This document shows positions 1-64,000 of a stretch of DNA of 64,000 bases, in pieces. The notes below the pieces were generated by a model, which saw only the letters and a program-made list of their open reading frames with translations, was not told the origin of the DNA and made no database searches. Each line of letters begins with the position of its first letter. The stretch's first letter is position 1. The position numbers and the translations under genes are program-made. Source of the stretch: Spirochaetia bacterium (GTDB lineage Bacteria; Spirochaetota; Spirochaetia; SZUA-6; Bin103); the NCBI GenBank assembly GCA_965203905.1, contig CBDBDQ010000005.1:1376001-1440000 (forward strand), given 5' to 3'.

Positions 1-1
1 G

Positions 2-385
2 GTCGGCCAGACCCTGAAGATCCTCAATCCCGACGGCACGCTGCACAACGTGCACGCCTTCTCCAAGGTCAACGCGGAGTTCAACGAGGCGATGCCCAAG
101 TTCCGCACCGAGCTGGAGAAGGTGTTCGACAAGGCGGAGCCGACGCCGTTCGCGGTAAAGTGCGACGTGCACCCGTGGATGAACGCCTGGGCGGCGGTGT
201 TCGATCACCCCTACTTCGCGGTCACCGGCAGCGACGGCAGCTTCACCATCGGCAACCTGCCGGCCGGCACCTACGAGCTGGAGATCTGGCACGAGCGGCT
301 GCCGGCGCAGACCGTCTCGGTGACCGTCGCGGCGGGGGAGAAGGCGACGCTGGACGACATCGTCATGGAGGTGCCCTCGAGCTGA
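2..385 (+). CDS. 5'-truncated cupredoxin/carboxypeptidase-regulatory-like domain protein upstream of cox genes
   Basis: Frame is open from the window edge (VGQTLKILNPDGTLHNVHAF...). Motifs HNVH, KCDVHPWM and GSFTIGNLPAGTYELEIWHE are typical of this oxidase-associated family. Confidence 0.75.
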   Translation, partial: VGQTLKILNPDGTLHNVHAFSKVNAEFNEAMPKFRTELEKVFDKAEPTPFAVKCDVHPWMNAWAAVFDHPYFAVTGSDGSFTIGNLPAGTYELEIWHERLPAQTVSVTVAAGEKATLDDIVMEVPSS

Positions 386-585
386 GCGCGAGCCGCGCGC
401 GGCGGGGGCGAGACGATCCGCGGAAGCGGGGAATGCGGGGGCCGGTGGATGGACAACGGCGCACGGGACCGTATGAGTCGGGCAACCGGGTGAGTGGCCG
501 GGTGAGTGGCGACGATTGTCGAGTGAGGCGAACGAGAGCGCAAGGGAGCTGAACAGGTGACCACGGAACGACAGGCGGACGCGCG

Positions 586-2385
586 ATGAGCAAGGCAGCG
601 CACCCCCCGGCGGCCGGCAACGGCCACGGCGGCGCCCACGGCGCCCACCACGACGACGGTCACGGCCACGGACCGCCGGAGAGCTTCATCCGCAAGTACA
701 TCTTCTCGGTCGATCACAAGACGATCGGCATCCAGTACGGCATCACCGCCATGGTGTTCCTGCTGCTCGGCTTCCTCTTCATCCTGCTGATGCGCTGGCA
801 GCTCGCGTTCCCGGAGCAGGCCATGCCGGTGATCGGCAGACTGTTCGGCGCCACGCGCATGCCCGAGGGGGTGATGCTGCCGGAGTTCTACAACCAGCTC
901 GGCGCCATGCACGGCACCATCATGGTGTTCCTGGGCGTGGTGCCGCTGGCGGTGGGCGCGTTCGGCAACTACCTGGTGCCGCTGCAGGTGGGCGCCCCGG
1001 ACATGGCCTTTCCGAAGCTCAACGCGGCCAGCTACTGGCTCTACTTCGCCGGCGGCGTGATCATGCTGGTCAGCTTCTTCGTGCCGGGCGGCGCCGCCAA
1101 GTCGGGCTGGACCTCCTATCCGCCGCTGGCGGTGATCGAGACGGCGGGCCAGACCTGGTGGCTGCTGGGGATGGTGTTCCTGATCAACTCTTCGCTGCTG
1201 GGCTCGGTCAACATCATCACCACCATCGTGCAGCTGCGCGCGCCGGGACTGCAGTTCATGCGCATGCCGTTCCTGGTGTGGGCGCAGCTCGTCACCAGCC
1301 TGCTGCTGTTGCTGGCATTCCCGCCGCTGGAGGTGGCCGGCGTGATGCAGCTCCTGGACCGGGTGGCCGGCACCAGCTTCTTCATGCCCTCCGGCCTGGT
1401 GGTCAGCGGCGAGGCGTATCCCGGCAGCGGCGGCGGCAGCGCCCTGCTGTGGCAGCACCTGTTCTGGTTCCTGGCCCACCCCGAGGTGTACGTGCTGATC
1501 CTGCCGGCGATGGGCATCGTCTGCGAGGTCCTGGCCAACAACTCGCGCAAGCCGCTGTACGGCTACAAGGCGCTGGTCTACTCGGTGCTGTTCCTCGGCT
1601 TCATGTCCTTCATCGTGTGGGCGCACCACATGTTCCTCACCGGCATGGGCACCGCCATCAGCACCTTCTTCCAGCTCACCACCATGATCATCTCGGTGCC
1701 GTCGATCATCATCCTCACGGTGATGATCCTGTCGCTGTGGGGGGGATCGATCCGCTTCACCACGCCGATGCTGTTCGCGCTGGCGTTCATCCCGATGTTC
1801 GGGATCGGCGGACTCACCGGGCTGCCGCTGGGCCTGTCGGTGTCGGACATCCACCTGCACGACACCTACTACGTGATCGGCCACTTCCACTTCGTGGTGG
1901 CGCCGGGCACCCTGATGGCGCTGTTCGCCGGCGTCTACCACTGGTATCCCAAGGTCACCGGGCGGCGCATGAGCGACACCCTGGGGCGCTGGCACTTCTG
2001 GCCCACGCTGGTGTTCATGTTCGGCACCTTCATGCCGATGTTCGTGCTCGGCATGGCCGGCGTGTCGCGGCGCCTCTGGGACGGCGGCGCCACCTACGCC
2101 CACGCCCAGGACTACCTGTGGCTCAACCAGCTCATCACCTTCTCCGCCTGGGGGCTGGCGCTGGCGCAGGTGTTCTTCATCGTCAACTTCTTCGTCAGCC
2201 TCAGGAGCGGCGAGAAGGTAAAGGACAACCCGTGGCAGGGCACCACCCTGGAGTGGGCCACCAGCTCGCCGCCGCTCGGCCACGGCAACTTCCCGCAGCC
2301 GGTGGAGGTGTATCGCGGGCCCTACGAGTACAGCGTGCCCAAGGCCAAGCGCGACTTCTCGCCGCAGTTCGTGAAAAAGGCGTAG
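586..2385 (+). CDS. ctaD: Cytochrome c oxidase subunit I, A1-type heme-copper oxidase
   Basis: SVDHKTIG, MHGTIMVF, FLAHPEVY, VWAHHMF and LHDTYYVIGHFHF motifs; His/Gly-rich N-terminal extension. Confidence 0.97.
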   Translation: MSKAAHPPAAGNGHGGAHGAHHDDGHGHGPPESFIRKYIFSVDHKTIGIQYGITAMVFLLLGFLFILLMRWQLAFPEQAMPVIGRLFGATRMPEGVMLPEFYNQLGAMHGTIMVFLGVVPLAVGAFGNYLVPLQVGAPDMAFPKLNAASYWLYFAGGVIMLVSFFVPGGAAKSGWTSYPPLAVIETAGQTWWLLGMVFLINSSLLGSVNIITTIVQLRAPGLQFMRMPFLVWAQLVTSLLLLLAFPPLEVAGVMQLLDRVAGTSFFMPSGLVVSGEAYPGSGGGSALLWQHLFWFLAHPEVYVLILPAMGIVCEVLANNSRKPLYGYKALVYSVLFLGFMSFIVWAHHMFLTGMGTAISTFFQLTTMIISVPSIIILTVMILSLWGGSIRFTTPMLFALAFIPMFGIGGLTGLPLGLSVSDIHLHDTYYVIGHFHFVVAPGTLMALFAGVYHWYPKVTGRRMSDTLGRWHFWPTLVFMFGTFMPMFVLGMAGVSRRLWDGGATYAHAQDYLWLNQLITFSAWGLALAQVFFIVNFFVSLRSGEKVKDNPWQGTTLEWATSSPPLGHGNFPQPVEVYRGPYEYSVPKAKRDFSPQFVKKA

Positions 2386-2391
2386 CGACGC

Positions 2392-2997
2392 ATGGTGGAA
2401 ATTCCCTACGATCAACACGACCACCCCGTAACCGGGGTCTACAACGCCAAGCTCGGCATCTGGCTGTTCCTCGCTTCCGAGGTGCTGTTCTTCGGCGCCT
2501 TCTTCTCCACCTACATCCTGCTGCGCATCGGCGCCGGCGGCATCGCGGGGAGCTGGCCCTACGGCGCCGACTACCTCAACGTCACCCTGGCCACCATCAA
2601 CACCGCGATCCTGATCAGCTCCTCGCTGACCATGGTGATGGCGTGGGCGTCGCTCAAGCTGCAGCGCTTCACCGCCTTCCAGGTGTACTTCGGCCTTACC
2701 ATCCTGCTGGCGCTGGCGTTCCTGGTGATCAAGGGCTTCGAGTACAACGAGGAGTTCGTGCACGGGCGCTTCCCGGAGACCAGCACCTTCTTCGCCATCT
2801 ACTTCGCGCTCACCGGGATCCACGGGCTGCACATCCTGCTGGGCGTGGTGGTGAACGTGTACCACCTGTTCTCGGCACCGGCCATCTACCGTGAGAACCC
2901 GGAGAAGATGGCCAACCGCATCGAGGTCGCCGGGCTCTACTGGCACTTCGTCGACCTGGTGTGGATCTTCCTGTTCCCGGTGCTGTATCTGCTATGA
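2392..2997 (+). CDS. ctaE: Cytochrome c oxidase subunit III
   Basis: GIWLFLASEVLFF, LTGIHGLH and LYWHFVDLVWIFLF motifs. Confidence 0.95.
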   Translation: MVEIPYDQHDHPVTGVYNAKLGIWLFLASEVLFFGAFFSTYILLRIGAGGIAGSWPYGADYLNVTLATINTAILISSSLTMVMAWASLKLQRFTAFQVYFGLTILLALAFLVIKGFEYNEEFVHGRFPETSTFFAIYFALTGIHGLHILLGVVVNVYHLFSAPAIYRENPEKMANRIEVAGLYWHFVDLVWIFLFPVLYLL

Positions 2998-3015
2998 GGA
3001 AAGGAGCCTGACGAG

Positions 3016-3366
3016 ATGAGCGCAGAGCATACCGCCGAGCACGTCCAGCAGCAGGTTCGGACCTACTTCATCGTCTTCCTGTCGCTGCTGGTGCTGACCG
3101 TGGTCACGGTTGCGGTGAGCCGCATCCACCTGCCGGTCGCCGCCGGCGTGGTGGTGGCGCTGATCGTCGCCAGCCTCAAGGGCACCCTGGTGGCGGGCAT
3201 CTTCATGCACCTGTTCGACGACAGGTTTCCGTTCATCTTCAAGGTGCTGATCTTCTCCGCGATCTTCTTCATCGTGATGATCGCCCTGTTCCTGTTCGGC
3301 TACTTCGACAGCTTCGCCAGCGAGCGGGCGGTGGTGGAGGCGCCGGTGCTGGAGGAGCACCATTAG
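3016..3366 (+). CDS. ctaF: Cytochrome c oxidase subunit IV (CtaF/CyoD family)
   Basis: Three hydrophobic segments, K..LV...FMHL motif, AGGAG RBS, position after subunit III. Confidence 0.85.
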   Translation: MSAEHTAEHVQQQVRTYFIVFLSLLVLTVVTVAVSRIHLPVAAGVVVALIVASLKGTLVAGIFMHLFDDRFPFIFKVLIFSAIFFIVMIALFLFGYFDSFASERAVVEAPVLEEHH

Positions 3367-3367
3367 C

Positions 3368-3568
3368 ATGTCGCTGAAGGTGGTCCACGTGGTGTTCATC
3401 GCCTGCGCCTGCGCCGGGCTGGCATTCCTGTCGGTGTGGTGCTTCACCCACTTCGCGAACAGCAATCCGCTGCTCGCGATCGGCGGCGGCACCGGCTCCG
3501 CGCTGGCGCTGCTCGGCGTGCTGCTGCTGGAGCGGCGTGTGCTCGCCGCGCTCAAGGAGGTGCACTAG
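3368..3568 (+). CDS. Small two-TM membrane protein in cox operon
   Basis: MSLKVVHVVFI start; 1 bp after the ctaF stop; hydrophobic. Confidence 0.7.
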   Translation: MSLKVVHVVFIACACAGLAFLSVWCFTHFANSNPLLAIGGGTGSALALLGVLLLERRVLAALKEVH

Positions 3569-3834
3569 TGTGGCGCCGCATCCCGCACTCGCTGTACGCG
3601 CTGCCGGCAGCCACGGCCGCCGTGTGGGTGCTCGCCGCGCTGACGCCGCAGCCCGCCGCCGCCTGCGCGGTGTGCTTCGGCACCGCGGATCCCGCGTCCA
3701 TGCAGGGGCTGCAGGCGGGCATCCTGCTGCTGCTGGGGATGGTGGCCCTGGTGTTCGCCGGCGTGGGCGGGTTCCTGCTCGCCGCGCGGCGCCGCATCCA
3801 GCGCCTGCACGGCCAGCCAACGGAGGCACCGTAA
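3568..3834 (+). CDS. Small membrane protein with CxxC (ACAVCFG) after a signal-like segment
   Basis: GTG overlaps the previous stop (TAGTG) with AAGGAGG upstream; CAVC motif followed by a TM helix; ends 1 bp before ctaC. Confidence 0.7.
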   Translation: MWRRIPHSLYALPAATAAVWVLAALTPQPAAACAVCFGTADPASMQGLQAGILLLLGMVALVFAGVGGFLLAARRRIQRLHGQPTEAP

Positions 3835-3835
3835 G

Positions 3836-4618
3836 ATGATCGAGTTCGCACGTTCCATGTGGATGCCGGAGGCGGCCTCCGCCCACGCCGGCCAAGTCGA
3901 CGGCCTGCTCGGCTGGGTACACCTGCTGATGGCCGTGCTGTTCGTCGGGTGGGGCATCTTCTTCTTCTACATCCTGGCCCGGTTCCGGGCGCGCAAGCAG
4001 CCACGCGCCAACTACCACGGCACCCACAGCCACCTGTCGCGCTACATCGAGGGCGCGGTGGCGGTGATCGAGATTGCCCTGCTGTTCGGACTCTCGGTGC
4101 CGGTGTGGGCGCGGCAGATCGCCAACCCGGTGCCCGCGGAAGAGGCCATGACCGTCCGCGTGGTGGGCCAGCAGTTCGCCTGGAACATCCACTATCCGGG
4201 CGCCGACGGCATGTTCGGCGCCACCTCCGTCGACCTGGTGGACGCCGAGGTCAACCCCCTGGGGCTGGACCGCGACGACGTGTTCGCCAAGGACGACGTC
4301 ACCACGGTGAACCAGCTCCACGTGCCGGTGGACACCCCGATCCGCATCGAGCTGTCGGCCTTCGACGTGGTGCACAGCTTCTTCCTGCCCGAGATGCGGG
4401 TGAAGCAGGACGCCATTCCCGGCATGACCATCCCGCTCAGCTTCACCGCCACCGCCACCGGCGAGTGGGAGATCGCCTGCGCCCAGCTCTGCGGCCTCGG
4501 CCACTACCGCATGCGCGGCTTCTTCACCGTCCACGACCAGGTCGGATTCGACGCCTGGATGGCGGAACGCGTGGCCGAGGTAGAGGCAGCCGCCCAGCCC
4601 AGGGGCTTCTTCGACTGA
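3836..4618 (+). CDS. ctaC: Cytochrome c oxidase subunit II
   Basis: QQFAW, DVVHSF and the CuA motif CAQLCGLGHYRM. Confidence 0.95.
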   Translation: MIEFARSMWMPEAASAHAGQVDGLLGWVHLLMAVLFVGWGIFFFYILARFRARKQPRANYHGTHSHLSRYIEGAVAVIEIALLFGLSVPVWARQIANPVPAEEAMTVRVVGQQFAWNIHYPGADGMFGATSVDLVDAEVNPLGLDRDDVFAKDDVTTVNQLHVPVDTPIRIELSAFDVVHSFFLPEMRVKQDAIPGMTIPLSFTATATGEWEIACAQLCGLGHYRMRGFFTVHDQVGFDAWMAERVAEVEAAAQPRGFFD

Positions 4619-4645
4619 CCCGCGTCCGGGCCGGCTTGACGCCGT

Positions 4646-5176
4646 TTACACTCGCGTCAGGCTCTGCAGGGGGCGGTCGCGCAGGCGGGTGCGGCCGTCC
4701 AGCTCGCTGAGCTCGACCACGAACAGCACCCCGGCGACCGCGGCGCCGAGCCGCTCGATCAGGTCGCAGGCGGCGGCCGCCGTGCCACCGGTGGCGAGCA
4801 CGTCGTCGATCAGCACCACCCGGTCGCCGGAGCCGCAGGCGTCGGCGTGGATCTCCAGCGCATCGGTGCCGTACTCCAGGGCGTAGTCCTGGCGCACGGT
4901 GTGATGCGGCAGCTTGCCGGGCTTGCGGATCAGGGCCAGCGGCAATCCCATGCGCTCGGCGAGGGGGGCGCCGAACAGGAAGCCGCGGCTTTCGATGCAG
5001 GCTACGCGGTCGGCGCCGTGGCCCGCGCACTGCTCGGCCAGCCAGGCCACCACCCGCGGGAACAGGTTGCTGGCCGCCAGCAGCGGGGTGATGTCGCGAA
5101 ACAGGACCCCCGGCTGCGGAAAATCGGGCACCGCGCGCAACGCGTCACGCACCCCGATCGCCAGATCATCCGCCAT
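4646..5176 (-). CDS. apt: Adenine phosphoribosyltransferase
   Basis: PDFPQPGVLFRDITPLL, IESRGF, RKPGKLP, YALEYGTD and VVLIDDVLATGGT. Confidence 0.96.
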   Translation of the reverse strand: MADDLAIGVRDALRAVPDFPQPGVLFRDITPLLAASNLFPRVVAWLAEQCAGHGADRVACIESRGFLFGAPLAERMGLPLALIRKPGKLPHHTVRQDYALEYGTDALEIHADACGSGDRVVLIDDVLATGGTAAAACDLIERLGAAVAGVLFVVELSELDGRTRLRDRPLQSLTRV

Positions 5177-5314
5177 CTTCCTCTCCTTTGCGCTTGAGAC
5201 CAAGCCGGACGTAGGTTACTTTATACCGAAGTACCAAGGCGCCGCGAGCATCTGCCCGTACCAGCGAGCCAGAACCAAAGGCCGTGCGGCTCCGAGATAC
5301 CGAGGGAGGGACCC

Positions 5315-5533
5315 GTGGCAAGACGCTCCAAGCACAGTGCACAGAAGAGGCGCCGCGAGCTGGCGCGAGCAGAGAGACGTGAACGCAAGCGCGAGCGGCG
5401 CGCGAACCCCGTAGAGCATGACACGGAGACGCTGATCGCAGAATACCGGGGCCTCAATCTTCCCGGCGACGTGGAGGATGAGGCCGACGACGACGAAGCC
5501 GCAGAGGAGAACGGCGCCGAGGTCGCGCGCTGA
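5315..5533 (+). CDS. Small hypothetical protein, basic N-terminus and acidic C-terminus
   Basis: GGGAGG RBS before GTG; plausible 72-aa product. Confidence 0.6.
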   Translation: MARRSKHSAQKRRRELARAERRERKRERRANPVEHDTETLIAEYRGLNLPGDVEDEADDDEAAEENGAEVAR

Positions 5534-5681
5534 GGTTGCCGGCTGCCGCGGGCAGCCCGCCCCCCGCGCCGGGGAGCCATCATCCCGCCCGCCGGTACGA
5601 CGCGATTTCCCGCCGGGTGGTGTGGCGAAGCTGCCCGTTTCGGTGTAGCATTTCGACAACAACCCTCCAGGAGGTAGACCG

Positions 5682-6872
5682 ATGGCTGAAAACAGAGGGC
5701 TCGCCTACATCGAGCCGGGCGTGGTGGAGATTCAGGACATTGATTTTCCCAAGCTCGCGCTGGGCGACCGCAAGTGTGACCACGGGGTCATTCTCAAGAT
5801 CGTCTCCACCAACATCTGCGGGAGCGATCAGCACATGGTGCGCGGGCGCACCACCGCGCCCCCCGGCCTGATCCTGGGCCACGAGATCACCGGCGAGGTG
5901 ATCGAGGCGGGACACGACGTCGAGTTCATCAACGTCGGCGACATCGTGTCGGTGCCGTTCAACATCGCCTGCGGGCGCTGCCGCAACTGCAAGGAGACCA
6001 AGACCGGAATCTGCCTGAACGTGAACCCGGCCCGTCCCGGCGCCGCCTACGGCTATGTCGACATGGGCGGCTGGGTCGGCGGCCAGGCGGAGTACGTGAT
6101 GGTGCCGTACGCCGACTTCAACGTGCTCAAGCTGCCGGAGCGCGATGTCACCATGGCCAAGATCCGCGACCTGACGCTGCTCTCCGACATCTTCCCGACC
6201 GGCTTCCACGGCGCCTACAGCGCGGGGGTGGGTCCGGGCTCCATCGTCTACGTGGCCGGCGCCGGTCCCGTGGGCCTGGCCTGCGCCACCGGCTGCCAGT
6301 TGCTGGGCGCGGCATGCGTGATCGTCGGCGACATGATCCCCGAGCGCCTGGAGCAGGCGCGCAGCTTCGGCTGCGAAACCGTGGACCTGCGCCAGGACGC
6401 GACCCTGGCCGAGCAGATCGAGCAGATCGTCGGTGAGCCGGAAGTGGACCAGGCGGTGGACTGCGTCGGCTTCGAGGCACGCGGCCACGGCAAGGACGCG
6501 GTGGAGGAGTTTCCCGCGACGGTGCTCAACTCGGTGATGGAGGTGACCCGCGCCGGCGGCGGCATCGGCATTCCCGGCCTCTACGTGACCGGCGACCCGG
6601 GCGGCAAGGACGACAACGCCAAGATCGGCAACCTCGGCATCCGCATCGGCCTGGGCTGGGCCAAGTCGCACCACTTCACCACCGGCCAGTGCCCGGTGAT
6701 GCGCTACAACCGCCAGCTCATGCAGGCGATCCTGTACGACAAGGTGAGCGTGGCGGACAACGTCGGCGCAACGGTGATCTCACTCGATGACGGCCCGCAG
6801 GGCTACCAGGACTTCGACCGCGGCGCCGCCAAGAAGTTCATCATCGACCCCCACGCGATGATCGCCGCCTAG
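5682..6872 (+). CDS. fdhA: Glutathione-independent formaldehyde dehydrogenase
   Basis: STNICGSDQHMVRGRT, GHEITGE, CGRCRNC, LSDIFPTG and GLGWAKSH..TGQCPV; AGGAGG RBS. Confidence 0.93.
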   Translation: MAENRGLAYIEPGVVEIQDIDFPKLALGDRKCDHGVILKIVSTNICGSDQHMVRGRTTAPPGLILGHEITGEVIEAGHDVEFINVGDIVSVPFNIACGRCRNCKETKTGICLNVNPARPGAAYGYVDMGGWVGGQAEYVMVPYADFNVLKLPERDVTMAKIRDLTLLSDIFPTGFHGAYSAGVGPGSIVYVAGAGPVGLACATGCQLLGAACVIVGDMIPERLEQARSFGCETVDLRQDATLAEQIEQIVGEPEVDQAVDCVGFEARGHGKDAVEEFPATVLNSVMEVTRAGGGIGIPGLYVTGDPGGKDDNAKIGNLGIRIGLGWAKSHHFTTGQCPVMRYNRQLMQAILYDKVSVADNVGATVISLDDGPQGYQDFDRGAAKKFIIDPHAMIAA

Positions 6873-7148
6873 ACAGGCGCCGCAACCCACCTGCACCCGG
6901 CCGCCGCGGCACGCCCCGGCGGCCGGTGCCGTTTCAGGCCGCGACCCGAGCCAATTGCGCGCGAACTCGTGCCCGCCGGCCGAGCGGAACCGACTTCGGC
7001 GCCGCTGGCGAGCCTCGCTGCGCGCCCTGCACCGCCATCCCACTTCCACTCGCGAAATGGCGAATTTCTTGTCGGTTTCGCGATTTTTTCGTCGATTCGT
7101 GAATTTGACGAACTGGTTTTTGCCTCATTGCTCTACGATGGCGAACCT

Positions 7149-8045
7149 ATGATGAGACACTTGCGCTTGGCACCGTGCGGGAGGCTGGCGCTCGCGGCCA
7201 TTCTCGTCGCAACGATCCTGGTCGCGTGCGGCCGTGGCGGCGGCATGCCCATGACCACCGATCCGGAGCCGGACCCCGAACCGGCACCTACCCTGGTAGG
7301 GACGTGGCGCACGACCGAGGCCTGGACCGACTACGAGACGGGGGAGGCCAGGACCTCGGTCACCCTGCTGACGTTCATCGGCGGGCGAGCCATCGCGGCG
7401 GAGACCGCGTTCGACCAGCACGGCAACCGCCTGTGGAGCGGGGCCTCCGCAAGCGGCTGGGAGGCGACCGAGACCACGGTTACCCGGCTGTGGTTCGAGG
7501 ACGTCACCTTCGATGGCGACGAGTACGCCCCGGTTCACGGCAGGGTCGAGAAAGCCTACTACTGGGGCAACGACGAGCGCAGCGTGGTGCTCATGCATGC
7601 GTGGTATTGGACTGACGAGTCCTCGACGTTCCTCCGCTATGAGCGGGTGCCGGACGCGATGCCGGACCTGGTCGGCCGCTGGACCAGCACCGAGCCCAGC
7701 CCGGGGAGCACCCTGACGGTAGGGGCGGACGGCTCCGTGGTGTTCGACGAGCCTGGATATCTAGTAGTCGACGAGGATGGCACGGAGGTAGAGGTGACTT
7801 TCCGTCTGGCCGGCACCGGTGCGTTCGATCCCGCCACCGGCTTCCTGACCCTGACGGACGCTACCTTGTCGTCGCTGAACGGGGCGGTCGGACCGGACGA
7901 TCATAGCCATCCCCTGGAGGACGGGACCCGCCTGGCGGTGGCTCCGGCCGTAGACGGCATCGTGCTATCGAACTACTGGGACGAGACAATCGGGGAAGAC
8001 GCTCCGTACGGAGCTTACTGGACACACCTGGCGCGCGCCGAATAG
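7149..8045 (+). CDS. Lipoprotein with two GxW-initiated modules; distant paralog of the array lipoproteins, lacking the Ig domain
   Basis: Lipobox LVAC; PEPDPEP linker; PTLVGTW...TVTRLW...RYERV...LVGRW...LTVGADG...LTLTDAT...YGAYW is colinear with the array proteins. Confidence 0.75.
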   Translation: MMRHLRLAPCGRLALAAILVATILVACGRGGGMPMTTDPEPDPEPAPTLVGTWRTTEAWTDYETGEARTSVTLLTFIGGRAIAAETAFDQHGNRLWSGASASGWEATETTVTRLWFEDVTFDGDEYAPVHGRVEKAYYWGNDERSVVLMHAWYWTDESSTFLRYERVPDAMPDLVGRWTSTEPSPGSTLTVGADGSVVFDEPGYLVVDEDGTEVEVTFRLAGTGAFDPATGFLTLTDATLSSLNGAVGPDDHSHPLEDGTRLAVAPAVDGIVLSNYWDETIGEDAPYGAYWTHLARAE

Positions 8046-8046
8046 G

Positions 8047-9051
8047 TCAGCCAACCAGGCGCTGCAGGGCATGGAGCTGGTCGTCGGTGCCCAGCACGAT
8101 CAGCACGTTGCGGGCCTGGATCGGGGTGCTCTCCAGGGTGGCGGATTCGGAGGTGTTCACCCACTGGCCGCCGGAGCGCTGGATGGCCATCACGGTGGCG
8201 CCGGTGGCGTCGCTCAGCGCCGCTTCCCGGATCGACTTGCCGATCAGCGGCGAGTGCTCCGGCACCAGCACCTCCTCGAGTTGCAGGCCGGTGCGCTCCA
8301 GGTGCGCAACGTCGATGAAGTCCGCCACCGTCGGCCGCAGCAGTGCCGACGCCATGCCGTGGCCGGCGATGCGATAGGGTGACACCACCCGGTCGGCGCC
8401 CGCCAGCCGCAGCTTGTGGATCGAGCGCTGCTCGGTGGCCTGGGTGATGATGGTCAGCTTCGGGTTGAGCTGACGCGCGCTCAGCACCACGAACAGGTTG
8501 GCGTCGTCTTCCCGCAGCGCCGACACCAGTCCGGCGGCGCGCTCGATGCCGGCGGCCTGCAGCGCCTCGTCGTTGCCCGCGTCGCCCTGCACGAACAGCG
8601 CGTCTCGGATCGCGGCGATCTCGCACTCCTCCGGTTCCAGCTCCACCACCACGAAGGGGGCGTGCGAGCGGCTGAACTCCTCCGCCACCCCGCGCCCGAA
8701 CCTGCCGCCGCCACAGATGATGTAGTGGTCGCGAAGCCTGCGAATCGCCCGTTCCATGCGCCTCCTCCTGAAGTCCTGCACCAGGTGTCCCTCGGCCAGG
8801 TAGGCGCCGATGGAGGTCGCCGAGTAGCCGAGGGCCGCCACCGCCAGCACGATGACCGCCACCGCCAGCGCGCGCCCGTGGGCGGAGAGTGGGCGTACCT
8901 CGCCGTAGCCGACCGTGGACACGGTGATCACCGCCATGTAGAGACTTTCGCCCAGCGTCCATCCCTCGACCAGCATGAATCCGGCCGTGGCCCCGAGGGC
9001 GATGCCGGAGAGCGCGACGATGGCGAGGATGATGCGGGTCTGGGCAGTCAT
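8047..9051 (-). CDS. Potassium channel with RCK (TrkA-N/TrkA-C) domains
   Basis: TVSTVGYG selectivity filter; HYIICGGGRFG Rossmann motif; C-terminal TrkA-C. Confidence 0.93.
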   Translation of the reverse strand: MTAQTRIILAIVALSGIALGATAGFMLVEGWTLGESLYMAVITVSTVGYGEVRPLSAHGRALAVAVIVLAVAALGYSATSIGAYLAEGHLVQDFRRRRMERAIRRLRDHYIICGGGRFGRGVAEEFSRSHAPFVVVELEPEECEIAAIRDALFVQGDAGNDEALQAAGIERAAGLVSALREDDANLFVVLSARQLNPKLTIITQATEQRSIHKLRLAGADRVVSPYRIAGHGMASALLRPTVADFIDVAHLERTGLQLEEVLVPEHSPLIGKSIREAALSDATGATVMAIQRSGGQWVNTSESATLESTPIQARNVLIVLGTDDQLHALQRLVG

Positions 9052-9212
9052 GGAGCGGTGGTCTATTCAGATGATCGACCCCCACCGCGCGCCGGCTGAG
9101 CCGGCAGCCGCCGATGCGCCAGCCCCCCGATCCGCCAGCCGTCGCCGTCACCGGGCACCGCGACACTCACCCGCCAGGTGCGCCGCGGGCACGCGTTCGC
9201 CGCGCTCGCCTT

Positions 9213-9248
9213 CAATCGCCGCAATCGCCGCAATCGCCGCAGTCGCCG
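9213..9248 (+). repeat. 9-bp tandem repeat CAATCGCCG x3 plus CAGTCGCCG
   Basis: Read directly in the intergenic region between the divergent K+ channel and RNA ligase genes. Confidence 0.85.
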
Positions 9249-9296
9249 GCAGAGCTTGACGACCACCGGGTTGCATTCGTATGTTCCGCCGCTCGC

Positions 9297-10349
9297 ATGG
9301 CATTCGAAGCACGAGTCTACGCGCTGCGCATCGAGCAGCATCCCAACGCCGACCGCCTGGAACTGGCGGCGATCGGCGGATTCCGCTGCGTCGTCGGCAA
9401 GGGCAGCTTCGCCGACGGCGACCTGGCCGCCTACGTCCCGGAAGGCGCGGTCTGTCCTGACTGGCTGATCGCCGAGCTGGGCCTGGAAGGCAAGCTGGCC
9501 GGCAGCAGGAAGAACCGCGTCAAGGCGGTGCAACTGCGCGGCGCGCTGTCGCAGGGACTGGTCTACCCGGTCCGTGACGGGATGATCCGCGGGCAGCAGG
9601 TGGCGGAGGGGGACGACGTCACCGAGCTGCTGGAGCTGGTCAAGTACGAGCCGCCGATCCCGATCTCGATGCAGGGCGAGGTGCGTGCAGCCCATGGCGC
9701 CACGCTCAAGTACGACATCGAGGACTTGAAGAAGTATCCCGAGGAGTTCCGCGACGGCGAGCCGGTGGTCATCACCGAGAAGCTGCACGGCACCTGGTGC
9801 TGCCTGGGATGGCACGCCGAGCACGGCCCGATCGTCACCTCCAAGGGGATGTCGGACAAGGGCCTGGTGCTGCTGCTGGACGATGCGAACCAAGGCAACC
9901 TGTACGTGCGCACCTGGAGGGCGCATCAGCAGGCGTTCGAGTCGGCGCGCTCCCGTCTCGCCGGCGATGGTGCGCCGTGCTACATCCTGGGCGAGGTGTA
10001 CGGCCGCGGCGTCCAGGACCTGCACTACGGCAAGTCGAATCCCGACTTCGCGGTGTTCGACGCCTACGTGGGCGAGCCGGGAACGGGCCGTTTCCTGAAC
10101 CCGGACGAGCTGGCGGAGTCCCTGAACGATCTGTTTCCGCTGGTGCCCGTGCTGTATCGGGGGCCGTTCAGCCTGGCGCAGCTCCAGGAACTGACCGACG
10201 GCGCTACCGCGCTGGGAGGCGGGCACGTACGCGAGGGCGTGGTCGTGAGACCGGCCGCCGAGCGCGTTTCGCACGAATTCGGCCGGGTGATCCTGAAGAG
10301 CGTCTCGGGAAAGTACCTGACGCGCAAGGGCGGAACCGAATTCAACTGA
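9297..10349 (+). CDS. ATP-dependent RNA ligase, DRB0094/Rnl5 family
   Basis: N-terminal OB module (HPNADRLE, LRGALSQGL); nucleotidyltransferase motifs TEKLHGT, GEVYG, FAVFD, REGVV and ILKSVS. Confidence 0.9.
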   Translation: MAFEARVYALRIEQHPNADRLELAAIGGFRCVVGKGSFADGDLAAYVPEGAVCPDWLIAELGLEGKLAGSRKNRVKAVQLRGALSQGLVYPVRDGMIRGQQVAEGDDVTELLELVKYEPPIPISMQGEVRAAHGATLKYDIEDLKKYPEEFRDGEPVVITEKLHGTWCCLGWHAEHGPIVTSKGMSDKGLVLLLDDANQGNLYVRTWRAHQQAFESARSRLAGDGAPCYILGEVYGRGVQDLHYGKSNPDFAVFDAYVGEPGTGRFLNPDELAESLNDLFPLVPVLYRGPFSLAQLQELTDGATALGGGHVREGVVVRPAAERVSHEFGRVILKSVSGKYLTRKGGTEFN

Positions 10350-10429
10350 CCTGCGCCGGCCACAGCCGGCGGCGATCGATCTCGTTGAGCCGCCTTGCCG
10401 GTGCCGCGGTGGCCCGGTAGGCTCGGCGC

Positions 10430-12463
10430 ATGTCCGAGTTCTCCTTCCCGCTGCGCACCATCCACCTCGACTTCCACACCGGACCCGACGTACCCGACGT
10501 GGGGTGCGACTTCGACCCCGACCGCTTCGCCCGCACCTTCAAGGAGGCCCACGTCGACAGCGTCACCGTGTTCGCCACCTGCCACCACGGACACGCCTAC
10601 TACCAGACCGACCACCCCTGCCGGCACCCCAACCTAGCCCCCGGCCTGGACCTGACCGGCTCCCAGATCGAGGCCCTGCACCGCGCCGGCCTGCGCGCGC
10701 CGATCTACATCACCGGCCAGGTGAACGAGTACGCCGCCGTCACCCATCCCGAGTGGGTGGCGATCGATCCGGACGGGCGCCGCGTCAAGCACCTGGGGCG
10801 CGACGTGCCGCCCGGGGAGTCGGCGCTGCACGCGGGCTGGCAGGTGCTGGACATGTCGAGCCCCTACCAGGAGTACTTGGCGCAGCAGATCGAGGAGATC
10901 CTGGACCGCTACCGGCCGGTGGACGGCATCTTCCTGGATATGTGCTGGGACCAGCCCAGCGTGTCGCGGTGGGCGGTGGAGGGGATGACGCGGCGCAACC
11001 TCGACCCGCGCCGGGCGCAGCACCGGGAGCGCTACGCGCGGCAGGTGGCGCTGGACTACATGCGCCGCTTCAGCGCCATGGTGGAGGCCGCGGGCACGGG
11101 CGCCGACCATCTCGGGATCTGGTTCAACTCGCGCCCCAAGACCAACCTGCACGTGGAGAAGCAGTTCCTGCGCCGGGTGGAGATCGAGGCCCTGCCCACC
11201 GGCGGCTGGGGCTACGCCTACTTCCCCTACGTGGCACGCTTCGTGCGCCCGCTGGGCCTGCCGACGCTCACCCACACCGGGCGCTTCTTCAAGAGCTGGG
11301 GCGACAACGCCGGTCTCAAGCCGCCGCCGGCGCTCAAGTACGAGTGCTGCCAGGTGCTGAGCCAGGGGATGACCGGGGGCATCGGCGACCTGCTGCACCC
11401 GCGCGGCGTGCCGCAGGCGGCGGTGTACGAGCTGATCGGCAACGCCTACGCCCACATCGAGGCGTGCGAGCCGTTCGTCGCCGGCGGCACCCTCCAGAGC
11501 CAGATCGCGCTGATCGTGGACCCGGAGCTGGGTGACGACCCCGGCGCCGCGGGACTGGGTGCCACCCGCGCGCTGCAGCAACTGCAGCAGCAGTTCGACA
11601 TCGTGGCCCCCGATGCGCCGCTGGACGCCTATGAGCTGGTGCTGGTGCCGGAGACCACCGCCGTGGACGAGGCGTTGCGCGAGGCGTTGCGCGGCTACCT
11701 GGCGCGGGGCGGGGCGCTGATCCTGTCAGGCGCGGCGGGATTCGCCGAGGGGCAGCCGCTGCTGCCGGAGCAGGGTATCGAGAGCTGCGGGCCGAGTCCC
11801 TTTTCCCACACCTTCCTGCGCCTGGCGCAGGCGGTCGCGGGCGGCATCGCGGAGTACGATCACGTCACCTACGAGAGCGGGCCGCGCATCAAGCCGGCGG
11901 CCGGCGCGGAATCGCTGGCGGGAGTGGTGGAGCCCTACTTCGAGCGCCATTTCGCGCGCTTCTCGGGGCACTCCTATACCGCCCCGGCGCAGCTCTCCCC
12001 CTGGTCGGCGGTGGTGCGCAACGGCCGGGTGATCACCTTCGCCTTTCCGATCCTCGGCACTTACGGGCGCCACGCGGTGCCGGTGCACCGTCGCCTGCTG
12101 GGCAACTGCATCAACCTGCTGCTGCCGGAGCCGCTGCTGCGCGCCGCGGACGCCCCATCGCTGCTGGAGACAACCGTGGTGCGCGCCGGGCCGCAGACCG
12201 TGGTGCACCTGCTGTGCTTCGCCCGCGAGCGGCGCACCGAGTCGTTCGACCACCGCCTCGGACGCACCACCGGGCTGGACATCGTGGAGGATGCCATCCC
12301 GCTGCTGGAGCAGCGGATCGCGGTCAAGCTGCCGGCGGCGCCGCGCCGCGCCGCGCTGCAGCCGCACGGGGTGGCGCTGCCGGTCGAGTACCGCGACGGC
12401 TACGCCGAGGTGCAGGTGACCCTGCCCGACGGACACGGCATGCTCGTGTTCGACGCGCAGTAA
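10430..12463 (+). CDS. Glycoside hydrolase, GH151/GHL6-like (putative alpha-L-fucosidase) with beta-galactosidase trimerisation-like domain
   Basis: IHLDFHT, VDSVTVFATCHHG, DGIFLD, EIEALPTGGWGY and TGRFFKSWGD. Confidence 0.8.
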   Translation: MSEFSFPLRTIHLDFHTGPDVPDVGCDFDPDRFARTFKEAHVDSVTVFATCHHGHAYYQTDHPCRHPNLAPGLDLTGSQIEALHRAGLRAPIYITGQVNEYAAVTHPEWVAIDPDGRRVKHLGRDVPPGESALHAGWQVLDMSSPYQEYLAQQIEEILDRYRPVDGIFLDMCWDQPSVSRWAVEGMTRRNLDPRRAQHRERYARQVALDYMRRFSAMVEAAGTGADHLGIWFNSRPKTNLHVEKQFLRRVEIEALPTGGWGYAYFPYVARFVRPLGLPTLTHTGRFFKSWGDNAGLKPPPALKYECCQVLSQGMTGGIGDLLHPRGVPQAAVYELIGNAYAHIEACEPFVAGGTLQSQIALIVDPELGDDPGAAGLGATRALQQLQQQFDIVAPDAPLDAYELVLVPETTAVDEALREALRGYLARGGALILSGAAGFAEGQPLLPEQGIESCGPSPFSHTFLRLAQAVAGGIAEYDHVTYESGPRIKPAAGAESLAGVVEPYFERHFARFSGHSYTAPAQLSPWSAVVRNGRVITFAFPILGTYGRHAVPVHRRLLGNCINLLLPEPLLRAADAPSLLETTVVRAGPQTVVHLLCFARERRTESFDHRLGRTTGLDIVEDAIPLLEQRIAVKLPAAPRRAALQPHGVALPVEYRDGYAEVQVTLPDGHGMLVFDAQ

Positions 12464-12473
12464 CCCGGGCGCC

Positions 12474-12953
12474 ATGACTCGTACCCGACGCATGGCGGCA
12501 GTGCTGGCGGCACTGCTGGGAATACTCTCCGCCGCTCCGGCGGCGCTGGCCGACGCCCCGCAGAGCGTGCTCGACGCCATCGGCAAGCGGAGCGCCAGCG
12601 ATGAGCTCAACTACCAGGTCTACCTGGACACGGACTGTTTCCTGGACCGACAAAAGGTGGCTGAAGCGATCGAGGACATCGTGGCCCGGAGCCTGATCAC
12701 ACCATTGAAGCGGCTGGCGCCGGCCGGGGAGGTCACCCTGATCGTGACCGTGGACTGCACCCTGCCCGCCACCAGCAGCAGCCTGGGAGCGTTCAGTCTC
12801 GAAGTGGCCTACCTGGCCCTGGTCGACGGGGCGATGTGGAAGCTGGACTGGGAGTACGGATCGCTGGGGATCGGCCGCCGCGAGTTCATCCTCGGCGAAA
12901 TCGAGGAACAGGTCGAAGACGCCCTGTTGGACTTCATCAGGGCGCACAGTTGA
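12474..12953 (+). CDS. Secreted hypothetical protein
   Basis: Signal peptide ending ALA-DA; co-oriented with neighbours with short gaps. Confidence 0.65.
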   Translation: MTRTRRMAAVLAALLGILSAAPAALADAPQSVLDAIGKRSASDELNYQVYLDTDCFLDRQKVAEAIEDIVARSLITPLKRLAPAGEVTLIVTVDCTLPATSSSLGAFSLEVAYLALVDGAMWKLDWEYGSLGIGRREFILGEIEEQVEDALLDFIRAHS

Positions 12954-12957
12954 CGGG

Positions 12958-14022
12958 GTGGAGACGACGGTCGACGGGGCCATCTACCAGCTGAACCTGC
13001 CACCGCGGACGTTCATCCGCGTCGGCCATGCCGAGCTGCGGCGCTTCGCGGCGGCGCTGGCGCGCGGCGCCGGGCTGGTCGCGGAGCGGGCGGAGCTGCT
13101 GGCCGAGCTGCTGGTGGCGAACGACCTGCGCGGCGTGTTCAGCCACGGCACGCGCCAGCTCGCCAACTACGTGCCGGCGTTGCGGGCCGGCGCGCTCAAC
13201 CCCGATCCGCGGGTCACGGTGCTGCGCGAAGCGCCGGCCAGCCTGGTGCTGGACGGCGACGGCGGACTGGGCTACTTCCCGGCCCACGAGGGCACGCTGC
13301 GCGCCATCGGCAAGGCGCGCGAGCTGGGCGTGTGCGTGCTGCAGACCCGCAACCACGGTCACATCGGCGCCGCCGGCATCTACGCGCGCCTGCCGCTGGA
13401 GCACGACATGGTGGCCCTCGTCACCTCCGCCGCCGCGCTCGACCTGCGCCCGGGCCAGCCGGTCTACACGCCGGCGATCGGCTCCCCACTCGCGTTCAGC
13501 GCGCCCGCGGGCGCGGCGGCGCCGCTGGTGGTGGACTTCGCGCCGGTCTACGACCTGCGCATCTCGCCGCGCTGGGCGGAGCTGGCGGAGTGGATCCCGG
13601 GCACCATCTTCCGCTGCATCGGCCTCGGCACCGTCGCCCAGGTGTGGGGCGGACTGCTGGCCGGCCTGCCGGCCGCCGGCGGCCAGAAGCGCCCGCGCCG
13701 CTACCGGGACGCGGGGCAGAGCGCCCTGGTCGTCCTGTTCCGCATCGACCTGTTCCTGGAGCCGGCCGAGTTTCGCGCCCAGATGGACCTGCTGGCGCGG
13801 CAGCTCAAGGAGCTGGCGCCGCTGGAGGGCTTCGACCGCGCCAGCTACGCCGGCGACATCGAGCGGCAGCGGGAACGGGAGTTCCGCCGGCTCGGGATCC
13901 CGCTGGGTCCGGAGCACCGGCGCGAGCTGGAGGGCGTCGCCCGGGAACTGGGAATCGCCGTGCCCTGGAGCGGCGCCGGGCCGCGGGAGGCGAGTCGCGC
14001 CGACCCAGGGACCGGCCGCTGA
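12958..14022 (+). CDS. Ldh_2 (malate/L-lactate/L-sulfolactate dehydrogenase-like) oxidoreductase
   Basis: DLRGVFSHG, LDGDGGLG, NHGHIGAAGIYA and PLVVDF motifs. Confidence 0.85.
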   Translation: METTVDGAIYQLNLPPRTFIRVGHAELRRFAAALARGAGLVAERAELLAELLVANDLRGVFSHGTRQLANYVPALRAGALNPDPRVTVLREAPASLVLDGDGGLGYFPAHEGTLRAIGKARELGVCVLQTRNHGHIGAAGIYARLPLEHDMVALVTSAAALDLRPGQPVYTPAIGSPLAFSAPAGAAAPLVVDFAPVYDLRISPRWAELAEWIPGTIFRCIGLGTVAQVWGGLLAGLPAAGGQKRPRRYRDAGQSALVVLFRIDLFLEPAEFRAQMDLLARQLKELAPLEGFDRASYAGDIERQREREFRRLGIPLGPEHRRELEGVARELGIAVPWSGAGPREASRADPGTGR

Positions 14023-14065
14023 ATCCGAAGCGGGTTACTGTTTTGCGCGAAAGTAAAGGGACTTC

Positions 14066-14611
14066 TTACTCCGTCGCCGCTGGCAGATCCGGCGAGTCGG
14101 CTTCCGCATGCGATGACTCGCGTCGGCGTTTGCTGCGCCTTCCCGCAATGAATACCGACACCACCGCAGCCAGAGGCCCCAACGAGGCACCGAGCCCTAT
14201 GATAGGATAGCCTTTGGTGATCAGGTACGTGCTACAGGCCAATACGGCAAGGACGATTGTAAGTCCAATCCACCTGCCCTGAGTCTCGCCACTGATCCGA
14301 GCCTTGGAAGAATCGCTCTCGATCTTGTGCCGATGGGCTTGCTGATCTTCGGCCATTCGGAGCAGGCGCTCCGCAAAGTCGGGCTGTATCTCGTTGTACT
14401 GCTTGATGATCGCCGGATGGGGTAGTGGTCCGCTATAGGTCTCCGAGACCTGGACTACCCGCTGTGAAGTACCCTTCCGAGCGTCACCTGTTGGTGGCTG
14501 GTCAGTGGCGATGCCGCTCTGGGGAGCGGCGTCCGCCTGGGACTCTGGGTCGTTTTCGAGTTGAAGTTCCTTTTGGACCTTCTTCCGGTTCCGAGTTCGC
14601 GGTGTGCTCAC
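14066..14611 (-). CDS. DUF2335 membrane protein
   Basis: YSGPLPHP..IKQYNEIQPDFAERLLRMAE.QQAHRH plus two TMs; GTG overlaps the upstream stop (GTGA). Confidence 0.8.
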   Translation of the reverse strand: MSTPRTRNRKKVQKELQLENDPESQADAAPQSGIATDQPPTGDARKGTSQRVVQVSETYSGPLPHPAIIKQYNEIQPDFAERLLRMAEDQQAHRHKIESDSSKARISGETQGRWIGLTIVLAVLACSTYLITKGYPIIGLGASLGPLAAVVSVFIAGRRSKRRRESSHAEADSPDLPAATE

Positions 14612-14907
14612 TCGAAGGATAGAAGCAGCTGCCCGTCCGGTGCCGAGTAGAGGTCTTTGGGAAGCTCTGGCAGAGAAGGGTCCTCTGCTACCGCTTCGTT
14701 CAGAGCATCGACAACGAAACCACCGACAGCGACCCACGGACTCTCGCTTGTCCTTGGCTCTTCCAACCGAGAGGGACTGAATAAGCTCCAGCACGGAGGG
14801 TCGTCAGGCCACCCTTGGCCTATGAGCGGGGCCACTACCGAAGAAGCGCCAGACAAGAAACAGTCGAGCTTGGACGTACCCGGACTACGGAACGTCTCTG
14901 TCGTCAT
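14608..14907 (-). CDS. Hypothetical protein translationally coupled to the DUF2335 gene
   Basis: 99-aa ORF with a 4-bp stop/start overlap with the downstream gene. Confidence 0.5.
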   Translation of the reverse strand: MTTETFRSPGTSKLDCFLSGASSVVAPLIGQGWPDDPPCWSLFSPSRLEEPRTSESPWVAVGGFVVDALNEAVAEDPSLPELPKDLYSAPDGQLLLSFE

Positions 14908-15067
14908 AACTCGTAAATACCATCGCTAGGTGCCGCTGTCAACAGCTTCGTCATTAGGGCCATCATTGCAGCCGGCCGGGCTTCGCGCTGATACTGAGCG
15001 CGCCGCCAGTGCCACGGATCGCGTGAATGAATACAGAGACCCAGTTATCTCACTCCGGCTGCGCATG

Positions 15068-16864
15068 TTATTCGCGCTCCAACAGGTTACTGGACGCCGG
15101 CGCGTCCGCCGGTCGGACCGTGACGTAGTAGGAGCCGATGGTGCGCTCGACGCGGTCGTGGAACGCCGCCGAGAGCCGATCCGGGCCGGCCTGGAGTGAC
15201 ACCTCGAACACCGCGGCGGTTTCGCCGGACGGGGTCTCCAGGTGGTGGCTGCTGCCGCCCACCGTCAGTGCGGCCCAGCCGATCGGCAGCGCCACGCCGC
15301 CCGAGTAGTGCGCCGCGTGCTGCTCCTGGATGGCGTCGCGGCGCCACTCCACGTCGTCGCCGTCGATGCCGGCGTCCAGGGCGTAGCCGGCGTCCTCCGG
15401 CCAGCGCCGCAACTCGATGCGGTAGCGGCCGGCGCGGCGCACGTCGATCGCCCAGTAACCGCCGGCGACGTGGCCCTGCCGCACCTGGGCCTGGTTCCAG
15501 GCGCCGTTGCACGCCTCGTTGCGCAGGTCGTGGGTGGTGAGCCGCACGGGTTCGGCGTCGCCGCCGATCACGATCGGGATGTCGCGGTCGAACTGCGCGG
15601 AGACCAGCTCCCACCACTTCTCGTAGCCGGCGCGCAGCTCGGCCACCACCTCCGGATGGTCGGCTGCAATGTCGTTGCGCTGTCCCGGGTCGTCGCCGAG
15701 ATGGTACAGCTCGCGCCCGTGCAGCAGCCGCCAGGGGCCGCGCATCACCGAGCTCAGGCGCCACTTCGCGGGGTTGGCGATGCGCTGGGTGTCGGCCACC
15801 ATGACGCGCTGCGCCCAGGTGCCGTCGTCCTCGCCGCGTACCAGCGGAGTCAGGCTGCGGCCGTGGAACGAGCGTTGCGGCGGCGGCGTGACGCCGCACA
15901 GGTCCAGGATCGTCGGCATGAAGTCCACGTAGCTGGTGAGCTGCTCGACGTCGCGGCCGCCACGGGCGTCGCCGCCCGGGTAGCGCAGGAGAAAGGGGAC
16001 CCGGTGCCCGCCCTCGTAAGGTGAGCCCTTCTTGCCGCGCATGCCGGCGTTGAAGCTGCCCGGCCCTTCCTGCGGGAAGCCGTCCTCGTCCAGCTCCACC
16101 CCCGTGGCGGTGCCGTTGTCGGTCATGAACACCACGATGGTGTCGTCGGCCAGGCCCAGCTCGTCGAGCCGGCGCAGCAGCAGACCGAAGTTCTCGTCGA
16201 TGTTGGTGATCATGCCGTAGAAGCGGGCGCGGTCCTCGTGCGGGGTGGTGTCGGCATAGGCCGCGGCGTAGTGCGGCTCGACGTTGAGCGGGCCGTGCGG
16301 AGCGTTGGTGGAGATGTGGCAGTAGAACGGCTGGTCGCGGTGCTCCTCGATGAAGCGCAGGCCCTCGCGGAAGAACACGTCGGTGCAGTATCCCTCGAAC
16401 TTGCGCGGTTCGCCGTTCACGTAGTAGGTGTCGTCAAAATAATCGTTGCCCCAGGGGTCGCCGATGTTGCCGATGCCGCCGCCGTTGTGGTAGACGGCGC
16501 GCTCGAAGCCGCGCTCGTGGGGGCGGAACGGCTGGCTGTCGCCCAGGTGCCACTTGCCGAACTGGCCGGTGCGGTAGCCCGCCTCGCGCAGGGCGTCGGC
16601 CAGGGTCCACTCGTCCTCGCGCAGCAGCGACCGGCCGCCGATCGTGTGCCACACCCCGGCGCTGTTGCAGAAGTGGCCGGTCAGCAGGCCGGCGCGGGTC
16701 GGGGCGCAGGTGGTGCCGACGTGAAAGTCGGTGAACCGCACCGCCTCGCCGTGGAACCGGTCCAGGCTGGGGGTGTTGATGACGCCGTTGCCGTGACAGC
16801 CCAGGTCGCCGTAGCCCTGGTCGTCGGTAAGAACAAATACGAAGTTCGGTCGCGCTCTTGCCAT
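15068..16864 (-). CDS. Arylsulfatase (Cys-type formylglycine sulfatase)
   Basis: PNFVFVLTDDQGYGD, CAPTRAGLLTG, GKWHLG and DNG...RGKKGSPYEGGHRVP. Confidence 0.93.
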   Translation of the reverse strand: MARARPNFVFVLTDDQGYGDLGCHGNGVINTPSLDRFHGEAVRFTDFHVGTTCAPTRAGLLTGHFCNSAGVWHTIGGRSLLREDEWTLADALREAGYRTGQFGKWHLGDSQPFRPHERGFERAVYHNGGGIGNIGDPWGNDYFDDTYYVNGEPRKFEGYCTDVFFREGLRFIEEHRDQPFYCHISTNAPHGPLNVEPHYAAAYADTTPHEDRARFYGMITNIDENFGLLLRRLDELGLADDTIVVFMTDNGTATGVELDEDGFPQEGPGSFNAGMRGKKGSPYEGGHRVPFLLRYPGGDARGGRDVEQLTSYVDFMPTILDLCGVTPPPQRSFHGRSLTPLVRGEDDGTWAQRVMVADTQRIANPAKWRLSSVMRGPWRLLHGRELYHLGDDPGQRNDIAADHPEVVAELRAGYEKWWELVSAQFDRDIPIVIGGDAEPVRLTTHDLRNEACNGAWNQAQVRQGHVAGGYWAIDVRRAGRYRIELRRWPEDAGYALDAGIDGDDVEWRRDAIQEQHAAHYSGGVALPIGWAALTVGGSSHHLETPSGETAAVFEVSLQAGPDRLSAAFHDRVERTIGSYYVTVRPADAPASSNLLERE

Positions 16865-16979
16865 TTCGCGATCAAGCTTATCATTCTCCCGTGCCCGCGT
16901 CGCGCCGGCTGCCAAAAGAATCCCTCGTCAACGGTCGCCTCATCGGCGTCACTCCTACGTACTCCCCAAAAAAAAGGAA

Positions 16980-17003
16980 TCCTGCTAATTCTGGTAGGGA
17001 CTC
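16980..17003. promoter_or_regulatory. Degenerate copy of the array palindrome upstream of luxR (putative autoregulatory site)
   Basis: TCCTGCTAATTCTGGTAGGGACTC versus TCCTACCAATCCTGGTAGGGACTC in the array leaders. Confidence 0.6.
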
Positions 17004-17052
17004 AGATCGCAATCCACGGCAGTAAAGTAGCGCTGCAGCAGGCAGAGTCATC

Positions 17053-18201
17053 ATGAGCGACCGAGACGCATTCGAGCGCATCCTGGCGTCGCTGTACGAC
17101 GCCATGCTCGACGATACCCAGTGGCCGGTTACTTCCACCCTGATTGACGAAGCCTGCGGCCTGACGGGCAATTCACTCCTCGTTGGGGAAGGCCCGATGG
17201 ACGACATCCAAGCGCACTTCGTCGGGGTCTACTACCGTGGGCAGCGCCGTACCGATCTGGAGCGCGAGTACACCGAGGTCTACCACCCTATCGACGAAAT
17301 GGTACCGCGCCTTCGGAATCAGTCCGACGGACGACTGGTGCAGATCTCCGACCTGTACACGACGGAAGAGTTGAAGACCTCGCCCACCTACAATGAGATA
17401 TTGCTGCGAGGCAAGTACCAGAATGGCTTGGCCGTGCGCATAGTCGCCGCGGATGGCGTCTACAAGAGCTGGGGCCGCTGGTGCCTCGCCGATCCCGTGG
17501 GCTCGGAGGACCGGAGTTCTTCGCAGATCAAGATGATCGCGCGGCTAGTGCCGTACATCCGACAGTTTTTTCGCGTCCGGCAGGCGCTGGTCCGCGCGCA
17601 GGCTCGGGCAGTGACCGCGGCCACCCTGCTCGATAACCCCCGACTCGGCGTTGTACACCTGGACCGGCGTGGTCGGATCATGGCGGTGAATGACCGCGCT
17701 CGCGGCATCCTGCGACACGGCGACGCGTTGTCCGACCGGGATGGGGAGTTGCATGCCCGTACGCCGGAAGACCGGCGCCGTCTGGAGCGTCTGCTGGGCG
17801 CCGCTCTGCCGACTTCCGGTGCTGTCGCGCTCAGTGGGTCGATGCCGCTCCGCCGCTCGTCTGCGCTGCCGCCGTTGGTGGTGCACGTCAAACCCGTGGC
17901 GGTCCAGCAACCGCACTACGGAGCGCGGTTCATCGCGGCGCTGGTACTGATCGAAGAGCCGGGGCGCCGGCATCGTATCGACCCACGCTTGATAGCCGCG
18001 GCTCTGGGGCTGACGCCGAGGGAAAGTCAGGTAGCGGCTTGGCTGGCGGAAGGCAAGAGTGTCGACGAAATGGCCCAGGCCACGGGTCACACCAGGGGCG
18101 CCATCTATTGGCACCTGAAGCAGATCTACCAGAAACTGCACATCTCACGGCAGCCGGATCTGGTGCGGCTGGTGCTGTCGGTCGCCGAGTTGGGCTACTA
18201 A
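17053..18201 (+). CDS. LuxR-family HTH transcriptional regulator with N-terminal sensor and PAS-like domains
   Basis: C-terminal GLTPRESQVAAWLAEGKSVDEMA...HLKQIYQKLHISRQPDLV; central GVVHLDRRGRIMAVNDRA. Confidence 0.9.
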   Translation: MSDRDAFERILASLYDAMLDDTQWPVTSTLIDEACGLTGNSLLVGEGPMDDIQAHFVGVYYRGQRRTDLEREYTEVYHPIDEMVPRLRNQSDGRLVQISDLYTTEELKTSPTYNEILLRGKYQNGLAVRIVAADGVYKSWGRWCLADPVGSEDRSSSQIKMIARLVPYIRQFFRVRQALVRAQARAVTAATLLDNPRLGVVHLDRRGRIMAVNDRARGILRHGDALSDRDGELHARTPEDRRRLERLLGAALPTSGAVALSGSMPLRRSSALPPLVVHVKPVAVQQPHYGARFIAALVLIEEPGRRHRIDPRLIAAALGLTPRESQVAAWLAEGKSVDEMAQATGHTRGAIYWHLKQIYQKLHISRQPDLVRLVLSVAELGY

Positions 18202-18255
18202 CCGCAACGCCACCCACCTCCTCGGTGAGCAGTCCAATTGCTTGGCTGCGTCCTC

Positions 18256-18280
18256 AGTCCTACCAATCCTGGTAGGGACT
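18256..18280. promoter_or_regulatory. Palindromic operator-like site, cassette 1
   Basis: AGTCCTACCA-ATCC-TGGTAGGGACT inverted repeat. Confidence 0.7.
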
Positions 18281-18495
18281 CTCGGGTAATCGTGTCAGAA
18301 GATCGTTCTCGTCAGTCACCCGACTCCGACCTGCGTGCAAGGCAAGCGCGGCCGCGCCAGACCTCGGCAAGCGCTTCCAACCGCTCCGGAGGGCGTGGTG
18401 CAAGTGTCTGGCAAGACGGTTGGGGACGCAGGTTAGTGGATGCGATGGTATTCGCTTATGGCACAGCCTTCGAAAGTGCAGGAGAGGAGAATCAA

Positions 18496-19593
18496 ATGAA
18501 GTCTCGTCGAATCAGTAGACTGCTGGCGGTTTCCGCTGCCGTCGCCGCAGCGGTGGTGCTCTTGGCAGGTTGCCCAAGGGCGGTCAAGACACCGATCAGT
18601 TTCGCCGCGGGCGACCTTACGCTGACGCTACCGGCAATGGTGATAGGCACGGCCATCTCCGCAATAGTGTTGCCGGAGGCGTCCGGGGGAGAAGGTGCTC
18701 TCACCCACACTCTAGCTCCCGAGGTCCCGGGCCTTACGTTCGACCCCGAGACCCGGCAGTTGAACGGAATACCGACTACGGCCGGAAGCTATCCGCTGCG
18801 TTACACGGCAACGGATGAAGACGGCGCCACGGCCACCCTGAGCTTTGTGGTTACGGTAAGACCGACACTCTGGGGCTCTTGGCGTAACACCAGCAGATGG
18901 GACCATGACGGAGAAATCGTGGGAACGATCGTGGAGACTCTGACGTTCACTACCAGCAGGTTCATCATGTACAGGTCATACTATCGGACCGATGGTTCGT
19001 TGGACGGCAGGGATTGGGAGAGTGGTACCTGGGCAGCATCTGACGACACCGTGACAAAGACTTGGTATGTCAATGACGACGACGACCGCGACACTCCGGA
19101 CGTCCTCAGGAGTCTGGACAAGGACTATGTGTGGGCGGATGAGGCGCGCGACGTGTTATTTTTGCACGTATGGCGCCGTTGGAGTGACAGTCAGAATTTC
19201 GATCGTTACGAGCGCGTTCAAAATGTATCGCCGTCGTCGGTCGTCGGCGTATGGCAGAACTCCGATCTGTACGACGATTGGGACTTTACGCTTACGGTAA
19301 ACGCCGATGGCACGTTGCTGCTTGAGCATTCGTGGCCCGAAGGAATTGACACGGTGACTGCAGAGTGGCAACTCGATGAGGATGAATACTATCTCAATCT
19401 GTCCGACGCTAGCGCCACCTGGACCCCAACCGATGGAGTACCGCAACCTCATGGAACCATTGCGCCTCGGTTTGCCTTCGCTCCCACCGATCAGTGGCCG
19501 GACGAGATGATCGTGTCCTTCTGGCAGGAGAACCCGGCCGTCGGAAGTTATAGCAGGTTCGGGGTCTATTGGATGCTATTCCAACGGCAATAG
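18496..19593 (+). CDS. Array lipoprotein 1 (lipobox, He_PIG-like Ig domain, two GxW modules), 365 aa
   Basis: AGGAG RBS; MKSRRISRLL...LLAGC; PGLTFDPETRQLNGIPTTAGSYPLRYTATD. Confidence 0.88.
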   Translation: MKSRRISRLLAVSAAVAAAVVLLAGCPRAVKTPISFAAGDLTLTLPAMVIGTAISAIVLPEASGGEGALTHTLAPEVPGLTFDPETRQLNGIPTTAGSYPLRYTATDEDGATATLSFVVTVRPTLWGSWRNTSRWDHDGEIVGTIVETLTFTTSRFIMYRSYYRTDGSLDGRDWESGTWAASDDTVTKTWYVNDDDDRDTPDVLRSLDKDYVWADEARDVLFLHVWRRWSDSQNFDRYERVQNVSPSSVVGVWQNSDLYDDWDFTLTVNADGTLLLEHSWPEGIDTVTAEWQLDEDEYYLNLSDASATWTPTDGVPQPHGTIAPRFAFAPTDQWPDEMIVSFWQENPAVGSYSRFGVYWMLFQRQ

Positions 19594-19795
19594 TCGAATT
19601 GGCCGCGTACTCGGCTACCGATGCGCCATCCTCTGCGAGACTTCTTGCGGCTGTGGCGCTGGCGGCGTGACCTCGGTTGGCGTGGTCCACTAATACTGGA
19701 TGCTCTCCGCGGGAGACTACAGCGGCGGGCGTCATGCCGGCTCATCCGACTGGAGAAGTTGCCTCACCGGGCCCGTGAGACGGCTATCGACAAGG

Positions 19796-19827
19796 AGATC
19801 AGGCAGGACGACGATCCTGCCTGATCT
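19796..19827 (+). terminator. 13-bp-stem hairpin in the cassette trailer (variants near 22796-22826, 24449-24482 and 29357-29386)
   Basis: AGATCAGGCAGGA-CGACGA-TCCTGCCTGATCT; only the copy at 24449 is followed by a T-run. Confidence 0.5.
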
Positions 19828-19883
19828 GTCTACGCAAGGATCTGGTGCGGCTGGTGCTGTCGGTCGCCGAGTTGGGCTACTAA

Positions 19884-21192
19884 GGAGTCTCGCCAAAATA
19901 AGTTGGTCTTTTAGTCACTGTCGGGGAGTCAGCATGTAGTTCCATTCGCCGTGAAACCGATCGCGCTTCAGATTCAGTGCCTGCATCTGTTCGTCGCTCA
20001 CCGTCTGCCCCGTCGGGTAGCTGTTGTGGTCCAACTCCGAGCGGATCGTCAAGCCGCTCCTGGTCCTCGTGTGGCCGATCAGGTTCACCACCACCTGCCG
20101 GCTCACCAGCGGTCGCCCGCGCCAGTTCTCGGTGATGTGACAGAACATCCGATGCTCGATCTTGTTCCACTTGCTGGTCCCCGGCGGAAAGTGACACACC
20201 GAGATGCGCAGCCCCGTGGCATCGGCGAACTGCTGCAACTCCACCTTCCACAGCCGACTGCGACTGCTGTTGGAACCGCCCCCGTCGGCCGTGATCAGCA
20301 ACCGCCGCGCCTGTGGATACGCCATATGGCCCATCCTCTGCCACCACCTCCGCAGTGTCTCCACGGCGAATACCGCGGTGTCGTGATCCTCCCCCACGCT
20401 CACCCAGCCGGTGTCACCGGTCACGTCGTAGATCCCGTACGGAATCGCCTTGCCGAGCGTCTTATCCACGAAATCGTGCACCTTGACGCGCTCCGGTTGG
20501 CCCTTCGGGCGCCACTCTCGACCCCCGTTGCGGTACTCGCCCACCAACTCCTTTTTCTTGGTGTCAACAGAAACTACCGGCTGCCGCAGAGCCTGAAACG
20601 CGCGCACCCTCCGGTTGATGTGCTTGAACTGCGCATCGCGGTCGACATGCTGCGTGCCTTCCAGCGTCTTGCGGTTGGCCTGCAGGCTGTAGCCCAACTC
20701 ATGCAACAGCCGGTTCACGGTCCGCTCGCTCACCGGGTGACCGGCCGCCTGCAGTTCCTCGGCCAACCGCGCCGCGCTACTGCAGGTCCACAGCAACGGC
20801 CCCATCGGGTCGCCGCGGGTGACCGGGTCGACCAACCGCTCCAGCGCCTGTGTCAACTTCGGGTCGCGGGCGGTCAACGGCTTACGGCCTGCGCCGGGTC
20901 GTCGCTGGCGTCCGCTGTTGGCTTGTGCCCCTGCTGCTGCGCCGGCATCCAGTTCCTTCAGCCCGGCGTGAATGGTGGTCCGCGAGATCCCGGTGGCGGC
21001 TGCCACACAGGCGATGCCGCCACGGCCCAGCAGGCGCGCCTCCACCGCAGCCCAGCGGCGCCGGAGGCGCTCGTCAAACAATGGATTCAGGGCTGCGAAC
21101 TTGGTCTTGACCGCTTGGGTGAGAATTGGGTCCACTACGTCTGAGTAGATTATCGGCTACTCCTTTCGACCACTTTATTTTGGCGAGAGCCC
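19884..21192 (-). mobile_element. ISAzo13-family insertion sequence, 1309 bp
   Basis: Imperfect TIRs GGAGTCTCGCCAAAATAAGTTGGTC and (reverse complement) GGGCTCTCGCCAAAAATAAAGTGGTC; 3-bp TAA duplication at 19881-19883 and 21193-21195. Confidence 0.92.
19915..21135 (-). CDS. ISAzo13-family DDE transposase
   Basis: TRGDPMGPLLWT, DRDAQF, SVDTKKKELVG, ITADGGGSN and PPGTSKWNKIEHRMF. Confidence 0.95.
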   Translation of the reverse strand: MDPILTQAVKTKFAALNPLFDERLRRRWAAVEARLLGRGGIACVAAATGISRTTIHAGLKELDAGAAAGAQANSGRQRRPGAGRKPLTARDPKLTQALERLVDPVTRGDPMGPLLWTCSSAARLAEELQAAGHPVSERTVNRLLHELGYSLQANRKTLEGTQHVDRDAQFKHINRRVRAFQALRQPVVSVDTKKKELVGEYRNGGREWRPKGQPERVKVHDFVDKTLGKAIPYGIYDVTGDTGWVSVGEDHDTAVFAVETLRRWWQRMGHMAYPQARRLLITADGGGSNSSRSRLWKVELQQFADATGLRISVCHFPPGTSKWNKIEHRMFCHITENWRGRPLVSRQVVVNLIGHTRTRSGLTIRSELDHNSYPTGQTVSDEQMQALNLKRDRFHGEWNYMLTPRQ

Positions 21193-21249
21193 TAACCGCA
21201 ACGCCACCCACCTCCTCGGTGAGCAGTCCAATTGCTTGGCTGCGTTCTC

Positions 21250-21274
21250 AGTCCTACCAATCCTGGTAGGGACT
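21250..21274. promoter_or_regulatory. Palindromic operator-like site, cassette 2
   Basis: AGTCCTACCAATCCTGGTAGGGACT. Confidence 0.7.
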
Positions 21275-21497
21275 CTCGGGCAATCGTGTCAGAAGATCGT
21301 TCTCGTCAGTCACCCGACTCCGACCTGCGTGCGAAGCATGCGACGCCGCGCCAGACCTCGGATAGCGATCCCACCCGCTCCGGAGGGCGTAGAGCAAATG
21401 CTTGGGAAGGCGGTTGACGGTTGGGGGACGCAGGTTGGTGGATGCGATGGCATTCGCTTATGGCGCAGGCTTCGAATGTGCAAGAGAGGAGAATCAA

Positions 21498-22619
21498 GTG
21501 AAGTTTCGTCGACTCAGTAGACTGCTGGCGGTTTCCGCTGCCGTCGCCGCGGTGGTGCTCTTGGCAGGTTGCCCAAGGGCGGTCAAGACGCCGATCAGTT
21601 TTGCCGCGGGTGACCTTACGCTGACGCTACCGGCAATGGTGAAAGACACGGCCATATCCGCAGTTGTGTTGCCGGAGGCGTCCGGGGGAGAAGGTGCTTT
21701 CTCCTATGCCCTGGCTCCCGAGGTTCCGGGCCTTACGTTCGACCCCGAGACCCGACAGTTGAGCGGGACCCCGACTACGGCCGGAAGCTATCCGTTGCGC
21801 TACACGGCGACGGATGAAGACGGCGCCTCGGTCACCCTGAGCTTCACGGTCACGGTAAGACCGACGCTGTGGGGCTCTTGGCGTACCACCAGCAGATGGC
21901 ACGATGACGGAGAACTCGTGGGAACGGTCGTGGAGACTCTGACGTTCACTACCAGCAGGTTCATCATGTACAGAGCACACTATCGGACCGATGGTTCGTT
22001 TGACGGCAGAGCGTTGGAGAGTGGTACCTGGACAGCATCTGACGACGCCGTGACAAAGACTTGGTATGTCAATGACGACGACGACCGCGACACTCCGGAC
22101 GTCCTAAGGAGTCTGGACAAGGACTATGTGTGGGCGGATGGGGCGCGCGATGTGTTACTGTTGCACGAATGGCGCGGTTGGAGTGCCAGTCAGAGTTTCG
22201 ATCGCTACGAGCGCGTTCAAAATGTATCACCGTCGTCGGTAGTCGGCGTATGGCAGAGGTCGGGAATGGGGGACGATTGGTCTTTCGTTCAAACGCTTAC
22301 GGTATACCCCGATGGCACGTTGCTATACGAGAATTCGTGGTCTGAACGAGAGTCCGGAGGAGTTTGGGAGATGACTGCAAACTGGCAGCTTGTTGAGGAT
22401 GAGTACTATCTCAATCTGACCGACGCTAGCGCCACCTGGACCCCAACCGGTGGAGTAACGGAACCGGACTCAGATTTTGAGGGTGCGTCTCGGTGGGCCT
22501 TCGCTCTCACCGACCAGTGGCCGGACGAGATGATAGTGTCGCCCTTCTGGGACGAAGATCCGGCCTATGATAGTTATAGAGAGTATGGACACTACTGGAT
22601 GACCTTCCAACGGCAATAG
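21498..22619 (+). CDS. Array lipoprotein 2, 373 aa
   Basis: GTG after AGGAG; LLAGC lipobox; same architecture as copy 1. Confidence 0.88.
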   Translation: MKFRRLSRLLAVSAAVAAVVLLAGCPRAVKTPISFAAGDLTLTLPAMVKDTAISAVVLPEASGGEGAFSYALAPEVPGLTFDPETRQLSGTPTTAGSYPLRYTATDEDGASVTLSFTVTVRPTLWGSWRTTSRWHDDGELVGTVVETLTFTTSRFIMYRAHYRTDGSFDGRALESGTWTASDDAVTKTWYVNDDDDRDTPDVLRSLDKDYVWADGARDVLLLHEWRGWSASQSFDRYERVQNVSPSSVVGVWQRSGMGDDWSFVQTLTVYPDGTLLYENSWSERESGGVWEMTANWQLVEDEYYLNLTDASATWTPTGGVTEPDSDFEGASRWAFALTDQWPDEMIVSPFWDEDPAYDSYREYGHYWMTFQRQ

Positions 22620-22917
22620 TCGAATTGCGCCGCGTACTCAGTTACCGAGCGCCATCCTCTGCGAGGCTTCTTGCGGCTGTGGCGCCGGCGGCGTGACCTG
22701 GGTTCGCGGAGGACACTGAGCAGCGGGCGTCGTGTCGGCTCATCCGACCGGAGAGAGTGCCTCACCGGCCTCGTGACACGGGCTATCGGCAAGGAAATCA
22801 GGCAGGACGACAATCCTGCCTGGTCTATCTACGCAAGGATCTGCTCTGTCGGTCGCCGAGTTGGGCTACGAACCCCGGGTCCTCGGCGGGCAGTCCGGTT
22901 TGCTTGCTGGCTTTCTC

Positions 22918-22942
22918 AGTCCTACCAATCCTGGTAGGGACT
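22918..22942. promoter_or_regulatory. Palindromic operator-like site, cassette 3
   Basis: AGTCCTACCAATCCTGGTAGGGACT. Confidence 0.7.
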
Positions 22943-23159
22943 CTCGGGCAGTCGTGTCAGAGGATCGTTCTCGTCAGTCACCGACTCCGACCTGCGCGCA
23001 AACGCATGCGCGGCCGCGCCCAACCCCTCGGATAGCGATTCCATCCGCTCCGGAGGGGACGGTGCACGTTGCTTGGAAGGCGGTTGGGGACGCAGGTTAG
23101 CGGATGCGACGATATTCGCTTTTGGCACAGCCTTCGAAAGTGCAAGAGAGGAGAATCAA

Positions 23160-24248
23160 ATGAAGTCTCGTCGAATCAGTAGACTGCTAGTGGTTGCCAC
23201 TGCCGTCGCCGCGGTGGTGTTCTTGGTAGGTTGCACAAGGGCGGTCAAGACGCCTATCAGTTTCGCCGCGGGCGACCTTACGCTGACGCTACCGGCAATG
23301 GTGAAAGGCACGGCCATCTCCGCAGTCGTGCTGCCGGAGGCGTCCGGGGGAGAAGGTGCTCTCACCCACACTCTAGCTCCCGAGGTCCCGGGCCTTACGT
23401 TCGACCCCGAGACCCGACAGTTGAGCGGGACACCGACTACGGCCGGAAGCTATCCGCTGCGTTACACGGCGACGGATGAAGACGGCGCCACGGCCACCCT
23501 GAGCTTCACGCTCACGGTAAGACCGACGCTGTGGGGCTCTTGGCGTAACACCAGTATCCGGTACTATGACGGCGAAGTGGGAACGGTCGTGGAGACTCTG
23601 ACGTTCACTACCAGCAGGTTCATCATGTACAGGTCATACTATCGGCCCGATGGTTCGTTTGACGGCTGGCATTGGGAGAGTGGTACCTGGGCAGCATCTG
23701 ACGACACCGTGACAAAGACTTGGTATGTCGATGACGACGACGACCACGAGACTCCGGAAGTCCTCAGGAGTCTGGACAAGGACTATGTGTGGGTGGATGA
23801 GGCGCGCGATGTGTTATTGTTGCACGAATGGCGCCGTTGGAGTGCCAGTGAGACTTTCGATCGCTACGAGCGCGTGAAAAGTGTATCGCCGTCGTCGGTA
23901 GTGGGCGTATGGCAGAACTCCGATCTGTACGACGATTGGGACTTTACGCTTACGGTTAACGCCGATGGCACGTTGCTGTTCGACGCTTCGGAGCTCGGCG
24001 GAGTTTGGAAGGTGACTGCAAAGTGGCAGCTCGATGAGGATGAGTACTTTCTCAATCTGACCGACGCGACCGACGTCTGGACCCCAACCGGTGGAGTACC
24101 GCAACTTCGGAACCTTGCGTCTCGGTTTGCCTTCGCTCCTACCGATCAGTGGCCGGATGGGATGACAGTGTCCTTCTGGCACGAAGACCCGGACCATCCC
24201 AATTTTAAAGAGTTCGGGTCCTATTGGATGACCTTCCAACGGCAATAG
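23160..24248 (+). CDS. Array lipoprotein 3, 362 aa
   Basis: ATG after AGGAG; FLVGC lipobox; same architecture. Confidence 0.88.
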   Translation: MKSRRISRLLVVATAVAAVVFLVGCTRAVKTPISFAAGDLTLTLPAMVKGTAISAVVLPEASGGEGALTHTLAPEVPGLTFDPETRQLSGTPTTAGSYPLRYTATDEDGATATLSFTLTVRPTLWGSWRNTSIRYYDGEVGTVVETLTFTTSRFIMYRSYYRPDGSFDGWHWESGTWAASDDTVTKTWYVDDDDDHETPEVLRSLDKDYVWVDEARDVLLLHEWRRWSASETFDRYERVKSVSPSSVVGVWQNSDLYDDWDFTLTVNADGTLLFDASELGGVWKVTAKWQLDEDEYFLNLTDATDVWTPTGGVPQLRNLASRFAFAPTDQWPDGMTVSFWHEDPDHPNFKEFGSYWMTFQRQ

Positions 24249-24537
24249 TCGAATTGCGCCGCGTACTCAGCTACCGAGCGCCATCCTCTGCGAGGCTTCT
24301 TGCGGCTGTGGCGCCGGCGGCGTGACCTGCGTTGGCGTGGTCCACTGATACTGGATGCTCTCGTGGGAGAGTGCAACAGCGGGCGTCATGCCGGCCCATC
24401 CGACCGGAGAAGGTGCCTCACCGGGCCCGTGAGACGGCTATCGACAAGGAGATCAGGCAGGACGACGATCCTGCCTGATCTCTTTTCGTCTAACCCCAGC
24501 GTCAACGACTCCTACCTCAGGTAGGAAGGAAAGAATC

Positions 24538-27500
24538 TTGAGAGCAAGAGTAGTAGCGATACTGGAGATACTGGTCGCTGTCATTGCTGTTGCCCTGGTC
24601 ATGGGGTGCAGCGGATCGGTGATGGGCATGATCGAAACTCCTGCTGCCGAGCCACGACCTGAGAAGACACCATCTGAGCAGGCGGAAAAAACCACGATCA
24701 CTTTCCGGGTAGTGGAGCCCCTCCTTGCGGACAGAAATGGTCCGGGTGTAGCAGCAGTGAAGGTTATCCTCCAGTCCGGACAGGAAAAAGTGAAGGAAAC
24801 AGCTACCGACGGCAGCGTTACCTTCGTGGGCAGCCTCCCTCTCACCGTCCGGATTGAAAAACCCGGCTATATCACCACCACAGCCACCGTGACGGACGAG
24901 TCAGGCCAGGAGATCGTCTTTCCCAACGAGTGGCCGGAGGAGGCAAAAGAAGCCATTCGCCAACTTGGCTTAGAGGAGATGATTGCTTCAGGTGAGCTTG
25001 TCCTGAGGTGGGGGGACACCGAGTTCCTCTATACCCTTGATGGAGATGTGGGGGGACTGTACGTTTGTCCTAACATAATCATTAGGGATCACACCAATAA
25101 CGGAAACCGCCGGATGTGGATCTTGGTTCACGAACTAATGCATGTTTGGCAAGGTTTGAACTCCACAAATCCACCTTGCGAGATTGATCCTGGCTGGACT
25201 CAGTCCGAGGAAGGCAGGGCTTGGATTGCCGCCATAGATGAGGACCTCAGGGAAGTTGGCCCCATCTCCGGTTTTGATGATTCGGCATGGGCATCAAAGG
25301 ATGTTCCACACGAGAATCAGGCCTCGTTTTATGCCCAATGGGCATATGGCCTTGAGAGAACAAGAGAGGAGCTGGAAAAACTCTGTGGCTTAGCACCAAA
25401 CCGGTGCCGGTACCTGCAGGACAGATTCGGACCTCCGCCGCCGCGCATGACCGGGACCAACAGCGCGCCGACGGCAGACGCCGGCCCTGATCAGACGGTG
25501 ACCGCGAGCGACACCGTGACCCTCCGGGGCAGCGGCACCGACGCCGAAGACCAGAACCTGACCTACTCCTGGTCGCAGACCGGTGGCGTACCGACCGTCG
25601 AGTTGCGCTCGGACCAGGCCGCAACCTCCTTCACTGCACCCGACGTAGACGCGGTTACCATGCTCACCTTCGCGCTCACGGTGACCGACTCGGGCGGCCT
25701 CACGGGTACCGATTCCGTGACTGTCACGGTCCTGCCCCCGCTCTCCGTGGCGGTCTCCGTGACGTTCGTCGAAGACTCCGTGCGCGTCGTGGAAGGGGAA
25801 GAGGTGGCCGTTGGCATCCGGTACCGAGCCCGGGAGCTCGCCTCGCCGCTGACGATCCAGGTCTCCGTGCTTGAGGACCAGGCCGAGGCGGCCGACTACG
25901 AATTGTCGGAGACCCGTTTCGAGATCCCGGCCGGGAGAGACATTCTGGGAACCCTGGAACTCACCCTCAGCACGCGGACCGACGACTCCTTCGCCGAGGG
26001 GGAGGAAGCCATCGAGCTGCGGCTCTTGGTGCCTGAGGCGATTGGAGCGGAGGTCGGAGGGCCGCTCTCGGTGACGATCTCCGATGCCGCGGTGTCCGCC
26101 TGCGTTGGCGTCACCCTGGCAGGCACGCCTCCCGAACCCGTGGAAGAAGTTGGAGGGCTCCGGATCCGCACTTCGCTGACCTCGGAGTGGCACGCGAGCG
26201 CGCGGGAAGTAACGATGCGGTGGGTCGGCCCATATGGCGAGGTATGGCATTGGGTCGATGTCGAGCACCACCCGTATTACGACGAGAGAGCCAAACCCTT
26301 TCCGCCACCACCCGACTTCCATATCGAGGCGTGGCAGTTCGATCCCGGAAGCGCCTCCACCACCCACATGATGGATGTCTCGTGGTCAGCCAAGGCCGAC
26401 CTGGAACTCATGTTCCGCTGCCAAACCGGCGCCGTTGTCGCCGTCTGCGATTCGGCGGGATGTACGATCGAGGCGACGACGGCATCCCGTACGATATCCG
26501 GCAGTCCGAGCGCACTCCATTCAGCGCTCTGGGGCGAGGGCTCGGAAAGCGGACTTCGAGCTGCGTCCTACCTCGTTGCGCCGGATCGAAGGTGGCATCC
26601 GTCAGTGTGGGGACCGGGCGATACGCTTGTTTTTCACCTTTCGACGGAAAACTGGCCGGACGACGCCCGGATGACGCCAGCGGACGTGAAGGAAGTTCTG
26701 GAGAGGATGCTGGCCGAGTGGTCGGCTGTTCCAACGGCGGACATCTCCTGGCGAGTCGAAGGACCGGCGGACGGGCTCTTGCCGGGAAAGGACGGGAAGA
26801 ACATCTTCTGGATAGACCCGGGGTACGTGCACGGCGGTGGTAGCGGACCAACGAGATGGTACGAGACTATCGATGGGGTCCACGGACTGGTGGAGGCTGA
26901 TCATCGCATCGACCCCAACTCGCTGAGAGTGTCAAGTTACGACAGGCCGTGGCCCTACATCGCCAATGAGCTGGGTATGCACCCTCTCGGCCATACCCTC
27001 GGCTTGGAACATGCGGCTACGTTCCCTGTTTTTTCGCCTTGTCCGGGGCCGCGCTCAGATGACTGCGGACGGGTCGACGGGGACCTCGGCTATTGGCGAG
27101 ATGTCCGCGGCGCCTGGCAACTGGACCCGATCATGTCGTACGGGGCGTCCGGCACTTTGAGCTTTCTGGACGATGGGTCGGCCTTGCGGCTCGACGACAA
27201 GATCGGGGCGTCGCTGCTCCGCCCGAAACCCGGCTGGCTCGAAACTACCGGCTCGATTGCCGGGTCAGTCAGCACCGATGACGGGCGGCCGGTTCCGTTC
27301 ATCCACGTATGGGCCGTGCGGCCCGACGAGCGCGGCCTGATGGACGGTACAGGGTCGTTCGCCAACCGGAACGGCGACTTTCTGATCCGGGGCCTACCGC
27401 CCGGAGACTGGATCCTCATCGCACATCCGGACTTGTCCTGGCTGGCGAATCCGTGGTTCTTCTTCGAGCGGCAGGGCGAACTGACCGACGAGATGATGCT

Positions 27501-27585
27501 CTTCCCGGTGCGCGCCCGCGCCGGGCAGACGACATCAGGCATCGAGATCACCATGTCGCGGGGCCGGATGACGACAGTGCCGTGA
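24538..27585 (+). CDS. Large multidomain lipoprotein: HEXXH domain, PKD/REJ-like, Calx-beta-like, matrixin-like and carboxypeptidase-regulatory-like domains
   Basis: VMGC lipobox; HELMH; NSAPTADAGPDQTV...TYSWSQT; HPLGHTLGLEH with PIMSY Met-turn; GDFLIRGLPPGDW. Confidence 0.8.
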   Translation: MRARVVAILEILVAVIAVALVMGCSGSVMGMIETPAAEPRPEKTPSEQAEKTTITFRVVEPLLADRNGPGVAAVKVILQSGQEKVKETATDGSVTFVGSLPLTVRIEKPGYITTTATVTDESGQEIVFPNEWPEEAKEAIRQLGLEEMIASGELVLRWGDTEFLYTLDGDVGGLYVCPNIIIRDHTNNGNRRMWILVHELMHVWQGLNSTNPPCEIDPGWTQSEEGRAWIAAIDEDLREVGPISGFDDSAWASKDVPHENQASFYAQWAYGLERTREELEKLCGLAPNRCRYLQDRFGPPPPRMTGTNSAPTADAGPDQTVTASDTVTLRGSGTDAEDQNLTYSWSQTGGVPTVELRSDQAATSFTAPDVDAVTMLTFALTVTDSGGLTGTDSVTVTVLPPLSVAVSVTFVEDSVRVVEGEEVAVGIRYRARELASPLTIQVSVLEDQAEAADYELSETRFEIPAGRDILGTLELTLSTRTDDSFAEGEEAIELRLLVPEAIGAEVGGPLSVTISDAAVSACVGVTLAGTPPEPVEEVGGLRIRTSLTSEWHASAREVTMRWVGPYGEVWHWVDVEHHPYYDERAKPFPPPPDFHIEAWQFDPGSASTTHMMDVSWSAKADLELMFRCQTGAVVAVCDSAGCTIEATTASRTISGSPSALHSALWGEGSESGLRAASYLVAPDRRWHPSVWGPGDTLVFHLSTENWPDDARMTPADVKEVLERMLAEWSAVPTADISWRVEGPADGLLPGKDGKNIFWIDPGYVHGGGSGPTRWYETIDGVHGLVEADHRIDPNSLRVSSYDRPWPYIANELGMHPLGHTLGLEHAATFPVFSPCPGPRSDDCGRVDGDLGYWRDVRGAWQLDPIMSYGASGTLSFLDDGSALRLDDKIGASLLRPKPGWLETTGSIAGSVSTDDGRPVPFIHVWAVRPDERGLMDGTGSFANRNGDFLIRGLPPGDWILIAHPDLSWLANPWFFFERQGELTDEMMLFPVRARAGQTTSGIEITMSRGRMTTVP

Positions 27586-27644
27586 CCGAGCGCAGCAGGC
27601 GTGCCGACTGATCGGCGCCAGCCGGTGATGATGTCTCGCACGTG

Positions 27645-27672
27645 ACAATAAGCAAAGCACAATAAGCAAAGC
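27645..27672 (+). repeat. Exact 14-bp tandem duplication ACAATAAGCAAAGC x2
   Basis: Read directly between the large lipoprotein gene and cassette 4. Confidence 0.85.
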
Positions 27673-27830
27673 GCCGGCAGCGATAACCGGGCAGCAGTGC
27701 GTTCGGGCGCGACGTGGACTATGCAGCGGAGCCACCAGTTCGGCTGGCGCTGTCGGTCGCCGAGTTGCGCTACTAACCGCAACGCCGCCCGCTAACCCGG
27801 TTGGTAGTCCGAATGCTTGGCCGCGTTCTC

Positions 27831-27855
27831 AGTCCTACCAATCCTGGTAGGGACT
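27831..27855. promoter_or_regulatory. Palindromic operator-like site, cassette 4
   Basis: AGTCCTACCAATCCTGGTAGGGACT. Confidence 0.7.
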
Positions 27856-28072
27856 CTCGGGCAATCGTGTCAGAGGATCGTTCTCGTCAGTCACCCGACT
27901 CCGACCTGCGTGCAAGGCATGCGCGACCGCGCGCCCACCCTCGGCAAGCGATCCCACCCGCTTCGGAGGGCGTAGAGCCGGTGCCTGGGAAGGCGGCTGG
28001 GGACGCAGGTTAGTGGATGCGATGGTATTCGCTTATGGCGCAGGCTTCGAATGTGCAAGAGAGGAGATTCAA

Positions 28073-29152
28073 GTGAAGTTTCGTCGACTCAGTAGACTGC
28101 TGGCGGTTTCCGCTGCCGTCGCCACGATGGTGTTCTTGGCAGGTTGCCCAAGGGCGGTCAAGACGCCGATCAGTTTCGCCGCTGGTGACCTTACGCTGAC
28201 GCTACCGGCAATGGTGAAAGGCACGGCCATCTCCGCAGTCGTGTTGCCGGAGGCGTCCGGGGGAGAAGGTGCTTTTACCTATGCCCTGGCTCCCGAGGTC
28301 CCGGGCCTCACGTTCGACCCCGAGACCCGACAGTTGAGCGGGACACCGACTGCGGCCGGAAGCTATCCGCTGCGTTACACGGCAACGGATGAAGACGGCG
28401 CCTCGGTCACCCTGAGCTTCCCTGTCATGGTAAGACCGACGCTGTGGGGCTCTTGGCGTAACACCAGCAGATGGCACCATGACGGAGAAGTGGGAACGAT
28501 CGTGAAGACTCTGACGTTTACCAAGAGCAGGTATATCCTGTATGAGTCGTTGAATAGAGAGGACGGTTCGTTGTACCGCAGGCATTGGCAGAATGGTGCC
28601 TGGACAGCGTCTGACGACACCGTGACGAAGACTTGGTATCACTATAACGAAGACGGCGAGACTTCAGCCGTCCTCACGAGTCTGGAAAAGGACTATGTAC
28701 TATCGGATGAAGGTAACACATTGTTCGTTCCGGACTGGTGGGATTCCGCCGGCGTGGAGACGAGGTTTACGCGCTACGAGCGCGTGCATAATGTATCGCC
28801 ATCGTCGGTAGTGGGCGTATGGCAGAACTCCGAGCGGTCGGACGATCGGGACTTTGCGCTTACGGTAAACGCCGATGGCACGTTGTTATTTGATTATTCG
28901 GAGCCCGAAGGAGTTCATACGGTGACTGCAAAGTGGCAGCTCGATGAGGATGAGTACTATCTCAATCTGACCGACGCTAGCGCCACCTGGACCCTAACCG
29001 GTGGAGTACCGCAACCTGGAACCTCTGCGCCTCGGTTTGCCTTTGCTCCTACCGATCAGTGGCCGGACGAGATGATAGTGTCCTTCTTCCAGGAAGACCC
29101 GACCGACTATAGAAAGTTCGGGCTCTATTGGTTGCACTTCCAACGGCAATAG
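28073..29152 (+). CDS. Array lipoprotein 4, 359 aa
   Basis: GTG after AGGAG; FLAGC lipobox; same architecture. Confidence 0.88.
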   Translation: MKFRRLSRLLAVSAAVATMVFLAGCPRAVKTPISFAAGDLTLTLPAMVKGTAISAVVLPEASGGEGAFTYALAPEVPGLTFDPETRQLSGTPTAAGSYPLRYTATDEDGASVTLSFPVMVRPTLWGSWRNTSRWHHDGEVGTIVKTLTFTKSRYILYESLNREDGSLYRRHWQNGAWTASDDTVTKTWYHYNEDGETSAVLTSLEKDYVLSDEGNTLFVPDWWDSAGVETRFTRYERVHNVSPSSVVGVWQNSERSDDRDFALTVNADGTLLFDYSEPEGVHTVTAKWQLDEDEYYLNLTDASATWTLTGGVPQPGTSAPRFAFAPTDQWPDEMIVSFFQEDPTDYRKFGLYWLHFQRQ

Positions 29153-29421
29153 TCGAATTGCGCCGCGTACTCAACTTCCGATGCCCCATCCTCTGCGAGG
29201 CTTCTTGCGGCTGTGGCGCTGGCGGCGTGACCTCGGTTGGCGTGGTCCACTGATACGGGATGCTCTCCGCGGGAGACTGCAGCGGCGGGCGTCATGCCGG
29301 CTCATCCGACTGGAGAAGGTGTCTCACCGGCCTCGTGAGACTGCTATCGGCAAGGAGATCAGGCAGGACGACGATCCTGCCTGATCGGTCTACGAAACGA
29401 TCTGATTTGTCGGTCATGAAC

Positions 29422-29502
29422 TTGCCGCCGTTGGTGACGCACATCTCACGGCAGGCGGACTTGGTACGCATCGTGCTAGCGGTCGTCGAGTTGGGCTACT
29501 AA
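29422..29502 (+). pseudogene. Internally deleted luxR remnant
   Basis: Encodes LPPLVT-HISRQADLVRIVLAVVELGY*, joining two distant segments of LuxR (LPPLVVH and HISRQPDLVRLVLSVAELGY*). Confidence 0.75.
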
Positions 29503-29555
29503 CCACAACGCCGCCCGCCTCCTCGGTGGACGCCCGATTGCTTGGCTGCGTTCTC

Positions 29556-29580
29556 AGCCCTACCAATCCTGGTAGGGATT
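29556..29580. promoter_or_regulatory. Palindromic operator-like site, cassette 5
   Basis: CCCTACCA-ATCC-TGGTAGGG with perfect 8-bp arms. Confidence 0.7.
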
Positions 29581-29689
29581 CTCGGGCAATCGTGTCAGAG
29601 GATCGTTCCCGTCAGTCACCCAACTCCGACCTACGTACAAGGCATGCGCAGCTGCACGCTCCGGAGGGCGTAGAGCAAATGCTTGGGAA

Positions 29690-29712
29690 GGGGGTTGGGG
29701 TTGGGGGTTGGG
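29690..29712 (+). other. G-quadruplex-forming motif G5-TT-G4-TT-G5-TT-G3
   Basis: GGGGGTTGGGGTTGGGGGTTGGG in the leader of cassette 5. Confidence 0.75.
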
Positions 29713-29783
29713 AACTCAGGTTAGTGGATGCGAAGGTATTCGCTTATGGCGCAGGCTTCGAAGGTGCAAGAGAGGAGATTCAA

Positions 29784-30908
29784 GTGAAGTTTCGTCGACT
29801 CAGTAGACTGCTGGCGGTGTCCGCTGCCGTCGCCGCGGTGGTGTTCTTGGCAGGTTGCCCAAGGGCGGTCAAGACGCCGATCAGTTTCGCCGCGGGCGAC
29901 CTTACGCTGACGCTACCGGCAATGGTGATAGGCACGGCCATCTCCGCAGTCGTGTTGCCGGAGGCGTCCGGGGGAGAAGGTGCTTTCACCTATGCCTTGG
30001 CTCCCGAGGTCCCGGGCCTTACGTTCGACCCCGAGACCCGGCAGTTGAGCGGGACACCGACTGCGGCCGGAATCTATCCGTTGCGTTACACGGCAACGGA
30101 TGAAGATGGCGACGCGGCCACCCTAAGCTTCACGGTTACGGTACGACCGACGCTGTGGGGCTCTTGGCACAATACCCATGGATGGGGAGACGGGGGAACA
30201 GAAGTGGAAACTCGGACGTTTACCAACAGCAGGTACATCATATATCGGTCGTACTATCACAAGGACGGTTCGTTTGACGGCAGCTGGCAGGAGAGTGGTA
30301 CTTGGACGGCATCTGACGACACGGTGACGAGGACTTGGTATTACGACGACGACGGCGACCCCGAGACTCCGCGAATCCGGAGGAGTCTGGACTCGGACTA
30401 TGTATGGGCGGATGAGGCGCACAATGTGTTGTTTATTCCCTTCTGGGAACCTTGGCCTGACACTCACGTGGACCCGGGTTTCCGTCGCTACGAGCGCGTG
30501 CAAAATGTATCGCCGTCTTCGGTAGTCGGCGTATGGCAGAGGTCGGACATGGGGGACGATTGGTCTGTCGTTGACACGCTTACGGTGAACGCCGATGGCA
30601 CGTTGCTATATGAGAATTCGTGGTCTGGACGAGAGTCCGGAGGAGTTTGGGAGATGACTGCAAACTGGCAGCTTGTTGAGGATGAGTACTATCTCAATCT
30701 GACCGACGCTAGCGCCACCTGGACCCCAACCGGTGGAGTACCGGAACCGGACTCCTCTTTTCTGGGTGCATCCAGGTTTGCCTACGCTCCTACCCATCAG
30801 TGGCCGGACGAGATGATAGTGTCGCCCTTCTGGCACGAAGACCCGGCCTATGGTGACAGAAATTATAGAGAGTTCGGAAACTACTGGATGACCCTCCAAC
30901 GGCAATAG
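29784..30908 (+). CDS. Array lipoprotein 5, 374 aa
   Basis: GTG after AGGAG; FLAGC lipobox; same architecture. Confidence 0.88.
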   Translation: MKFRRLSRLLAVSAAVAAVVFLAGCPRAVKTPISFAAGDLTLTLPAMVIGTAISAVVLPEASGGEGAFTYALAPEVPGLTFDPETRQLSGTPTAAGIYPLRYTATDEDGDAATLSFTVTVRPTLWGSWHNTHGWGDGGTEVETRTFTNSRYIIYRSYYHKDGSFDGSWQESGTWTASDDTVTRTWYYDDDGDPETPRIRRSLDSDYVWADEAHNVLFIPFWEPWPDTHVDPGFRRYERVQNVSPSSVVGVWQRSDMGDDWSVVDTLTVNADGTLLYENSWSGRESGGVWEMTANWQLVEDEYYLNLTDASATWTPTGGVPEPDSSFLGASRFAYAPTHQWPDEMIVSPFWHEDPAYGDRNYREFGNYWMTLQRQ

Positions 30909-31032
30909 TCGAATTGCGCCACGCGCCTGGACTCGGCCTACAACGGACTTGGCCCGTGGTGGAACGCCGGAGCGTCGCACACGAATGCGACGCTTCCGGA
31001 ACAAAGCCCTACTTCGGTAGAAGAGGGGAGCC

Positions 31033-31440
31033 TTGAGAGCAAAATATGTATATCTGACACAGGCTCTGTGCCTGTCATTACTGTTGTCAGGCACACAAGG
31101 GAAAGGATGTTGCACATCATGGAGCACGAACTCTTCCATGGGCACCAATACGAATACGGGCCCGACTCCGGCCCGAGTGCCGACAAGTGCAACCTGAAAC
31201 CCTGGCGAGACTCAGCGGAAGGTCGGGCTTGGAAAGCGGCCTAGAATGCCGATCGTGACGCCGGTCTTCGAGATCCCTTGGATGATTATGTGGGATAAGA
31301 TCCAACCCACCAGGAAGGCCACCGAAGGCTCAGCCGAGTTCTGGGCTTGGTGGCGTCGAGCCGAGCCTGGTCACCAGAGCCAAGTCCGCGACCTCTGCAA
31401 AATCGCCACCTCACGGTGTGCACTGATGGAGCATTGGTGG
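31033..31440 (+). pseudogene. Decayed paralog of the N-terminal HEXXH domain of the 24538..27585 protein
   Basis: TTG-AGA-GCA start as at 24538; frameshifted fragments HELFHGHQ, WRDSAEGRAWKAA*, EGSAEFWAWW and LCKIATSRC match HELMHVWQ, WTQSEEGRAWIAA, ENQASFYAQW and LCGLAPNRC. Confidence 0.75.
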
Positions 31441-31535
31441 ACAAGTCGCTCCTCCGCCAGTTCCTCGGGACGCTGGATGCTGCCATCATGCGCAAGGTCT
31501 GCCGGGCTGTCGCCATCGCTACGGGCTGCGGCTGA
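31416..31535 (+). pseudogene. C-terminal fragment resembling a PemK/MazF toxin
   Basis: VDKSLLRQFLGTLDAAIMRKVCRAVAIATGC resembles PemK/MazF C-termini; no N-terminus present. Confidence 0.5.
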
Positions 31536-31671
31536 GCTCAGGGGTCGGCGCACGTATGCCGACGCGGCGGCTGGACAGCGCCAGGCCGCGTTGTGCGACT
31601 GGATGGGACGCCCCGCCGGCCTCGGAAATTGCGCACGAGTCTGACTCCGTGCGCCGGGCGGGGCCCCCTGC

Positions 31672-32679
31672 TCAAGAGCCCCACACCCGTTCAAACAGGC
31701 GCAGCCAGTTGCCTCCCAGCAGCTTGCCGATCTCTTCGGCGCGGTAGCCGCGGGCGGCCAGCGCGGCGGCCAGGTTGGGCAGCTCGGCCGGGGTTTCGAT
31801 TCCCTGCGGCTGGAAGCTCAGCTCGGTGTACGGGATCGAGCCGTCGGCAAAGGTCGAAGGAAACCGGGTGCCTTGCTGGGAACCGATGTAATGCCAGAAC
31901 TCCAGTGGCTGATCGTGGGTGGAATCGGTGCCGAAGGCCACGTGGTCGATGCCGATCCGCTGCACCAGGTCGTCGATGGCGTCGACGAAGTCCTCCACCG
32001 TGGAAGCGTGACCCTTGGGCAGAAACGTCGCGAACGAGGTGGCTCCCACGACACCCCCCTTCTCCGCGAGCAGCTTGAGCGCCGCCGCCTCCTTGTTGCG
32101 CGGGTGGTCGCAGAAGTCGCGCGCGTTGGCGTGGGTGATGGCGACCGGCTGCTCGGAGCACTCGATCGCATCCAGGGTGGTCCGCGGGCCGACGTGCGAC
32201 AGGTCGATGACGATCCCGAGCCGGTTCATCTCGCGCACCGCGTCGATCCCGAAATTGCTGAGTCCGGCGTCGTTGCGCTCGAAGCAGCCGCTGCCCAGCA
32301 GGTTGGTCTCGTGGTAGGTCAGTTGCATCACCCGCACGCCGAGGGCGAGAAACAGGCCGAACCGGTCCAGCTCGTTCTCGATCGGCGAGGTATTCTGGAA
32401 GCTGAGGATGATGCCGGTCTTGCCGAGCCGCTTGGCGGCGTGAATATCGGCCGTCTCCTTGACCTGCAGGATGTCGTCGCGCTCGCGGAAGCGGCGCATC
32501 CAGACTGCCAGGTGCGCCATGGTCTGCACGAAGTTCTCCCACGTCGCCACGGTGGCATTGATGGCGGTGACGTTGCCGGCGCGCAGGCGCTCGAACACCG
32601 CGTCGCTGTCCCAGTTGCTGACGTTCAGACCATCGATCACGATCGCCTCGTCGTAGATCCTTCTCGCTTGCGAGCTCAT
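31672..32679 (-). CDS. Membrane dipeptidase (peptidase M19)
   Basis: IVIDGL, QLTY...N..G.GC.E, IDLSHVG, HPRNK, GIDHVAFGTD and LGGNWLR; GGGAGG RBS. Confidence 0.9.
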   Translation of the reverse strand: MSSQARRIYDEAIVIDGLNVSNWDSDAVFERLRAGNVTAINATVATWENFVQTMAHLAVWMRRFRERDDILQVKETADIHAAKRLGKTGIILSFQNTSPIENELDRFGLFLALGVRVMQLTYHETNLLGSGCFERNDAGLSNFGIDAVREMNRLGIVIDLSHVGPRTTLDAIECSEQPVAITHANARDFCDHPRNKEAAALKLLAEKGGVVGATSFATFLPKGHASTVEDFVDAIDDLVQRIGIDHVAFGTDSTHDQPLEFWHYIGSQQGTRFPSTFADGSIPYTELSFQPQGIETPAELPNLAAALAARGYRAEEIGKLLGGNWLRLFERVWGS

Positions 32680-32696
32680 CGCTCCCTCCCGCGGCT

Positions 32697-34049
32697 TCAG
32701 GTGCCGCTGCCGGCGCGCTCGAACCTGGTCCCGATGCGGAACGGTTCTCCCAGGGGATTGTCGCGCTCCTCCAGCGCGTCGGCGATCACCGGGCCGATGG
32801 CGCCGCCGAACTTGAATCCGTGGCCGCAGCCGCAGCCCGCGACCAGCACCCGTTCGCACCCCGGCGCCCAGTCGATCACGAACTGCTCGTCCGCGGGGTC
32901 GGCCATGTTGGTGTAGAGACAGGAGCGTCCGCCCACCAGCGGCGCGTCCGCCAAGGCCGGGACACGCCGCGCCACGAACCCGCGCGCCCAATCCAGAAAC
33001 TCCCCGGTCGGCTGGCGCGAGACGGCGACCGCGGCGTCATCGATCTTACTGTCCTCGGCCACCTTCACGAAGCCCTCGTGCAGATAGGGAAACCCGTACC
33101 ACAGGTCTCCCGGCGAGCGCAGCGTCCACACCGGGAACCGCGCGCGCTCGAAGGGTGCGGGATCGTGCGGCGCGAAGAACGCCATCTGCTGGCGGGTGAT
33201 GCGCACCCGCGGCGCCAGCGCCGGCAGCAGCTCCGCCACCCAGGGCCCGGCGGCCACCACGGCGCGGTCGAACCGGCGGGCTGTGGAGCCATCGCTCCGG
33301 CTGGGGCCGGCCGTACCCGCGGCGACCGCCGCCGCAGGCTCGCGCTTCGTCGCGCCGCCCGCGCTGTCGGCCCCAGCGCCCGTGTCCACCGGGACCGGCC
33401 TGCCCGCCGCACTCTCGACTCGCCCCGCGGACGCCGCGCCCCCGCGCACCGTCGTATCCGCCGCACCCTCAGCCCGCGCCGATGCTCCCATGCCCGCGCG
33501 CACCGTCACGCCGTGCGCGCTCTCCGCTACCGTCGTCACCCGCGTGTGGTCGCGGATCGTCACGCCCGCCGCGCGCGCCAGGTCCGCCAGGTCGGCCAGC
33601 GCCCGGCCGCTGCGCAGGTAGCCGGCCCAGGGATCGTAAAACAACCGGTCTTCGGTGCTCACCGCGAACTGCGGAAACCTCTCCCGCGCCTCGGTCGCGG
33701 TCAGCTCCGCCACCGCGGTCCCGAGCCGGCTCAAGGTCGCGAAGCCCGTCAGCGTCTCGTCGTCGGGTCCGAGCCCGCGCATCGCAATCAGGGCGCCGGT
33801 GCGGAAGTAGATCGAACGACCGGTGCGCTGCTGCCACTCCTGCCACTGCGCGGCGGACCGAGTCACCAGCTCCACGTAGACCTGGTTCGGGTAGCTGGTG
33901 CGGCGGATCATCTTGGCGACATCGGTGCTCGACGCCTCGGGGTTGGGGATCGGCCCGCGCTCGATCAGCGTCACCTCGTGCCCGCGGCGGCGCAGCTCCA
34001 GCGCGGCCGCCAGGCCGAAGATCCCGGCACCGACCACGCACACCTTCAT
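32697..34049 (-). CDS. FAD-dependent amine oxidase (sarcosine oxidase/DAO family) with a low-complexity insertion
   Basis: VVGAGIFGL, SSTD..KMIR, VVAAGPW, SCLYT and GHGFKFG. Confidence 0.88.
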   Translation of the reverse strand: MKVCVVGAGIFGLAAALELRRRGHEVTLIERGPIPNPEASSTDVAKMIRRTSYPNQVYVELVTRSAAQWQEWQQRTGRSIYFRTGALIAMRGLGPDDETLTGFATLSRLGTAVAELTATEARERFPQFAVSTEDRLFYDPWAGYLRSGRALADLADLARAAGVTIRDHTRVTTVAESAHGVTVRAGMGASARAEGAADTTVRGGAASAGRVESAAGRPVPVDTGAGADSAGGATKREPAAAVAAGTAGPSRSDGSTARRFDRAVVAAGPWVAELLPALAPRVRITRQQMAFFAPHDPAPFERARFPVWTLRSPGDLWYGFPYLHEGFVKVAEDSKIDDAAVAVSRQPTGEFLDWARGFVARRVPALADAPLVGGRSCLYTNMADPADEQFVIDWAPGCERVLVAGCGCGHGFKFGGAIGPVIADALEERDNPLGEPFRIGTRFERAGSGT

Positions 34050-34371
34050 GGCATCCATTGGGCCGCGATCGGCGCCACGCTGCAACCGACGCCGCCGGTC
34101 GGTTCCGGCTGCCGTGAGACGCGAGGTCTGGCGGCGCGACGAAGGGTGCTGCAGTTACGTCGACCGGTACGGCGGGCGGCGTTGCGGCTCCGGAACGTTG
34201 ACCGCGGCCGGCATGGCGGATAGGGTCCCCGGCATCAACCCGGGCTCGGGGATCGAGTCGCTGCACGGCCCGGTCCGGACTTCGTGGCCGGGCGTGCGGC
34301 CGGCGGCGGAGGTCGACGGGATGGCGCCCGAAAGGAGTCGCGCGCGTTTCTCGACGCGCTGGGAGGGAGCA

Positions 34372-35568
34372 GTGAAGATCGTCGACCTGAAGCTGCGCGA
34401 GTTGCGCGGAGTGATGGAGCACCCGGAACCGTTCTGGGAGGAACGGCTGATCCAGCCGGTGGACGTGTACCCCGAGTTCCGCCGCCGGGGCGTCACCTTC
34501 CTCCCCGGCCGCGGCGACGGCGGCTACGACCTGCAGGCGGTGTTCCTGGAGATCCACACCGACGGCGGCGTCACGGGCCTGTCCGGACCCTGCAGCCGCA
34601 CCGAGGCATTCGTCATCGACACCGCGCTGCGGCCGTTGCTGGTGGGACGCGACCCGCTGGCGATCGAGCGGCTGTGGGACCTGATGTACCGGACCATGAT
34701 CCACGGCCGCAAGGGCGAGACCATGATGGCGATCAGCGTGGTCGACTGCGGCCTGTGGGACCTCAAGGGCAAGGCGCTGGGGCAGCCGGTGTACCGGCTC
34801 CTGGGTGGGCCCACGCGTACCAGCTTTCCCGCCTACGCCAGCGCGCTCGGGTTCTCCATCGAGCCGCGGGCCGCCGCGCGCCGCGCCGCGCAGTTCGCCG
34901 CCGAGGGCTATACCGCCACCAAGTGGTTCTTCCGCGACGGGCCCGCCGACGGCCCCGCGGGGGTGCGCCGCAACCTGGAGCTGGCGGCGGCGCTCAGGGA
35001 GGCGGTGGGCGACGACGTCGACATCATGCTCGACGCCTGGACCTCCTGGGACGTGCCCTACGCCATCCGCATGGCGCAGGAACTGGCCGCGTACGGCATC
35101 CGCTGGCTGGAGGAGCCGGTGATGGCGGACAAGCTGGACAGCTACGTCGAGATCCAGCGCAGCTCGCCCATCGCCATCGCCGGGGGCGAGCACGAGTACA
35201 CCCGCTGGGGCTTCCGCGCGATCGTCGAGAACCGCGCCATGGAGGTGCTGCAGCCCGACATCTACTGGTGCGGCGGCATCAGCGAAACGCTCAAGATCTG
35301 CGCCCTCGCGTCGACCTTCGACCTGCCGGTGATCCCCCACGGCCACAGCTCGCACGCCACCGCGCACCTGATCGCGTCCCAGCCGCCCACCACCACCCCG
35401 ATCCAGGAGTACCTGGTCAAGTGGAACCTGGTGCACCAGTTCTTCCTGCGCGACCCGCTGCACCCGGTTGCGGGCACCATCACCGTCCCCGACGCGCCCG
35501 GCCTGGGACTGGCCATCGACGAGTCCAAGGTGACCGCGCGGCGGGAGCTGAACTTCGGGGACGTCTGA
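34372..35568 (+). CDS. Enolase-superfamily acid-sugar dehydratase (L-rhamnonate dehydratase-like)
   Basis: HGRKG, AISVVDCGLWDL, KWFF, MLDAW, WLEEP, GEHEYTRWGF and QPDI.WCGG. Confidence 0.85.
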   Translation: MKIVDLKLRELRGVMEHPEPFWEERLIQPVDVYPEFRRRGVTFLPGRGDGGYDLQAVFLEIHTDGGVTGLSGPCSRTEAFVIDTALRPLLVGRDPLAIERLWDLMYRTMIHGRKGETMMAISVVDCGLWDLKGKALGQPVYRLLGGPTRTSFPAYASALGFSIEPRAAARRAAQFAAEGYTATKWFFRDGPADGPAGVRRNLELAAALREAVGDDVDIMLDAWTSWDVPYAIRMAQELAAYGIRWLEEPVMADKLDSYVEIQRSSPIAIAGGEHEYTRWGFRAIVENRAMEVLQPDIYWCGGISETLKICALASTFDLPVIPHGHSSHATAHLIASQPPTTTPIQEYLVKWNLVHQFFLRDPLHPVAGTITVPDAPGLGLAIDESKVTARRELNFGDV

Positions 35569-35648
35569 GGCGCGTCACCCGAGACACGGGACCCGAACGC
35601 ACCGCCGCGGCAGCGCAGGGCGCGGGGCCCGTACCCTGCCCGGCGCGC

Positions 35649-36680
35649 TCACTCGACCCAGAATCGGTGCACGGTGCGCTGGTGCCAGGTTTCGCCCGGG
35701 CGCAGCACGATGGAGGGGAAGTGGGGGTGGTGCACGCTGTCCGGGAAGTGCTGGGTCTCCAGGCACAGGGCGCCGCGCCGGTCGAAGCTGCGGCCGCCGG
35801 CGCCGGCCGTGGGTTGCAGGAACTCGGCGGTGTAGAGCTGCACGCCGGGCTGGGTGGTGGCGACCTCCATCACCCGTCCCGAGGCCGGGTCGCGGACGCG
35901 GGCGAAGGTGCGGAGCTGGCCCGGCGCCGCGTCGATCACGAAGCAGTGGTCGTAGCCGCCGGCGGCGTCGATGCGCTCACCGATGGCGTGCGGTGTGGTG
36001 AAGTCGAACGGGGTGCCGGCCACCGGCAGGATGCGGCCGGTGGGGATCGAGTCGGCATCCTTCTCCAGCACCTGTGAGCAGTGCAATTGCAATTCGTGCT
36101 GTGCCACGCTGCCGCTGCCGGCGCCGGCCAGGTTCCAGTAGGCGTGATTGGCCAGGTTGACGATGGTGGGGGCGTCGGTGGATGCCTGCAGGTCGATCAC
36201 CAGTTCGTCGTGGTCGGTCAACCGGTAGGCGACCTGCACCGCCAGCGTGCCGGGATAGCCCTCCTCGCCGGCCGGGCTGCGGTAGCGCAGCACCACCCGC
36301 GCCTCACCGTCCCCTTCGCGGGCGGCGGCCTCCCACAGCCGGCGGTCGAAGCCCACCTCTCCGCCGTGCAGGTGCACGCCGCCGGCGTTGCCGGCCAGCC
36401 GGTAGCGGACCCCGTCCAGCTCGAACGCGGCCCCGGCAATGCGGTTGGCGACCCGGCCCACGGTGGCGCCGAAGTAGGGCGTGCCCGGGTCCAGGTAGCC
36501 GGCGACCTCGTCGTAGGCCAGGGTGATCTCGTCGCTGCCGCCGCGGCCGCGAATGCGCACCGACTGCAGGTTCGCGCCCAGGGTCAGCACCGCCACGCTG
36601 GTGCCGTGGCGGTTGCCCATCAGGTAGCGATGCACGGGGCGGCCGTCGACGTGGCCGAACAACGTGCGCTCAATGCTCAT
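35649..36680 (-). CDS. galM: Aldose 1-epimerase (galactose mutarotase)
   Basis: GATVGRVANRI, LHGG, EEGYPG, NHAYWNL, GYDHCF and CLETQHFPDS. Confidence 0.92.
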   Translation of the reverse strand: MSIERTLFGHVDGRPVHRYLMGNRHGTSVAVLTLGANLQSVRIRGRGGSDEITLAYDEVAGYLDPGTPYFGATVGRVANRIAGAAFELDGVRYRLAGNAGGVHLHGGEVGFDRRLWEAAAREGDGEARVVLRYRSPAGEEGYPGTLAVQVAYRLTDHDELVIDLQASTDAPTIVNLANHAYWNLAGAGSGSVAQHELQLHCSQVLEKDADSIPTGRILPVAGTPFDFTTPHAIGERIDAAGGYDHCFVIDAAPGQLRTFARVRDPASGRVMEVATTQPGVQLYTAEFLQPTAGAGGRSFDRRGALCLETQHFPDSVHHPHFPSIVLRPGETWHQRTVHRFWVE

Positions 36681-36759
36681 CTCGCCTCCACCTCCCGGGA
36701 CCTCCAGGTTACCCGATTCGCCCGCCTGCCACTCATGTCGTACAATGCTGCGTAGCTCC

Positions 36760-38010
36760 ATGACCAAACGCCGGGTGCACAGAGTACCGCTGACGCAGCG
36801 CCGTGGCGCCCGCCTGGCGCTTGCCTGCGGGCTCCTGGCCGCCCTTGGGATCGCCACCTACCACCTGCCTGACCTGCTGCTGCTTCCCAGCCGCGACCTC
36901 AGCTCCGACTCGGCGCCCGGACAGTGGGCCATGTTCCGTCGCGACCTGGGCAACACCGGCGCCGCGAACAGCGCCGGCGCCGCGCTGCGCGGCACGGTCA
37001 GGTGGGCGTTCCCCACCGGCGGCGCGGTCCACTCCTCGCCGGCGGTGGTGGAGGGCACCGTCTACGTCGGCTCGCGCGACGGGCGCCTCTACGCGCTCGA
37101 TGCCGCCACCGGCGCGCCGCGCTGGGAGTACCGCACCGAGAGCTGGGTGGAGTCGTCGCCGGCGGTGGTGGACGGCAGCGTCTACTTCGGTTCCCAGGAC
37201 GGCATGCTGCGCGCCCTCGACGCCGCCACCGGGGAGCTGCGCTGGGAGTTCGACGCCGAGTTCGGCGTGGATTCGGCGCCGGCGGTGGCCGGCGGGATCG
37301 TGTACTTCGGCGCCGACCGCGGCCTGTTCGCGGTGGACGCGGCCAGCGGCGAGCCGCGCTGGAGCCTGGAGCTGCCGTTCCGGGTGGGTTCCCCCGTGGT
37401 GGCGAACGGGATCGTATACGTCGGCTCGGTGCAGGCATTCGATGCCCGCCGCGGCTGGCGACGGCTGCGCTTCCGCACCTACGGCTTGGTAGCCTCGAGC
37501 GTGGCGGTGGCGGACACCACGGTGTACGCGGTCACCACGGCCGGCAGGGCAGTGGCGATCGACGGACGCGCTCGTTCCGCTCCGCTGGAGCACCGGGTCA
37601 AGCAATACACGATCCAGCTCTGGGCCATGGGACTGTGGCCGCGGCCCAGGCCGCAGTCAGGCAGCCGGTGGGCGCTGCGCCTGGATCAGGGCGGCGCCTA
37701 CACCTCCCCGGTGGTCGCGCACGACACCATGTACCTCGCGGGGGAACGCGGCCTCGTCGCGCTCGACCTCGCCGCGCGCGAGTTGCTCTGGACCTTCCCG
37801 GCAGGGAGCGCCTTTCGCTCCTCCCCGGCGCTGTCCGGGGACACCCTGTACCTGGGGAACAACGACGGCAGCGTCTACGCGGTCGACGCCGCCACCGGCA
37901 CGGAGCGCTGGCGGGTACGCACCGGGGGCCAGGTCACCGGCTCGCCCGCGGTGGTGGACGGCGTGCTCTACGTCGGCTCCCACGACGGCAACGTGTACGC
38001 CATCGAGTGA
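36760..38010 (+). CDS. Membrane-anchored PQQ-type beta-propeller repeat protein
   Basis: Repeats of SSPAVV.GTVYVGS.DG.LYALDA.TG..RW after an N-terminal TM. Confidence 0.88.
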   Translation: MTKRRVHRVPLTQRRGARLALACGLLAALGIATYHLPDLLLLPSRDLSSDSAPGQWAMFRRDLGNTGAANSAGAALRGTVRWAFPTGGAVHSSPAVVEGTVYVGSRDGRLYALDAATGAPRWEYRTESWVESSPAVVDGSVYFGSQDGMLRALDAATGELRWEFDAEFGVDSAPAVAGGIVYFGADRGLFAVDAASGEPRWSLELPFRVGSPVVANGIVYVGSVQAFDARRGWRRLRFRTYGLVASSVAVADTTVYAVTTAGRAVAIDGRARSAPLEHRVKQYTIQLWAMGLWPRPRPQSGSRWALRLDQGGAYTSPVVAHDTMYLAGERGLVALDLAARELLWTFPAGSAFRSSPALSGDTLYLGNNDGSVYAVDAATGTERWRVRTGGQVTGSPAVVDGVLYVGSHDGNVYAIE

Positions 38011-38057
38011 CCGGCCGCGGCGGGCGTTCGCGAAGCCCCCGCGGTATGCGGACGCCC

Positions 38058-38880
38058 TCAGCCGCCGGCGGGGTAGACCAGCGGGTTCTCCCACTGGCGG
38101 GCGAGGGTTGCCGGCGACACGTAGGGATTGTCCGCCACCACCTGCGCGCGCTCCGAAACGTAGTGCACGGCGATGGCGCGGCGCGCTGGCATGGTTGGCG
38201 CCGCTGCCGTGCAGCGTCAGCGGATGGTGGAAGCTGGCGGCGCCGGCCGGCATCACCGCGGCGTGCTCGTGCCATCGCTCCCCCTCCGGCAGCGGCAGCG
38301 CGGCGATCGCCCTGGCCTCGTTCTTCTCGCCGAAGTTGCCGGGGTCGATCAGTCCCCAGCGATGCGAGCCGGGCACGAAGCGCATCGCTCCCCCGGCAAT
38401 GGTGATTTCGCTGAGCGCCACCCAGGCGGTGACCACCCCTTCCAACCGGTCGAAGAACTGCCAGTACTTCCAGTCCTGGTGAAAGCCGATACCGGCGCCC
38501 GGGTCGCCGCCGACCGGCTTGTACAGCAACTGGGTATGCCACACATGCAACCGCCGCGCCCCCAGCAGGTGCGCCGCCCAGCGCCCGATCGCGGCGTGGG
38601 CGACCACCGCGAACAGGTCCTCGTCGCTGACGTGGGAGTTGTTGATCTTGATCAGGCCGGTGGTCGCGGCGCCCGGCGCCACGCCGCGGTGTTGCGGCTC
38701 ACGTCCGCTGCGGTAGTCTCCGGCGATCACCCGGTCCATCCCGCCGCAGGCCGCCGCCACCTCGGCGGCGGTCAGGAACACCGGCCCCTGCAGAAATCCC
38801 TGGGTGCGAAACAGCTCGCGGTCGGGCTCGGCTGCCCCCTGCAGGTCGCTCCCGGTCTCGCGGTCGTGGATCACGCTCAT
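38058..38880 (-). pseudogene. Phytanoyl-CoA dioxygenase (PhyH) family, frameshifted near 38175
   Basis: FHQD, WVAL, GAMRFVPGSH and HGSGAN; the expected tail RAIAVHYVSE...PLVYPAGG* lies in another frame ending at 38058. Confidence 0.75.
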
Positions 38881-40031
38881 ACGCAAGAATACCCGGCTGC
38901 ACTCAGTACCGGCAGGATCCCGGCCTGCCGGTACTCGTCGAGCACGGCGAAGAAACGCGCCAGGCTGTCGTCCCAGTCGTGGAACCCGAGGCGGCGCGCC
39001 TTGTTGTGGCTCAGGATCTCGTCCCAGGTGCGCTCCAGGGTGGCGTCCGCATAGCCCCAGTTGGCGACCCGGTCCAGGCGCGGCTGCACCAGGCCGTGGC
39101 GGGCGCATAGCTGGCGCCACAGCCCGTCGCGGCCGGCCATCACCTCGGCCAGCCGCAGCGGCCGCACCGAGCCCAGCGGCATGGCGAACGCGGCCGCCAG
39201 TCGCGGCCACAGCGCGTGCCACCGGAACAGGTCCGTGTTGGTGACGTTGAACGCCTCGTTGGCGCAGGCCGGTGCGGTGGCCATCCAGGCGCTGGCGCGC
39301 GCCAGCAACTCGATGGAGGTGACCTGGGTGAGGCTGGCGTAGGCGGCGGGCGGTCCCGGAAAGTCCAGCGCCGCGCCCAGCTCGCGGCAGATCGCGGCGT
39401 AAGCGCCGAGCGTGCTGACCAGGTTGCGCGCCATGGCCGGGGAGAAGTGCACCAGGGTGTTGGGCCGCGACGCGGACCAAGTCCAGCGTGCGGCGGCGGC
39501 GCGCGCGCTCAGGTAGTCCTGCTGATCGTAGTTGAAGTTGTCGATCGGCGCCCGCGGCTGCGCTTCCTCGGCCGGGGTCGGGAACGGCCCCACGTGCACG
39601 CCGTAGTACTTGCCGCCCTGCACCAGGTGCACGTGGCGCAGTCCGGGGGCCGCGGCCTCGGTGGCGGTGACCACGTTCTCCAGCAGGGCGAGGTTGGCGG
39701 CGGCATCCTCGATCACCTGCTCGGCGTGGGTGGCGCGCCCGCAGTAGAACAGGTGGGTGACGTCGGCGAGCGGCTCCAGCGCGCGCCGCAGTCCGTCGCG
39801 GTCGGCCATGTCGGCCGCCACGCCGGTGACTCCCGCCACCACCGGTCCGGCGGGCTCCGCCGCGACGGGCGCGCGCCGCGCCAGGCCGTAGACCCGCCAC
39901 TCCCCGCGCCCGGCCAGCTCGCGCGCCAGGGCACCGCCCACGGCGCCGGTGTAGCCGGCGATCAGCGCCGTGTACCGGCCCTGCGCTCCCGACCCGTCGG
40001 AGGTGGACGAGTCGGGGGAGTCTCGGTTCAC
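38877..40031 (-). CDS. Extended SDR of the PRISE (progesterone 5-beta-reductase-like) family
   Basis: IAGYTGAVG, VYGLARR, QGGKYYG.H.G, NFNYDQQD, WTWSASRP and NEAFN. Confidence 0.85.
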   Translation of the reverse strand: MNRDSPDSSTSDGSGAQGRYTALIAGYTGAVGGALARELAGRGEWRVYGLARRAPVAAEPAGPVVAGVTGVAADMADRDGLRRALEPLADVTHLFYCGRATHAEQVIEDAAANLALLENVVTATEAAAPGLRHVHLVQGGKYYGVHVGPFPTPAEEAQPRAPIDNFNYDQQDYLSARAAAARWTWSASRPNTLVHFSPAMARNLVSTLGAYAAICRELGAALDFPGPPAAYASLTQVTSIELLARASAWMATAPACANEAFNVTNTDLFRWHALWPRLAAAFAMPLGSVRPLRLAEVMAGRDGLWRQLCARHGLVQPRLDRVANWGYADATLERTWDEILSHNKARRLGFHDWDDSLARFFAVLDEYRQAGILPVLSAAGYSCV

Positions 40032-40038
40032 AGTCTCA

Positions 40039-41124
40039 CTACCGCGCCGTCAGGCGGGCGACCGCGGCTTCGTTCAGCTCGATGCCCAGCCCCGGACCGT
40101 CGCCGAGCTCGATGGCCCCGTCCTTGGGCAGCACCCCCGCCCCGTACAGGTCGGCCACGTCGTCGAGCGGGCCGGAGAACTCGGTGGAGAACTCGTGCGG
40201 CCGGGTGGCGTTCTGCACCGTGGCGTACACGTGCAGCGAGGCCATCGAGTTGATGCCCGCCTGCGGGCTGTGCGGCATCACGGGCTTGTTCAGCACCGTC
40301 GCCAGCTCGTAGATGCGCTTCACCTCGCTGGGACCGCCGGCGTTGAGGATGTCGGGCTGCAGGATGTCCGGGTTGCCGAGCAGGACCAGGTGCTGGAACC
40401 ACCAGCGGAAGGCATCCTGCTCCCCGGCCGAGACAGCCACGTCCAGGGCATCGGCCACCTGCCGCAGGCCCGGCAGATCGTAGTGCGGGATCGGCTCCTC
40501 GAAATGGTCGATGCCCAGTTCCTCGAAGCGCCGTCCCTGCTGGATCGCCGTGGCCACCGAGTAGCCGTTGTTGGCGTCGAAGCCCAGGTACTCGCCGCCG
40601 TCCAGGAACTCGCGCACCAGCTTGAACATCCGAAAGTCCTTCTCCGGGTTCACGTCCTGGCGCCAGCCGCGCCAGTCCATGCGGATCTTGAACGCGCGGA
40701 AACCCTGGTCGCGGCCAACTCGGACCTGCTCCAGCATCTCCTCCGGTTGGCGCCGCCAGCCGAGGCCGGTGCTCCAGTACAGCGGCACCGCGCGGCGGCG
40801 GGCACCGCCCATCAGCGTGTGCACCGGCAGTCCGGTGTCCTTGCCGAGCAGGTCCCACAGCGCCACGTCGATCACCCCGACCACCCAGCCGGGCAGCCGG
40901 TTCGCGCGCTCGTCGCGCCCCAGCGCCAGGGTCTCCCAGTGGCGGTCGACCGGGCGCGGGTCCTCGCCGATCAAGGACGGCCTGATCACGCTGTCGAGGT
41001 ACGCCTCGAACACCGCGTCACGGGCCGGGACTTCCGCCCAGCCCTCCACCCCGGCGTCGGTGGCGACCCGCAGCAGGCCCTTGCCGATGGCAAGCGGCGT
41101 GCAGGTGATGTCGCGAATCTTCAT
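40039..41124 (-). CDS. Mandelate racemase/muconate lactonising enzyme family protein
   Basis: IDVALWDLLGK, FKIR, FDANNGY, FEEP, GEQ, QPD and PHS. Confidence 0.9.
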   Translation of the reverse strand: MKIRDITCTPLAIGKGLLRVATDAGVEGWAEVPARDAVFEAYLDSVIRPSLIGEDPRPVDRHWETLALGRDERANRLPGWVVGVIDVALWDLLGKDTGLPVHTLMGGARRRAVPLYWSTGLGWRRQPEEMLEQVRVGRDQGFRAFKIRMDWRGWRQDVNPEKDFRMFKLVREFLDGGEYLGFDANNGYSVATAIQQGRRFEELGIDHFEEPIPHYDLPGLRQVADALDVAVSAGEQDAFRWWFQHLVLLGNPDILQPDILNAGGPSEVKRIYELATVLNKPVMPHSPQAGINSMASLHVYATVQNATRPHEFSTEFSGPLDDVADLYGAGVLPKDGAIELGDGPGLGIELNEAAVARLTAR

Positions 41125-41181
41125 GGCGCAACTATACCAGGGCCGTTCCGGAAGGGCCGCGGAGCCGCAGAGCCGTAGGGA

Positions 41182-41445
41182 TACGGCCGCACTGACCTGC
41201 TGATCGTCTGGCCCTTCGGTGCCGGCGAGGTGACCCGGACGGTGATCGAGTGCAAGGTGCTGCACCGGCGCCACGGCTTGGAGACGACCATCGCGCACGG
41301 CCTGGAGCATCCCGCGCGGTACATGGACCGCTGCGGCTCGCGGGTGGGGCACCTGATCATCTTCGACCCGAATCCCGACAAGAGCTGGGACGAGAAGATA
41401 TACCGGCGGGACGAGAGCTTCGGCGGTCGCCCGATCGTAGACATC
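41182..41445 (+). pseudogene. Orphan C-terminal PD-(D/E)XK-like domain fragment of an AAA ATPase-nuclease
   Basis: GRTDLLIVWP...VIECK...YMDRCG...GHLIIFD...KSWDEKI with no ATPase region upstream. Confidence 0.65.
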
Positions 41446-41542
41446 ACGCCGCCGCTCCAGCGCCCCAGGTCGCCGCTGTCGGCGGAGACCTGGAGACGCG
41501 GACGCAACGCGCCGTCGAACGCGTTGCCCGAGTCCTTACGAG

Positions 41543-42733
41543 TCAGTCTTCCGAAGTCAGCGCCTGCGCGATCGTCGTCGCGTTGTGCCGCATCATGTCG
41601 AGGTAGTTCGGTGCCGGACCGTCCGGGCCGGACAGCGCGCCGGGATAGAGCGTGCCGCCGATGCCGGCTCCCGTCTCATCGGCGATGCGTTCCAGGAGGC
41701 GGGGGTCGGTGATGTTCTCGACGAAGACGGCTCGAATGCCCAGATCGCGTATCTGGTGGATGAGGCGGGCGACATCCTGTGCGGACGCCTCCGATTCGGT
41801 GCTGAGCCCCTGCGGCGCGATGAAGGTCAGCCCGTAATCGCGACCGAAGTACTGGAACGCGTCGTGGGAGGTGACGACGGTCCGGCTGCCCGGGGGAAGC
41901 GTGGCGAGAAGCTTGAGGATTTCCGAGTCGAGGGCCTCGAGTTCGTCGGCATAGGCCTCGCGATTCCGCTCGTACGCGTCGGCATTGCCAGGATCGGCCT
42001 TGGCCAGCGCCGCGGCAATGTTTTCCACGTACACCAAGGCATTGCGGAGGCTCTGCCAGCCATGGGGGTCGAAGGCGCCATGATCATGGTGGTCATCGCC
42101 TTCGTGGTCGTCGTGATCCTCGTCCTCGTCGTGATCCTCGTCCTCGTCGTGATCCTCGTCCTCGTCGTGATCCTCGTCCTCGTCGTGATCCTCGTCCTCG
42201 TCGTGATCCTCGTGATCTTCGTCCTCGTCGTGCTCGTCATGTTCGTCATGCTCGTCGTCTTCGTCATGCTCGTCATGCATGTCGTCTTCGTCATGTTCGT
42301 CATGCATGTCGTCATCGGCGTGTTCGTCAAACGCGATTAGCTCGATGCCGTCGGTCGCCACCACCAGGACGCCGTGGAAGTCCGCAGCCTCGGTCAGCCG
42401 CTCCAGCCAGCCCTCGAATTGCAGCCCGTTGACGAAAAGGATCTGGGCTTCGCTGACGGCCCGCGCATCTGCAGGGGTCGGCTGGTACACGTGCGTGTCG
42501 CCGTCAGGACCGACGAGCGTCGTGAGATCGATATGCTCGCCTCCGATGCGCTGTACCATGTCGCCGAGGATCGAGAACGTGGCGACCACCGGGATCGGTC
42601 CGTGGGCCTGCGACGTGGACCTGGATTCCTTGGCCGGCTGCGCGGCGGCCGGAACGGCGAGCGCCAGAACGAGAATAGCCATGACGGCGTGCAGAAAGAC
42701 TCTGCGGTTGGGTATGAAAACGTTGCGGTGCAT
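41543..42733 (-). CDS. znuA: Zinc ABC transporter substrate-binding protein with a long His/Asp/Glu loop
   Basis: VVATFSILGD, DTHVYQPT, DPHGW, HDAFQYF and STESEAS; start chosen 4 bp from the Zur box. Confidence 0.88.
   Translation of the reverse strand: MHRNVFIPNRRVFLHAVMAILVLALAVPAAAQPAKESRSTSQAHGPIPVVATFSILGDMVQRIGGEHIDLTTLVGPDGDTHVYQPTPADARAVSEAQILFVNGLQFEGWLERLTEAADFHGVLVVATDGIELIAFDEHADDDMHDEHDEDDMHDEHDEDDEHDEHDEHDEDEDHEDHDEDEDHDEDEDHDEDEDHDEDEDHDEDEDHDDHEGDDHHDHGAFDPHGWQSLRNALVYVENIAAALAKADPGNADAYERNREAYADELEALDSEILKLLATLPPGSRTVVTSHDAFQYFGRDYGLTFIAPQGLSTESEASAQDVARLIHQIRDLGIRAVFVENITDPRLLERIADETGAGIGGTLYPGALSGPDGPAPNYLDMMRHNATTIAQALTSED
42108..42213 (-). repeat. 18-bp coding VNTR (five full copies plus a partial) encoding HDEDED
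   Basis: TCGTCGTGATCCTCGTCC repeated exactly from 42108. Confidence 0.92.
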
Positions 42734-42737
42734 GGGC

Positions 42738-42755
42738 GAAATGTTATAACGTTTC
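42738..42755. promoter_or_regulatory. Zur box upstream of znuA
   Basis: GAAATGTTATAACGTTTC near-perfect palindrome with a TGTTATAAC core. Confidence 0.85.
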
Positions 42756-42803
42756 ATTAAGCGTGGCAAGAAAATTCGCAACTACTACTCTCTGTCCGGA
42801 CTG

Positions 42804-43709
42804 CTATGCTCGGACCCCCGATGTCCCACCTCCTGCGGGGAGGGGAGCAGGGACACGGCCCCATAAGGCCCGCGCGGCAAGACCGCTGACCGGCCCGAGG
42901 ACCAGCGAGAGCCCGTAGGCGAGACCGGCCACAAGGATGATCGCCGGGCCGGAGGGCAGGCTGAAATAGTAGGAGAGAAGAAGACCGCTCACGCTCGAGA
43001 GCATCGCGATGGCGGTCCCGACCGCGATCAGTGCGCCGATGCTCACGGTCCAGAACCGCGCCGCGGCGGCGGGGAGGATCATGATGCCGACCGCCATCAG
43101 CGTGCCGAGCGCCTGGAACCCGCCCACAAGGTTGAGCACGACGAGGACGAGAAGAGTCAGATGCGCCGTGGCGCTGAGCCCGCTGACCGAACGCAGGAAC
43201 TGCGGGTCCGCGCATTCGAGCACGAGCGGCCGGAACAGCAGCGCGAGCGTGAACAGCGTAACGCTCGCGATGGCGCCGAGCAGGATCAGAGCAGCGTTGT
43301 CGAGCGCCAACACGGTACCGAACAGCACGTGCATCAGGTCGACGTTGCTGCCACGGGTGGACACGATCAGCACGCCGGCCGCCAACGAGATCAGGTAGAA
43401 GGCCGCGAGGCTCGCGTCCTCGCGCAGCGCCGTGGCTCGGGTCACGAAGCCGGAGAGAAGCGCCACGGCCATGCCCGCGATCAGCCCGCCCACGGTCATC
43501 GCCCCGAGGGAGAGGCCCGCGACGAGATAGCCGACGGCCGCACCCGGCAGGATCGCATGGGCCATCGCATCGCCCGTCAGACTCATGCGGCGCAGCATCA
43601 GGAATACCCCGACGGGCGTCGCACCTACCGAGATTGCCAGGCAGCCCATGAGCGCGCGCCGCATGAAGCCGAAATCGGCGAACGGCTGGACCAGCGCCTC
43701 CCAGATCAC
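42804..43709 (-). CDS. znuB: Zn/Mn ABC permease
   Basis: LRRMSLTGDAMAHAILPG, LFG and PSGPAII; GTGA overlap with znuC. Confidence 0.9.
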   Translation of the reverse strand: MIWEALVQPFADFGFMRRALMGCLAISVGATPVGVFLMLRRMSLTGDAMAHAILPGAAVGYLVAGLSLGAMTVGGLIAGMAVALLSGFVTRATALREDASLAAFYLISLAAGVLIVSTRGSNVDLMHVLFGTVLALDNAALILLGAIASVTLFTLALLFRPLVLECADPQFLRSVSGLSATAHLTLLVLVVLNLVGGFQALGTLMAVGIMILPAAAARFWTVSIGALIAVGTAIAMLSSVSGLLLSYYFSLPSGPAIILVAGLAYGLSLVLGPVSGLAARALWGRVPAPLPAGGGTSGVRA

Positions 43710-44449
43710 GCCGCGCTCCGCCCGCAGGTGTGCGGGGGGCCGGCGCAGGCCTCGCACATCTGGCGCGCGCGGAACTGGTTCTCGGCCGTCAGCACCTGCG
43801 CCGTGGGACCGTGGGCGACGAGCTCGCGGGCAAGCATCAGGGTGCGAGGGAAGTGAGCCCGCACCGTGTCGACATCGTGCAACACGGCGAGCACCGTGCG
43901 ACCTTCGCCGTGCCAGCGCCGAACCACGCCGATCAGGTCGGCCATGGTAGTCACGTCAACCGCGGTGAAGGGCTCATCCAGCAGGACCAGCCGTGCGTCC
44001 TGCAGCAAAAGCCGCGCGAAGAGCGCACGCTGTATCTGACCGCCCGACAGCGACCCGATCGGCCGTCTCTCGAACCCTTCGAGCCCGACCGCGGCAATCG
44101 CTTCGGCAACGCGCCTGCGGTGACCGGCCCGCAAGCCGGCAAAGCCGCCGATTTCTCGCCACAGCCCCATTCCCACGAGGTCGGCGACCGCAATCGGGAA
44201 CGACCGGTCGACATCCGATTGCTGCGGCAGGTAGGCGATATCGCTCCGCGTGAGCCCGCCGAACGCGATCCGGCCTTCGAGCGGGCGGAGGGTGCCGACC
44301 ACCCCCTTCAACATCGTGGATTTACCGGCCCCATTGGGCCCGACGATGGCTGTCAGGCTGCCCTCGGCTACTTCGCCGCGCAGGCGATGCACCGCCGGAT
44401 TCCGGTCGTAGCCGAGGCTCAGGTCGTGAAACTTGATGGCGTAGGTCAT
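43706..44449 (-). CDS. znuC: Zn/Mn ABC ATPase
   Basis: GPNGAGKST, LSGGQ, LLDEPF and C-terminal C..C...H.C. Confidence 0.92.
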   Translation of the reverse strand: MTYAIKFHDLSLGYDRNPAVHRLRGEVAEGSLTAIVGPNGAGKSTMLKGVVGTLRPLEGRIAFGGLTRSDIAYLPQQSDVDRSFPIAVADLVGMGLWREIGGFAGLRAGHRRRVAEAIAAVGLEGFERRPIGSLSGGQIQRALFARLLLQDARLVLLDEPFTAVDVTTMADLIGVVRRWHGEGRTVLAVLHDVDTVRAHFPRTLMLARELVAHGPTAQVLTAENQFRARQMCEACAGPPHTCGRSAA

Positions 44450-44580
44450 AGCCCCCCCGGCGGGGACGTGGCCCAGAAGAACGCGCCCCAGAGCGCGGCA
44501 ACGATGATGGCCGCGCCGACCAGCCGGGGCCCGGCGCCGAGCGCCAGCAGCCGAAGCGCACGGTAATGCCGCGTTCTCAT
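44446..44580 (-). CDS. Small single-TM protein coupled to znuC
   Basis: RLVGAAIIVAALWGAFFWA; ATGA overlap with znuC; start uncertain. Confidence 0.6.
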   Translation of the reverse strand: MRTRHYRALRLLALGAGPRLVGAAIIVAALWGAFFWATSPPGGL

Positions 44581-44655
44581 GCCAGCGCTCCCCATCGCGT
44601 GACGGCGCTCACGTCCAGCCGCCGCGACGGTCCATCCGGACACTGGCTCTCGCGC

Positions 44656-45162
44656 CTACGCCGCACCGGCTTCCACGCACCGTGCGCACCTGCCCTCGAC
44701 CTCGACCGTGCGCCGTGTCGCGACGAACCCGAGGCCGGCGGCATCCTCGTCAAGCAGCCCTCCGATCCGCGGATCCTCAAGCTCGAACGATGTCCGGCAG
44801 CCACCGCAGATGAAGAAAAGGCAATCGTGGGCACGCTCGGGATGGGCGCACGGGACGTAGGCGTTCAGGCTTTCAATCCTGGAGACGAAGCCGTGCGACA
44901 TCAGGAAGCCAAGCGCGCGGTACACGGTCGGCGGTCCGACCGGACGCGAATCTCCGAGCTTGACCGCTTCGATCAACTGGTAGGCGCTCGTCGGCCCGCC
45001 GCTCGCCCACAGCAGCTCCAGGACCCGTCTTCGCAGCTCTGTCATCCGTGCGCCGCGTCTTTCGCAAATCGATACTGCCAGCGCGACCCGTTCGCGCGGT
45101 GAGTGCCGCCCGCGGGAATCCGGATCGGCGCCAGGCCGGGGTCGGGTCAACGGTTTCGGCAT
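44656..45162 (-). CDS. zur: Zinc uptake regulator (Fur family)
   Basis: SAYQL, PPTVYRAL.FL, RIESLNAYVPC and two CxxC motifs. Confidence 0.9.
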   Translation of the reverse strand: MPKPLTRPRPGADPDSRGRHSPRERVALAVSICERRGARMTELRRRVLELLWASGGPTSAYQLIEAVKLGDSRPVGPPTVYRALGFLMSHGFVSRIESLNAYVPCAHPERAHDCLFFICGGCRTSFELEDPRIGGLLDEDAAGLGFVATRRTVEVEGRCARCVEAGAA

Positions 45163-45166
45163 GGAA

Positions 45167-45184
45167 GCAATGTTATAACGTTTC
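45167..45184. promoter_or_regulatory. Zur box upstream of zur
   Basis: GCAATGTTATAACGTTTC, 17 of 18 positions identical to the znuA box. Confidence 0.85.
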
Positions 45185-45344
45185 CGGACCGGCGAAACAA
45201 GCGAGCGAGCCCCACGCAAGCCCCACGCAGCGATCCGGTACGGACGCGGGGAATCGCAGAGCGTCAGGGCGGGCCGTGCCTTGACCGCAGGACGGCGGCG
45301 CTACATATTTGCGGGCGATACCTCACATCCAAAGGAGCAGAGCC

Positions 45345-47399
45345 TTGAGACTGCACAAATTGCTCGTTGCGGTGCCGCTGGTGGCGGCGCTGCTGGTTCC
45401 CGCGCTGGCGTTCGCCGGCGGCGAGGCGGAGGGCGGCGGCGACGCCGGCGCGGCGGCCGCCATGGAGCGCACCACCTTCGACCACGAGTGGAACGACATC
45501 CGCTTCTACAACCACATCGCCGACTACACCGCGGCCACCGGCAACACCATCACCTCGTTCAGCGAGGCGCCGATGCTGGCCGAGATGGTGGCCGCCGGCG
45601 ACCTGCCGCCGGTAGAGGAGCGCCTGCCCGCCGACCCGTACGTGGTGGTGCCCTACCAGGAGATCGGCCAGTACGGCGGCTACGCCTTCATGGGCCGCGA
45701 CGGCACCGGCCACTGGGGCGAGGCCCACCTGCTGATCGGCATCGAGCAGCTCAACCGCATCGCCGGCGACCTGTCGACCCAGTCTCCCAACGTCGCCACC
45801 GACTACGAGCTGTCGGCCGACGCCAAGGTGCTCACCGTGACCCTGCGCGAGGGCATCAAGTGGTCCACCGGCGAGCCGTTCTCCACCGAGGACATCAAGT
45901 TCTGGTACGAGGACATCATCCTCAACGAGGAGCTCACGCCGAATCCGGCCAGGTTCCTGCAGCCGGGCGGCGAGTTGATGAAGATGAACTTCCTCGACGA
46001 GCTCACCTTCCAGTTCGTGTTCGCCATTGCCAATCCGGTCGCGGTCGAGTGGCTGCCACATCCCAACCGCGGCGTGACGCCGATCAAGCAGGCCAAGCAC
46101 TACTTCAGCCAGTTCCACCCCAACTACGTGGGCGCGGAGAAGGCGGAGGCGCTGGCCAAGGAGGCGGGCTTCGAGAACTGGGTGCAGCACTTCGGCGACA
46201 AGAACAACTCCTGGAGCGAGCTGCCCAAGTTCAACACCGAGCGGCCGCAGCTCACCAACTACCGGCTGGCCGAGATCGGCACCGACCTGGCGCGCTGGGA
46301 GCGCAACCCCTACTACTGGAAGATCGACGTCGAGGGCAACCAGCTTCCCTACATGGACGGCATCAACGTGGAGCTGGTCCAGGACCTGCAGGTGTTCGCC
46401 GGCAAGATCATCGCCGGCGAGTTCACCCTCTCCATCGGCTGGTACGCCCCGTTGAGCGACTACCCGTTGATGAAGCAGAACGAGGAGTCCGCCGACTACA
46501 CGGTCGAGCTGTGGCCCAGCCTGGAGGGCTCGGCGACGCTGTTCCAGGTCAACCGCACGGTCGACGACCCGGTGCTGGCGCCGATCTTCGCCGACAGCCG
46601 CTTCTCGCACGCCCTGTCGCTGTCGCTGGACCGCGACGAGATCAACGAGGTGGTGTTCCAGGGCCTGGGCACGCCGCGGCAGCATACCCTGATCAAGGAG
46701 TCGATCTACTTCGAGCCGCGCTTCGGCGAAGCGTTCCGCGATCGTGACGTGGAGCGCGCCAACCAGATCCTCGACGAGCTGGGGCTGACCTGGGACGCCA
46801 ACCGCGAGTGGCGGCTGCTGTCCGACGGCAAACGCTTCTCGGTGGTCATGGACACCGGCAACGCGGTGCTGCCGATCCACGAGCTGGCGGTGGAGCAGTG
46901 GAAGGAGATCGGCATGGAAGTGACCATGAAGAGCTTCTCCTACCAGCAGAGCGAAGAGCGCTCCAAGACCAACCAGATGCAGCTCTACGGCGGCTCGGCC
47001 GGGTTCAACGCGCGTTCGGAGGCGTTCGTGGCGTCGCCGCTGTTCTTCCTGCCGCAACGCCAGGGCTGGGAGAACCCGTGGGGCAACCAGTGGGCGCTGT
47101 GGTACGTGACCGGCGGTGACAGCGGCATCGAGCCGCCCGCCGAGGTCAAGCGCAACCTGGAGCGCTGGGAGCAGATGACCGCGACCATGGACATCGACGA
47201 GAAGACCCGCCTGGGCAAGGAGATCCTGGCCTCGCAGGCGGACAACCTGTGGGTGATCGGGACCGTGGGCGAGGTGCCCCTGCCGATGCCGCGCGACAAC
47301 AAGCTCCGCAACTTCCCGGAGCGCGGCGGCCACGACTGGTCGATCGGCTCCTGGACCGGCCCCCAGCACCCCTCCCAATTCTACCTGGTGCAGGAGTAG
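45345..47399 (+). CDS. ABC transporter family-5 (Opp/Dpp-like) substrate-binding protein
   Basis: AAGGAG RBS before TTG; EAPML..V.AG.LPPVEERLP; LREGIKWS.GEPF; ERNPYYWKID.EGNQLPY.D. Confidence 0.9.
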   Translation: MRLHKLLVAVPLVAALLVPALAFAGGEAEGGGDAGAAAAMERTTFDHEWNDIRFYNHIADYTAATGNTITSFSEAPMLAEMVAAGDLPPVEERLPADPYVVVPYQEIGQYGGYAFMGRDGTGHWGEAHLLIGIEQLNRIAGDLSTQSPNVATDYELSADAKVLTVTLREGIKWSTGEPFSTEDIKFWYEDIILNEELTPNPARFLQPGGELMKMNFLDELTFQFVFAIANPVAVEWLPHPNRGVTPIKQAKHYFSQFHPNYVGAEKAEALAKEAGFENWVQHFGDKNNSWSELPKFNTERPQLTNYRLAEIGTDLARWERNPYYWKIDVEGNQLPYMDGINVELVQDLQVFAGKIIAGEFTLSIGWYAPLSDYPLMKQNEESADYTVELWPSLEGSATLFQVNRTVDDPVLAPIFADSRFSHALSLSLDRDEINEVVFQGLGTPRQHTLIKESIYFEPRFGEAFRDRDVERANQILDELGLTWDANREWRLLSDGKRFSVVMDTGNAVLPIHELAVEQWKEIGMEVTMKSFSYQQSEERSKTNQMQLYGGSAGFNARSEAFVASPLFFLPQRQGWENPWGNQWALWYVTGGDSGIEPPAEVKRNLERWEQMTATMDIDEKTRLGKEILASQADNLWVIGTVGEVPLPMPRDNKLRNFPERGGHDWSIGSWTGPQHPSQFYLVQE

Positions 47400-47471
47400 G
47401 GCAGGCGCGGCTGAACGCCGCTTACGCATGACCGGCGGCCGCGCGGATCGGGCAGCTCACCTCGAGTTGCC

Positions 47472-47490
47472 CGGCCGGGTGGCCGTTTTT
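47472..47490 (+). terminator. Possible weak intrinsic terminator/attenuator between SBP and permease genes
   Basis: CGGCC-GGGT-GGCCG followed by TTTTT. Confidence 0.35.
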
Positions 47491-47511
47491 CTGTTACCGT
47501 AAAGAGCCTCC

Positions 47512-48513
47512 ATGGGACAGCTCATTCTGCGCCGCACCCTGTACATGATCGTGTCGCTGTGGGCGATCTCGATCGTGGCGTTCGTGGTGATCCAGCTCCC
47601 GCCGGGCGACTTCGTCGACACCATGATCCTCAGGATCGTGCAGGAAACCGGCGAGGAGATGGAGGAGGAGGAGGTCCTCAACCTCAAGCGGCTGTACGGG
47701 CTGGACAAGCCGATGGTGCCGCGCTACTTCGCCTGGATCGGCAAGATCGTGCTGCGCGGCGACTTCGGGCGCTCGTTCGCGTTCAACAAGCCGACCGCGG
47801 AGCTGCTTGCCGAGCGCGTTCCGCTGACCATGCTGATCTCGTTCCTGACCCTGCTGATCACCTACGTCATCGCGGTGCCGATCGGCATCTACTCCGCCAC
47901 CCACCAGTACTCGTGGGCCGATCACGTCTTCAGTGGGGTCGGATTCATGGGGCTGGCGACCCCCAACTTCGCGCTGGCGCTGGTGCTGATGTGGCTCGGC
48001 TTCCGCTACTTCGACATCTCCATCGGCGGGCTGTTCTCGACCGAGTACCGACTGGCGCCGTGGTCCTGGGCCAAGCTGTGGGACGCCATCAAGCACCTGC
48101 CGGTGCCGCTGCTGGTGATCGGGACCGCCGGCACCGCCGGGCTGATCCGGGTGATGCGCGGCACGCTGCTGGACGAGTTGGGCAAGCAGTACGTCATAAC
48201 GGCGCGCGCCAAGGGGGTGGACGAGCGGCGGCTGCTGTTCCGCTACCCGGTGCGCATCGCCATCAACCCGCTCATCAGCACGGTGGGCTGGCTGCTGCCG
48301 GCGATCGTGTCGGGCGAGGCGATCACCGCCATCGTGCTCAACCTGCCCACCACCGGGCCGATGTTGCTGCGCGCGCTGTTGTTCCAGGACACCTTCCTGG
48401 CCGGCAGCACCGTGCTGTTCCTGGGCGCCCTCACCGTGTTCGGCACCTTTCTCTCCGACCTGGCGCTGGTGTGGGTGGATCCGCGCATCCGCTTCGAGCG
48501 GGCGGCGGCATGA
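47512..48513 (+). CDS. ABC permease, OppB/DppB-like
   Basis: QLPPGD, GDFGRS, YVITARAKG and VDPRIR. Confidence 0.92.
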   Translation: MGQLILRRTLYMIVSLWAISIVAFVVIQLPPGDFVDTMILRIVQETGEEMEEEEVLNLKRLYGLDKPMVPRYFAWIGKIVLRGDFGRSFAFNKPTAELLAERVPLTMLISFLTLLITYVIAVPIGIYSATHQYSWADHVFSGVGFMGLATPNFALALVLMWLGFRYFDISIGGLFSTEYRLAPWSWAKLWDAIKHLPVPLLVIGTAGTAGLIRVMRGTLLDELGKQYVITARAKGVDERRLLFRYPVRIAINPLISTVGWLLPAIVSGEAITAIVLNLPTTGPMLLRALLFQDTFLAGSTVLFLGALTVFGTFLSDLALVWVDPRIRFERAAA

Positions 48514-49709
48514 GCAGGCGCGGTCGCGCCGCAACGCCGCCGGCCTCGGCGACCGGTGGCGCCCACGGGGCCGGCGGCCCGGTATCCGGCGCCGTCCCCA
48601 CCGCCATCGCAGCCCGCGAGAGCGCAGCCGACGAGCGCTACTACGTCGCCTCGCAGTGGCAGTTGATGTGGCGCAAGTTCCGCCGCCACCGCATGGCCCT
48701 GGTGGGCGGCGGGGTGCTGCTGTTCCTGTACCTCACCACCGGCGTGGCGGGCTTTCTGAGCCCGTACGAGAAGGCCTCCCGCGATGCCGACTACCTGCTC
48801 GCGCCGCCGCAGCGGGTGCGCCTGTTCCACGACGGCCGGCTGCTCGGACCATTCGTCTACTCGCTGGAGCGCACCCGCGACCCGGAGACCCTGCAGCGCA
48901 TCTACACCGAGAACACCGGCGACCCGCACCGCATCCGCTTGTTCGTGCGCACCGACCGCTACAAGTTCCTGGGCTTCATCCGCACCGACCTGCACCTGTT
49001 CGGGGTGCTGCCCCCGGCCACCCTGTACCTGTTCGGCACCGACGAGCTGGGCCGCGACATGTTCTCGCGCGTGCTCTACGCCGGGCGGGTGTCGCTGTCG
49101 GTGGGGCTGCTCGGGGTCGCCATCAGCTTCCTGCTGGGGGTGGTGATCGGCGGCGTCTCCGGCTACGTGGGCGGTGCGGTGGACACCGTGATCCAGCGCA
49201 TCATCGAGTTCCTGATCAGCATTCCCACCCTGCCGCTGTGGATGGGCCTGACCGCGGCGCTGCCGCCCCAGTGGCCGGCGCTGCGGGTGTACTTCGGCAT
49301 CACCATCATCCTGTCGATCCTGGGCTGGACCGGCCTGGCGCGGGTGGTGCGCGGCAAGCTGCTGGAGCTGCGCAGCGGCGACTTCGTGGTCGCGGCGCTG
49401 GTCAGCGGCGCCACCGGCGGCGCCGTGATCCGCCGCCACCTGCTGCCGTCGTTCCTGAGCTACCTGATCGTGCACCTCACCCTGGCGGTGCCCAACATGA
49501 TCCTGGGCGAGACCGCGCTCAGCTTCATCGGCCTCGGCCTCAAGGCGCCGGTGGTGAGCTGGGGCGTGCTCCTCACCAGCGCCCAGAACTTCCGCACCGT
49601 CGCCTTGAGCCCCTGGCTGCTGATCCCGGTGCTGTTCGTGGTCGTCACCGTGATGACCTTCATGTTCCTCGGCGACGGCCTCCGCGACGCCGCCGACCCC
49701 TACAAGTAA
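48510..49709 (+). CDS. ABC permease, OppC/DppC-like
   Basis: ATGA overlap; GTDELGRDMFSR, ETALSF.GLG and GDGLRDAADP. Confidence 0.92.
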   Translation: MSRRGRAATPPASATGGAHGAGGPVSGAVPTAIAARESAADERYYVASQWQLMWRKFRRHRMALVGGGVLLFLYLTTGVAGFLSPYEKASRDADYLLAPPQRVRLFHDGRLLGPFVYSLERTRDPETLQRIYTENTGDPHRIRLFVRTDRYKFLGFIRTDLHLFGVLPPATLYLFGTDELGRDMFSRVLYAGRVSLSVGLLGVAISFLLGVVIGGVSGYVGGAVDTVIQRIIEFLISIPTLPLWMGLTAALPPQWPALRVYFGITIILSILGWTGLARVVRGKLLELRSGDFVVAALVSGATGGAVIRRHLLPSFLSYLIVHLTLAVPNMILGETALSFIGLGLKAPVVSWGVLLTSAQNFRTVALSPWLLIPVLFVVVTVMTFMFLGDGLRDAADPYK

Positions 49710-49751
49710 CAAACCTGTTCCCGATGAAATTCACCAGAGGAGAGGACATTC

Positions 49752-50316
49752 ATGAGAATTGCAAACGTGGCGCCATCGGGACCTGGGGCGATCAAAGTTG
49801 CTCTTCTGCGGACTGCCAGGTGATAAGGAGAAGAAGTCAGACTTCCTCACCGTGGACATCGGCGGTCTCTGGGTCTCTTCGGTCTATGTCCCATACAACC
49901 CGAAAGGAAGGATCACATGGATAGACCGCTTGCGGGCGCACGTCCACAGCGAGGGTTACCAGTGCGTGGACAGTGTGCTGTGCGGCGACTTCAACGTCAA
50001 ATTCGCGGCCGATGGCCCACGTGGGTCGGGCTACACGCAAGCACACGAACATGCACTGAAGGAGCTGATGAACCGGGGCTTTTGCGATCTGTACCGCACC
50101 GCGCATCCCAACCCCAGGAAGTGTCCGGGTCACACTTGTAACTTCAGCGAGGAATGTCCCAGGCGCGGTTCCCGACTCCACTTGGCTCTCGGCAGCAAGA
50201 GCTTAGCGAAGCGTCCGCTGTGTGCATGGCTGGACGTTGACTCAAGGCCCCGGAACGACGCTCCGCCCCTCGTCATCGAGTTGGACCGGCGTCAGCCTGT
50301 GAGAGGACACGGGTAG
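49752..50316 (+). pseudogene. Degraded exonuclease III-like EEP nuclease
   Basis: MRIA start out of frame with SVYVP, LCGDFNV, DLYR and RL..ALGS; N-terminal region deleted; canonical SDH replaced by NDA. Confidence 0.65.
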
Positions 50317-50429
50317 ACGTCGGGGCACGCGCCCAGTCGGCTGTGTCGGGCGTACGGTTACTCTTGCGCCAACTAGGTTAGATCGCTCCACCACGAGGTG
50401 AGCTCGTGCGTCCTGCTCACGAACCGGCT

Positions 50430-50545
50430 AGAACTTCCGCCACCGTGGACTTGAACCGCTGGCTGCTGATCCCGGTGTCGTGGTAGCCACGGTGATGACG
50501 GCCATGTTCCTCGGCGCGGCCTGCGCGGTGCCGCCGACCCCTACA
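50430..50545 (+). pseudogene. Decayed copy of the 3' end of the oppC-like gene
   Basis: Matches about 49585-49705 (AGAACTTCCGC...TGGCTGCTGATCCCGGTG...GCCGCCGACCCCTACA) with indels. Confidence 0.8.
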
Positions 50546-50668
50546 CGCAGCCCGCCGGTCTCAAACAACGGAGTCGGGGTTGATGCGACGTGAAGCTATT
50601 ACCATGATATGGGGACGAGTCCAAATTGGCGTGCGCTTTGGATGGCGCGCAATGGAGGAGATGATGAA

Positions 50669-51775
50669 GTGGAGACCGTCGTAGACCAGACCGATCCGCC
50701 CATCGAGGAACCGGAAGGTCTGGATGACGGTGGTGGATCGTGGGGTGATTACCCGCTCGACGATGTCCTCATCCGCCACGAAAACCGCACGATTCACGAC
50801 GTCATTCGGCGTATCGAGCAGGGGGGATACGTCATGGATCCCGAGTTCCAGCGCGATTTCATCTGGGATGAGGACAAACAGAGCAAACTGATCGAATCGG
50901 TAATCATGCGCATCCCGCTGCCGGTGTTCTACCTGGCCGAAGACGACGAGGGTCGGATGGTGATCGTGGACGGGCTGCAGCGTCTATCCACGTTCCGGCG
51001 TTTCGTAAAAAACGACCTGCAACTCCGGCTTCCCGACCGTAACGAACTCGACGGCATGCCGTTTCGAGATCTGTCGTCGAAACTGCAGAATCGGGTCGAA
51101 GACTGCAATCTCATTTTCTACATCATCGACTCGAAGGTTCCGGAGCGAGCGCGGCTGGACATCTTCGAGCGCGTCAACAGTGGAGAGCCGCTTACCCGGC
51201 AGCAGATGCGCAACAGCCTGTTCATGGGCAAGGGGACGCGGTTCCTTAAAGCGGAGTCGCGGACCGACGTATTTCTTGACGCGACGGGACGCAGCCTGAA
51301 CGTGAAGAAGATGCGAGACAGGGAGTTCGTAAATCGCTTTTGCGCGTTTCAGCTCCTCTCGCTCGATGAGTATCACGGAGACATGGACGACCATCTTGCC
51401 GAGTGCCTGCGCAGGATGAATCGGATGACCGAGGATGAGCTGTCGCGGCTGGCGGTTCAGTTCCGCAGAAGCCTTGCCAGCAACTACGAGTTGTTCGGGC
51501 GCCACGCATTCAGGAAGCATGGCCCGGATCAGGGACGCCGCAGCGTTCTCAATGCATCCTTCTGGGACGTGATGTCCACCGGGCTGTCCCGCTATGCGCC
51601 GGATCGAGTGGCGGCACGGGCGGAGTTTCTGCGTACGGCAGTGCACCGGCTGCTGCAGGACGAAGCGTTCAATACCGCGATCACCTACGGTCCGAATGAC
51701 TCGCGCAAGGTACGGCAGCGGTTCCATTTGTCCGGGAAGATGCTTGACGAGGTGTTCGGTGCTGGAACGGATTGA
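50669..51775 (+). CDS. DUF262 (ParB-like) protein, Menshen NsnA-like
   Basis: PEFQRDFIW, SKLIES, IVDGLQRL and IFERVNSG.PL. Confidence 0.85.
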   Translation: METVVDQTDPPIEEPEGLDDGGGSWGDYPLDDVLIRHENRTIHDVIRRIEQGGYVMDPEFQRDFIWDEDKQSKLIESVIMRIPLPVFYLAEDDEGRMVIVDGLQRLSTFRRFVKNDLQLRLPDRNELDGMPFRDLSSKLQNRVEDCNLIFYIIDSKVPERARLDIFERVNSGEPLTRQQMRNSLFMGKGTRFLKAESRTDVFLDATGRSLNVKKMRDREFVNRFCAFQLLSLDEYHGDMDDHLAECLRRMNRMTEDELSRLAVQFRRSLASNYELFGRHAFRKHGPDQGRRSVLNASFWDVMSTGLSRYAPDRVAARAEFLRTAVHRLLQDEAFNTAITYGPNDSRKVRQRFHLSGKMLDEVFGAGTD

Positions 51776-52928
51776 TCTGCGCCATTTCAAGTGCTTCGAG
51801 CTGCTGAAGCTGCCGCTGCGGCCGTTGACCCTGCTCTCCGGCGTGAACGCATCCGGGAAGTCGTCCGTGCTCCAGGCGCTGGTGCTCCTGCACCAGACGA
51901 TGCGAGAGCACGAGTGGTCGTCTCGCCTGATGCTCAACGGTTCGACCATCCGCCTCGGCACCGTCGCCGACGTTATCGATCAGGTGCACGGCCAGCGCAC
52001 CTGCTGGATTGGCCTTGTGGATGACGCAGCGGAGCACGGATGGGAACTCACCGGCGACCGCGCCGAGATGTCCCTGAGCGTCGCGCGCGTCCGTGCCGGT
52101 GACGTCGAGGAAGATCGGCCTGGTGTGCTTCGTCGCCTGCTGCCGTCCGCGTTCCACACCGATCTGAGCGAAACTGGCGTGACGTGGGCATCATCGCTAA
52201 CGGGCCGCCTGACAGGTCTCACTTATCTGACCGCTGAGCGGCTGGGGCCGCGGGAGACCTATCCACTGCGAGATCCGCAGCACGCTTCGATTGTTGGCCC
52301 GCGTGGGGAACATGCCGTCAGCATGCTCTATTGGCGTAGCGACTCGCGGGTTGCCGACGGGCTGGCGATCGCGGGCGTCCCCCCAACGCTGCAGCGGCAG
52401 ATCGAAGCTCGCATGGGCGTCTTCTTTCCCGGATGTGAATTGACGGTGCAGAAGGTCCCGCAGACCGACGCGGTAACGCTGGGGCTGCGCACCTCGCGGA
52501 GCGTCGACTTCCAGCGCCCGATTCACGCCGGTTTCGGGTTGACCCAGGTACTCCCCATAGTGGTTGCGGCGCTTTCGGCGCAGCGCGACGATCTCCTGCT
52601 GATCGAGAATCCCGAGGTCCATCTGCACCCCGCCGGGCAGGCCACGATGGGCGAGTTCCTGGCAGTAGTCGCCGCGGCCGATGTGCAGATCTTGATCGAA
52701 ACCCACAGCGATCACGTGTTGAACGGCATCAGAAGGGCGGTCAAGAAGCGGATGCTGCCGCCTGAGGACGCGGCCCTTCATTTCTTCCAACCGCGGCGTG
52801 AGCAGCAGGACGCCGTTCCGCAGGTGCAGAGCCCGCGGCTTGATGCGAACGGCGGCATCGACTCGTGGCCGGACGGATTCTTCGATCAGTTCGACAAGGA
52901 CATGAACTACTTCGCCGATTGGAGTTGA
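51759..52928 (+). CDS. AAA_21-type ATPase with C-terminal DUF3696, Menshen NsnB-like
   Basis: GVNASGKSS, GFGLTQVLP, IENPEVHLHP.GQ, IETHSDH and WPDGFFDQ. Confidence 0.88.
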   Translation: MLERIDLRHFKCFELLKLPLRPLTLLSGVNASGKSSVLQALVLLHQTMREHEWSSRLMLNGSTIRLGTVADVIDQVHGQRTCWIGLVDDAAEHGWELTGDRAEMSLSVARVRAGDVEEDRPGVLRRLLPSAFHTDLSETGVTWASSLTGRLTGLTYLTAERLGPRETYPLRDPQHASIVGPRGEHAVSMLYWRSDSRVADGLAIAGVPPTLQRQIEARMGVFFPGCELTVQKVPQTDAVTLGLRTSRSVDFQRPIHAGFGLTQVLPIVVAALSAQRDDLLLIENPEVHLHPAGQATMGEFLAVVAAADVQILIETHSDHVLNGIRRAVKKRMLPPEDAALHFFQPRREQQDAVPQVQSPRLDANGGIDSWPDGFFDQFDKDMNYFADWS

Positions 52929-52929
52929 C

Positions 52930-53877
52930 GTGGAACTCCTCGCCAACGAACTGTCCGTCCACGGACAGTTCCAGACACTGGGAGAGTTCCGGGCTGCGCT
53001 GGCGCGGTTGATGAAGATGCGCGCGACCGCTCTGCGCTTTGGCCGGGAGGTGTATTGCACTCGCGCATTCCTTCAGGCTCGCGCCGTGCGGAACCACCCG
53101 ATGATCCGATCGCTGCAGCAGCTCGCCGTCGACGACCGGCGGGTTGTGATGCACTGGTTGACCCGTGGTGGCCCGTTCTGGGACGACCTGCGCCAGCATG
53201 GTGGCAGCGACTGGCTGGAGTGCCGATGTGAACCTGTGACCGACTCAGCGGTGGGCGAAGCGGCGTACCGGGCGCTGCACGGGTTCGCCTCCGGCTTGGT
53301 CAGCGCCACGCCGTCTGACTGGGACTTCTCCCCGGTAGATGTGACGTGGTGGCAGGGCGTGGGAGTGCCAGACCAACGCGTGGCTCTCGACAACTTCCGC
53401 GACGAGGTGGCCCTGGAGCAGACCCTTCGTGCGGTCGCGTCGCCGATCAGGTCGTGGGATGAATTGCGCAGTAGCGTATCGACGCGGCAGTTTGAGCACT
53501 TGGCCTTCGCCGGCGATTGCTTCGGGTACCTTGATGGGGTGCCGTTCGCCCGAGGTGCGGCCGAACGATTTCTGGTACTGCTCGACATCCTGAATCGGCT
53601 CGCCGGCGCCGGCATCGGTTCTCCGGCCGGGAAGCAGATTCTCAGCAGGCATTTCATGGGACCGCGGCCGCTGTTCTCCGACTCCTCCGACAGCGAGAAA
53701 CGGGAATTTCGCACCAAGTTGACATTCCCGCATCCGGATGGGAGTGGAGCGTCGTTGTTCTGCACCTGGCACGGAAAGGTATCCCATCAGACGCTCCGGC
53801 TGCACTACTGGTGGTCCGGTAGCGCGGATAACCCAGTCTACGTCGTCTATGCCGGTCCCAAGATTACCAAGCGATGA
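52930..53877 (+). CDS. Third gene of the DUF262-ATPase operon, putative Menshen NsnC-like effector
   Basis: 1 bp after the ATPase stop; C-terminal WHGK...RLHY.W...VYVVYAGPK suggests a RelE-like fold (inference). Confidence 0.7.
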   Translation: MELLANELSVHGQFQTLGEFRAALARLMKMRATALRFGREVYCTRAFLQARAVRNHPMIRSLQQLAVDDRRVVMHWLTRGGPFWDDLRQHGGSDWLECRCEPVTDSAVGEAAYRALHGFASGLVSATPSDWDFSPVDVTWWQGVGVPDQRVALDNFRDEVALEQTLRAVASPIRSWDELRSSVSTRQFEHLAFAGDCFGYLDGVPFARGAAERFLVLLDILNRLAGAGIGSPAGKQILSRHFMGPRPLFSDSSDSEKREFRTKLTFPHPDGSGASLFCTWHGKVSHQTLRLHYWWSGSADNPVYVVYAGPKITKR

Positions 53878-53892
53878 GGGAGAATGGCGCTG

Positions 53893-54084
53893 CTATGCTC
53901 GTCGAAATCGACCAGGAGCGCCTACAGTGCAAATGAGTAGGTACGCGATTCTCCGACGAGCCTTGTCTTCCAGCGGCCTCGGATCATAGATCGCTCCACC
54001 ACGAGGGACCGGAACGTCATGGATCTCCTGCTCCGATGACCGCTCCGCTTCCGCCACTTCGGTGGCTCGCGCTCGTTCGCTCAT
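53893..54084 (-). pseudogene. Short, probably truncated hypothetical membrane protein
   Basis: 63-aa ORF 9 bp downstream of the RHH gene, ending just after a hydrophobic stretch begins (RRRIAYLLI). Confidence 0.4.
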
Positions 54085-54093
54085 GGAGACCGA

Positions 54094-54318
54094 CTACTGT
54101 CGGATCATTTCTCTGAGCGGCTGACCCGGTGCGCCAAAGAAAATCTTGCGCTTCTTCCTTTGCTGATCCACGATGAATTTCTCCAGGATGATCGAGCGCC
54201 GCAGCACGTCATTGAAGGAGACTCCATCGATGCCGGCCTGGGTCTTCAGGAACTCCACTTCTTCCGACGTCAGGTGGACGGTGACTTGTTGCACGGTGCT
54301 CTTCCTGGTGCCCGCCAT
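54094..54318 (-). CDS. Ribbon-helix-helix (CopG-like) protein
   Basis: VTVHL.SEEVEFLK..A...GVSFNDVLRRSI; AAGGAG RBS. Confidence 0.7.
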   Translation of the reverse strand: MAGTRKSTVQQVTVHLTSEEVEFLKTQAGIDGVSFNDVLRRSIILEKFIVDQQRKKRKIFFGAPGQPLREMIRQ

Positions 54319-54451
54319 GGCATTCTCTCCTTCGCGCGCTTTCGCAGCAATGGCCCGGTAGCTCAATCCGGGGACTACATAGCATATCAGCCCACCGCCC
54401 CGCACGCCCCCCTCGTCGTCGACGAGTCGACGAGCATCGACAAGTTGCACC

Positions 54452-54670
54452 GCGGCATGAGCAGCGACCCAGGCCCATCCCAGGCGCCGCCCCGGGCCGC
54501 GGCCGCGGAGTCCAGCACGGAGGAACGCTACTACTTCGCCTCGCAGTGGCGACGGCGTGGTGATCGGCGGCGGCGCCGGCTACGTGGGCGGCGCGGTGGA
54601 CACCGTGATCCGCCGGTTGTGTGCTGGGCGTGCTGCTTACCAGCGCCCGGAACTTCCGCAGCGTCGCCCT
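54452..54670 (+). pseudogene. Collapsed remnant of an oppC-like gene (four colinear fragments)
   Basis: Fragments match 48505 (GCGGCATGAGCAG), about 48630 (ERYY.ASQW), about 49140 (VVIGG..GYVGGAVDTVI) and about 49550-49605. Confidence 0.8.
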
Positions 54671-54694
54671 CGGTGAAGCCGTCTGGACGCCTTG

Positions 54695-54710
54695 GTATCA
54701 CGCGTGATAC
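54695..54710. promoter_or_regulatory. Perfect 16-bp palindrome, putative antitoxin operator
   Basis: GTATCACGCGTGATAC overlapping a TACATT -10-like hexamer just upstream of the antitoxin start. Confidence 0.7.
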
Positions 54711-54721
54711 ATTCCCGGACC

Positions 54722-54958
54722 GTGGCGAATGTGACGATCCGAGACCTCAGAAACCATGGCCGCGAGGTGATTGACCGTGTGTTGGGCGGAGAACGGCTCA
54801 CCGTGACCCGCTCGGGCCGGCCGGTGGCGGAGTTGCGTCCCCTCGCGCCGCGCGGGCTCGATGCGGCCACGCTCCTCGAGCGGTGGCAGCGATTGCCGGC
54901 AGTCGATGCGGCGCAGTTCAGACGCGATCTCGACCAAGTCCTGGACCCGGCGCTTTGA
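54722..54958 (+). CDS. Phd/YefM-family antitoxin
   Basis: VTIRDLRN..REVIDRV..GE.LTVTRSGRPVAELRP. Confidence 0.9.
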   Translation: MANVTIRDLRNHGREVIDRVLGGERLTVTRSGRPVAELRPLAPRGLDAATLLERWQRLPAVDAAQFRRDLDQVLDPAL

Positions 54959-55401
54959 GCGAAGGCGAAACCCCGACGCACGGCCTGCTGGACACCAATA
55001 CCGTCATTCTGCTCGCGCGACTGCGGGATCCGCAGCAGCTGCCGCCGGTGCCGGCCATTTCGACAGTCTCGCTGGCCGAACTCTCGGTCGGTCCCCTGGT
55101 GGCCACGACGGAGCGGGAACGGGCAGCGCGGCAAGCACACCTGCAACAGGCGGAGGCGGACTTCGAGCCAATCCCCTTCGGTGCGGTGGCAGCACGCGCG
55201 TTCGGCCAAGTCGCCGCCGATCTGCGGCGCTCGGGGCGCAAGACCTCCATCCGCGCCTATGACGCGCTGATCGCTGCCACCGCGATCGCGAACGGATTGC
55301 CGCTGTACACGGTCAACCCGGACGACTACGCCGGAATCACCGGCCTCACTGTCGTGGCAGTGGCGCACCCAGATGTCGGGCGTCACACGGTCACAGAATA
55401 G
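54955..55401 (+). CDS. vapC: PIN-domain toxin
   Basis: LLDTNTVI, SLAEL, DALIAATA and TVNPDDY; TTGA overlap with the antitoxin. Confidence 0.9.
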   Translation: MSEGETPTHGLLDTNTVILLARLRDPQQLPPVPAISTVSLAELSVGPLVATTERERAARQAHLQQAEADFEPIPFGAVAARAFGQVAADLRRSGRKTSIRAYDALIAATAIANGLPLYTVNPDDYAGITGLTVVAVAHPDVGRHTVTE

Positions 55402-55673
55402 CGCCTTACTTGAACCTCGCCCTCCCGCTCGCGGGCTCGGGCTATGTCGTAAGAGACCTGCATGCGCATGAGCGTGTCCATCTTGACGCCGAACGCCTTC
55501 TCGATGCGCAGCGCCATGATGCTGGACAAGTCGGAGCGGCCGTTGAGAAACGACGACAACGTGGGGCGAGACACCCCGAGCGCCCCAGCGGCAGCGCCGA
55601 CGGTCAGGCCGAGAGGCTCGATCACTTCCGTTCTTACGACCGCACCCGGGTGCGGCGGGTTGAGCATGCGCAT
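55383..55673 (-). CDS. higA: HigA-family addiction module antitoxin
   Basis: NPPHPG...A.ALGVSR.TLS..LNG...MALRIEKAFG...MQ..YD. Confidence 0.9.
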   Translation of the reverse strand: MRMLNPPHPGAVVRTEVIEPLGLTVGAAAGALGVSRPTLSSFLNGRSDLSSIMALRIEKAFGVKMDTLMRMQVSYDIARAREREGEVQVRRYSVTV

Positions 55674-55687
55674 GCACTTATCCCCAA

Positions 55688-55972
55688 TTAGTGGTAGTCC
55701 TCGAGGTTGATGTCGAAGACCTGGTCGCCATCGATGCGGAAGGTTAGCCGCCAATTACGGGTGACATGGAGGCTCCACGTGCCCTTTCGGTCGCCAGTGA
55801 GGCGATGAGCCCGCCAGATGGGTATCGCGTACAACTCCTCCTCCGCATCCATGTCTTGCAGGAATCCCAGCATCTTGCGGAGCTTGTCCACCGCAGACGC
55901 CGGAACCTCCGTGGGATCGTCCTTCAGAAACAGGCGGCGAACGCCCCGGTGGGCGATGCCCTGTACCGTCAC
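55688..55972 (-). CDS. higB: HigB (RelE/ParE superfamily) toxin
   Basis: HRLTGDRKGTWSLHVTRNWRLTF...LEDYH. Confidence 0.9.
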   Translation of the reverse strand: MTVQGIAHRGVRRLFLKDDPTEVPASAVDKLRKMLGFLQDMDAEEELYAIPIWRAHRLTGDRKGTWSLHVTRNWRLTFRIDGDQVFDINLEDYH

Positions 55973-56124
55973 CTGTCAAGTGTAGCATAACACCTTACGG
56001 ACTACCACAGGAGCGCGGCTGGCTTTGTTGACGCCACTGGAGGGGGACCGGATAATGGGCCGTCCGGCGAGCCATCGGCACTCCCTGCGGGCTCAGTCTG
56101 CCGCAACGCCGGAACGCAGCCTCC

Positions 56125-57090
56125 ATGTCTGAGCCACTGGTACAATCGGCTCCCCGCTCCGCCGAGCTGCCCGCCAGCCGCCGCTGGACCTGGCGCAACA
56201 TCAGCCGCAACTGGGAGATGTACCTGATGGTGCTGCTCCCCGTGGCGTGGCTGGTCGTGTTCATGTACCTGCCGATGTACGGCAACGTGATCGCCTTCAA
56301 GCGGTTCGTGCCGGCGCGCGGCATCCTGGGCAGCGACTGGATCGGCTTCGCTCACTTCATCCGCTTCTTCGAGTCGTTCAAGTTCCGCGAGATCATGTGG
56401 AACACCTTCTACCTGAACGCCTACGACCTGGTGTTCGGGTTCCCCATCCCCATCGTCCTGGCGCTGATCCTCCACTACGCCCCCTGGGCGCGCTACCGCA
56501 AGACGGTGCAGATGGTGACCTACGCCCCCCACTTCATCTCCACGGTGGTGATGGTCGGCATCATCATGAAGCTGTTCTCGCAGCGCATCGGCCTGATCAA
56601 CGTCGGCCTGCTGCAGTTCGGCATGCAGGAGGTCAACTTCCTCGGCGACGCCTCCTGGTTCCCCCACGTCTACGTGTGGACCGGCATCTGGCAGAACATG
56701 GGCTGGGGGGCGATCATCTTCCTGGCCGCGCTGGCGGCGGTGGACCCCGAGCTGCACGAGTCGGCCAAGGTGGACGGCGCCACCATCTGGCGCCGCATGT
56801 GGCATATCGACATCCCCGGCATCCTGCCGGTAATCATCATCCTGCTGATCCTGCGCTCCGGCCAGATCCTGAACATCGGCTTCGAGAAGGTGTTCCTGAT
56901 GCAGAACCCGCTCAACATCGGCGCCTCCGAGGTGGTGGACACCTACGTCTACAAGGTGGGCCTGCGGTCGCGCAGCCCCAATTTCTCCTACGCCACCGCC
57001 ATCGGGCTGTTCAAGAATGCGATCGCATTCCTGCTGCTGCTGACGGTGAACCGCATCTCCAAGCGGATGAGCGAGACCAGCCTGTGGTGA
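56125..57090 (+). CDS. Carbohydrate ABC permease, LplB-like
   Basis: YLPMYG..IAFK, YAPHFISTVV, ESAKVDGA and DTYVY.VGL. Confidence 0.92.
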   Translation: MSEPLVQSAPRSAELPASRRWTWRNISRNWEMYLMVLLPVAWLVVFMYLPMYGNVIAFKRFVPARGILGSDWIGFAHFIRFFESFKFREIMWNTFYLNAYDLVFGFPIPIVLALILHYAPWARYRKTVQMVTYAPHFISTVVMVGIIMKLFSQRIGLINVGLLQFGMQEVNFLGDASWFPHVYVWTGIWQNMGWGAIIFLAALAAVDPELHESAKVDGATIWRRMWHIDIPGILPVIIILLILRSGQILNIGFEKVFLMQNPLNIGASEVVDTYVYKVGLRSRSPNFSYATAIGLFKNAIAFLLLLTVNRISKRMSETSLW

Positions 57091-58019
57091 GAGCCCTGCG
57101 CCGCGGCCGGCCCGGGATCCGTCACGCGCGCGAGGACCGGCTGTTCTACCTGATCAACGGGACCCTGATGACGCTGCTGTTCATCATCGTGGTCTACCCC
57201 CTGATCTACATCGTCAGCTCCTCCTTCTCCGATGCCAACGAGGTGCTGGCCGGTCGCGTCTGGCTGCTGCCGCGCAAGCCCTCGCTGGAGGGCTACCAGG
57301 CGGTGTTCGAGTTCAAGCAGCTCTGGGTCGGCTACGGCAACACCGCCTTCTACACCGTGTTCGGCACCACGTACAACCTGCTGATGACCATGCTGGTGGC
57401 CTACCCGCTGTCGCGCCGCGACTTCGTGGGGCGCAGCCTGCTGATGTTCCTGTTCGCCTTCACCATGTTTTTTCAGGGTGGCCTGATTCCGACCTACCTG
57501 CTGATTCGGAGTCTCGGCCTGCTGGACACGCGCGCGGTGATGATCGTGCCGTGGGCGATCGTGGTGATCAACGTGATCATCACCCGCACCTACCTGGAGG
57601 CCAACGTGCCCAACGAGCTGTACGAGGCGGCGTGGGTGGACGGCGCTTCCAACACCCGCATGCTGTGGGCGATCGTGGTGCCGGTGTCGGGGCCGATCAT
57701 CGCCGTGATCACCCTGTTCTACGCGGTGATGCACTGGAACCAGTTCTTCAACGCGCTGATCTACCTGCGCAACGAGCAGCTCGTGCCGCTGCAGATCGTG
57801 CTGCGCGAGATCCTGATCATGAACTCGTCGGCGGCGATCGACGACCTGATGGCCGACATCACCGAGGAGCAGCTGCTGCAGATGACCAAGCGCGAGTACC
57901 TGCAGGCGCTGATCCAGTTCGCGCTGATCGTGGTCGCCACGGTGCCGGTGCTGGTCGCCTACCCGTTCGTGCAGAAGTACTTTGTGCGCGGCGTGATGAT
58001 CGGCGCGATCAAGGGATGA
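57087..58019 (+). CDS. Carbohydrate ABC permease, LplC-like
   Basis: GTGA overlap; AYPLSR, GGLIPTY, EAAWVDGA and YPFVQKYFVRGVMIGAIKG. Confidence 0.92.
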   Translation: MRALRRGRPGIRHAREDRLFYLINGTLMTLLFIIVVYPLIYIVSSSFSDANEVLAGRVWLLPRKPSLEGYQAVFEFKQLWVGYGNTAFYTVFGTTYNLLMTMLVAYPLSRRDFVGRSLLMFLFAFTMFFQGGLIPTYLLIRSLGLLDTRAVMIVPWAIVVINVIITRTYLEANVPNELYEAAWVDGASNTRMLWAIVVPVSGPIIAVITLFYAVMHWNQFFNALIYLRNEQLVPLQIVLREILIMNSSAAIDDLMADITEEQLLQMTKREYLQALIQFALIVVATVPVLVAYPFVQKYFVRGVMIGAIKG

Positions 58020-58096
58020 TTTTGAAGACTTTTTTTGAGGACTTTGAGGATCGGGTGTCACCCGACGTCGTCATTCGACAGAGAAGGAGCGTATCC

Positions 58097-59815
58097 ATGA
58101 AGAGAACGCTATTCGCAGCGCCGCTGTTGGCGCTGGTTGCCATGCTGGCGGTTGCCGCCGGAGAGGGGGAGGGCGCCGCCACGAGCCTGGAGCTGAGCGC
58201 GCCCGGCGAGTATCCCATCGTGCAGGAGAAGCAGACCATCTCGGTGATCGGCACCTACGATCAGCGGCTGGCCTCCGGCACGCTGGAGGACGCCAAGTTC
58301 ACCCTGTGGTTCGAGGAGCTCACCAACATCCACATCGACTGGGTGGAGATGATCGAGTGGGAGGAGGCGGTCGAGAAGTACAACCTGATCCTGGCCTCCG
58401 GCGACCTGCCCGACGTGCTGATTCCGCACTCGCGGATCACCGTGCAGCAGGCGTTCGACCAGGGCGCCGCCGGGGCCTTCGTCGGCCTCAAGGACCTGAT
58501 CGCCGAGCACATGCCCGGCCTCAGCGCGCGCCTCGCCGAGGTGCCGGAAGTGCACAAGCGCATCACCATGCCGGACGGCGAGAACTACTACTTCCCGATC
58601 GTTTCCGCCGGCTGCTTCCACTGCCAGTACTCGACCAAGATGTGGGTCTACAAGCCGTGGGTCGACCAGCTCGGCCTGAAGTGGCCGCCGGAGACTCCGG
58701 ACGAGTTCGCCGACATGCTGCGCGCGTTCCGCGACCAGGACCCCAACGGCAACGGCAAGCAGGACGAGATCCCGTTCCTGTCCGCCACCAGCGGCTGGAA
58801 CGTCGATCCGATCTCGTTCCTGATGAACGCGTGGATCTACACCGTGCACCCCTACGACCTGAACTACGGGGCGCTCCTGGAGCGCTCGCCGAGCGACGTG
58901 CGCTTCGTGGCCAACACCGACGAGTGGCGCGACGGGTTGAAGTACCTGCGCATGCTGCACGACGAGGAGTTGCTGGCCGAGGAGTCGTTCGTGTGGACCG
59001 AGAAGGAGGCCAAGCAGACCACCGAGAACCCCGACTATCCCATCGTCGGATCGTTCCAGGGCGGCTGGTTCGGCCGCTTCACCATCCACGGCGGCGGCAC
59101 CGGGCGCTTCGCCGACTTCAAGCCGATTCCGCCGCTGCGCGGTCCCAGCGGGCTGCAGCAGACGCGCTACCATCCGCCCTCGGTGAACGTGCAGTCGGTG
59201 ATCACCAGCGCCGCCGCGCACCCGGCGATGATCGCCAAGATGGTCGACTGGTTCTACGAGGACCCGATCGCACACGCGCTGCTGGCGCGCAACTTCCTGC
59301 AGGAAGGATCGGAGTGGCGCTACCTCACCGAGGAGGAGAAGAAGCTGGGCTGGGTGACCCGCGACGGCGGGCCGGCCAAGACCATCCGCCTGGAGAGCGC
59401 GGTCTACTCGCTGGACCTGGATGACGACGGCTGGTCGCGCACCACGCTCGGGAACTGGGAGTGGAACGCGCACAGCGCCATGCCGCCGGAGTGGGAAGGC
59501 GATCCGACCCGCGTCGAGTGGCGGCTGATGGTGGCGACCCGCGACCTGATGCTGCCCTACCGGGTGGAGAAGCACATCCCGCCGGACGTGATCTTCCAGG
59601 GCATGGAGCAGGAAGAGCTGGTCGACCTGACCGAGACCATCACCAGCCGCAACGGCCTGGTGATGCAGCGCGCCGCCGAGTTCATCACCGGCAAGCGCGA
59701 CATCCACGACGACGCCACCTGGGACGCCTACGTGGACGAGCTGGAGCGCGCCGGCGTGGAGCGCTACGTCGAGCTGTGGCAGGACGCGTTGCAGAACTCC
59801 GGCTACTTCAACTGA
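58097..59815 (+). CDS. Carbohydrate ABC substrate-binding protein, LplA-like
   Basis: AAGGAG RBS; signal peptide; LASGDLPD; AFRDQDPNGNGKQDEIP. Confidence 0.9.
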   Translation: MKRTLFAAPLLALVAMLAVAAGEGEGAATSLELSAPGEYPIVQEKQTISVIGTYDQRLASGTLEDAKFTLWFEELTNIHIDWVEMIEWEEAVEKYNLILASGDLPDVLIPHSRITVQQAFDQGAAGAFVGLKDLIAEHMPGLSARLAEVPEVHKRITMPDGENYYFPIVSAGCFHCQYSTKMWVYKPWVDQLGLKWPPETPDEFADMLRAFRDQDPNGNGKQDEIPFLSATSGWNVDPISFLMNAWIYTVHPYDLNYGALLERSPSDVRFVANTDEWRDGLKYLRMLHDEELLAEESFVWTEKEAKQTTENPDYPIVGSFQGGWFGRFTIHGGGTGRFADFKPIPPLRGPSGLQQTRYHPPSVNVQSVITSAAAHPAMIAKMVDWFYEDPIAHALLARNFLQEGSEWRYLTEEEKKLGWVTRDGGPAKTIRLESAVYSLDLDDDGWSRTTLGNWEWNAHSAMPPEWEGDPTRVEWRLMVATRDLMLPYRVEKHIPPDVIFQGMEQEELVDLTETITSRNGLVMQRAAEFITGKRDIHDDATWDAYVDELERAGVERYVELWQDALQNSGYFN

Positions 59816-60142
59816 GCCGATAACCGTTCGGGGTGGGCGGCGGGCCACGGTCTGCCGCCTGCCAGTGTTCCGGCGCCGCGGTGCGTTGACTGGGTCAGCG
59901 CCGGCTGCGAGCGGCGCGCGCTACTCCTGCGCCAGCCATGTGGCGCAGGGGTTGTTGCGGTCTGCCGGCGGGAAGGATACGCGGGTACCGAGGCGGTTGG
60001 ACTCGTCACGAGGGCTCTACGGCGGCTCGGGGAGTTGCTTGACTCGGCTACCGGTTTCGACCAGCTTATTGGTTGTGATCGGGTGGAGCATGGGCGGGAG
60101 AATGACAGGGCCGGCAACCGCGACTGATCCGGGCCATTGAGC

Positions 60143-60484
60143 ATGATGGTCAGGGGCCCCAAGCCTCCAGTACAGTGGAACGGAAGGTCATTCGACATTT
60201 GTCTGCCTTGGCCCACCGGCGAACAGCGCCAAGAGTGGTTGGAATCGGAGGTGACACCGCAAGTTACCTACGTAGTACGGGTCCGTGAATCGGGTGCTGA
60301 AAAATGGCTTGTTGGCGTCGAGACGCCACTGACCTCCTGCACCTTTCGAGATCTGAAACCGAACACGGAATACGAGATGGAAGTCCGCGCGAAGAATGAA
60401 GAAGGCGAAAGTGGCCCCGCGATCATCACCTGTCGAACGGATCCCGATGGCGCGGTAGAGCCTCTGTCGGTCAACGAAGCATGA
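60143..60484 (+). CDS. Small fibronectin type III domain protein without a signal peptide
   Basis: TYVVRVRE...W...TSCTFRDLKPNTEYEMEVRAKNEEGES; start uncertain. Confidence 0.7.
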   Translation: MMVRGPKPPVQWNGRSFDICLPWPTGEQRQEWLESEVTPQVTYVVRVRESGAEKWLVGVETPLTSCTFRDLKPNTEYEMEVRAKNEEGESGPAIITCRTDPDGAVEPLSVNEA

Positions 60485-60891
60485 GTCTGGCGGTAGTAGG
60501 CCTGCAAGCGAGCCAGATAGCAACTGGTCAGCTCCGTGCGAGCTGGAGCAGCCAGCCGGAAGCTCGGACTGCAAACATCGTTCAGTTCGACCCCAGGGTT
60601 CGCGAGTTCTCTTCCGGTATGGATGGGAGGACACCAGGATTCCATGTGGTCGACTTGGCACGTGTTCTGGTGAGGGCAGCGGAACAGCGGACGTACCAGC
60701 CCGAAATCACGATTGATGTGGATGGTGCGCTCTCGTTCGACCTGAGGCTGGCGAGCGGCCTGCTGATGTTTGCCGAGTTGACAATCGACGGGGGCCTCGA
60801 CATCACCATCCTCGACGACAGGGGACAAGACACTTTCGTGGTCAGACACCTGTCCCAGGCGACCGAATCTCAGTTCTTCAAGCAGCTCTAG
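60481..60891 (+). CDS. Hypothetical protein
   Basis: ATGA overlap with the FN3 gene; PEITIDVDGALSFDLR motif. Confidence 0.6.
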   Translation: MSLAVVGLQASQIATGQLRASWSSQPEARTANIVQFDPRVREFSSGMDGRTPGFHVVDLARVLVRAAEQRTYQPEITIDVDGALSFDLRLASGLLMFAELTIDGGLDITILDDRGQDTFVVRHLSQATESQFFKQL

Positions 60892-60899
60892 CCCGGAGT

Positions 60900-61307
60900 A
60901 TGTCGGTTCCTTCTGAGGACACGTTGTGTCGGTTCGTCCGGCCGGCAGATTGGAGCCCACGCGATTCCCGCCCGAGGCCCGGAGCGTTCAAACAACCCGC
61001 ACTCTCGGTGTGGAATGTCGATACACTGGACCAGCGTGGCGTAGCAATTGACGAACTGCGGATCGAACACCTCAGCGCCTGCGGACAGGCACACCATACC
61101 GCGGGCAATTACGTGTCACTCGCGCGGCAGTCATGTCTGAACGTGCAGGTCGTGTAGCGATCGGACGATGAATACGTGGCAGAGCCGTGGCGGCGATGGA
61201 ACTATGCTCACGTCCAGGTAGAGGCCACTTCTGGGCCAGCGCAATTCACGCCTGAATATCGCGCATTACTTGCGACCAACTGCCGTCATTCCGTTCCTCC
61301 CGACTGA
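60900..61307 (+). pseudogene. Hypothetical protein interrupted by an in-frame TAG at 61155-61157
   Basis: GGAG RBS; the frame continues after TAG as RSDDEYVAEPWRRWNYAHVQV...PPD* to 61307. Confidence 0.6.
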
Positions 61308-61401
61308 ACTCGGACTGTCCACCGCCGGCGCCGATCGTCGCCACCGCGCTGGCCGGTTCGCGATGTTGACCGCGGGCCGGCTCCGTCCTACGCTCCTGGA
61401 T

Positions 61402-62613
61402 ATGACGGCAACGGCAGCCCCGTCCCTGAGCCAGCAGCAGATCGCCGACTACCACGAGGACGGCTACGTCATCGTGCGCAATGTCCTGTCCTCCAAGGAA
61501 GCGGCCGAACTGCGCCGCATCGTCCAACGGCGGGTACAACGCGGTGCCGCGCATCCAGCGACCCGTACCTATCCTGAACCGGCCAAGTACACCGTCAGCG
61601 GCAACATGATGTCCGAACCCGGACTCGCCTCCATCGCGGAACATCCGACGGTCGTCGGCGCCGTGGAGTCCGCACTCGGCGGCCCCGCCCACCTGACCGC
61701 CTTCGTGGCGTACCTGCGGACGCCGAGCGACCAGGGTGGCAGAGCCCACTGCGACTACAAGCGCTGGCGACCCGTCGGTTCGTCCATGAACTGGGCGTTC
61801 GCCATCATTCCGCTGAACGACTTCGATGCCGAGTACGGTCCGTTCCTGGTGTCACCCAAATCGCACCGGCTGGCGCAGGTGATCGACCCGCGGGCACACG
61901 TCCTGGACCTCACGGCGCCCGATGCCCGGCAGCTGCCGCCGTTCATCGACCCCGAGCTGAGGGCCGGCGACCTGCTGGTGGTCAACGAGCACGTCTGGCA
62001 CGAGGCACCTCCCGGTACCACCAGCGAAGACCGCTGCGGCATCTTCCACAAGTACTGTGCCGCCAACGCGCCACCCGCGGCCGGATACTATCCGTACGAT
62101 CCTGCCGCGCTGGAGGCGTTGAGCGACGCCGGCAAACGCCTCCTGCCGGTCTGTTTCGACAAGCCGATCGCAACCACACGGCTGCTCATCGAGGCTCCGT
62201 CGGGCGAGGAATCCAGGTTCCTGGTTCGGCGCGCCGCGGACACCGGCGCCTGGGAGTTGCCCGGCGGCGAAGGCTGGGAAGAACAGGAGCTGGTCGGCTG
62301 GGACATCGGCGCACGGATCGGTTCGCTGCAGGCACTGGTCAACTCCCAGCTCGGGCTGGACGTGCCGTGGATGTCCTACATCGAAGACATCGCGCAGGAA
62401 GATGGCGCTTGCCGCGTGTACGGATTCTCCGATGAAGAGGTGAACCTGGACGCACTGGCCAACGGCGACAACGACTGGTTCACGCGAAGCGAACTGCACC
62501 GCACGCTGGGCGGCAGCCACGCGATCTGCCGGACCGTCGACACCTGGCTGCGCGACGACGTCGTCCGCGGCAAGGGCAAGGCGTGCCGTCAGAGCCGGAA
62601 CCAGTTCGAGTGA
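61402..62613 (+). CDS. PhyH-family 2OG-Fe(II) dioxygenase fused to a degenerate Nudix-like domain
   Basis: YHEDGYVIVRNVL, HCD, PKSH and WH...R; C-terminal RFLVRR...AWELPGG. Confidence 0.8.
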   Translation: MTATAAPSLSQQQIADYHEDGYVIVRNVLSSKEAAELRRIVQRRVQRGAAHPATRTYPEPAKYTVSGNMMSEPGLASIAEHPTVVGAVESALGGPAHLTAFVAYLRTPSDQGGRAHCDYKRWRPVGSSMNWAFAIIPLNDFDAEYGPFLVSPKSHRLAQVIDPRAHVLDLTAPDARQLPPFIDPELRAGDLLVVNEHVWHEAPPGTTSEDRCGIFHKYCAANAPPAAGYYPYDPAALEALSDAGKRLLPVCFDKPIATTRLLIEAPSGEESRFLVRRAADTGAWELPGGEGWEEQELVGWDIGARIGSLQALVNSQLGLDVPWMSYIEDIAQEDGACRVYGFSDEEVNLDALANGDNDWFTRSELHRTLGGSHAICRTVDTWLRDDVVRGKGKACRQSRNQFE

Positions 62614-62636
62614 CGGGCCGCCGATGACGCTGCGCC

Positions 62637-63381
62637 GTGGCTGAATCCCTGGCGCTGCCGCCGTTGCGGCGGCCCAACGTGCTGTGGATCTTCGGCGACC
62701 AGCACCGCGCCCAGGCCACCGGCTACCGCGGCGATCCCAACGTCGCCACCCCCAACCTCGACAACCTCGGGCGCCAGGGGGTGCGCTTCGACTGCGCGGT
62801 GGCCGGCGCGCCCTGGTGCACGCCGTTCCGCGGCGCCCTGATCAGCGGCCGCTACCCGCACCAGACCGGGGTGGTGGCCAACGGCATACGGCTGCCGCCC
62901 GACCAGCCCACCGTGGCCAGCGCGTTCGCCGCCGCCGGCTACCACACCGCCTACGTCGGCAAGTGGCATCTGGACGGCACCAACGACCTCGACCACTACG
63001 TGCCGCCGGAGCGGCGCGGCCTACCTGCAGCAGCTCCCGCCGCGGCCGTTCGCGGTGGGCGCGGACGGCACCGCGCCGGCCAGCTTCCTGGACTGCGTCA
63101 ACCTGCCGTGGCGCGGCGTGGTCACCCGCGACGGCTGGAAGTACGCCTGCACCCCGGACGGCGACTGGCTGCTGTTCAACCTCGCCGAGGATCCCTTCGA
63201 GCAGGCCAACCAGGTGTTCAACGAACGCTACCGCGCCGAAAAGGAGCGCTGCCACCGCCTGCTCGGCGAGTGGATCGAGACCACCGGCGACTCTTTCCCG
63301 CTCCCGGACATCGCCCTGCATGAGCGCGGTACCCCGGCGGAGCAGTACCGGCAACAGCTTGCCGCGCGGCGCGGCGGGTAA
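62637..63381 (+). pseudogene. Sulfatase with a large internal deletion and frameshift near 63020
   Basis: PNVLWIFGDQHR, CTPFR and GKWHL in one frame; WRGVVTRDGWKY...LFNL.EDPFE..N in another; middle region missing. Confidence 0.85.
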
Positions 63382-63400
63382 CGCCGGTCGCGGGGCACGC

Positions 63401-64000
63401 CTATGGCGACTGGTCCTGCCGCCTGCCACTGCGCAGCCGCTTGCTCAGCGCCTGGTGGCTGACCCCCAGGAGACCGGCCGCCTTGGACTGGTTGCCTCCG
63501 GTGCGCCGCAGCGCTTCCGCGACCAGCAGGTCGCCGACCTCCCTGAGCTGCGGCAGCTTGCCCCCGAACGCCACGTCCGGCTCGGACTCGGCAGCCGGCG
63601 GCCGCGGCGCGATCGCACCGGGTAGCGACTTGAAGTCGCTTGCGGTGAGGACGTCGTCCTGCAGGCGGTACACGGCGTCGAAAATCAGGGACCGCAGCTC
63701 ACGCACGTTGCCGGGAAACGAATGCCGGGAAAGCAGCGGCACCACGTCGTCCCCCACCTCCACTACGCCCCGGTCCCGGCCGCGTGCCGCTTCCTCCACG
63801 AAGGAGGCGACGAGCAGCGGCAGATCGTCCTGCCGCTCGCGCAGCGGGGGCACGTGGACGCTGTGGGTGTTGAGCCGGTAGAAGAGGTCCTTGCGAAACG
63901 CGCCCTGTTCGACCCCGCGGCCGAGATCCTGGTTGGTCGCAGCCACGACCCGCGCGTTGGCGCGGTGGGGAAGGTCGGAGCCGATGGGGTAGTACTCCCG
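63401..64000 (-). CDS. Sigma54-dependent Fis-family activator, C-terminal part (truncated by the window)
   Basis: AATNQDL, FRKDLFYRL, PPLRER, FPGNVREL and GNQSKAA.LLGVS. Confidence 0.92.
   Translation of the reverse strand, partial: REYYPIGSDLPHRANARVVAATNQDLGRGVEQGAFRKDLFYRLNTHSVHVPPLRERQDDLPLLVASFVEEAARGRDRGVVEVGDDVVPLLSRHSFPGNVRELRSLIFDAVYRLQDDVLTASDFKSLPGAIAPRPPAAESEPDVAFGGKLPQLREVGDLLVAEALRRTGGNQSKAAGLLGVSHQALSKRLRSGRRQDQSP

Follow-up and report, generated by a model that had tools for sequence, protein, structure and literature searches.

A luxR-headed cluster of closely similar lipoprotein genes in a Spirochaetia genome raises the question of whether it constitutes an undescribed system for varying surface proteins, as a sequence-only reading had proposed, or a gene family diversified by more ordinary means. 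Having followed the cluster through the 64,000-nucleotide stretch of DNA that carries it (hereafter the window, to which positions refer), its genome and its relatives, we consider it likely to be a lineage-specific multigene lipoprotein family, duplicated and recombining, and not a dedicated variation machine.

Organisation of the array

DNA self-comparison resolved repeat units of ~1.7 kb at 18138-19883, 21192-22872, 22843-24481, 27738-29415 and 29439-30923, pairwise 79–89% identical (11–21% nucleotide divergence). Every unit is headed by a luxR 3′ stub, followed by leader, gene and trailer, with intact luxR preceding cassette 1:

6969..8045, + strand: distant double-barrel family member, ~29% identical over 7299-8039, no Pfam/NCBIfam match
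16981..16998, + strand: candidate autoregulatory operator, a degenerate copy of the leader palindrome (2 mismatches) 55–72 nt ahead of the luxR start
17053..18201, + strand: luxR, LuxR-family one-component regulator of 382 aa; GerE HTH at residues 320–373 (E 3.1e-8)
18202..18495, + strand: cassette 1 leader; invariant 18-bp palindrome at 18259-18276, RBS before the ATG
18496..19593, + strand: paralog 1, 365 aa; lipobox, He_PIG cadherin-like domain, two lipocalin-like barrels
19594..19837, + strand: cassette 1 trailer, non-coding; perfect hairpin with 13-bp arms at 19796-19827, probably a terminator
19838..19883, + strand: luxR 3′-end copy of 46 bp, 100% identical to 18156-18201; duplication junction opening cassette 2
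19884..21191, − strand: ISAzo13-family insertion sequence; transposase at 19915-21135, terminal inverted repeats, duplicated TAA
21192..21497, + strand: cassette 2 leader; palindrome 21253-21270
21498..22619, + strand: paralog 2, 373 aa
22620..22879, + strand: cassette 2 trailer (22620-22836, with internal deletion), then luxR 3′ stub of ~40 nt
22880..23159, + strand: cassette 3 leader; palindrome 22921-22938
23160..24248, + strand: paralog 3, 362 aa
24249..24481, + strand: cassette 3 trailer, 92.8% identical to trailer 1
24538..27585, + strand: intact gene of 1015 aa inside the array; lipobox-like N-terminus, HELMH motif, K319L-like PKD domain, CarboxypepD_reg domain
27738..28072, + strand: cassette 4 luxR stub (27738-27776) and leader; palindrome 27834-27851
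28073..29152, + strand: paralog 4, 359 aa
29153..29502, + strand: cassette 4 trailer (29153-29397), then a longer luxR stub of ~66 nt
29503..29783, + strand: cassette 5 leader; palindrome 29559-29576, 27-nt deletion relative to other leaders
29784..30908, + strand: paralog 5, 374 aa; conserved trailer absent downstream

ORFs and repeat units bore out much of the layout described earlier: five intact, open paralogs of 359–374 aa in luxR-stub/leader/gene cassettes (paralogs 2–5 share 81, 81, 75 and 76% identity with paralog 1), leaders of 280–302 bp with a palindrome invariant in every unit, a trailer conserved after cassettes 1–4 and missing after cassette 5, and frames kept open despite indels, all of which are in frame in the alignment. 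The RBS-like GAGAGGAGA precedes each of the five window paralogs. A second luxR-headed array (G000:C5:1323731-1328037), ~67 kb away on the opposite strand of the same 7.79-Mb contig, holds two further close paralogs behind a 73% identical luxR paralog, giving seven complete paralogs in the genome. The open frame, lipobox, RBS and palindrome are retained in 7/7 copies, and a hairpin-bearing, terminator-like trailer in five.

Neighbouring accessory genes had been called decayed. Truncation is confined to the luxR stubs, which are scars of duplication; both the 1015-aa gene, whose product is probably a surface metalloprotease-like lipoprotein, and the transposase are intact. The earlier statement that RT, integrase and invertase genes are missing holds for the 48 ORFs of the window that were scanned, yet an intact ISAzo13 DDE transposase (406 aa; DDE_Tnp_ISAZ013, E 4.5e-146; NF033519, 594 bits) separates cassette 1 from cassette 2, its element being inserted in the head of the latter. 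The element is active, and its eight copies in the genome share 99.7% identity or more.

A LuxR-type regulator and its candidate operator

The exact leader palindrome, CCTACCA-ATCC-TGGTAGG, occurs seven times genome-wide, once per cassette and nowhere else (~0.03 expected), and sites with two mismatches number only 13 across the 7.79-Mb contig. One of the latter lies before luxR and a comparable one 94 nt upstream of the second luxR; these degenerate palindromes suggest one LuxR-type operator. Because the palindrome is kept in all seven cassettes and recurs in degenerate form before both luxR genes, the cassettes are plausibly controlled by a LuxR-type regulator; the palindrome would be the likely operator of the adjacent one, with a degenerate copy standing before the regulator's own gene. 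As part of the duplicated unit, the palindrome owes some of its conservation to shared ancestry, and the sites upstream of the two luxR genes may reflect common ancestry. Adjacency to luxR is not conserved: the gene was absent from the fetched 14–16 kb in 4/5 relatives' loci. Each copy would form its own transcription unit, composed of the 7-4-7 palindrome, RBS, complete ORF and, in 5/7, a terminator-like hairpin; a search of the region for sigma-70-type promoters gave 0 where 3.5 were expected, so that separate transcription of each copy is something we can only infer. Among RNA sequencing runs, none was found to contain the stretch.

The LuxR-type control proposed earlier is thus plausible, but the idea of one sensor was inaccurate: each of the two arrays has its own luxR paralog, and the N-terminal 310 aa of the luxR product matched no Pfam domain, sensor domains included, at the Pfam threshold. 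Its language-model neighbours are HTH regulators, with PAS_8 or GAF carried by 10–16% of members in some clusters, a hint of sensor type that we treat as a lead only. LuxR 'solos' are LuxR-family regulators with a non-AHL sensor part, such as PAS-like domains. The array LuxR resembles them in its C-terminal GerE HTH, in an N-terminal part without an autoinducer-binding domain and in the dyad-symmetric candidate operator at the cassettes; it differs in having no sensor domain at the Pfam threshold.

A cadherin-like stalk beneath two lipocalin-like barrels

The lipobox and He_PIG-like Ig stalk proposed earlier were both recovered, He_PIG above the Pfam cut-off in 5/5 window paralogs and the lipobox, L(A/V)GC, in the paralog alignment, where the previously listed motif blocks are also visible. 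The two GxW-initiated modules ascribed to the head correspond to two 8-stranded lipocalin-like barrels, each opened by an invariant GxW and belonging to no Pfam family; the family's invariant framework residues are kept in the paralogs. Structure prediction gave a barrel model with an AlphaFold pLDDT of 90.6 and a pTM of 0.85. Structural matches of barrel 1 included VtrC (Z 10.1 over 102 residues, rmsd 3.1) and the Bacteroides lipocalin-like BT_0869 (Z 8.2), and those of barrel 2 Tp0751 and a designed 8-strand barrel (both Z 9.5), TP0435 and ToxS (both Z 8.5), and the Ig domain was matched by a cadherin-like module of SraP (Z 11.9) and by dystroglycan (Z 9.8). The Z scores of 8–10 behind the lipocalin assignment are middling by the tool's own warning, and a Foldseek search with the barrels returned nothing at E ≤ 0.001. 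None of the window paralogs matched Pfam lipocalin families, two distant family members gave sub-threshold Lipocalin_4 matches on barrel 1, and no sequence similarity was detected between the two barrels (hhalign probability 2.4%). The combination of lipobox, cadherin-like domain and two tandem barrels is a new domain architecture.

Among known proteins, bacterial lipocalin-like (calycin) lipoproteins (BT_0869, 3hty; BACOVA_00364, 4gzv; Tp0751, 5jk2; TP0435, 4u3q; Pfam Lipocalin_4) share the lipid anchor and the 8-stranded up-and-down barrel, with Z 8.2–9.5 over whole barrels, and GxW, which opens each array barrel, is a lipocalin hallmark. The array proteins differ from them in reaching no Pfam lipocalin family and in carrying two tandem barrels, dissimilar in sequence, behind a cadherin-like domain. 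The Vibrio periplasmic barrels VtrC, best for barrel 1, and ToxS, matching barrel 2 (5kev, 8u2f), are only 5–8% identical in sequence and are partners of membrane transcription factors, not arrayed lipoproteins; no ToxR/VtrA-like partner was found among the window ORFs scanned. The stalk is akin to dystroglycan-type cadherin-like domains (He_PIG, PF05345; SraP, 4m00), and its relatives in a genome collection, 32–57% identical, comprise 51 loci in uncultured-bacterium genomes of many phyla, all matching the Ig part of the query alone. Robbins et al. 2021 (PMC8163846) report that genomes of sponge-associated bacteria are enriched in cadherin-domain genes, which have undergone lateral transfer between these genomes. 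Unlike long cadherin adhesins, the array protein has a single such domain, without domain repeats, forming a short stalk that carries a head of another kind.

The paralogs could be nutrient-capture lipoproteins that bind glycans or lipids in the manner of PUL surface glycan-binding proteins, with no role in host or phage recognition, a proposal that we regard as possible if rather doubtful. It draws on flanking genes for a sulfatase, a GHL6/fucosidase-like hydrolase, an aldose epimerase and sugar-acid dehydratase-like enzymes, on the small ligands typical of the lipocalin-like fold, and on the arrangement of lipobox, Ig-like spacer and tandem small beta domains, which we presume to recall PUL surface glycan-binding lipoproteins. 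However, the flanking metabolic genes have host codon usage and nothing ties them to the repeat units, no transporter is paired with the cassettes, and seven near-identical stalks with diverging heads and strain turnover fit recognition pressure better.

Duplication and exchange among copies

The array arose by tandem duplication of an ancestral unit of luxR, leader, gene and trailer. Joints lie between the trailer and the last 40–66 nt of luxR, in one type at a GGATCTG common to the trailer end and luxR, and every copy carries a luxR stub because the joints fall within the luxR 3′ end. The middle part of the ~66-nt stub after the cassette 4 trailer resembles the second array's luxR and not the adjacent one; the cassette 5 stub is largely of luxR-B type, and that of cassette 7 is of luxR-A type. 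Relatives carry single-copy orthologs (35–45% identical), which marks the amplification as a recent, local event.

Which unit is nearest to a given one changes from segment to segment, also between arrays: unit 6 is closest to unit 7 in the 5′ half (0.97–0.99), to unit 2 in barrel 1 (0.97–0.99), to unit 5 at the start of barrel 2 (0.96–0.97) and to unit 1 in the trailer (0.98). Incompatible pairs made up 41% of informative site pairs, and the PHI statistic of 0.259 (permutation mean 0.412, sd 0.008) was reached in 0/1000 permutations. The seven copies thus exchange by homologous recombination or gene conversion, within and between arrays, which keeps the 5′ half (operator, leader, signal peptide, cadherin-like domain) near-uniform and reshuffles parts of the 3′ half.

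Strains differ in what their arrays contain. An independent 13.3-kb metagenome contig encodes five family members, of which some match paralogs 1 and 2 at 97% identity and others are at most 84–88% identical to any copy in this genome; on a contig from another study, the paralog part is ~12% different and the neighbouring 1015-aa gene 2.6%.

Variation and selection in the barrels

The split between constant stalk and variable head proposed earlier is real. For the Ig part, which belongs to the homogenised leader-to-Ig half, dS is 0.16, against 0.33 in the barrels; with synonymous divergence only half as high, the constancy of the stalk is due in large measure to homogenisation and is not explained by purifying selection alone. 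Corresponding dN/dS values are 0.28 and 0.60, with the overall value below 1; ratios above 1 were confined to windows starting at residues 266 (1.31) and 279 (1.07), covering residues 266–292. Hypervariable loops on a fixed framework were at best partly borne out, variable columns being as common in strands (83/139) as outside them (56/101; p = 0.51). Columns with at least three residues were mildly enriched outside strands (36/101 versus 32/139, p = 0.04), and loop-focused hypervariability is accordingly weak. As overall dN/dS is below 1 and strands and loops vary near-uniformly, the barrel pattern is as compatible with relaxed constraint as with adaptive diversification.

The same figures lend themselves to the view that these are recent duplicates drifting under relaxed constraint, with no functional repertoire and gene conversion as a by-product of similarity. 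Even variation across hydrophobic and polar strand positions (p = 0.60), a paralog GC3 of ~0.65 against 0.85–0.95 in flanking genes, and the abundance of IS elements in the region point the same way. Set against drift are the integrity of all seven copies despite their divergence and many in-frame indels, the retained framework residues, the local dN/dS of 1 or above and the maintenance of multi-copy arrays with other variants by related strains; on balance we find it unlikely.

Programmed variation, assembly and hypermutation

Borrelia vls/vlp, Mycoplasma vlp/vsa and modular Neisseria fHbp are variable surface lipoprotein families evolving by recombination, and the array shares with them multiple copies, a conserved 5′ part and mosaics. 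It has a different fold, no division into expression site and silent cassettes, and no invertible promoter, homopolymer or short-repeat switch seen at the array; its host is environmental and probably host-associated, not a pathogen. The array is not a silent-cassette system, since all copies are complete genes, potentially expressed. Programmed antigenic variation of the vls/pilS type, in which silent donor segments are copied into one expression site, would account for the mosaic copies and strong recombination signal, with the constant 5′ part as a possible homology arm. We judge it very unlikely: each copy is full-length and has a start codon, an RBS, a signal peptide and a leader with the operator of its own, truncated promoterless cassettes are absent, and no dedicated recombinase gene was found among the ORFs scanned.

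That strain alleles of one gene were strung together in assembly is more improbable still. The source is metagenome-like, with 7.9% estimated contamination, and short-read contigs of the best runs are fragmented over the array, none covering the whole stretch; but unit junctions are distinct, units are separated by an IS insertion and a 3-kb gene that are each unique, run X1 gives exact-match contigs over unique stretches of the array, the other study's contig joins a paralog 3′ end to the 1015-aa gene, the independent 13.3-kb contig holds five members, and the second array lies elsewhere in the same 7.79-Mb contig. Targeted hypermutation of the barrels by a diversity-generating retroelement or similar, suggested by a variable C-terminal part adjoining a constant N-terminal part, has a negligible probability, given no reverse transcriptase in the window (the nearest of five RVT_1 matches in the genome lies >3.4 Mb off), no extra template-like barrel copy outside family members and a dS that climbs along with dN.

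Implications for surface-protein diversity

The anatomy of the proposed undescribed system is therefore that of a tandemly duplicated family with gene conversion, its copies all complete and no dedicated diversifying enzyme found. In the duplicated and recombining family that we favour, selection on the diverging barrels ranges from relaxed to locally diversifying. The gene products probably act in binding and are anchored in the outer membrane; their cadherin-like domain would serve as a spacer or adhesion module, their two barrels would take up ligands that are either small and probably hydrophobic or derived from a host, and specificities would differ among the paralogs. For this organism, the array is a real but fairly ordinary route to surface-protein diversity.

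Tandem duplication of the lipoprotein genes

Comparison of the window with itself resolved five DNA repeat units, 79–89% identical, each containing one lipoprotein gene. ORF listing and inspection of start sites placed all five genes on the plus strand, with GAGAGGAGA lying 7–8 bases upstream of the ATG or GTG in each of them. Identity to paralog 1 was 81, 81, 75, and 76% for paralogs 2–5, respectively, with residues 27–128 being nearly invariant. The array and its inserts comprise the following features.

Features of the array (window coordinates)
17053–18201: intact luxR, preceding unit 1
18138–19883: repeat unit 1
18496–19593, plus strand: paralog 1, 365 aa
19884–21191: intact ISAzo13-family insertion sequence (IS) in the head of unit 2
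19915–21135, minus strand: transposase of this IS
21192–22872: repeat unit 2
21498–22619, plus strand: paralog 2, 373 aa
22843–24481: repeat unit 3
23160–24248, plus strand: paralog 3, 362 aa
24538–27585: intact 1015-aa gene between units 3 and 4
27738–29415: repeat unit 4
28073–29152, plus strand: paralog 4, 359 aa
29439–30923: repeat unit 5
29784–30908, plus strand: paralog 5, 374 aa

Alignment of the units revealed a common order of parts: the last 40–66 nt of luxR, a leader of 280–302 nt, the gene itself and, after genes 1–4, a trailer of about 220–245 nt that ends in a perfect hairpin with 13-bp arms. The absence of an open frame in the trailer rules it out as a decayed gene; its sole outside match, 115 nt at 75% identity on contig C4, likewise lacks a convincing ORF. 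The ORFs, repeat units, and unit alignment agree in coordinates, lengths, and motif blocks with an earlier sequence-only reading, which had described a LuxR-headed array of cassettes. That reading had also reported decayed accessory genes; the junction sequences show the luxR stubs to be duplication scars instead, because they carry the signature of tandem duplication. At the junction of units 1 and 2, the end of the trailer (...CAAGGATCTG) is followed by luxR sequence, and inside luxR the same sequence comes after ...CCGGATCTG, so that the joint, as read from the alignment, falls within a common GGATCTG. The 46 nt 3' of this joint are 100% identical to the end of luxR, as left by a tandem duplication that took in everything from the end of luxR up to and including the trailer. 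The junction of units 2 and 3 is of the same type, with an additional 12-nt deletion, and units 5 and 7 (the latter in a second array) have another junction type in common, in which the trailer is longer and the stub measures 66 nt.

The second array lies on the other strand, ~67 kb upstream, in the same genome (7.99 Mb in 5 contigs). Its luxR, 73% identical to the first (C5:1326898–1328037, on the contig whose positions 1376001–1440000 form the window), is followed by two further full-length paralogs of 374 and 364 aa in units 6 and 7. Distant members of the barrel family (29–37% identical) occur at six more places, one of them within the window (6969–8045). The paralogs have a GC3 of ~0.65 and the array region a GC content of 59%, compared with 0.85–0.95 and 68–72% in the flanking housekeeping-type genes, which suggests foreign origin or relaxed codon selection.

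The array has also received inserts that, like the second array, the earlier reading had missed. The ISAzo13 element, which has inverted ends and a TAA on either side, sits directly after the codon that terminates the luxR stub, and its transposase scored 594.5 bits against an NCBIfam cut-off of 200 for the ISAzo13 family. The genome contains 8 copies that are at least 99.7% identical, and the element is therefore active now or was so recently. Its read depth was far above that of the surrounding array in all four sequencing runs compared, including one labelled as a sponge metagenome, and the element appears to be both active and widespread. The 1015-aa gene encodes a putative lipoprotein with a lipobox-like N-terminus, an HELMH motif, PKD and CarboxypepD_reg domains, and a second H-rich motif near residue 800; it is 97.4% conserved in a contig of another study, and its product may work together with the paralogs.

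Two lipocalin-like barrels on a cadherin-like stalk

The lipobox of bacterial lipoproteins has the consensus L-(A/S/V)-(G/A)-C. Read by eye, the signal peptides of the paralogs begin with MK(S/F)RR..., continue with a hydrophobic run and end in LAGC or LVGC, with Cys26 invariant; this basic n-region, hydrophobic core, and lipobox, judged by eye against the consensus, mark the products as predicted bacterial lipoproteins, presumably located at the outer membrane or cell surface. All five paralogs matched He_PIG (PF05345) at residues ~46–121, with 34.9–42.7 bits against a gathering cut-off of 24. Nothing else in Pfam and no NCBIfam model matched them, and no Pfam lipocalin family (e.g. Lipocalin_4, PF13648) appeared at E ≤ 0.01 in any of the five.

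AlphaFold2 models built with an 18-sequence alignment reached a pLDDT of 81.8 for the whole protein, and 90.6 (pTM 0.85) for residues 126–365 alone. The modelled stalk domain (residues 31–124) is a cadherin-like beta-sandwich, matching dystroglycan at Z 9.8 and, over 88 residues with an rmsd of 1.9, the cadherin-like module of SraP at Z 11.9. It is followed in the model by two successive 8-stranded antiparallel up-and-down barrels, each opening with an invariant G-x-W (G127/W129 and G251/W253). Barrel 1 matched VtrC (Z 10.1) and the Bacteroides lipocalin-like structures 4gzv, 3hty, and 4qrl (Z 8.7, 8.2, and 8.2), and barrel 2 matched Tp0751 and a designed 8-strand barrel (Z 9.5 each), TP0435 (Z 8.5), and, at Z 7.2–7.7, classical lipocalins, the full range of 7.2–10.1 being middling by the search tool's own note. 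Foldseek returned no match to the barrel model at E ≤ 0.001; its weak rows included the tandem-barrel proteins DUF3598, DUF4822, APCDD1, and AimA. Language-model neighbours below the 0.9 line, taken as a lead only, were lipocalin-like families as well. No sequence similarity between the two barrels was detectable by hhalign, and internal duplication of a barrel therefore cannot be shown from sequence. At fold level, the model and its structural matches bear out the earlier proposal of lipocalin-like barrels on an Ig stalk: a calycin/lipocalin-like fold class is well supported, while membership in a lipocalin family does not have such support. The barrels may bind ligands.

A profile of the double barrel, searched against 1.84 billion proteins, returned 302 cluster representatives at E ≤ 0.001 (194 at 1e-10 and 89 at 1e-30); among the 150 listed, most were 270–320 aa long and consisted of a signal peptide and barrels, with no stalk. 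When 26 family members were scanned against Pfam, 15 matched no family and 6 matched He_PIG. Lipocalin_4 was found below its cut-off of 22.4 bits on barrel 1 of two members (18.6 and 18.8 bits) and above it on a further barrel of one; pentapeptide repeats and BNR-like matches were each seen in 1 of the 26. The double lipocalin-like barrel is thus an unnamed family of moderate size, with the He_PIG-stalked, amplified form as a narrow offshoot. A literature search turned up, among the papers it listed, no description of the double-barrel family or of the array locus.

Recombination between copies and variation of the head

Identity along the aligned units showed that the nearest neighbour switches along the length of every unit. 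For unit 6, the closest copy is unit 7 between the leader and the end of the Ig domain (0.97–0.99), unit 2 in barrel 1 (0.97–0.99), unit 5 where barrel 2 starts (0.96–0.97), and unit 1 in the trailer (0.98). Stubs cross between the arrays as well: unit 7, in the second array, has a stub of the first array's luxR type, and the stub of unit 5 belongs largely to the type found in the second array. Across the seven coding sequences (179 informative sites), PHI was 0.259 versus 0.412 (sd 0.008) after permutation, with 0 of 1000 permutations reaching the observed value, and 41% of site pairs were incompatible. Neighbour switching, cross-array stubs, and PHI together show gene conversion or recombination both within and between the arrays.

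Mean pairwise nucleotide identity was 0.91–0.95 in the stretch that begins 80 nt before the end of the leader and extends across the Ig domain, and 0.60–0.90 in the barrels. Based on seven DNA sequences, dS was 0.16 in the Ig part versus 0.33 in the barrels, and dN/dS was 0.28 versus 0.60. The halving of dS in the Ig part indicates that the 5' half is kept constant largely by homogenisation and not only by purifying selection. Values of dN/dS above 1 were confined to two 30-codon windows starting at residues 266 (1.31) and 279 (1.07), in a stretch that contains a loop with indels.

Variable sites were then tested by secondary-structure and hydrophobicity class. Variable columns accounted for 83 of 139 strand positions versus 56 of 101 non-strand positions (p = 0.51), dN/dS was 0.62 in strands and 0.58 outside them, and hydrophobic and polar strand positions were similarly variable (p = 0.60). 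Columns with at least three residues were found at 32 of 139 strand versus 36 of 101 non-strand positions (p = 0.04), and all gap columns fell outside strands or at strand ends. Of the constant stalk and hypervariable loops proposed earlier, the constant stalk and variable head are upheld by identity, dS, and dN/dS; the concentration of variation in loops is not. Judged by the refuting condition set out with that proposal (uniform variation with no excess in loops), the loop model is weakened without being overturned, and comes down to an excess of the most diverse columns and of gaps off the strands. Variation of the head may be of adaptive value.

A candidate operator and its putative LuxR regulator

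The 18-bp palindrome CCTACCA-N4-TGGTAGG occurs exactly seven times in the genome (~0.03 expected), once per leader, ~237 nt before the start codon, and is the sole fully invariant block in the upstream half of the leader. The large contig contains 2 one-mismatch and 13 two-mismatch sites; one of the latter (16981–16998) lies 55–72 nt upstream of the luxR start in the window, and another 94 nt upstream of the second luxR. These related dyads before both regulators, together with the seven targets, are the best evidence that the palindrome may be the operator of this LuxR subfamily, the sites having ancestry in common. From the sequence, a shared LuxR operator for the array is probable, and each copy would be transcribed independently. 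The palindrome adjoined none of the relatives' orthologs in five loci.

A sigma-70 promoter scan returned 0 sites, and the 24 listed runs that match the stretch include no RNA run. Rfam (evalue mode, 16500–32000) gave four chance-level matches, all within the 1015-aa gene and none in leaders or trailers, and an RNA structure of the seven leaders lacked covariation support (covariation term +1.99, compensatory changes in 2 of 81 pairs).

The LuxR protein has a GerE HTH at residues 320–373, preceded by 310 N-terminal residues with no Pfam domain, and NCBIfam matched the HTH region only, far below its cut-offs. Its language-model neighbours are HTH regulators, with PAS_8 or GAF in 10–16% of the members of some clusters, and one LuxR paralog, 45% identical, has a weak PAS_8 match. 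AHL-type LuxR proteins combine an autoinducer-binding domain with GerE; GerE alone was matched here, and judged by its domain content the protein is not an AHL receptor. A luxR homolog was present in one of five ortholog loci of relatives (14–16 kb each), 51% identical and 5.4 kb upstream; adjacency of luxR to the barrel gene is not general.

Relatives, strains, and habitat

A search of 41 genomes detected the barrel domain in ten, this one included, all ten belonging to the same family: it occurs in 9 of that family's 23 other genomes and in 0 of 17 genomes from seven other families of the order. Relatives carry a single copy of the gene, their best matches being 35–45% identical with the same Ig-plus-barrels architecture; the amplification is therefore recent and specific to the lineage. 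A word-indexed protein search yielded only 17 relatives. Five of them lie on one 13.3-kb metagenome contig: two match paralogs 1 and 2 at 97% identity, one reaches no more than 84% with any copy here, and two are 87–88% identical to paralog 5.

Contigs of four sequencing runs were matched to the window at 90% likeness, a level at which misassignment among similar copies is possible. Run X1 contained exact pieces along the array. Run X2, of the same study, contained variant pieces; in one of its contigs the conserved trailer follows a gene end resembling that of paralog 5 (joint from 30917 to 19602, 98 letters on the shorter side). In run X3, of another study, a 2965-nt contig passes from a paralog 3' end directly into the 1015-aa gene, with differences of 60 letters and 16 gaps in 518 nt of the paralog and 62 letters in 2429 nt of the 1015-aa gene. 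The 13.3-kb contig and the run contigs show that array content varies by strain and that the paralogs change faster than their neighbour. A joint from 16828 to 31253 in X1 and X2, which would skip luxR and the array, was rejected (21 letters on the shorter side, a sulfatase motif, very high depth). Of the small-share runs labelled as sponge, coral or biofilm metagenomes, X6 was compared; its contigs mainly covered the IS and the sulfatase end and hence are no guide to the array's habitat.

Relatives of the Ig domain alone, 32–57% identical, occur at 51 loci in genomes of uncultured bacteria from many phyla. Several of their record names point to sponges, and their bin prefixes presumably come from sponge studies. 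With the He_PIG domain up to 57% identical in more than 10 phyla of uncultured bacteria (L013–L063) and the barrels confined to one family, this distribution is consistent with lateral spread of the stalk domain. Robbins et al. 2021 (PMC8163846) describe an enrichment of cadherin-domain genes in the genomes of sponge-associated microbes and their lateral transfer between such genomes. We infer that this organism may live in sponges.

Genomic surroundings

The 75 kb upstream of the window (G000:C5:1300000–1376000 in this genome, loci L064–L067) form a plastic region with IS21 (IstB and transposase), YhgA-like transposase fragments, a 1558-aa autotransporter, three further LuxR-family genes, two TPR/PMT_2 glycosyltransferase-like genes, and more He_PIG and double-barrel genes; one of these, located downstream of an N-terminal luxR fragment, encodes 522 aa and matches the double barrel twice. 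Within the window, two ABC-transporter permease genes (47512–48513 and 56125–57090) are separated by ~7.5 kb of lower-GC DNA carrying a GmrSD-like endonuclease gene (50609–51775), a PIN-domain gene (54883–55401), and short direct repeats (49137–49194 with 54554–54611; 49553–49704 with 50397–50545); the segment 48500–56100 resembles a small defence island that has entered an operon. The very GC-rich stretch 37003–38006 contains diverged direct repeats, ~71% identical (37003–37311 with 37123–37425 and 37789–38006), in which simple gene picking gave only one 98-aa ORF. At 60137–60891, two short adjoining ORFs, the first with a fibronectin type III match, may be pieces of a broken larger gene.

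Interpretation

The locus is a tandemly amplified, gene-converting lipoprotein family with a new domain architecture, produced by a known evolutionary process. The junction scars and the recombination signal identify tandem amplification and gene conversion in what had been proposed as an undescribed system, and as a system it is not new.

A bolder reading, which we consider improbable, is that the bacterium is host-associated, probably living with sponges, and that its two arrays supply a recombination-driven, LuxR-switched repertoire of variable surface receptors. The homogenised operator-leader-signal-cadherin block would then be kept as a homology arm, and barrel segments would be swapped among the seven genes of the two arrays, all of them expressed, to yield combinatorial heads. 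The whole set would be turned on, via one common operator, by a LuxR-type regulator that senses a ligand, and host or phage recognition would drive turnover. Two serious alternatives bear on function in general: the heads may differ through relaxed drift of recent duplicates instead of forming an adaptive repertoire, and the barrels may have a metabolic role in ligand capture instead of host or phage recognition. That the array itself is an assembly artefact is unlikely, given its unique junctions, unique inserts, and independent contigs.

Two known modes of diversification were rejected. Silent-cassette antigenic variation does not fit, as each of the 7 copies is full-length, with its own start codon, RBS, signal peptide, and palindrome leader. 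For a diversity-generating retroelement, the window has no reverse transcriptase (the RVT_1 match closest to it lies over 3.4 Mb off), no template repeat was seen nearby, and the genome search gave no extra copy of the barrel region.

If the receptor repertoire were real, it would be a bacterial multigene repertoire that operates without silent cassettes, invertase or reverse transcriptase. Sponge life, as suggested by the stalk relatives, would if true make these proteins candidates for recognition of host matrix or ligands; cadherin-type domains are known to be enriched in sponge symbiosis. The common palindrome offers a directly testable regulator-operator pair, and the array is a clear natural example of related surface proteins built and shuffled by duplication and homologous recombination alone.
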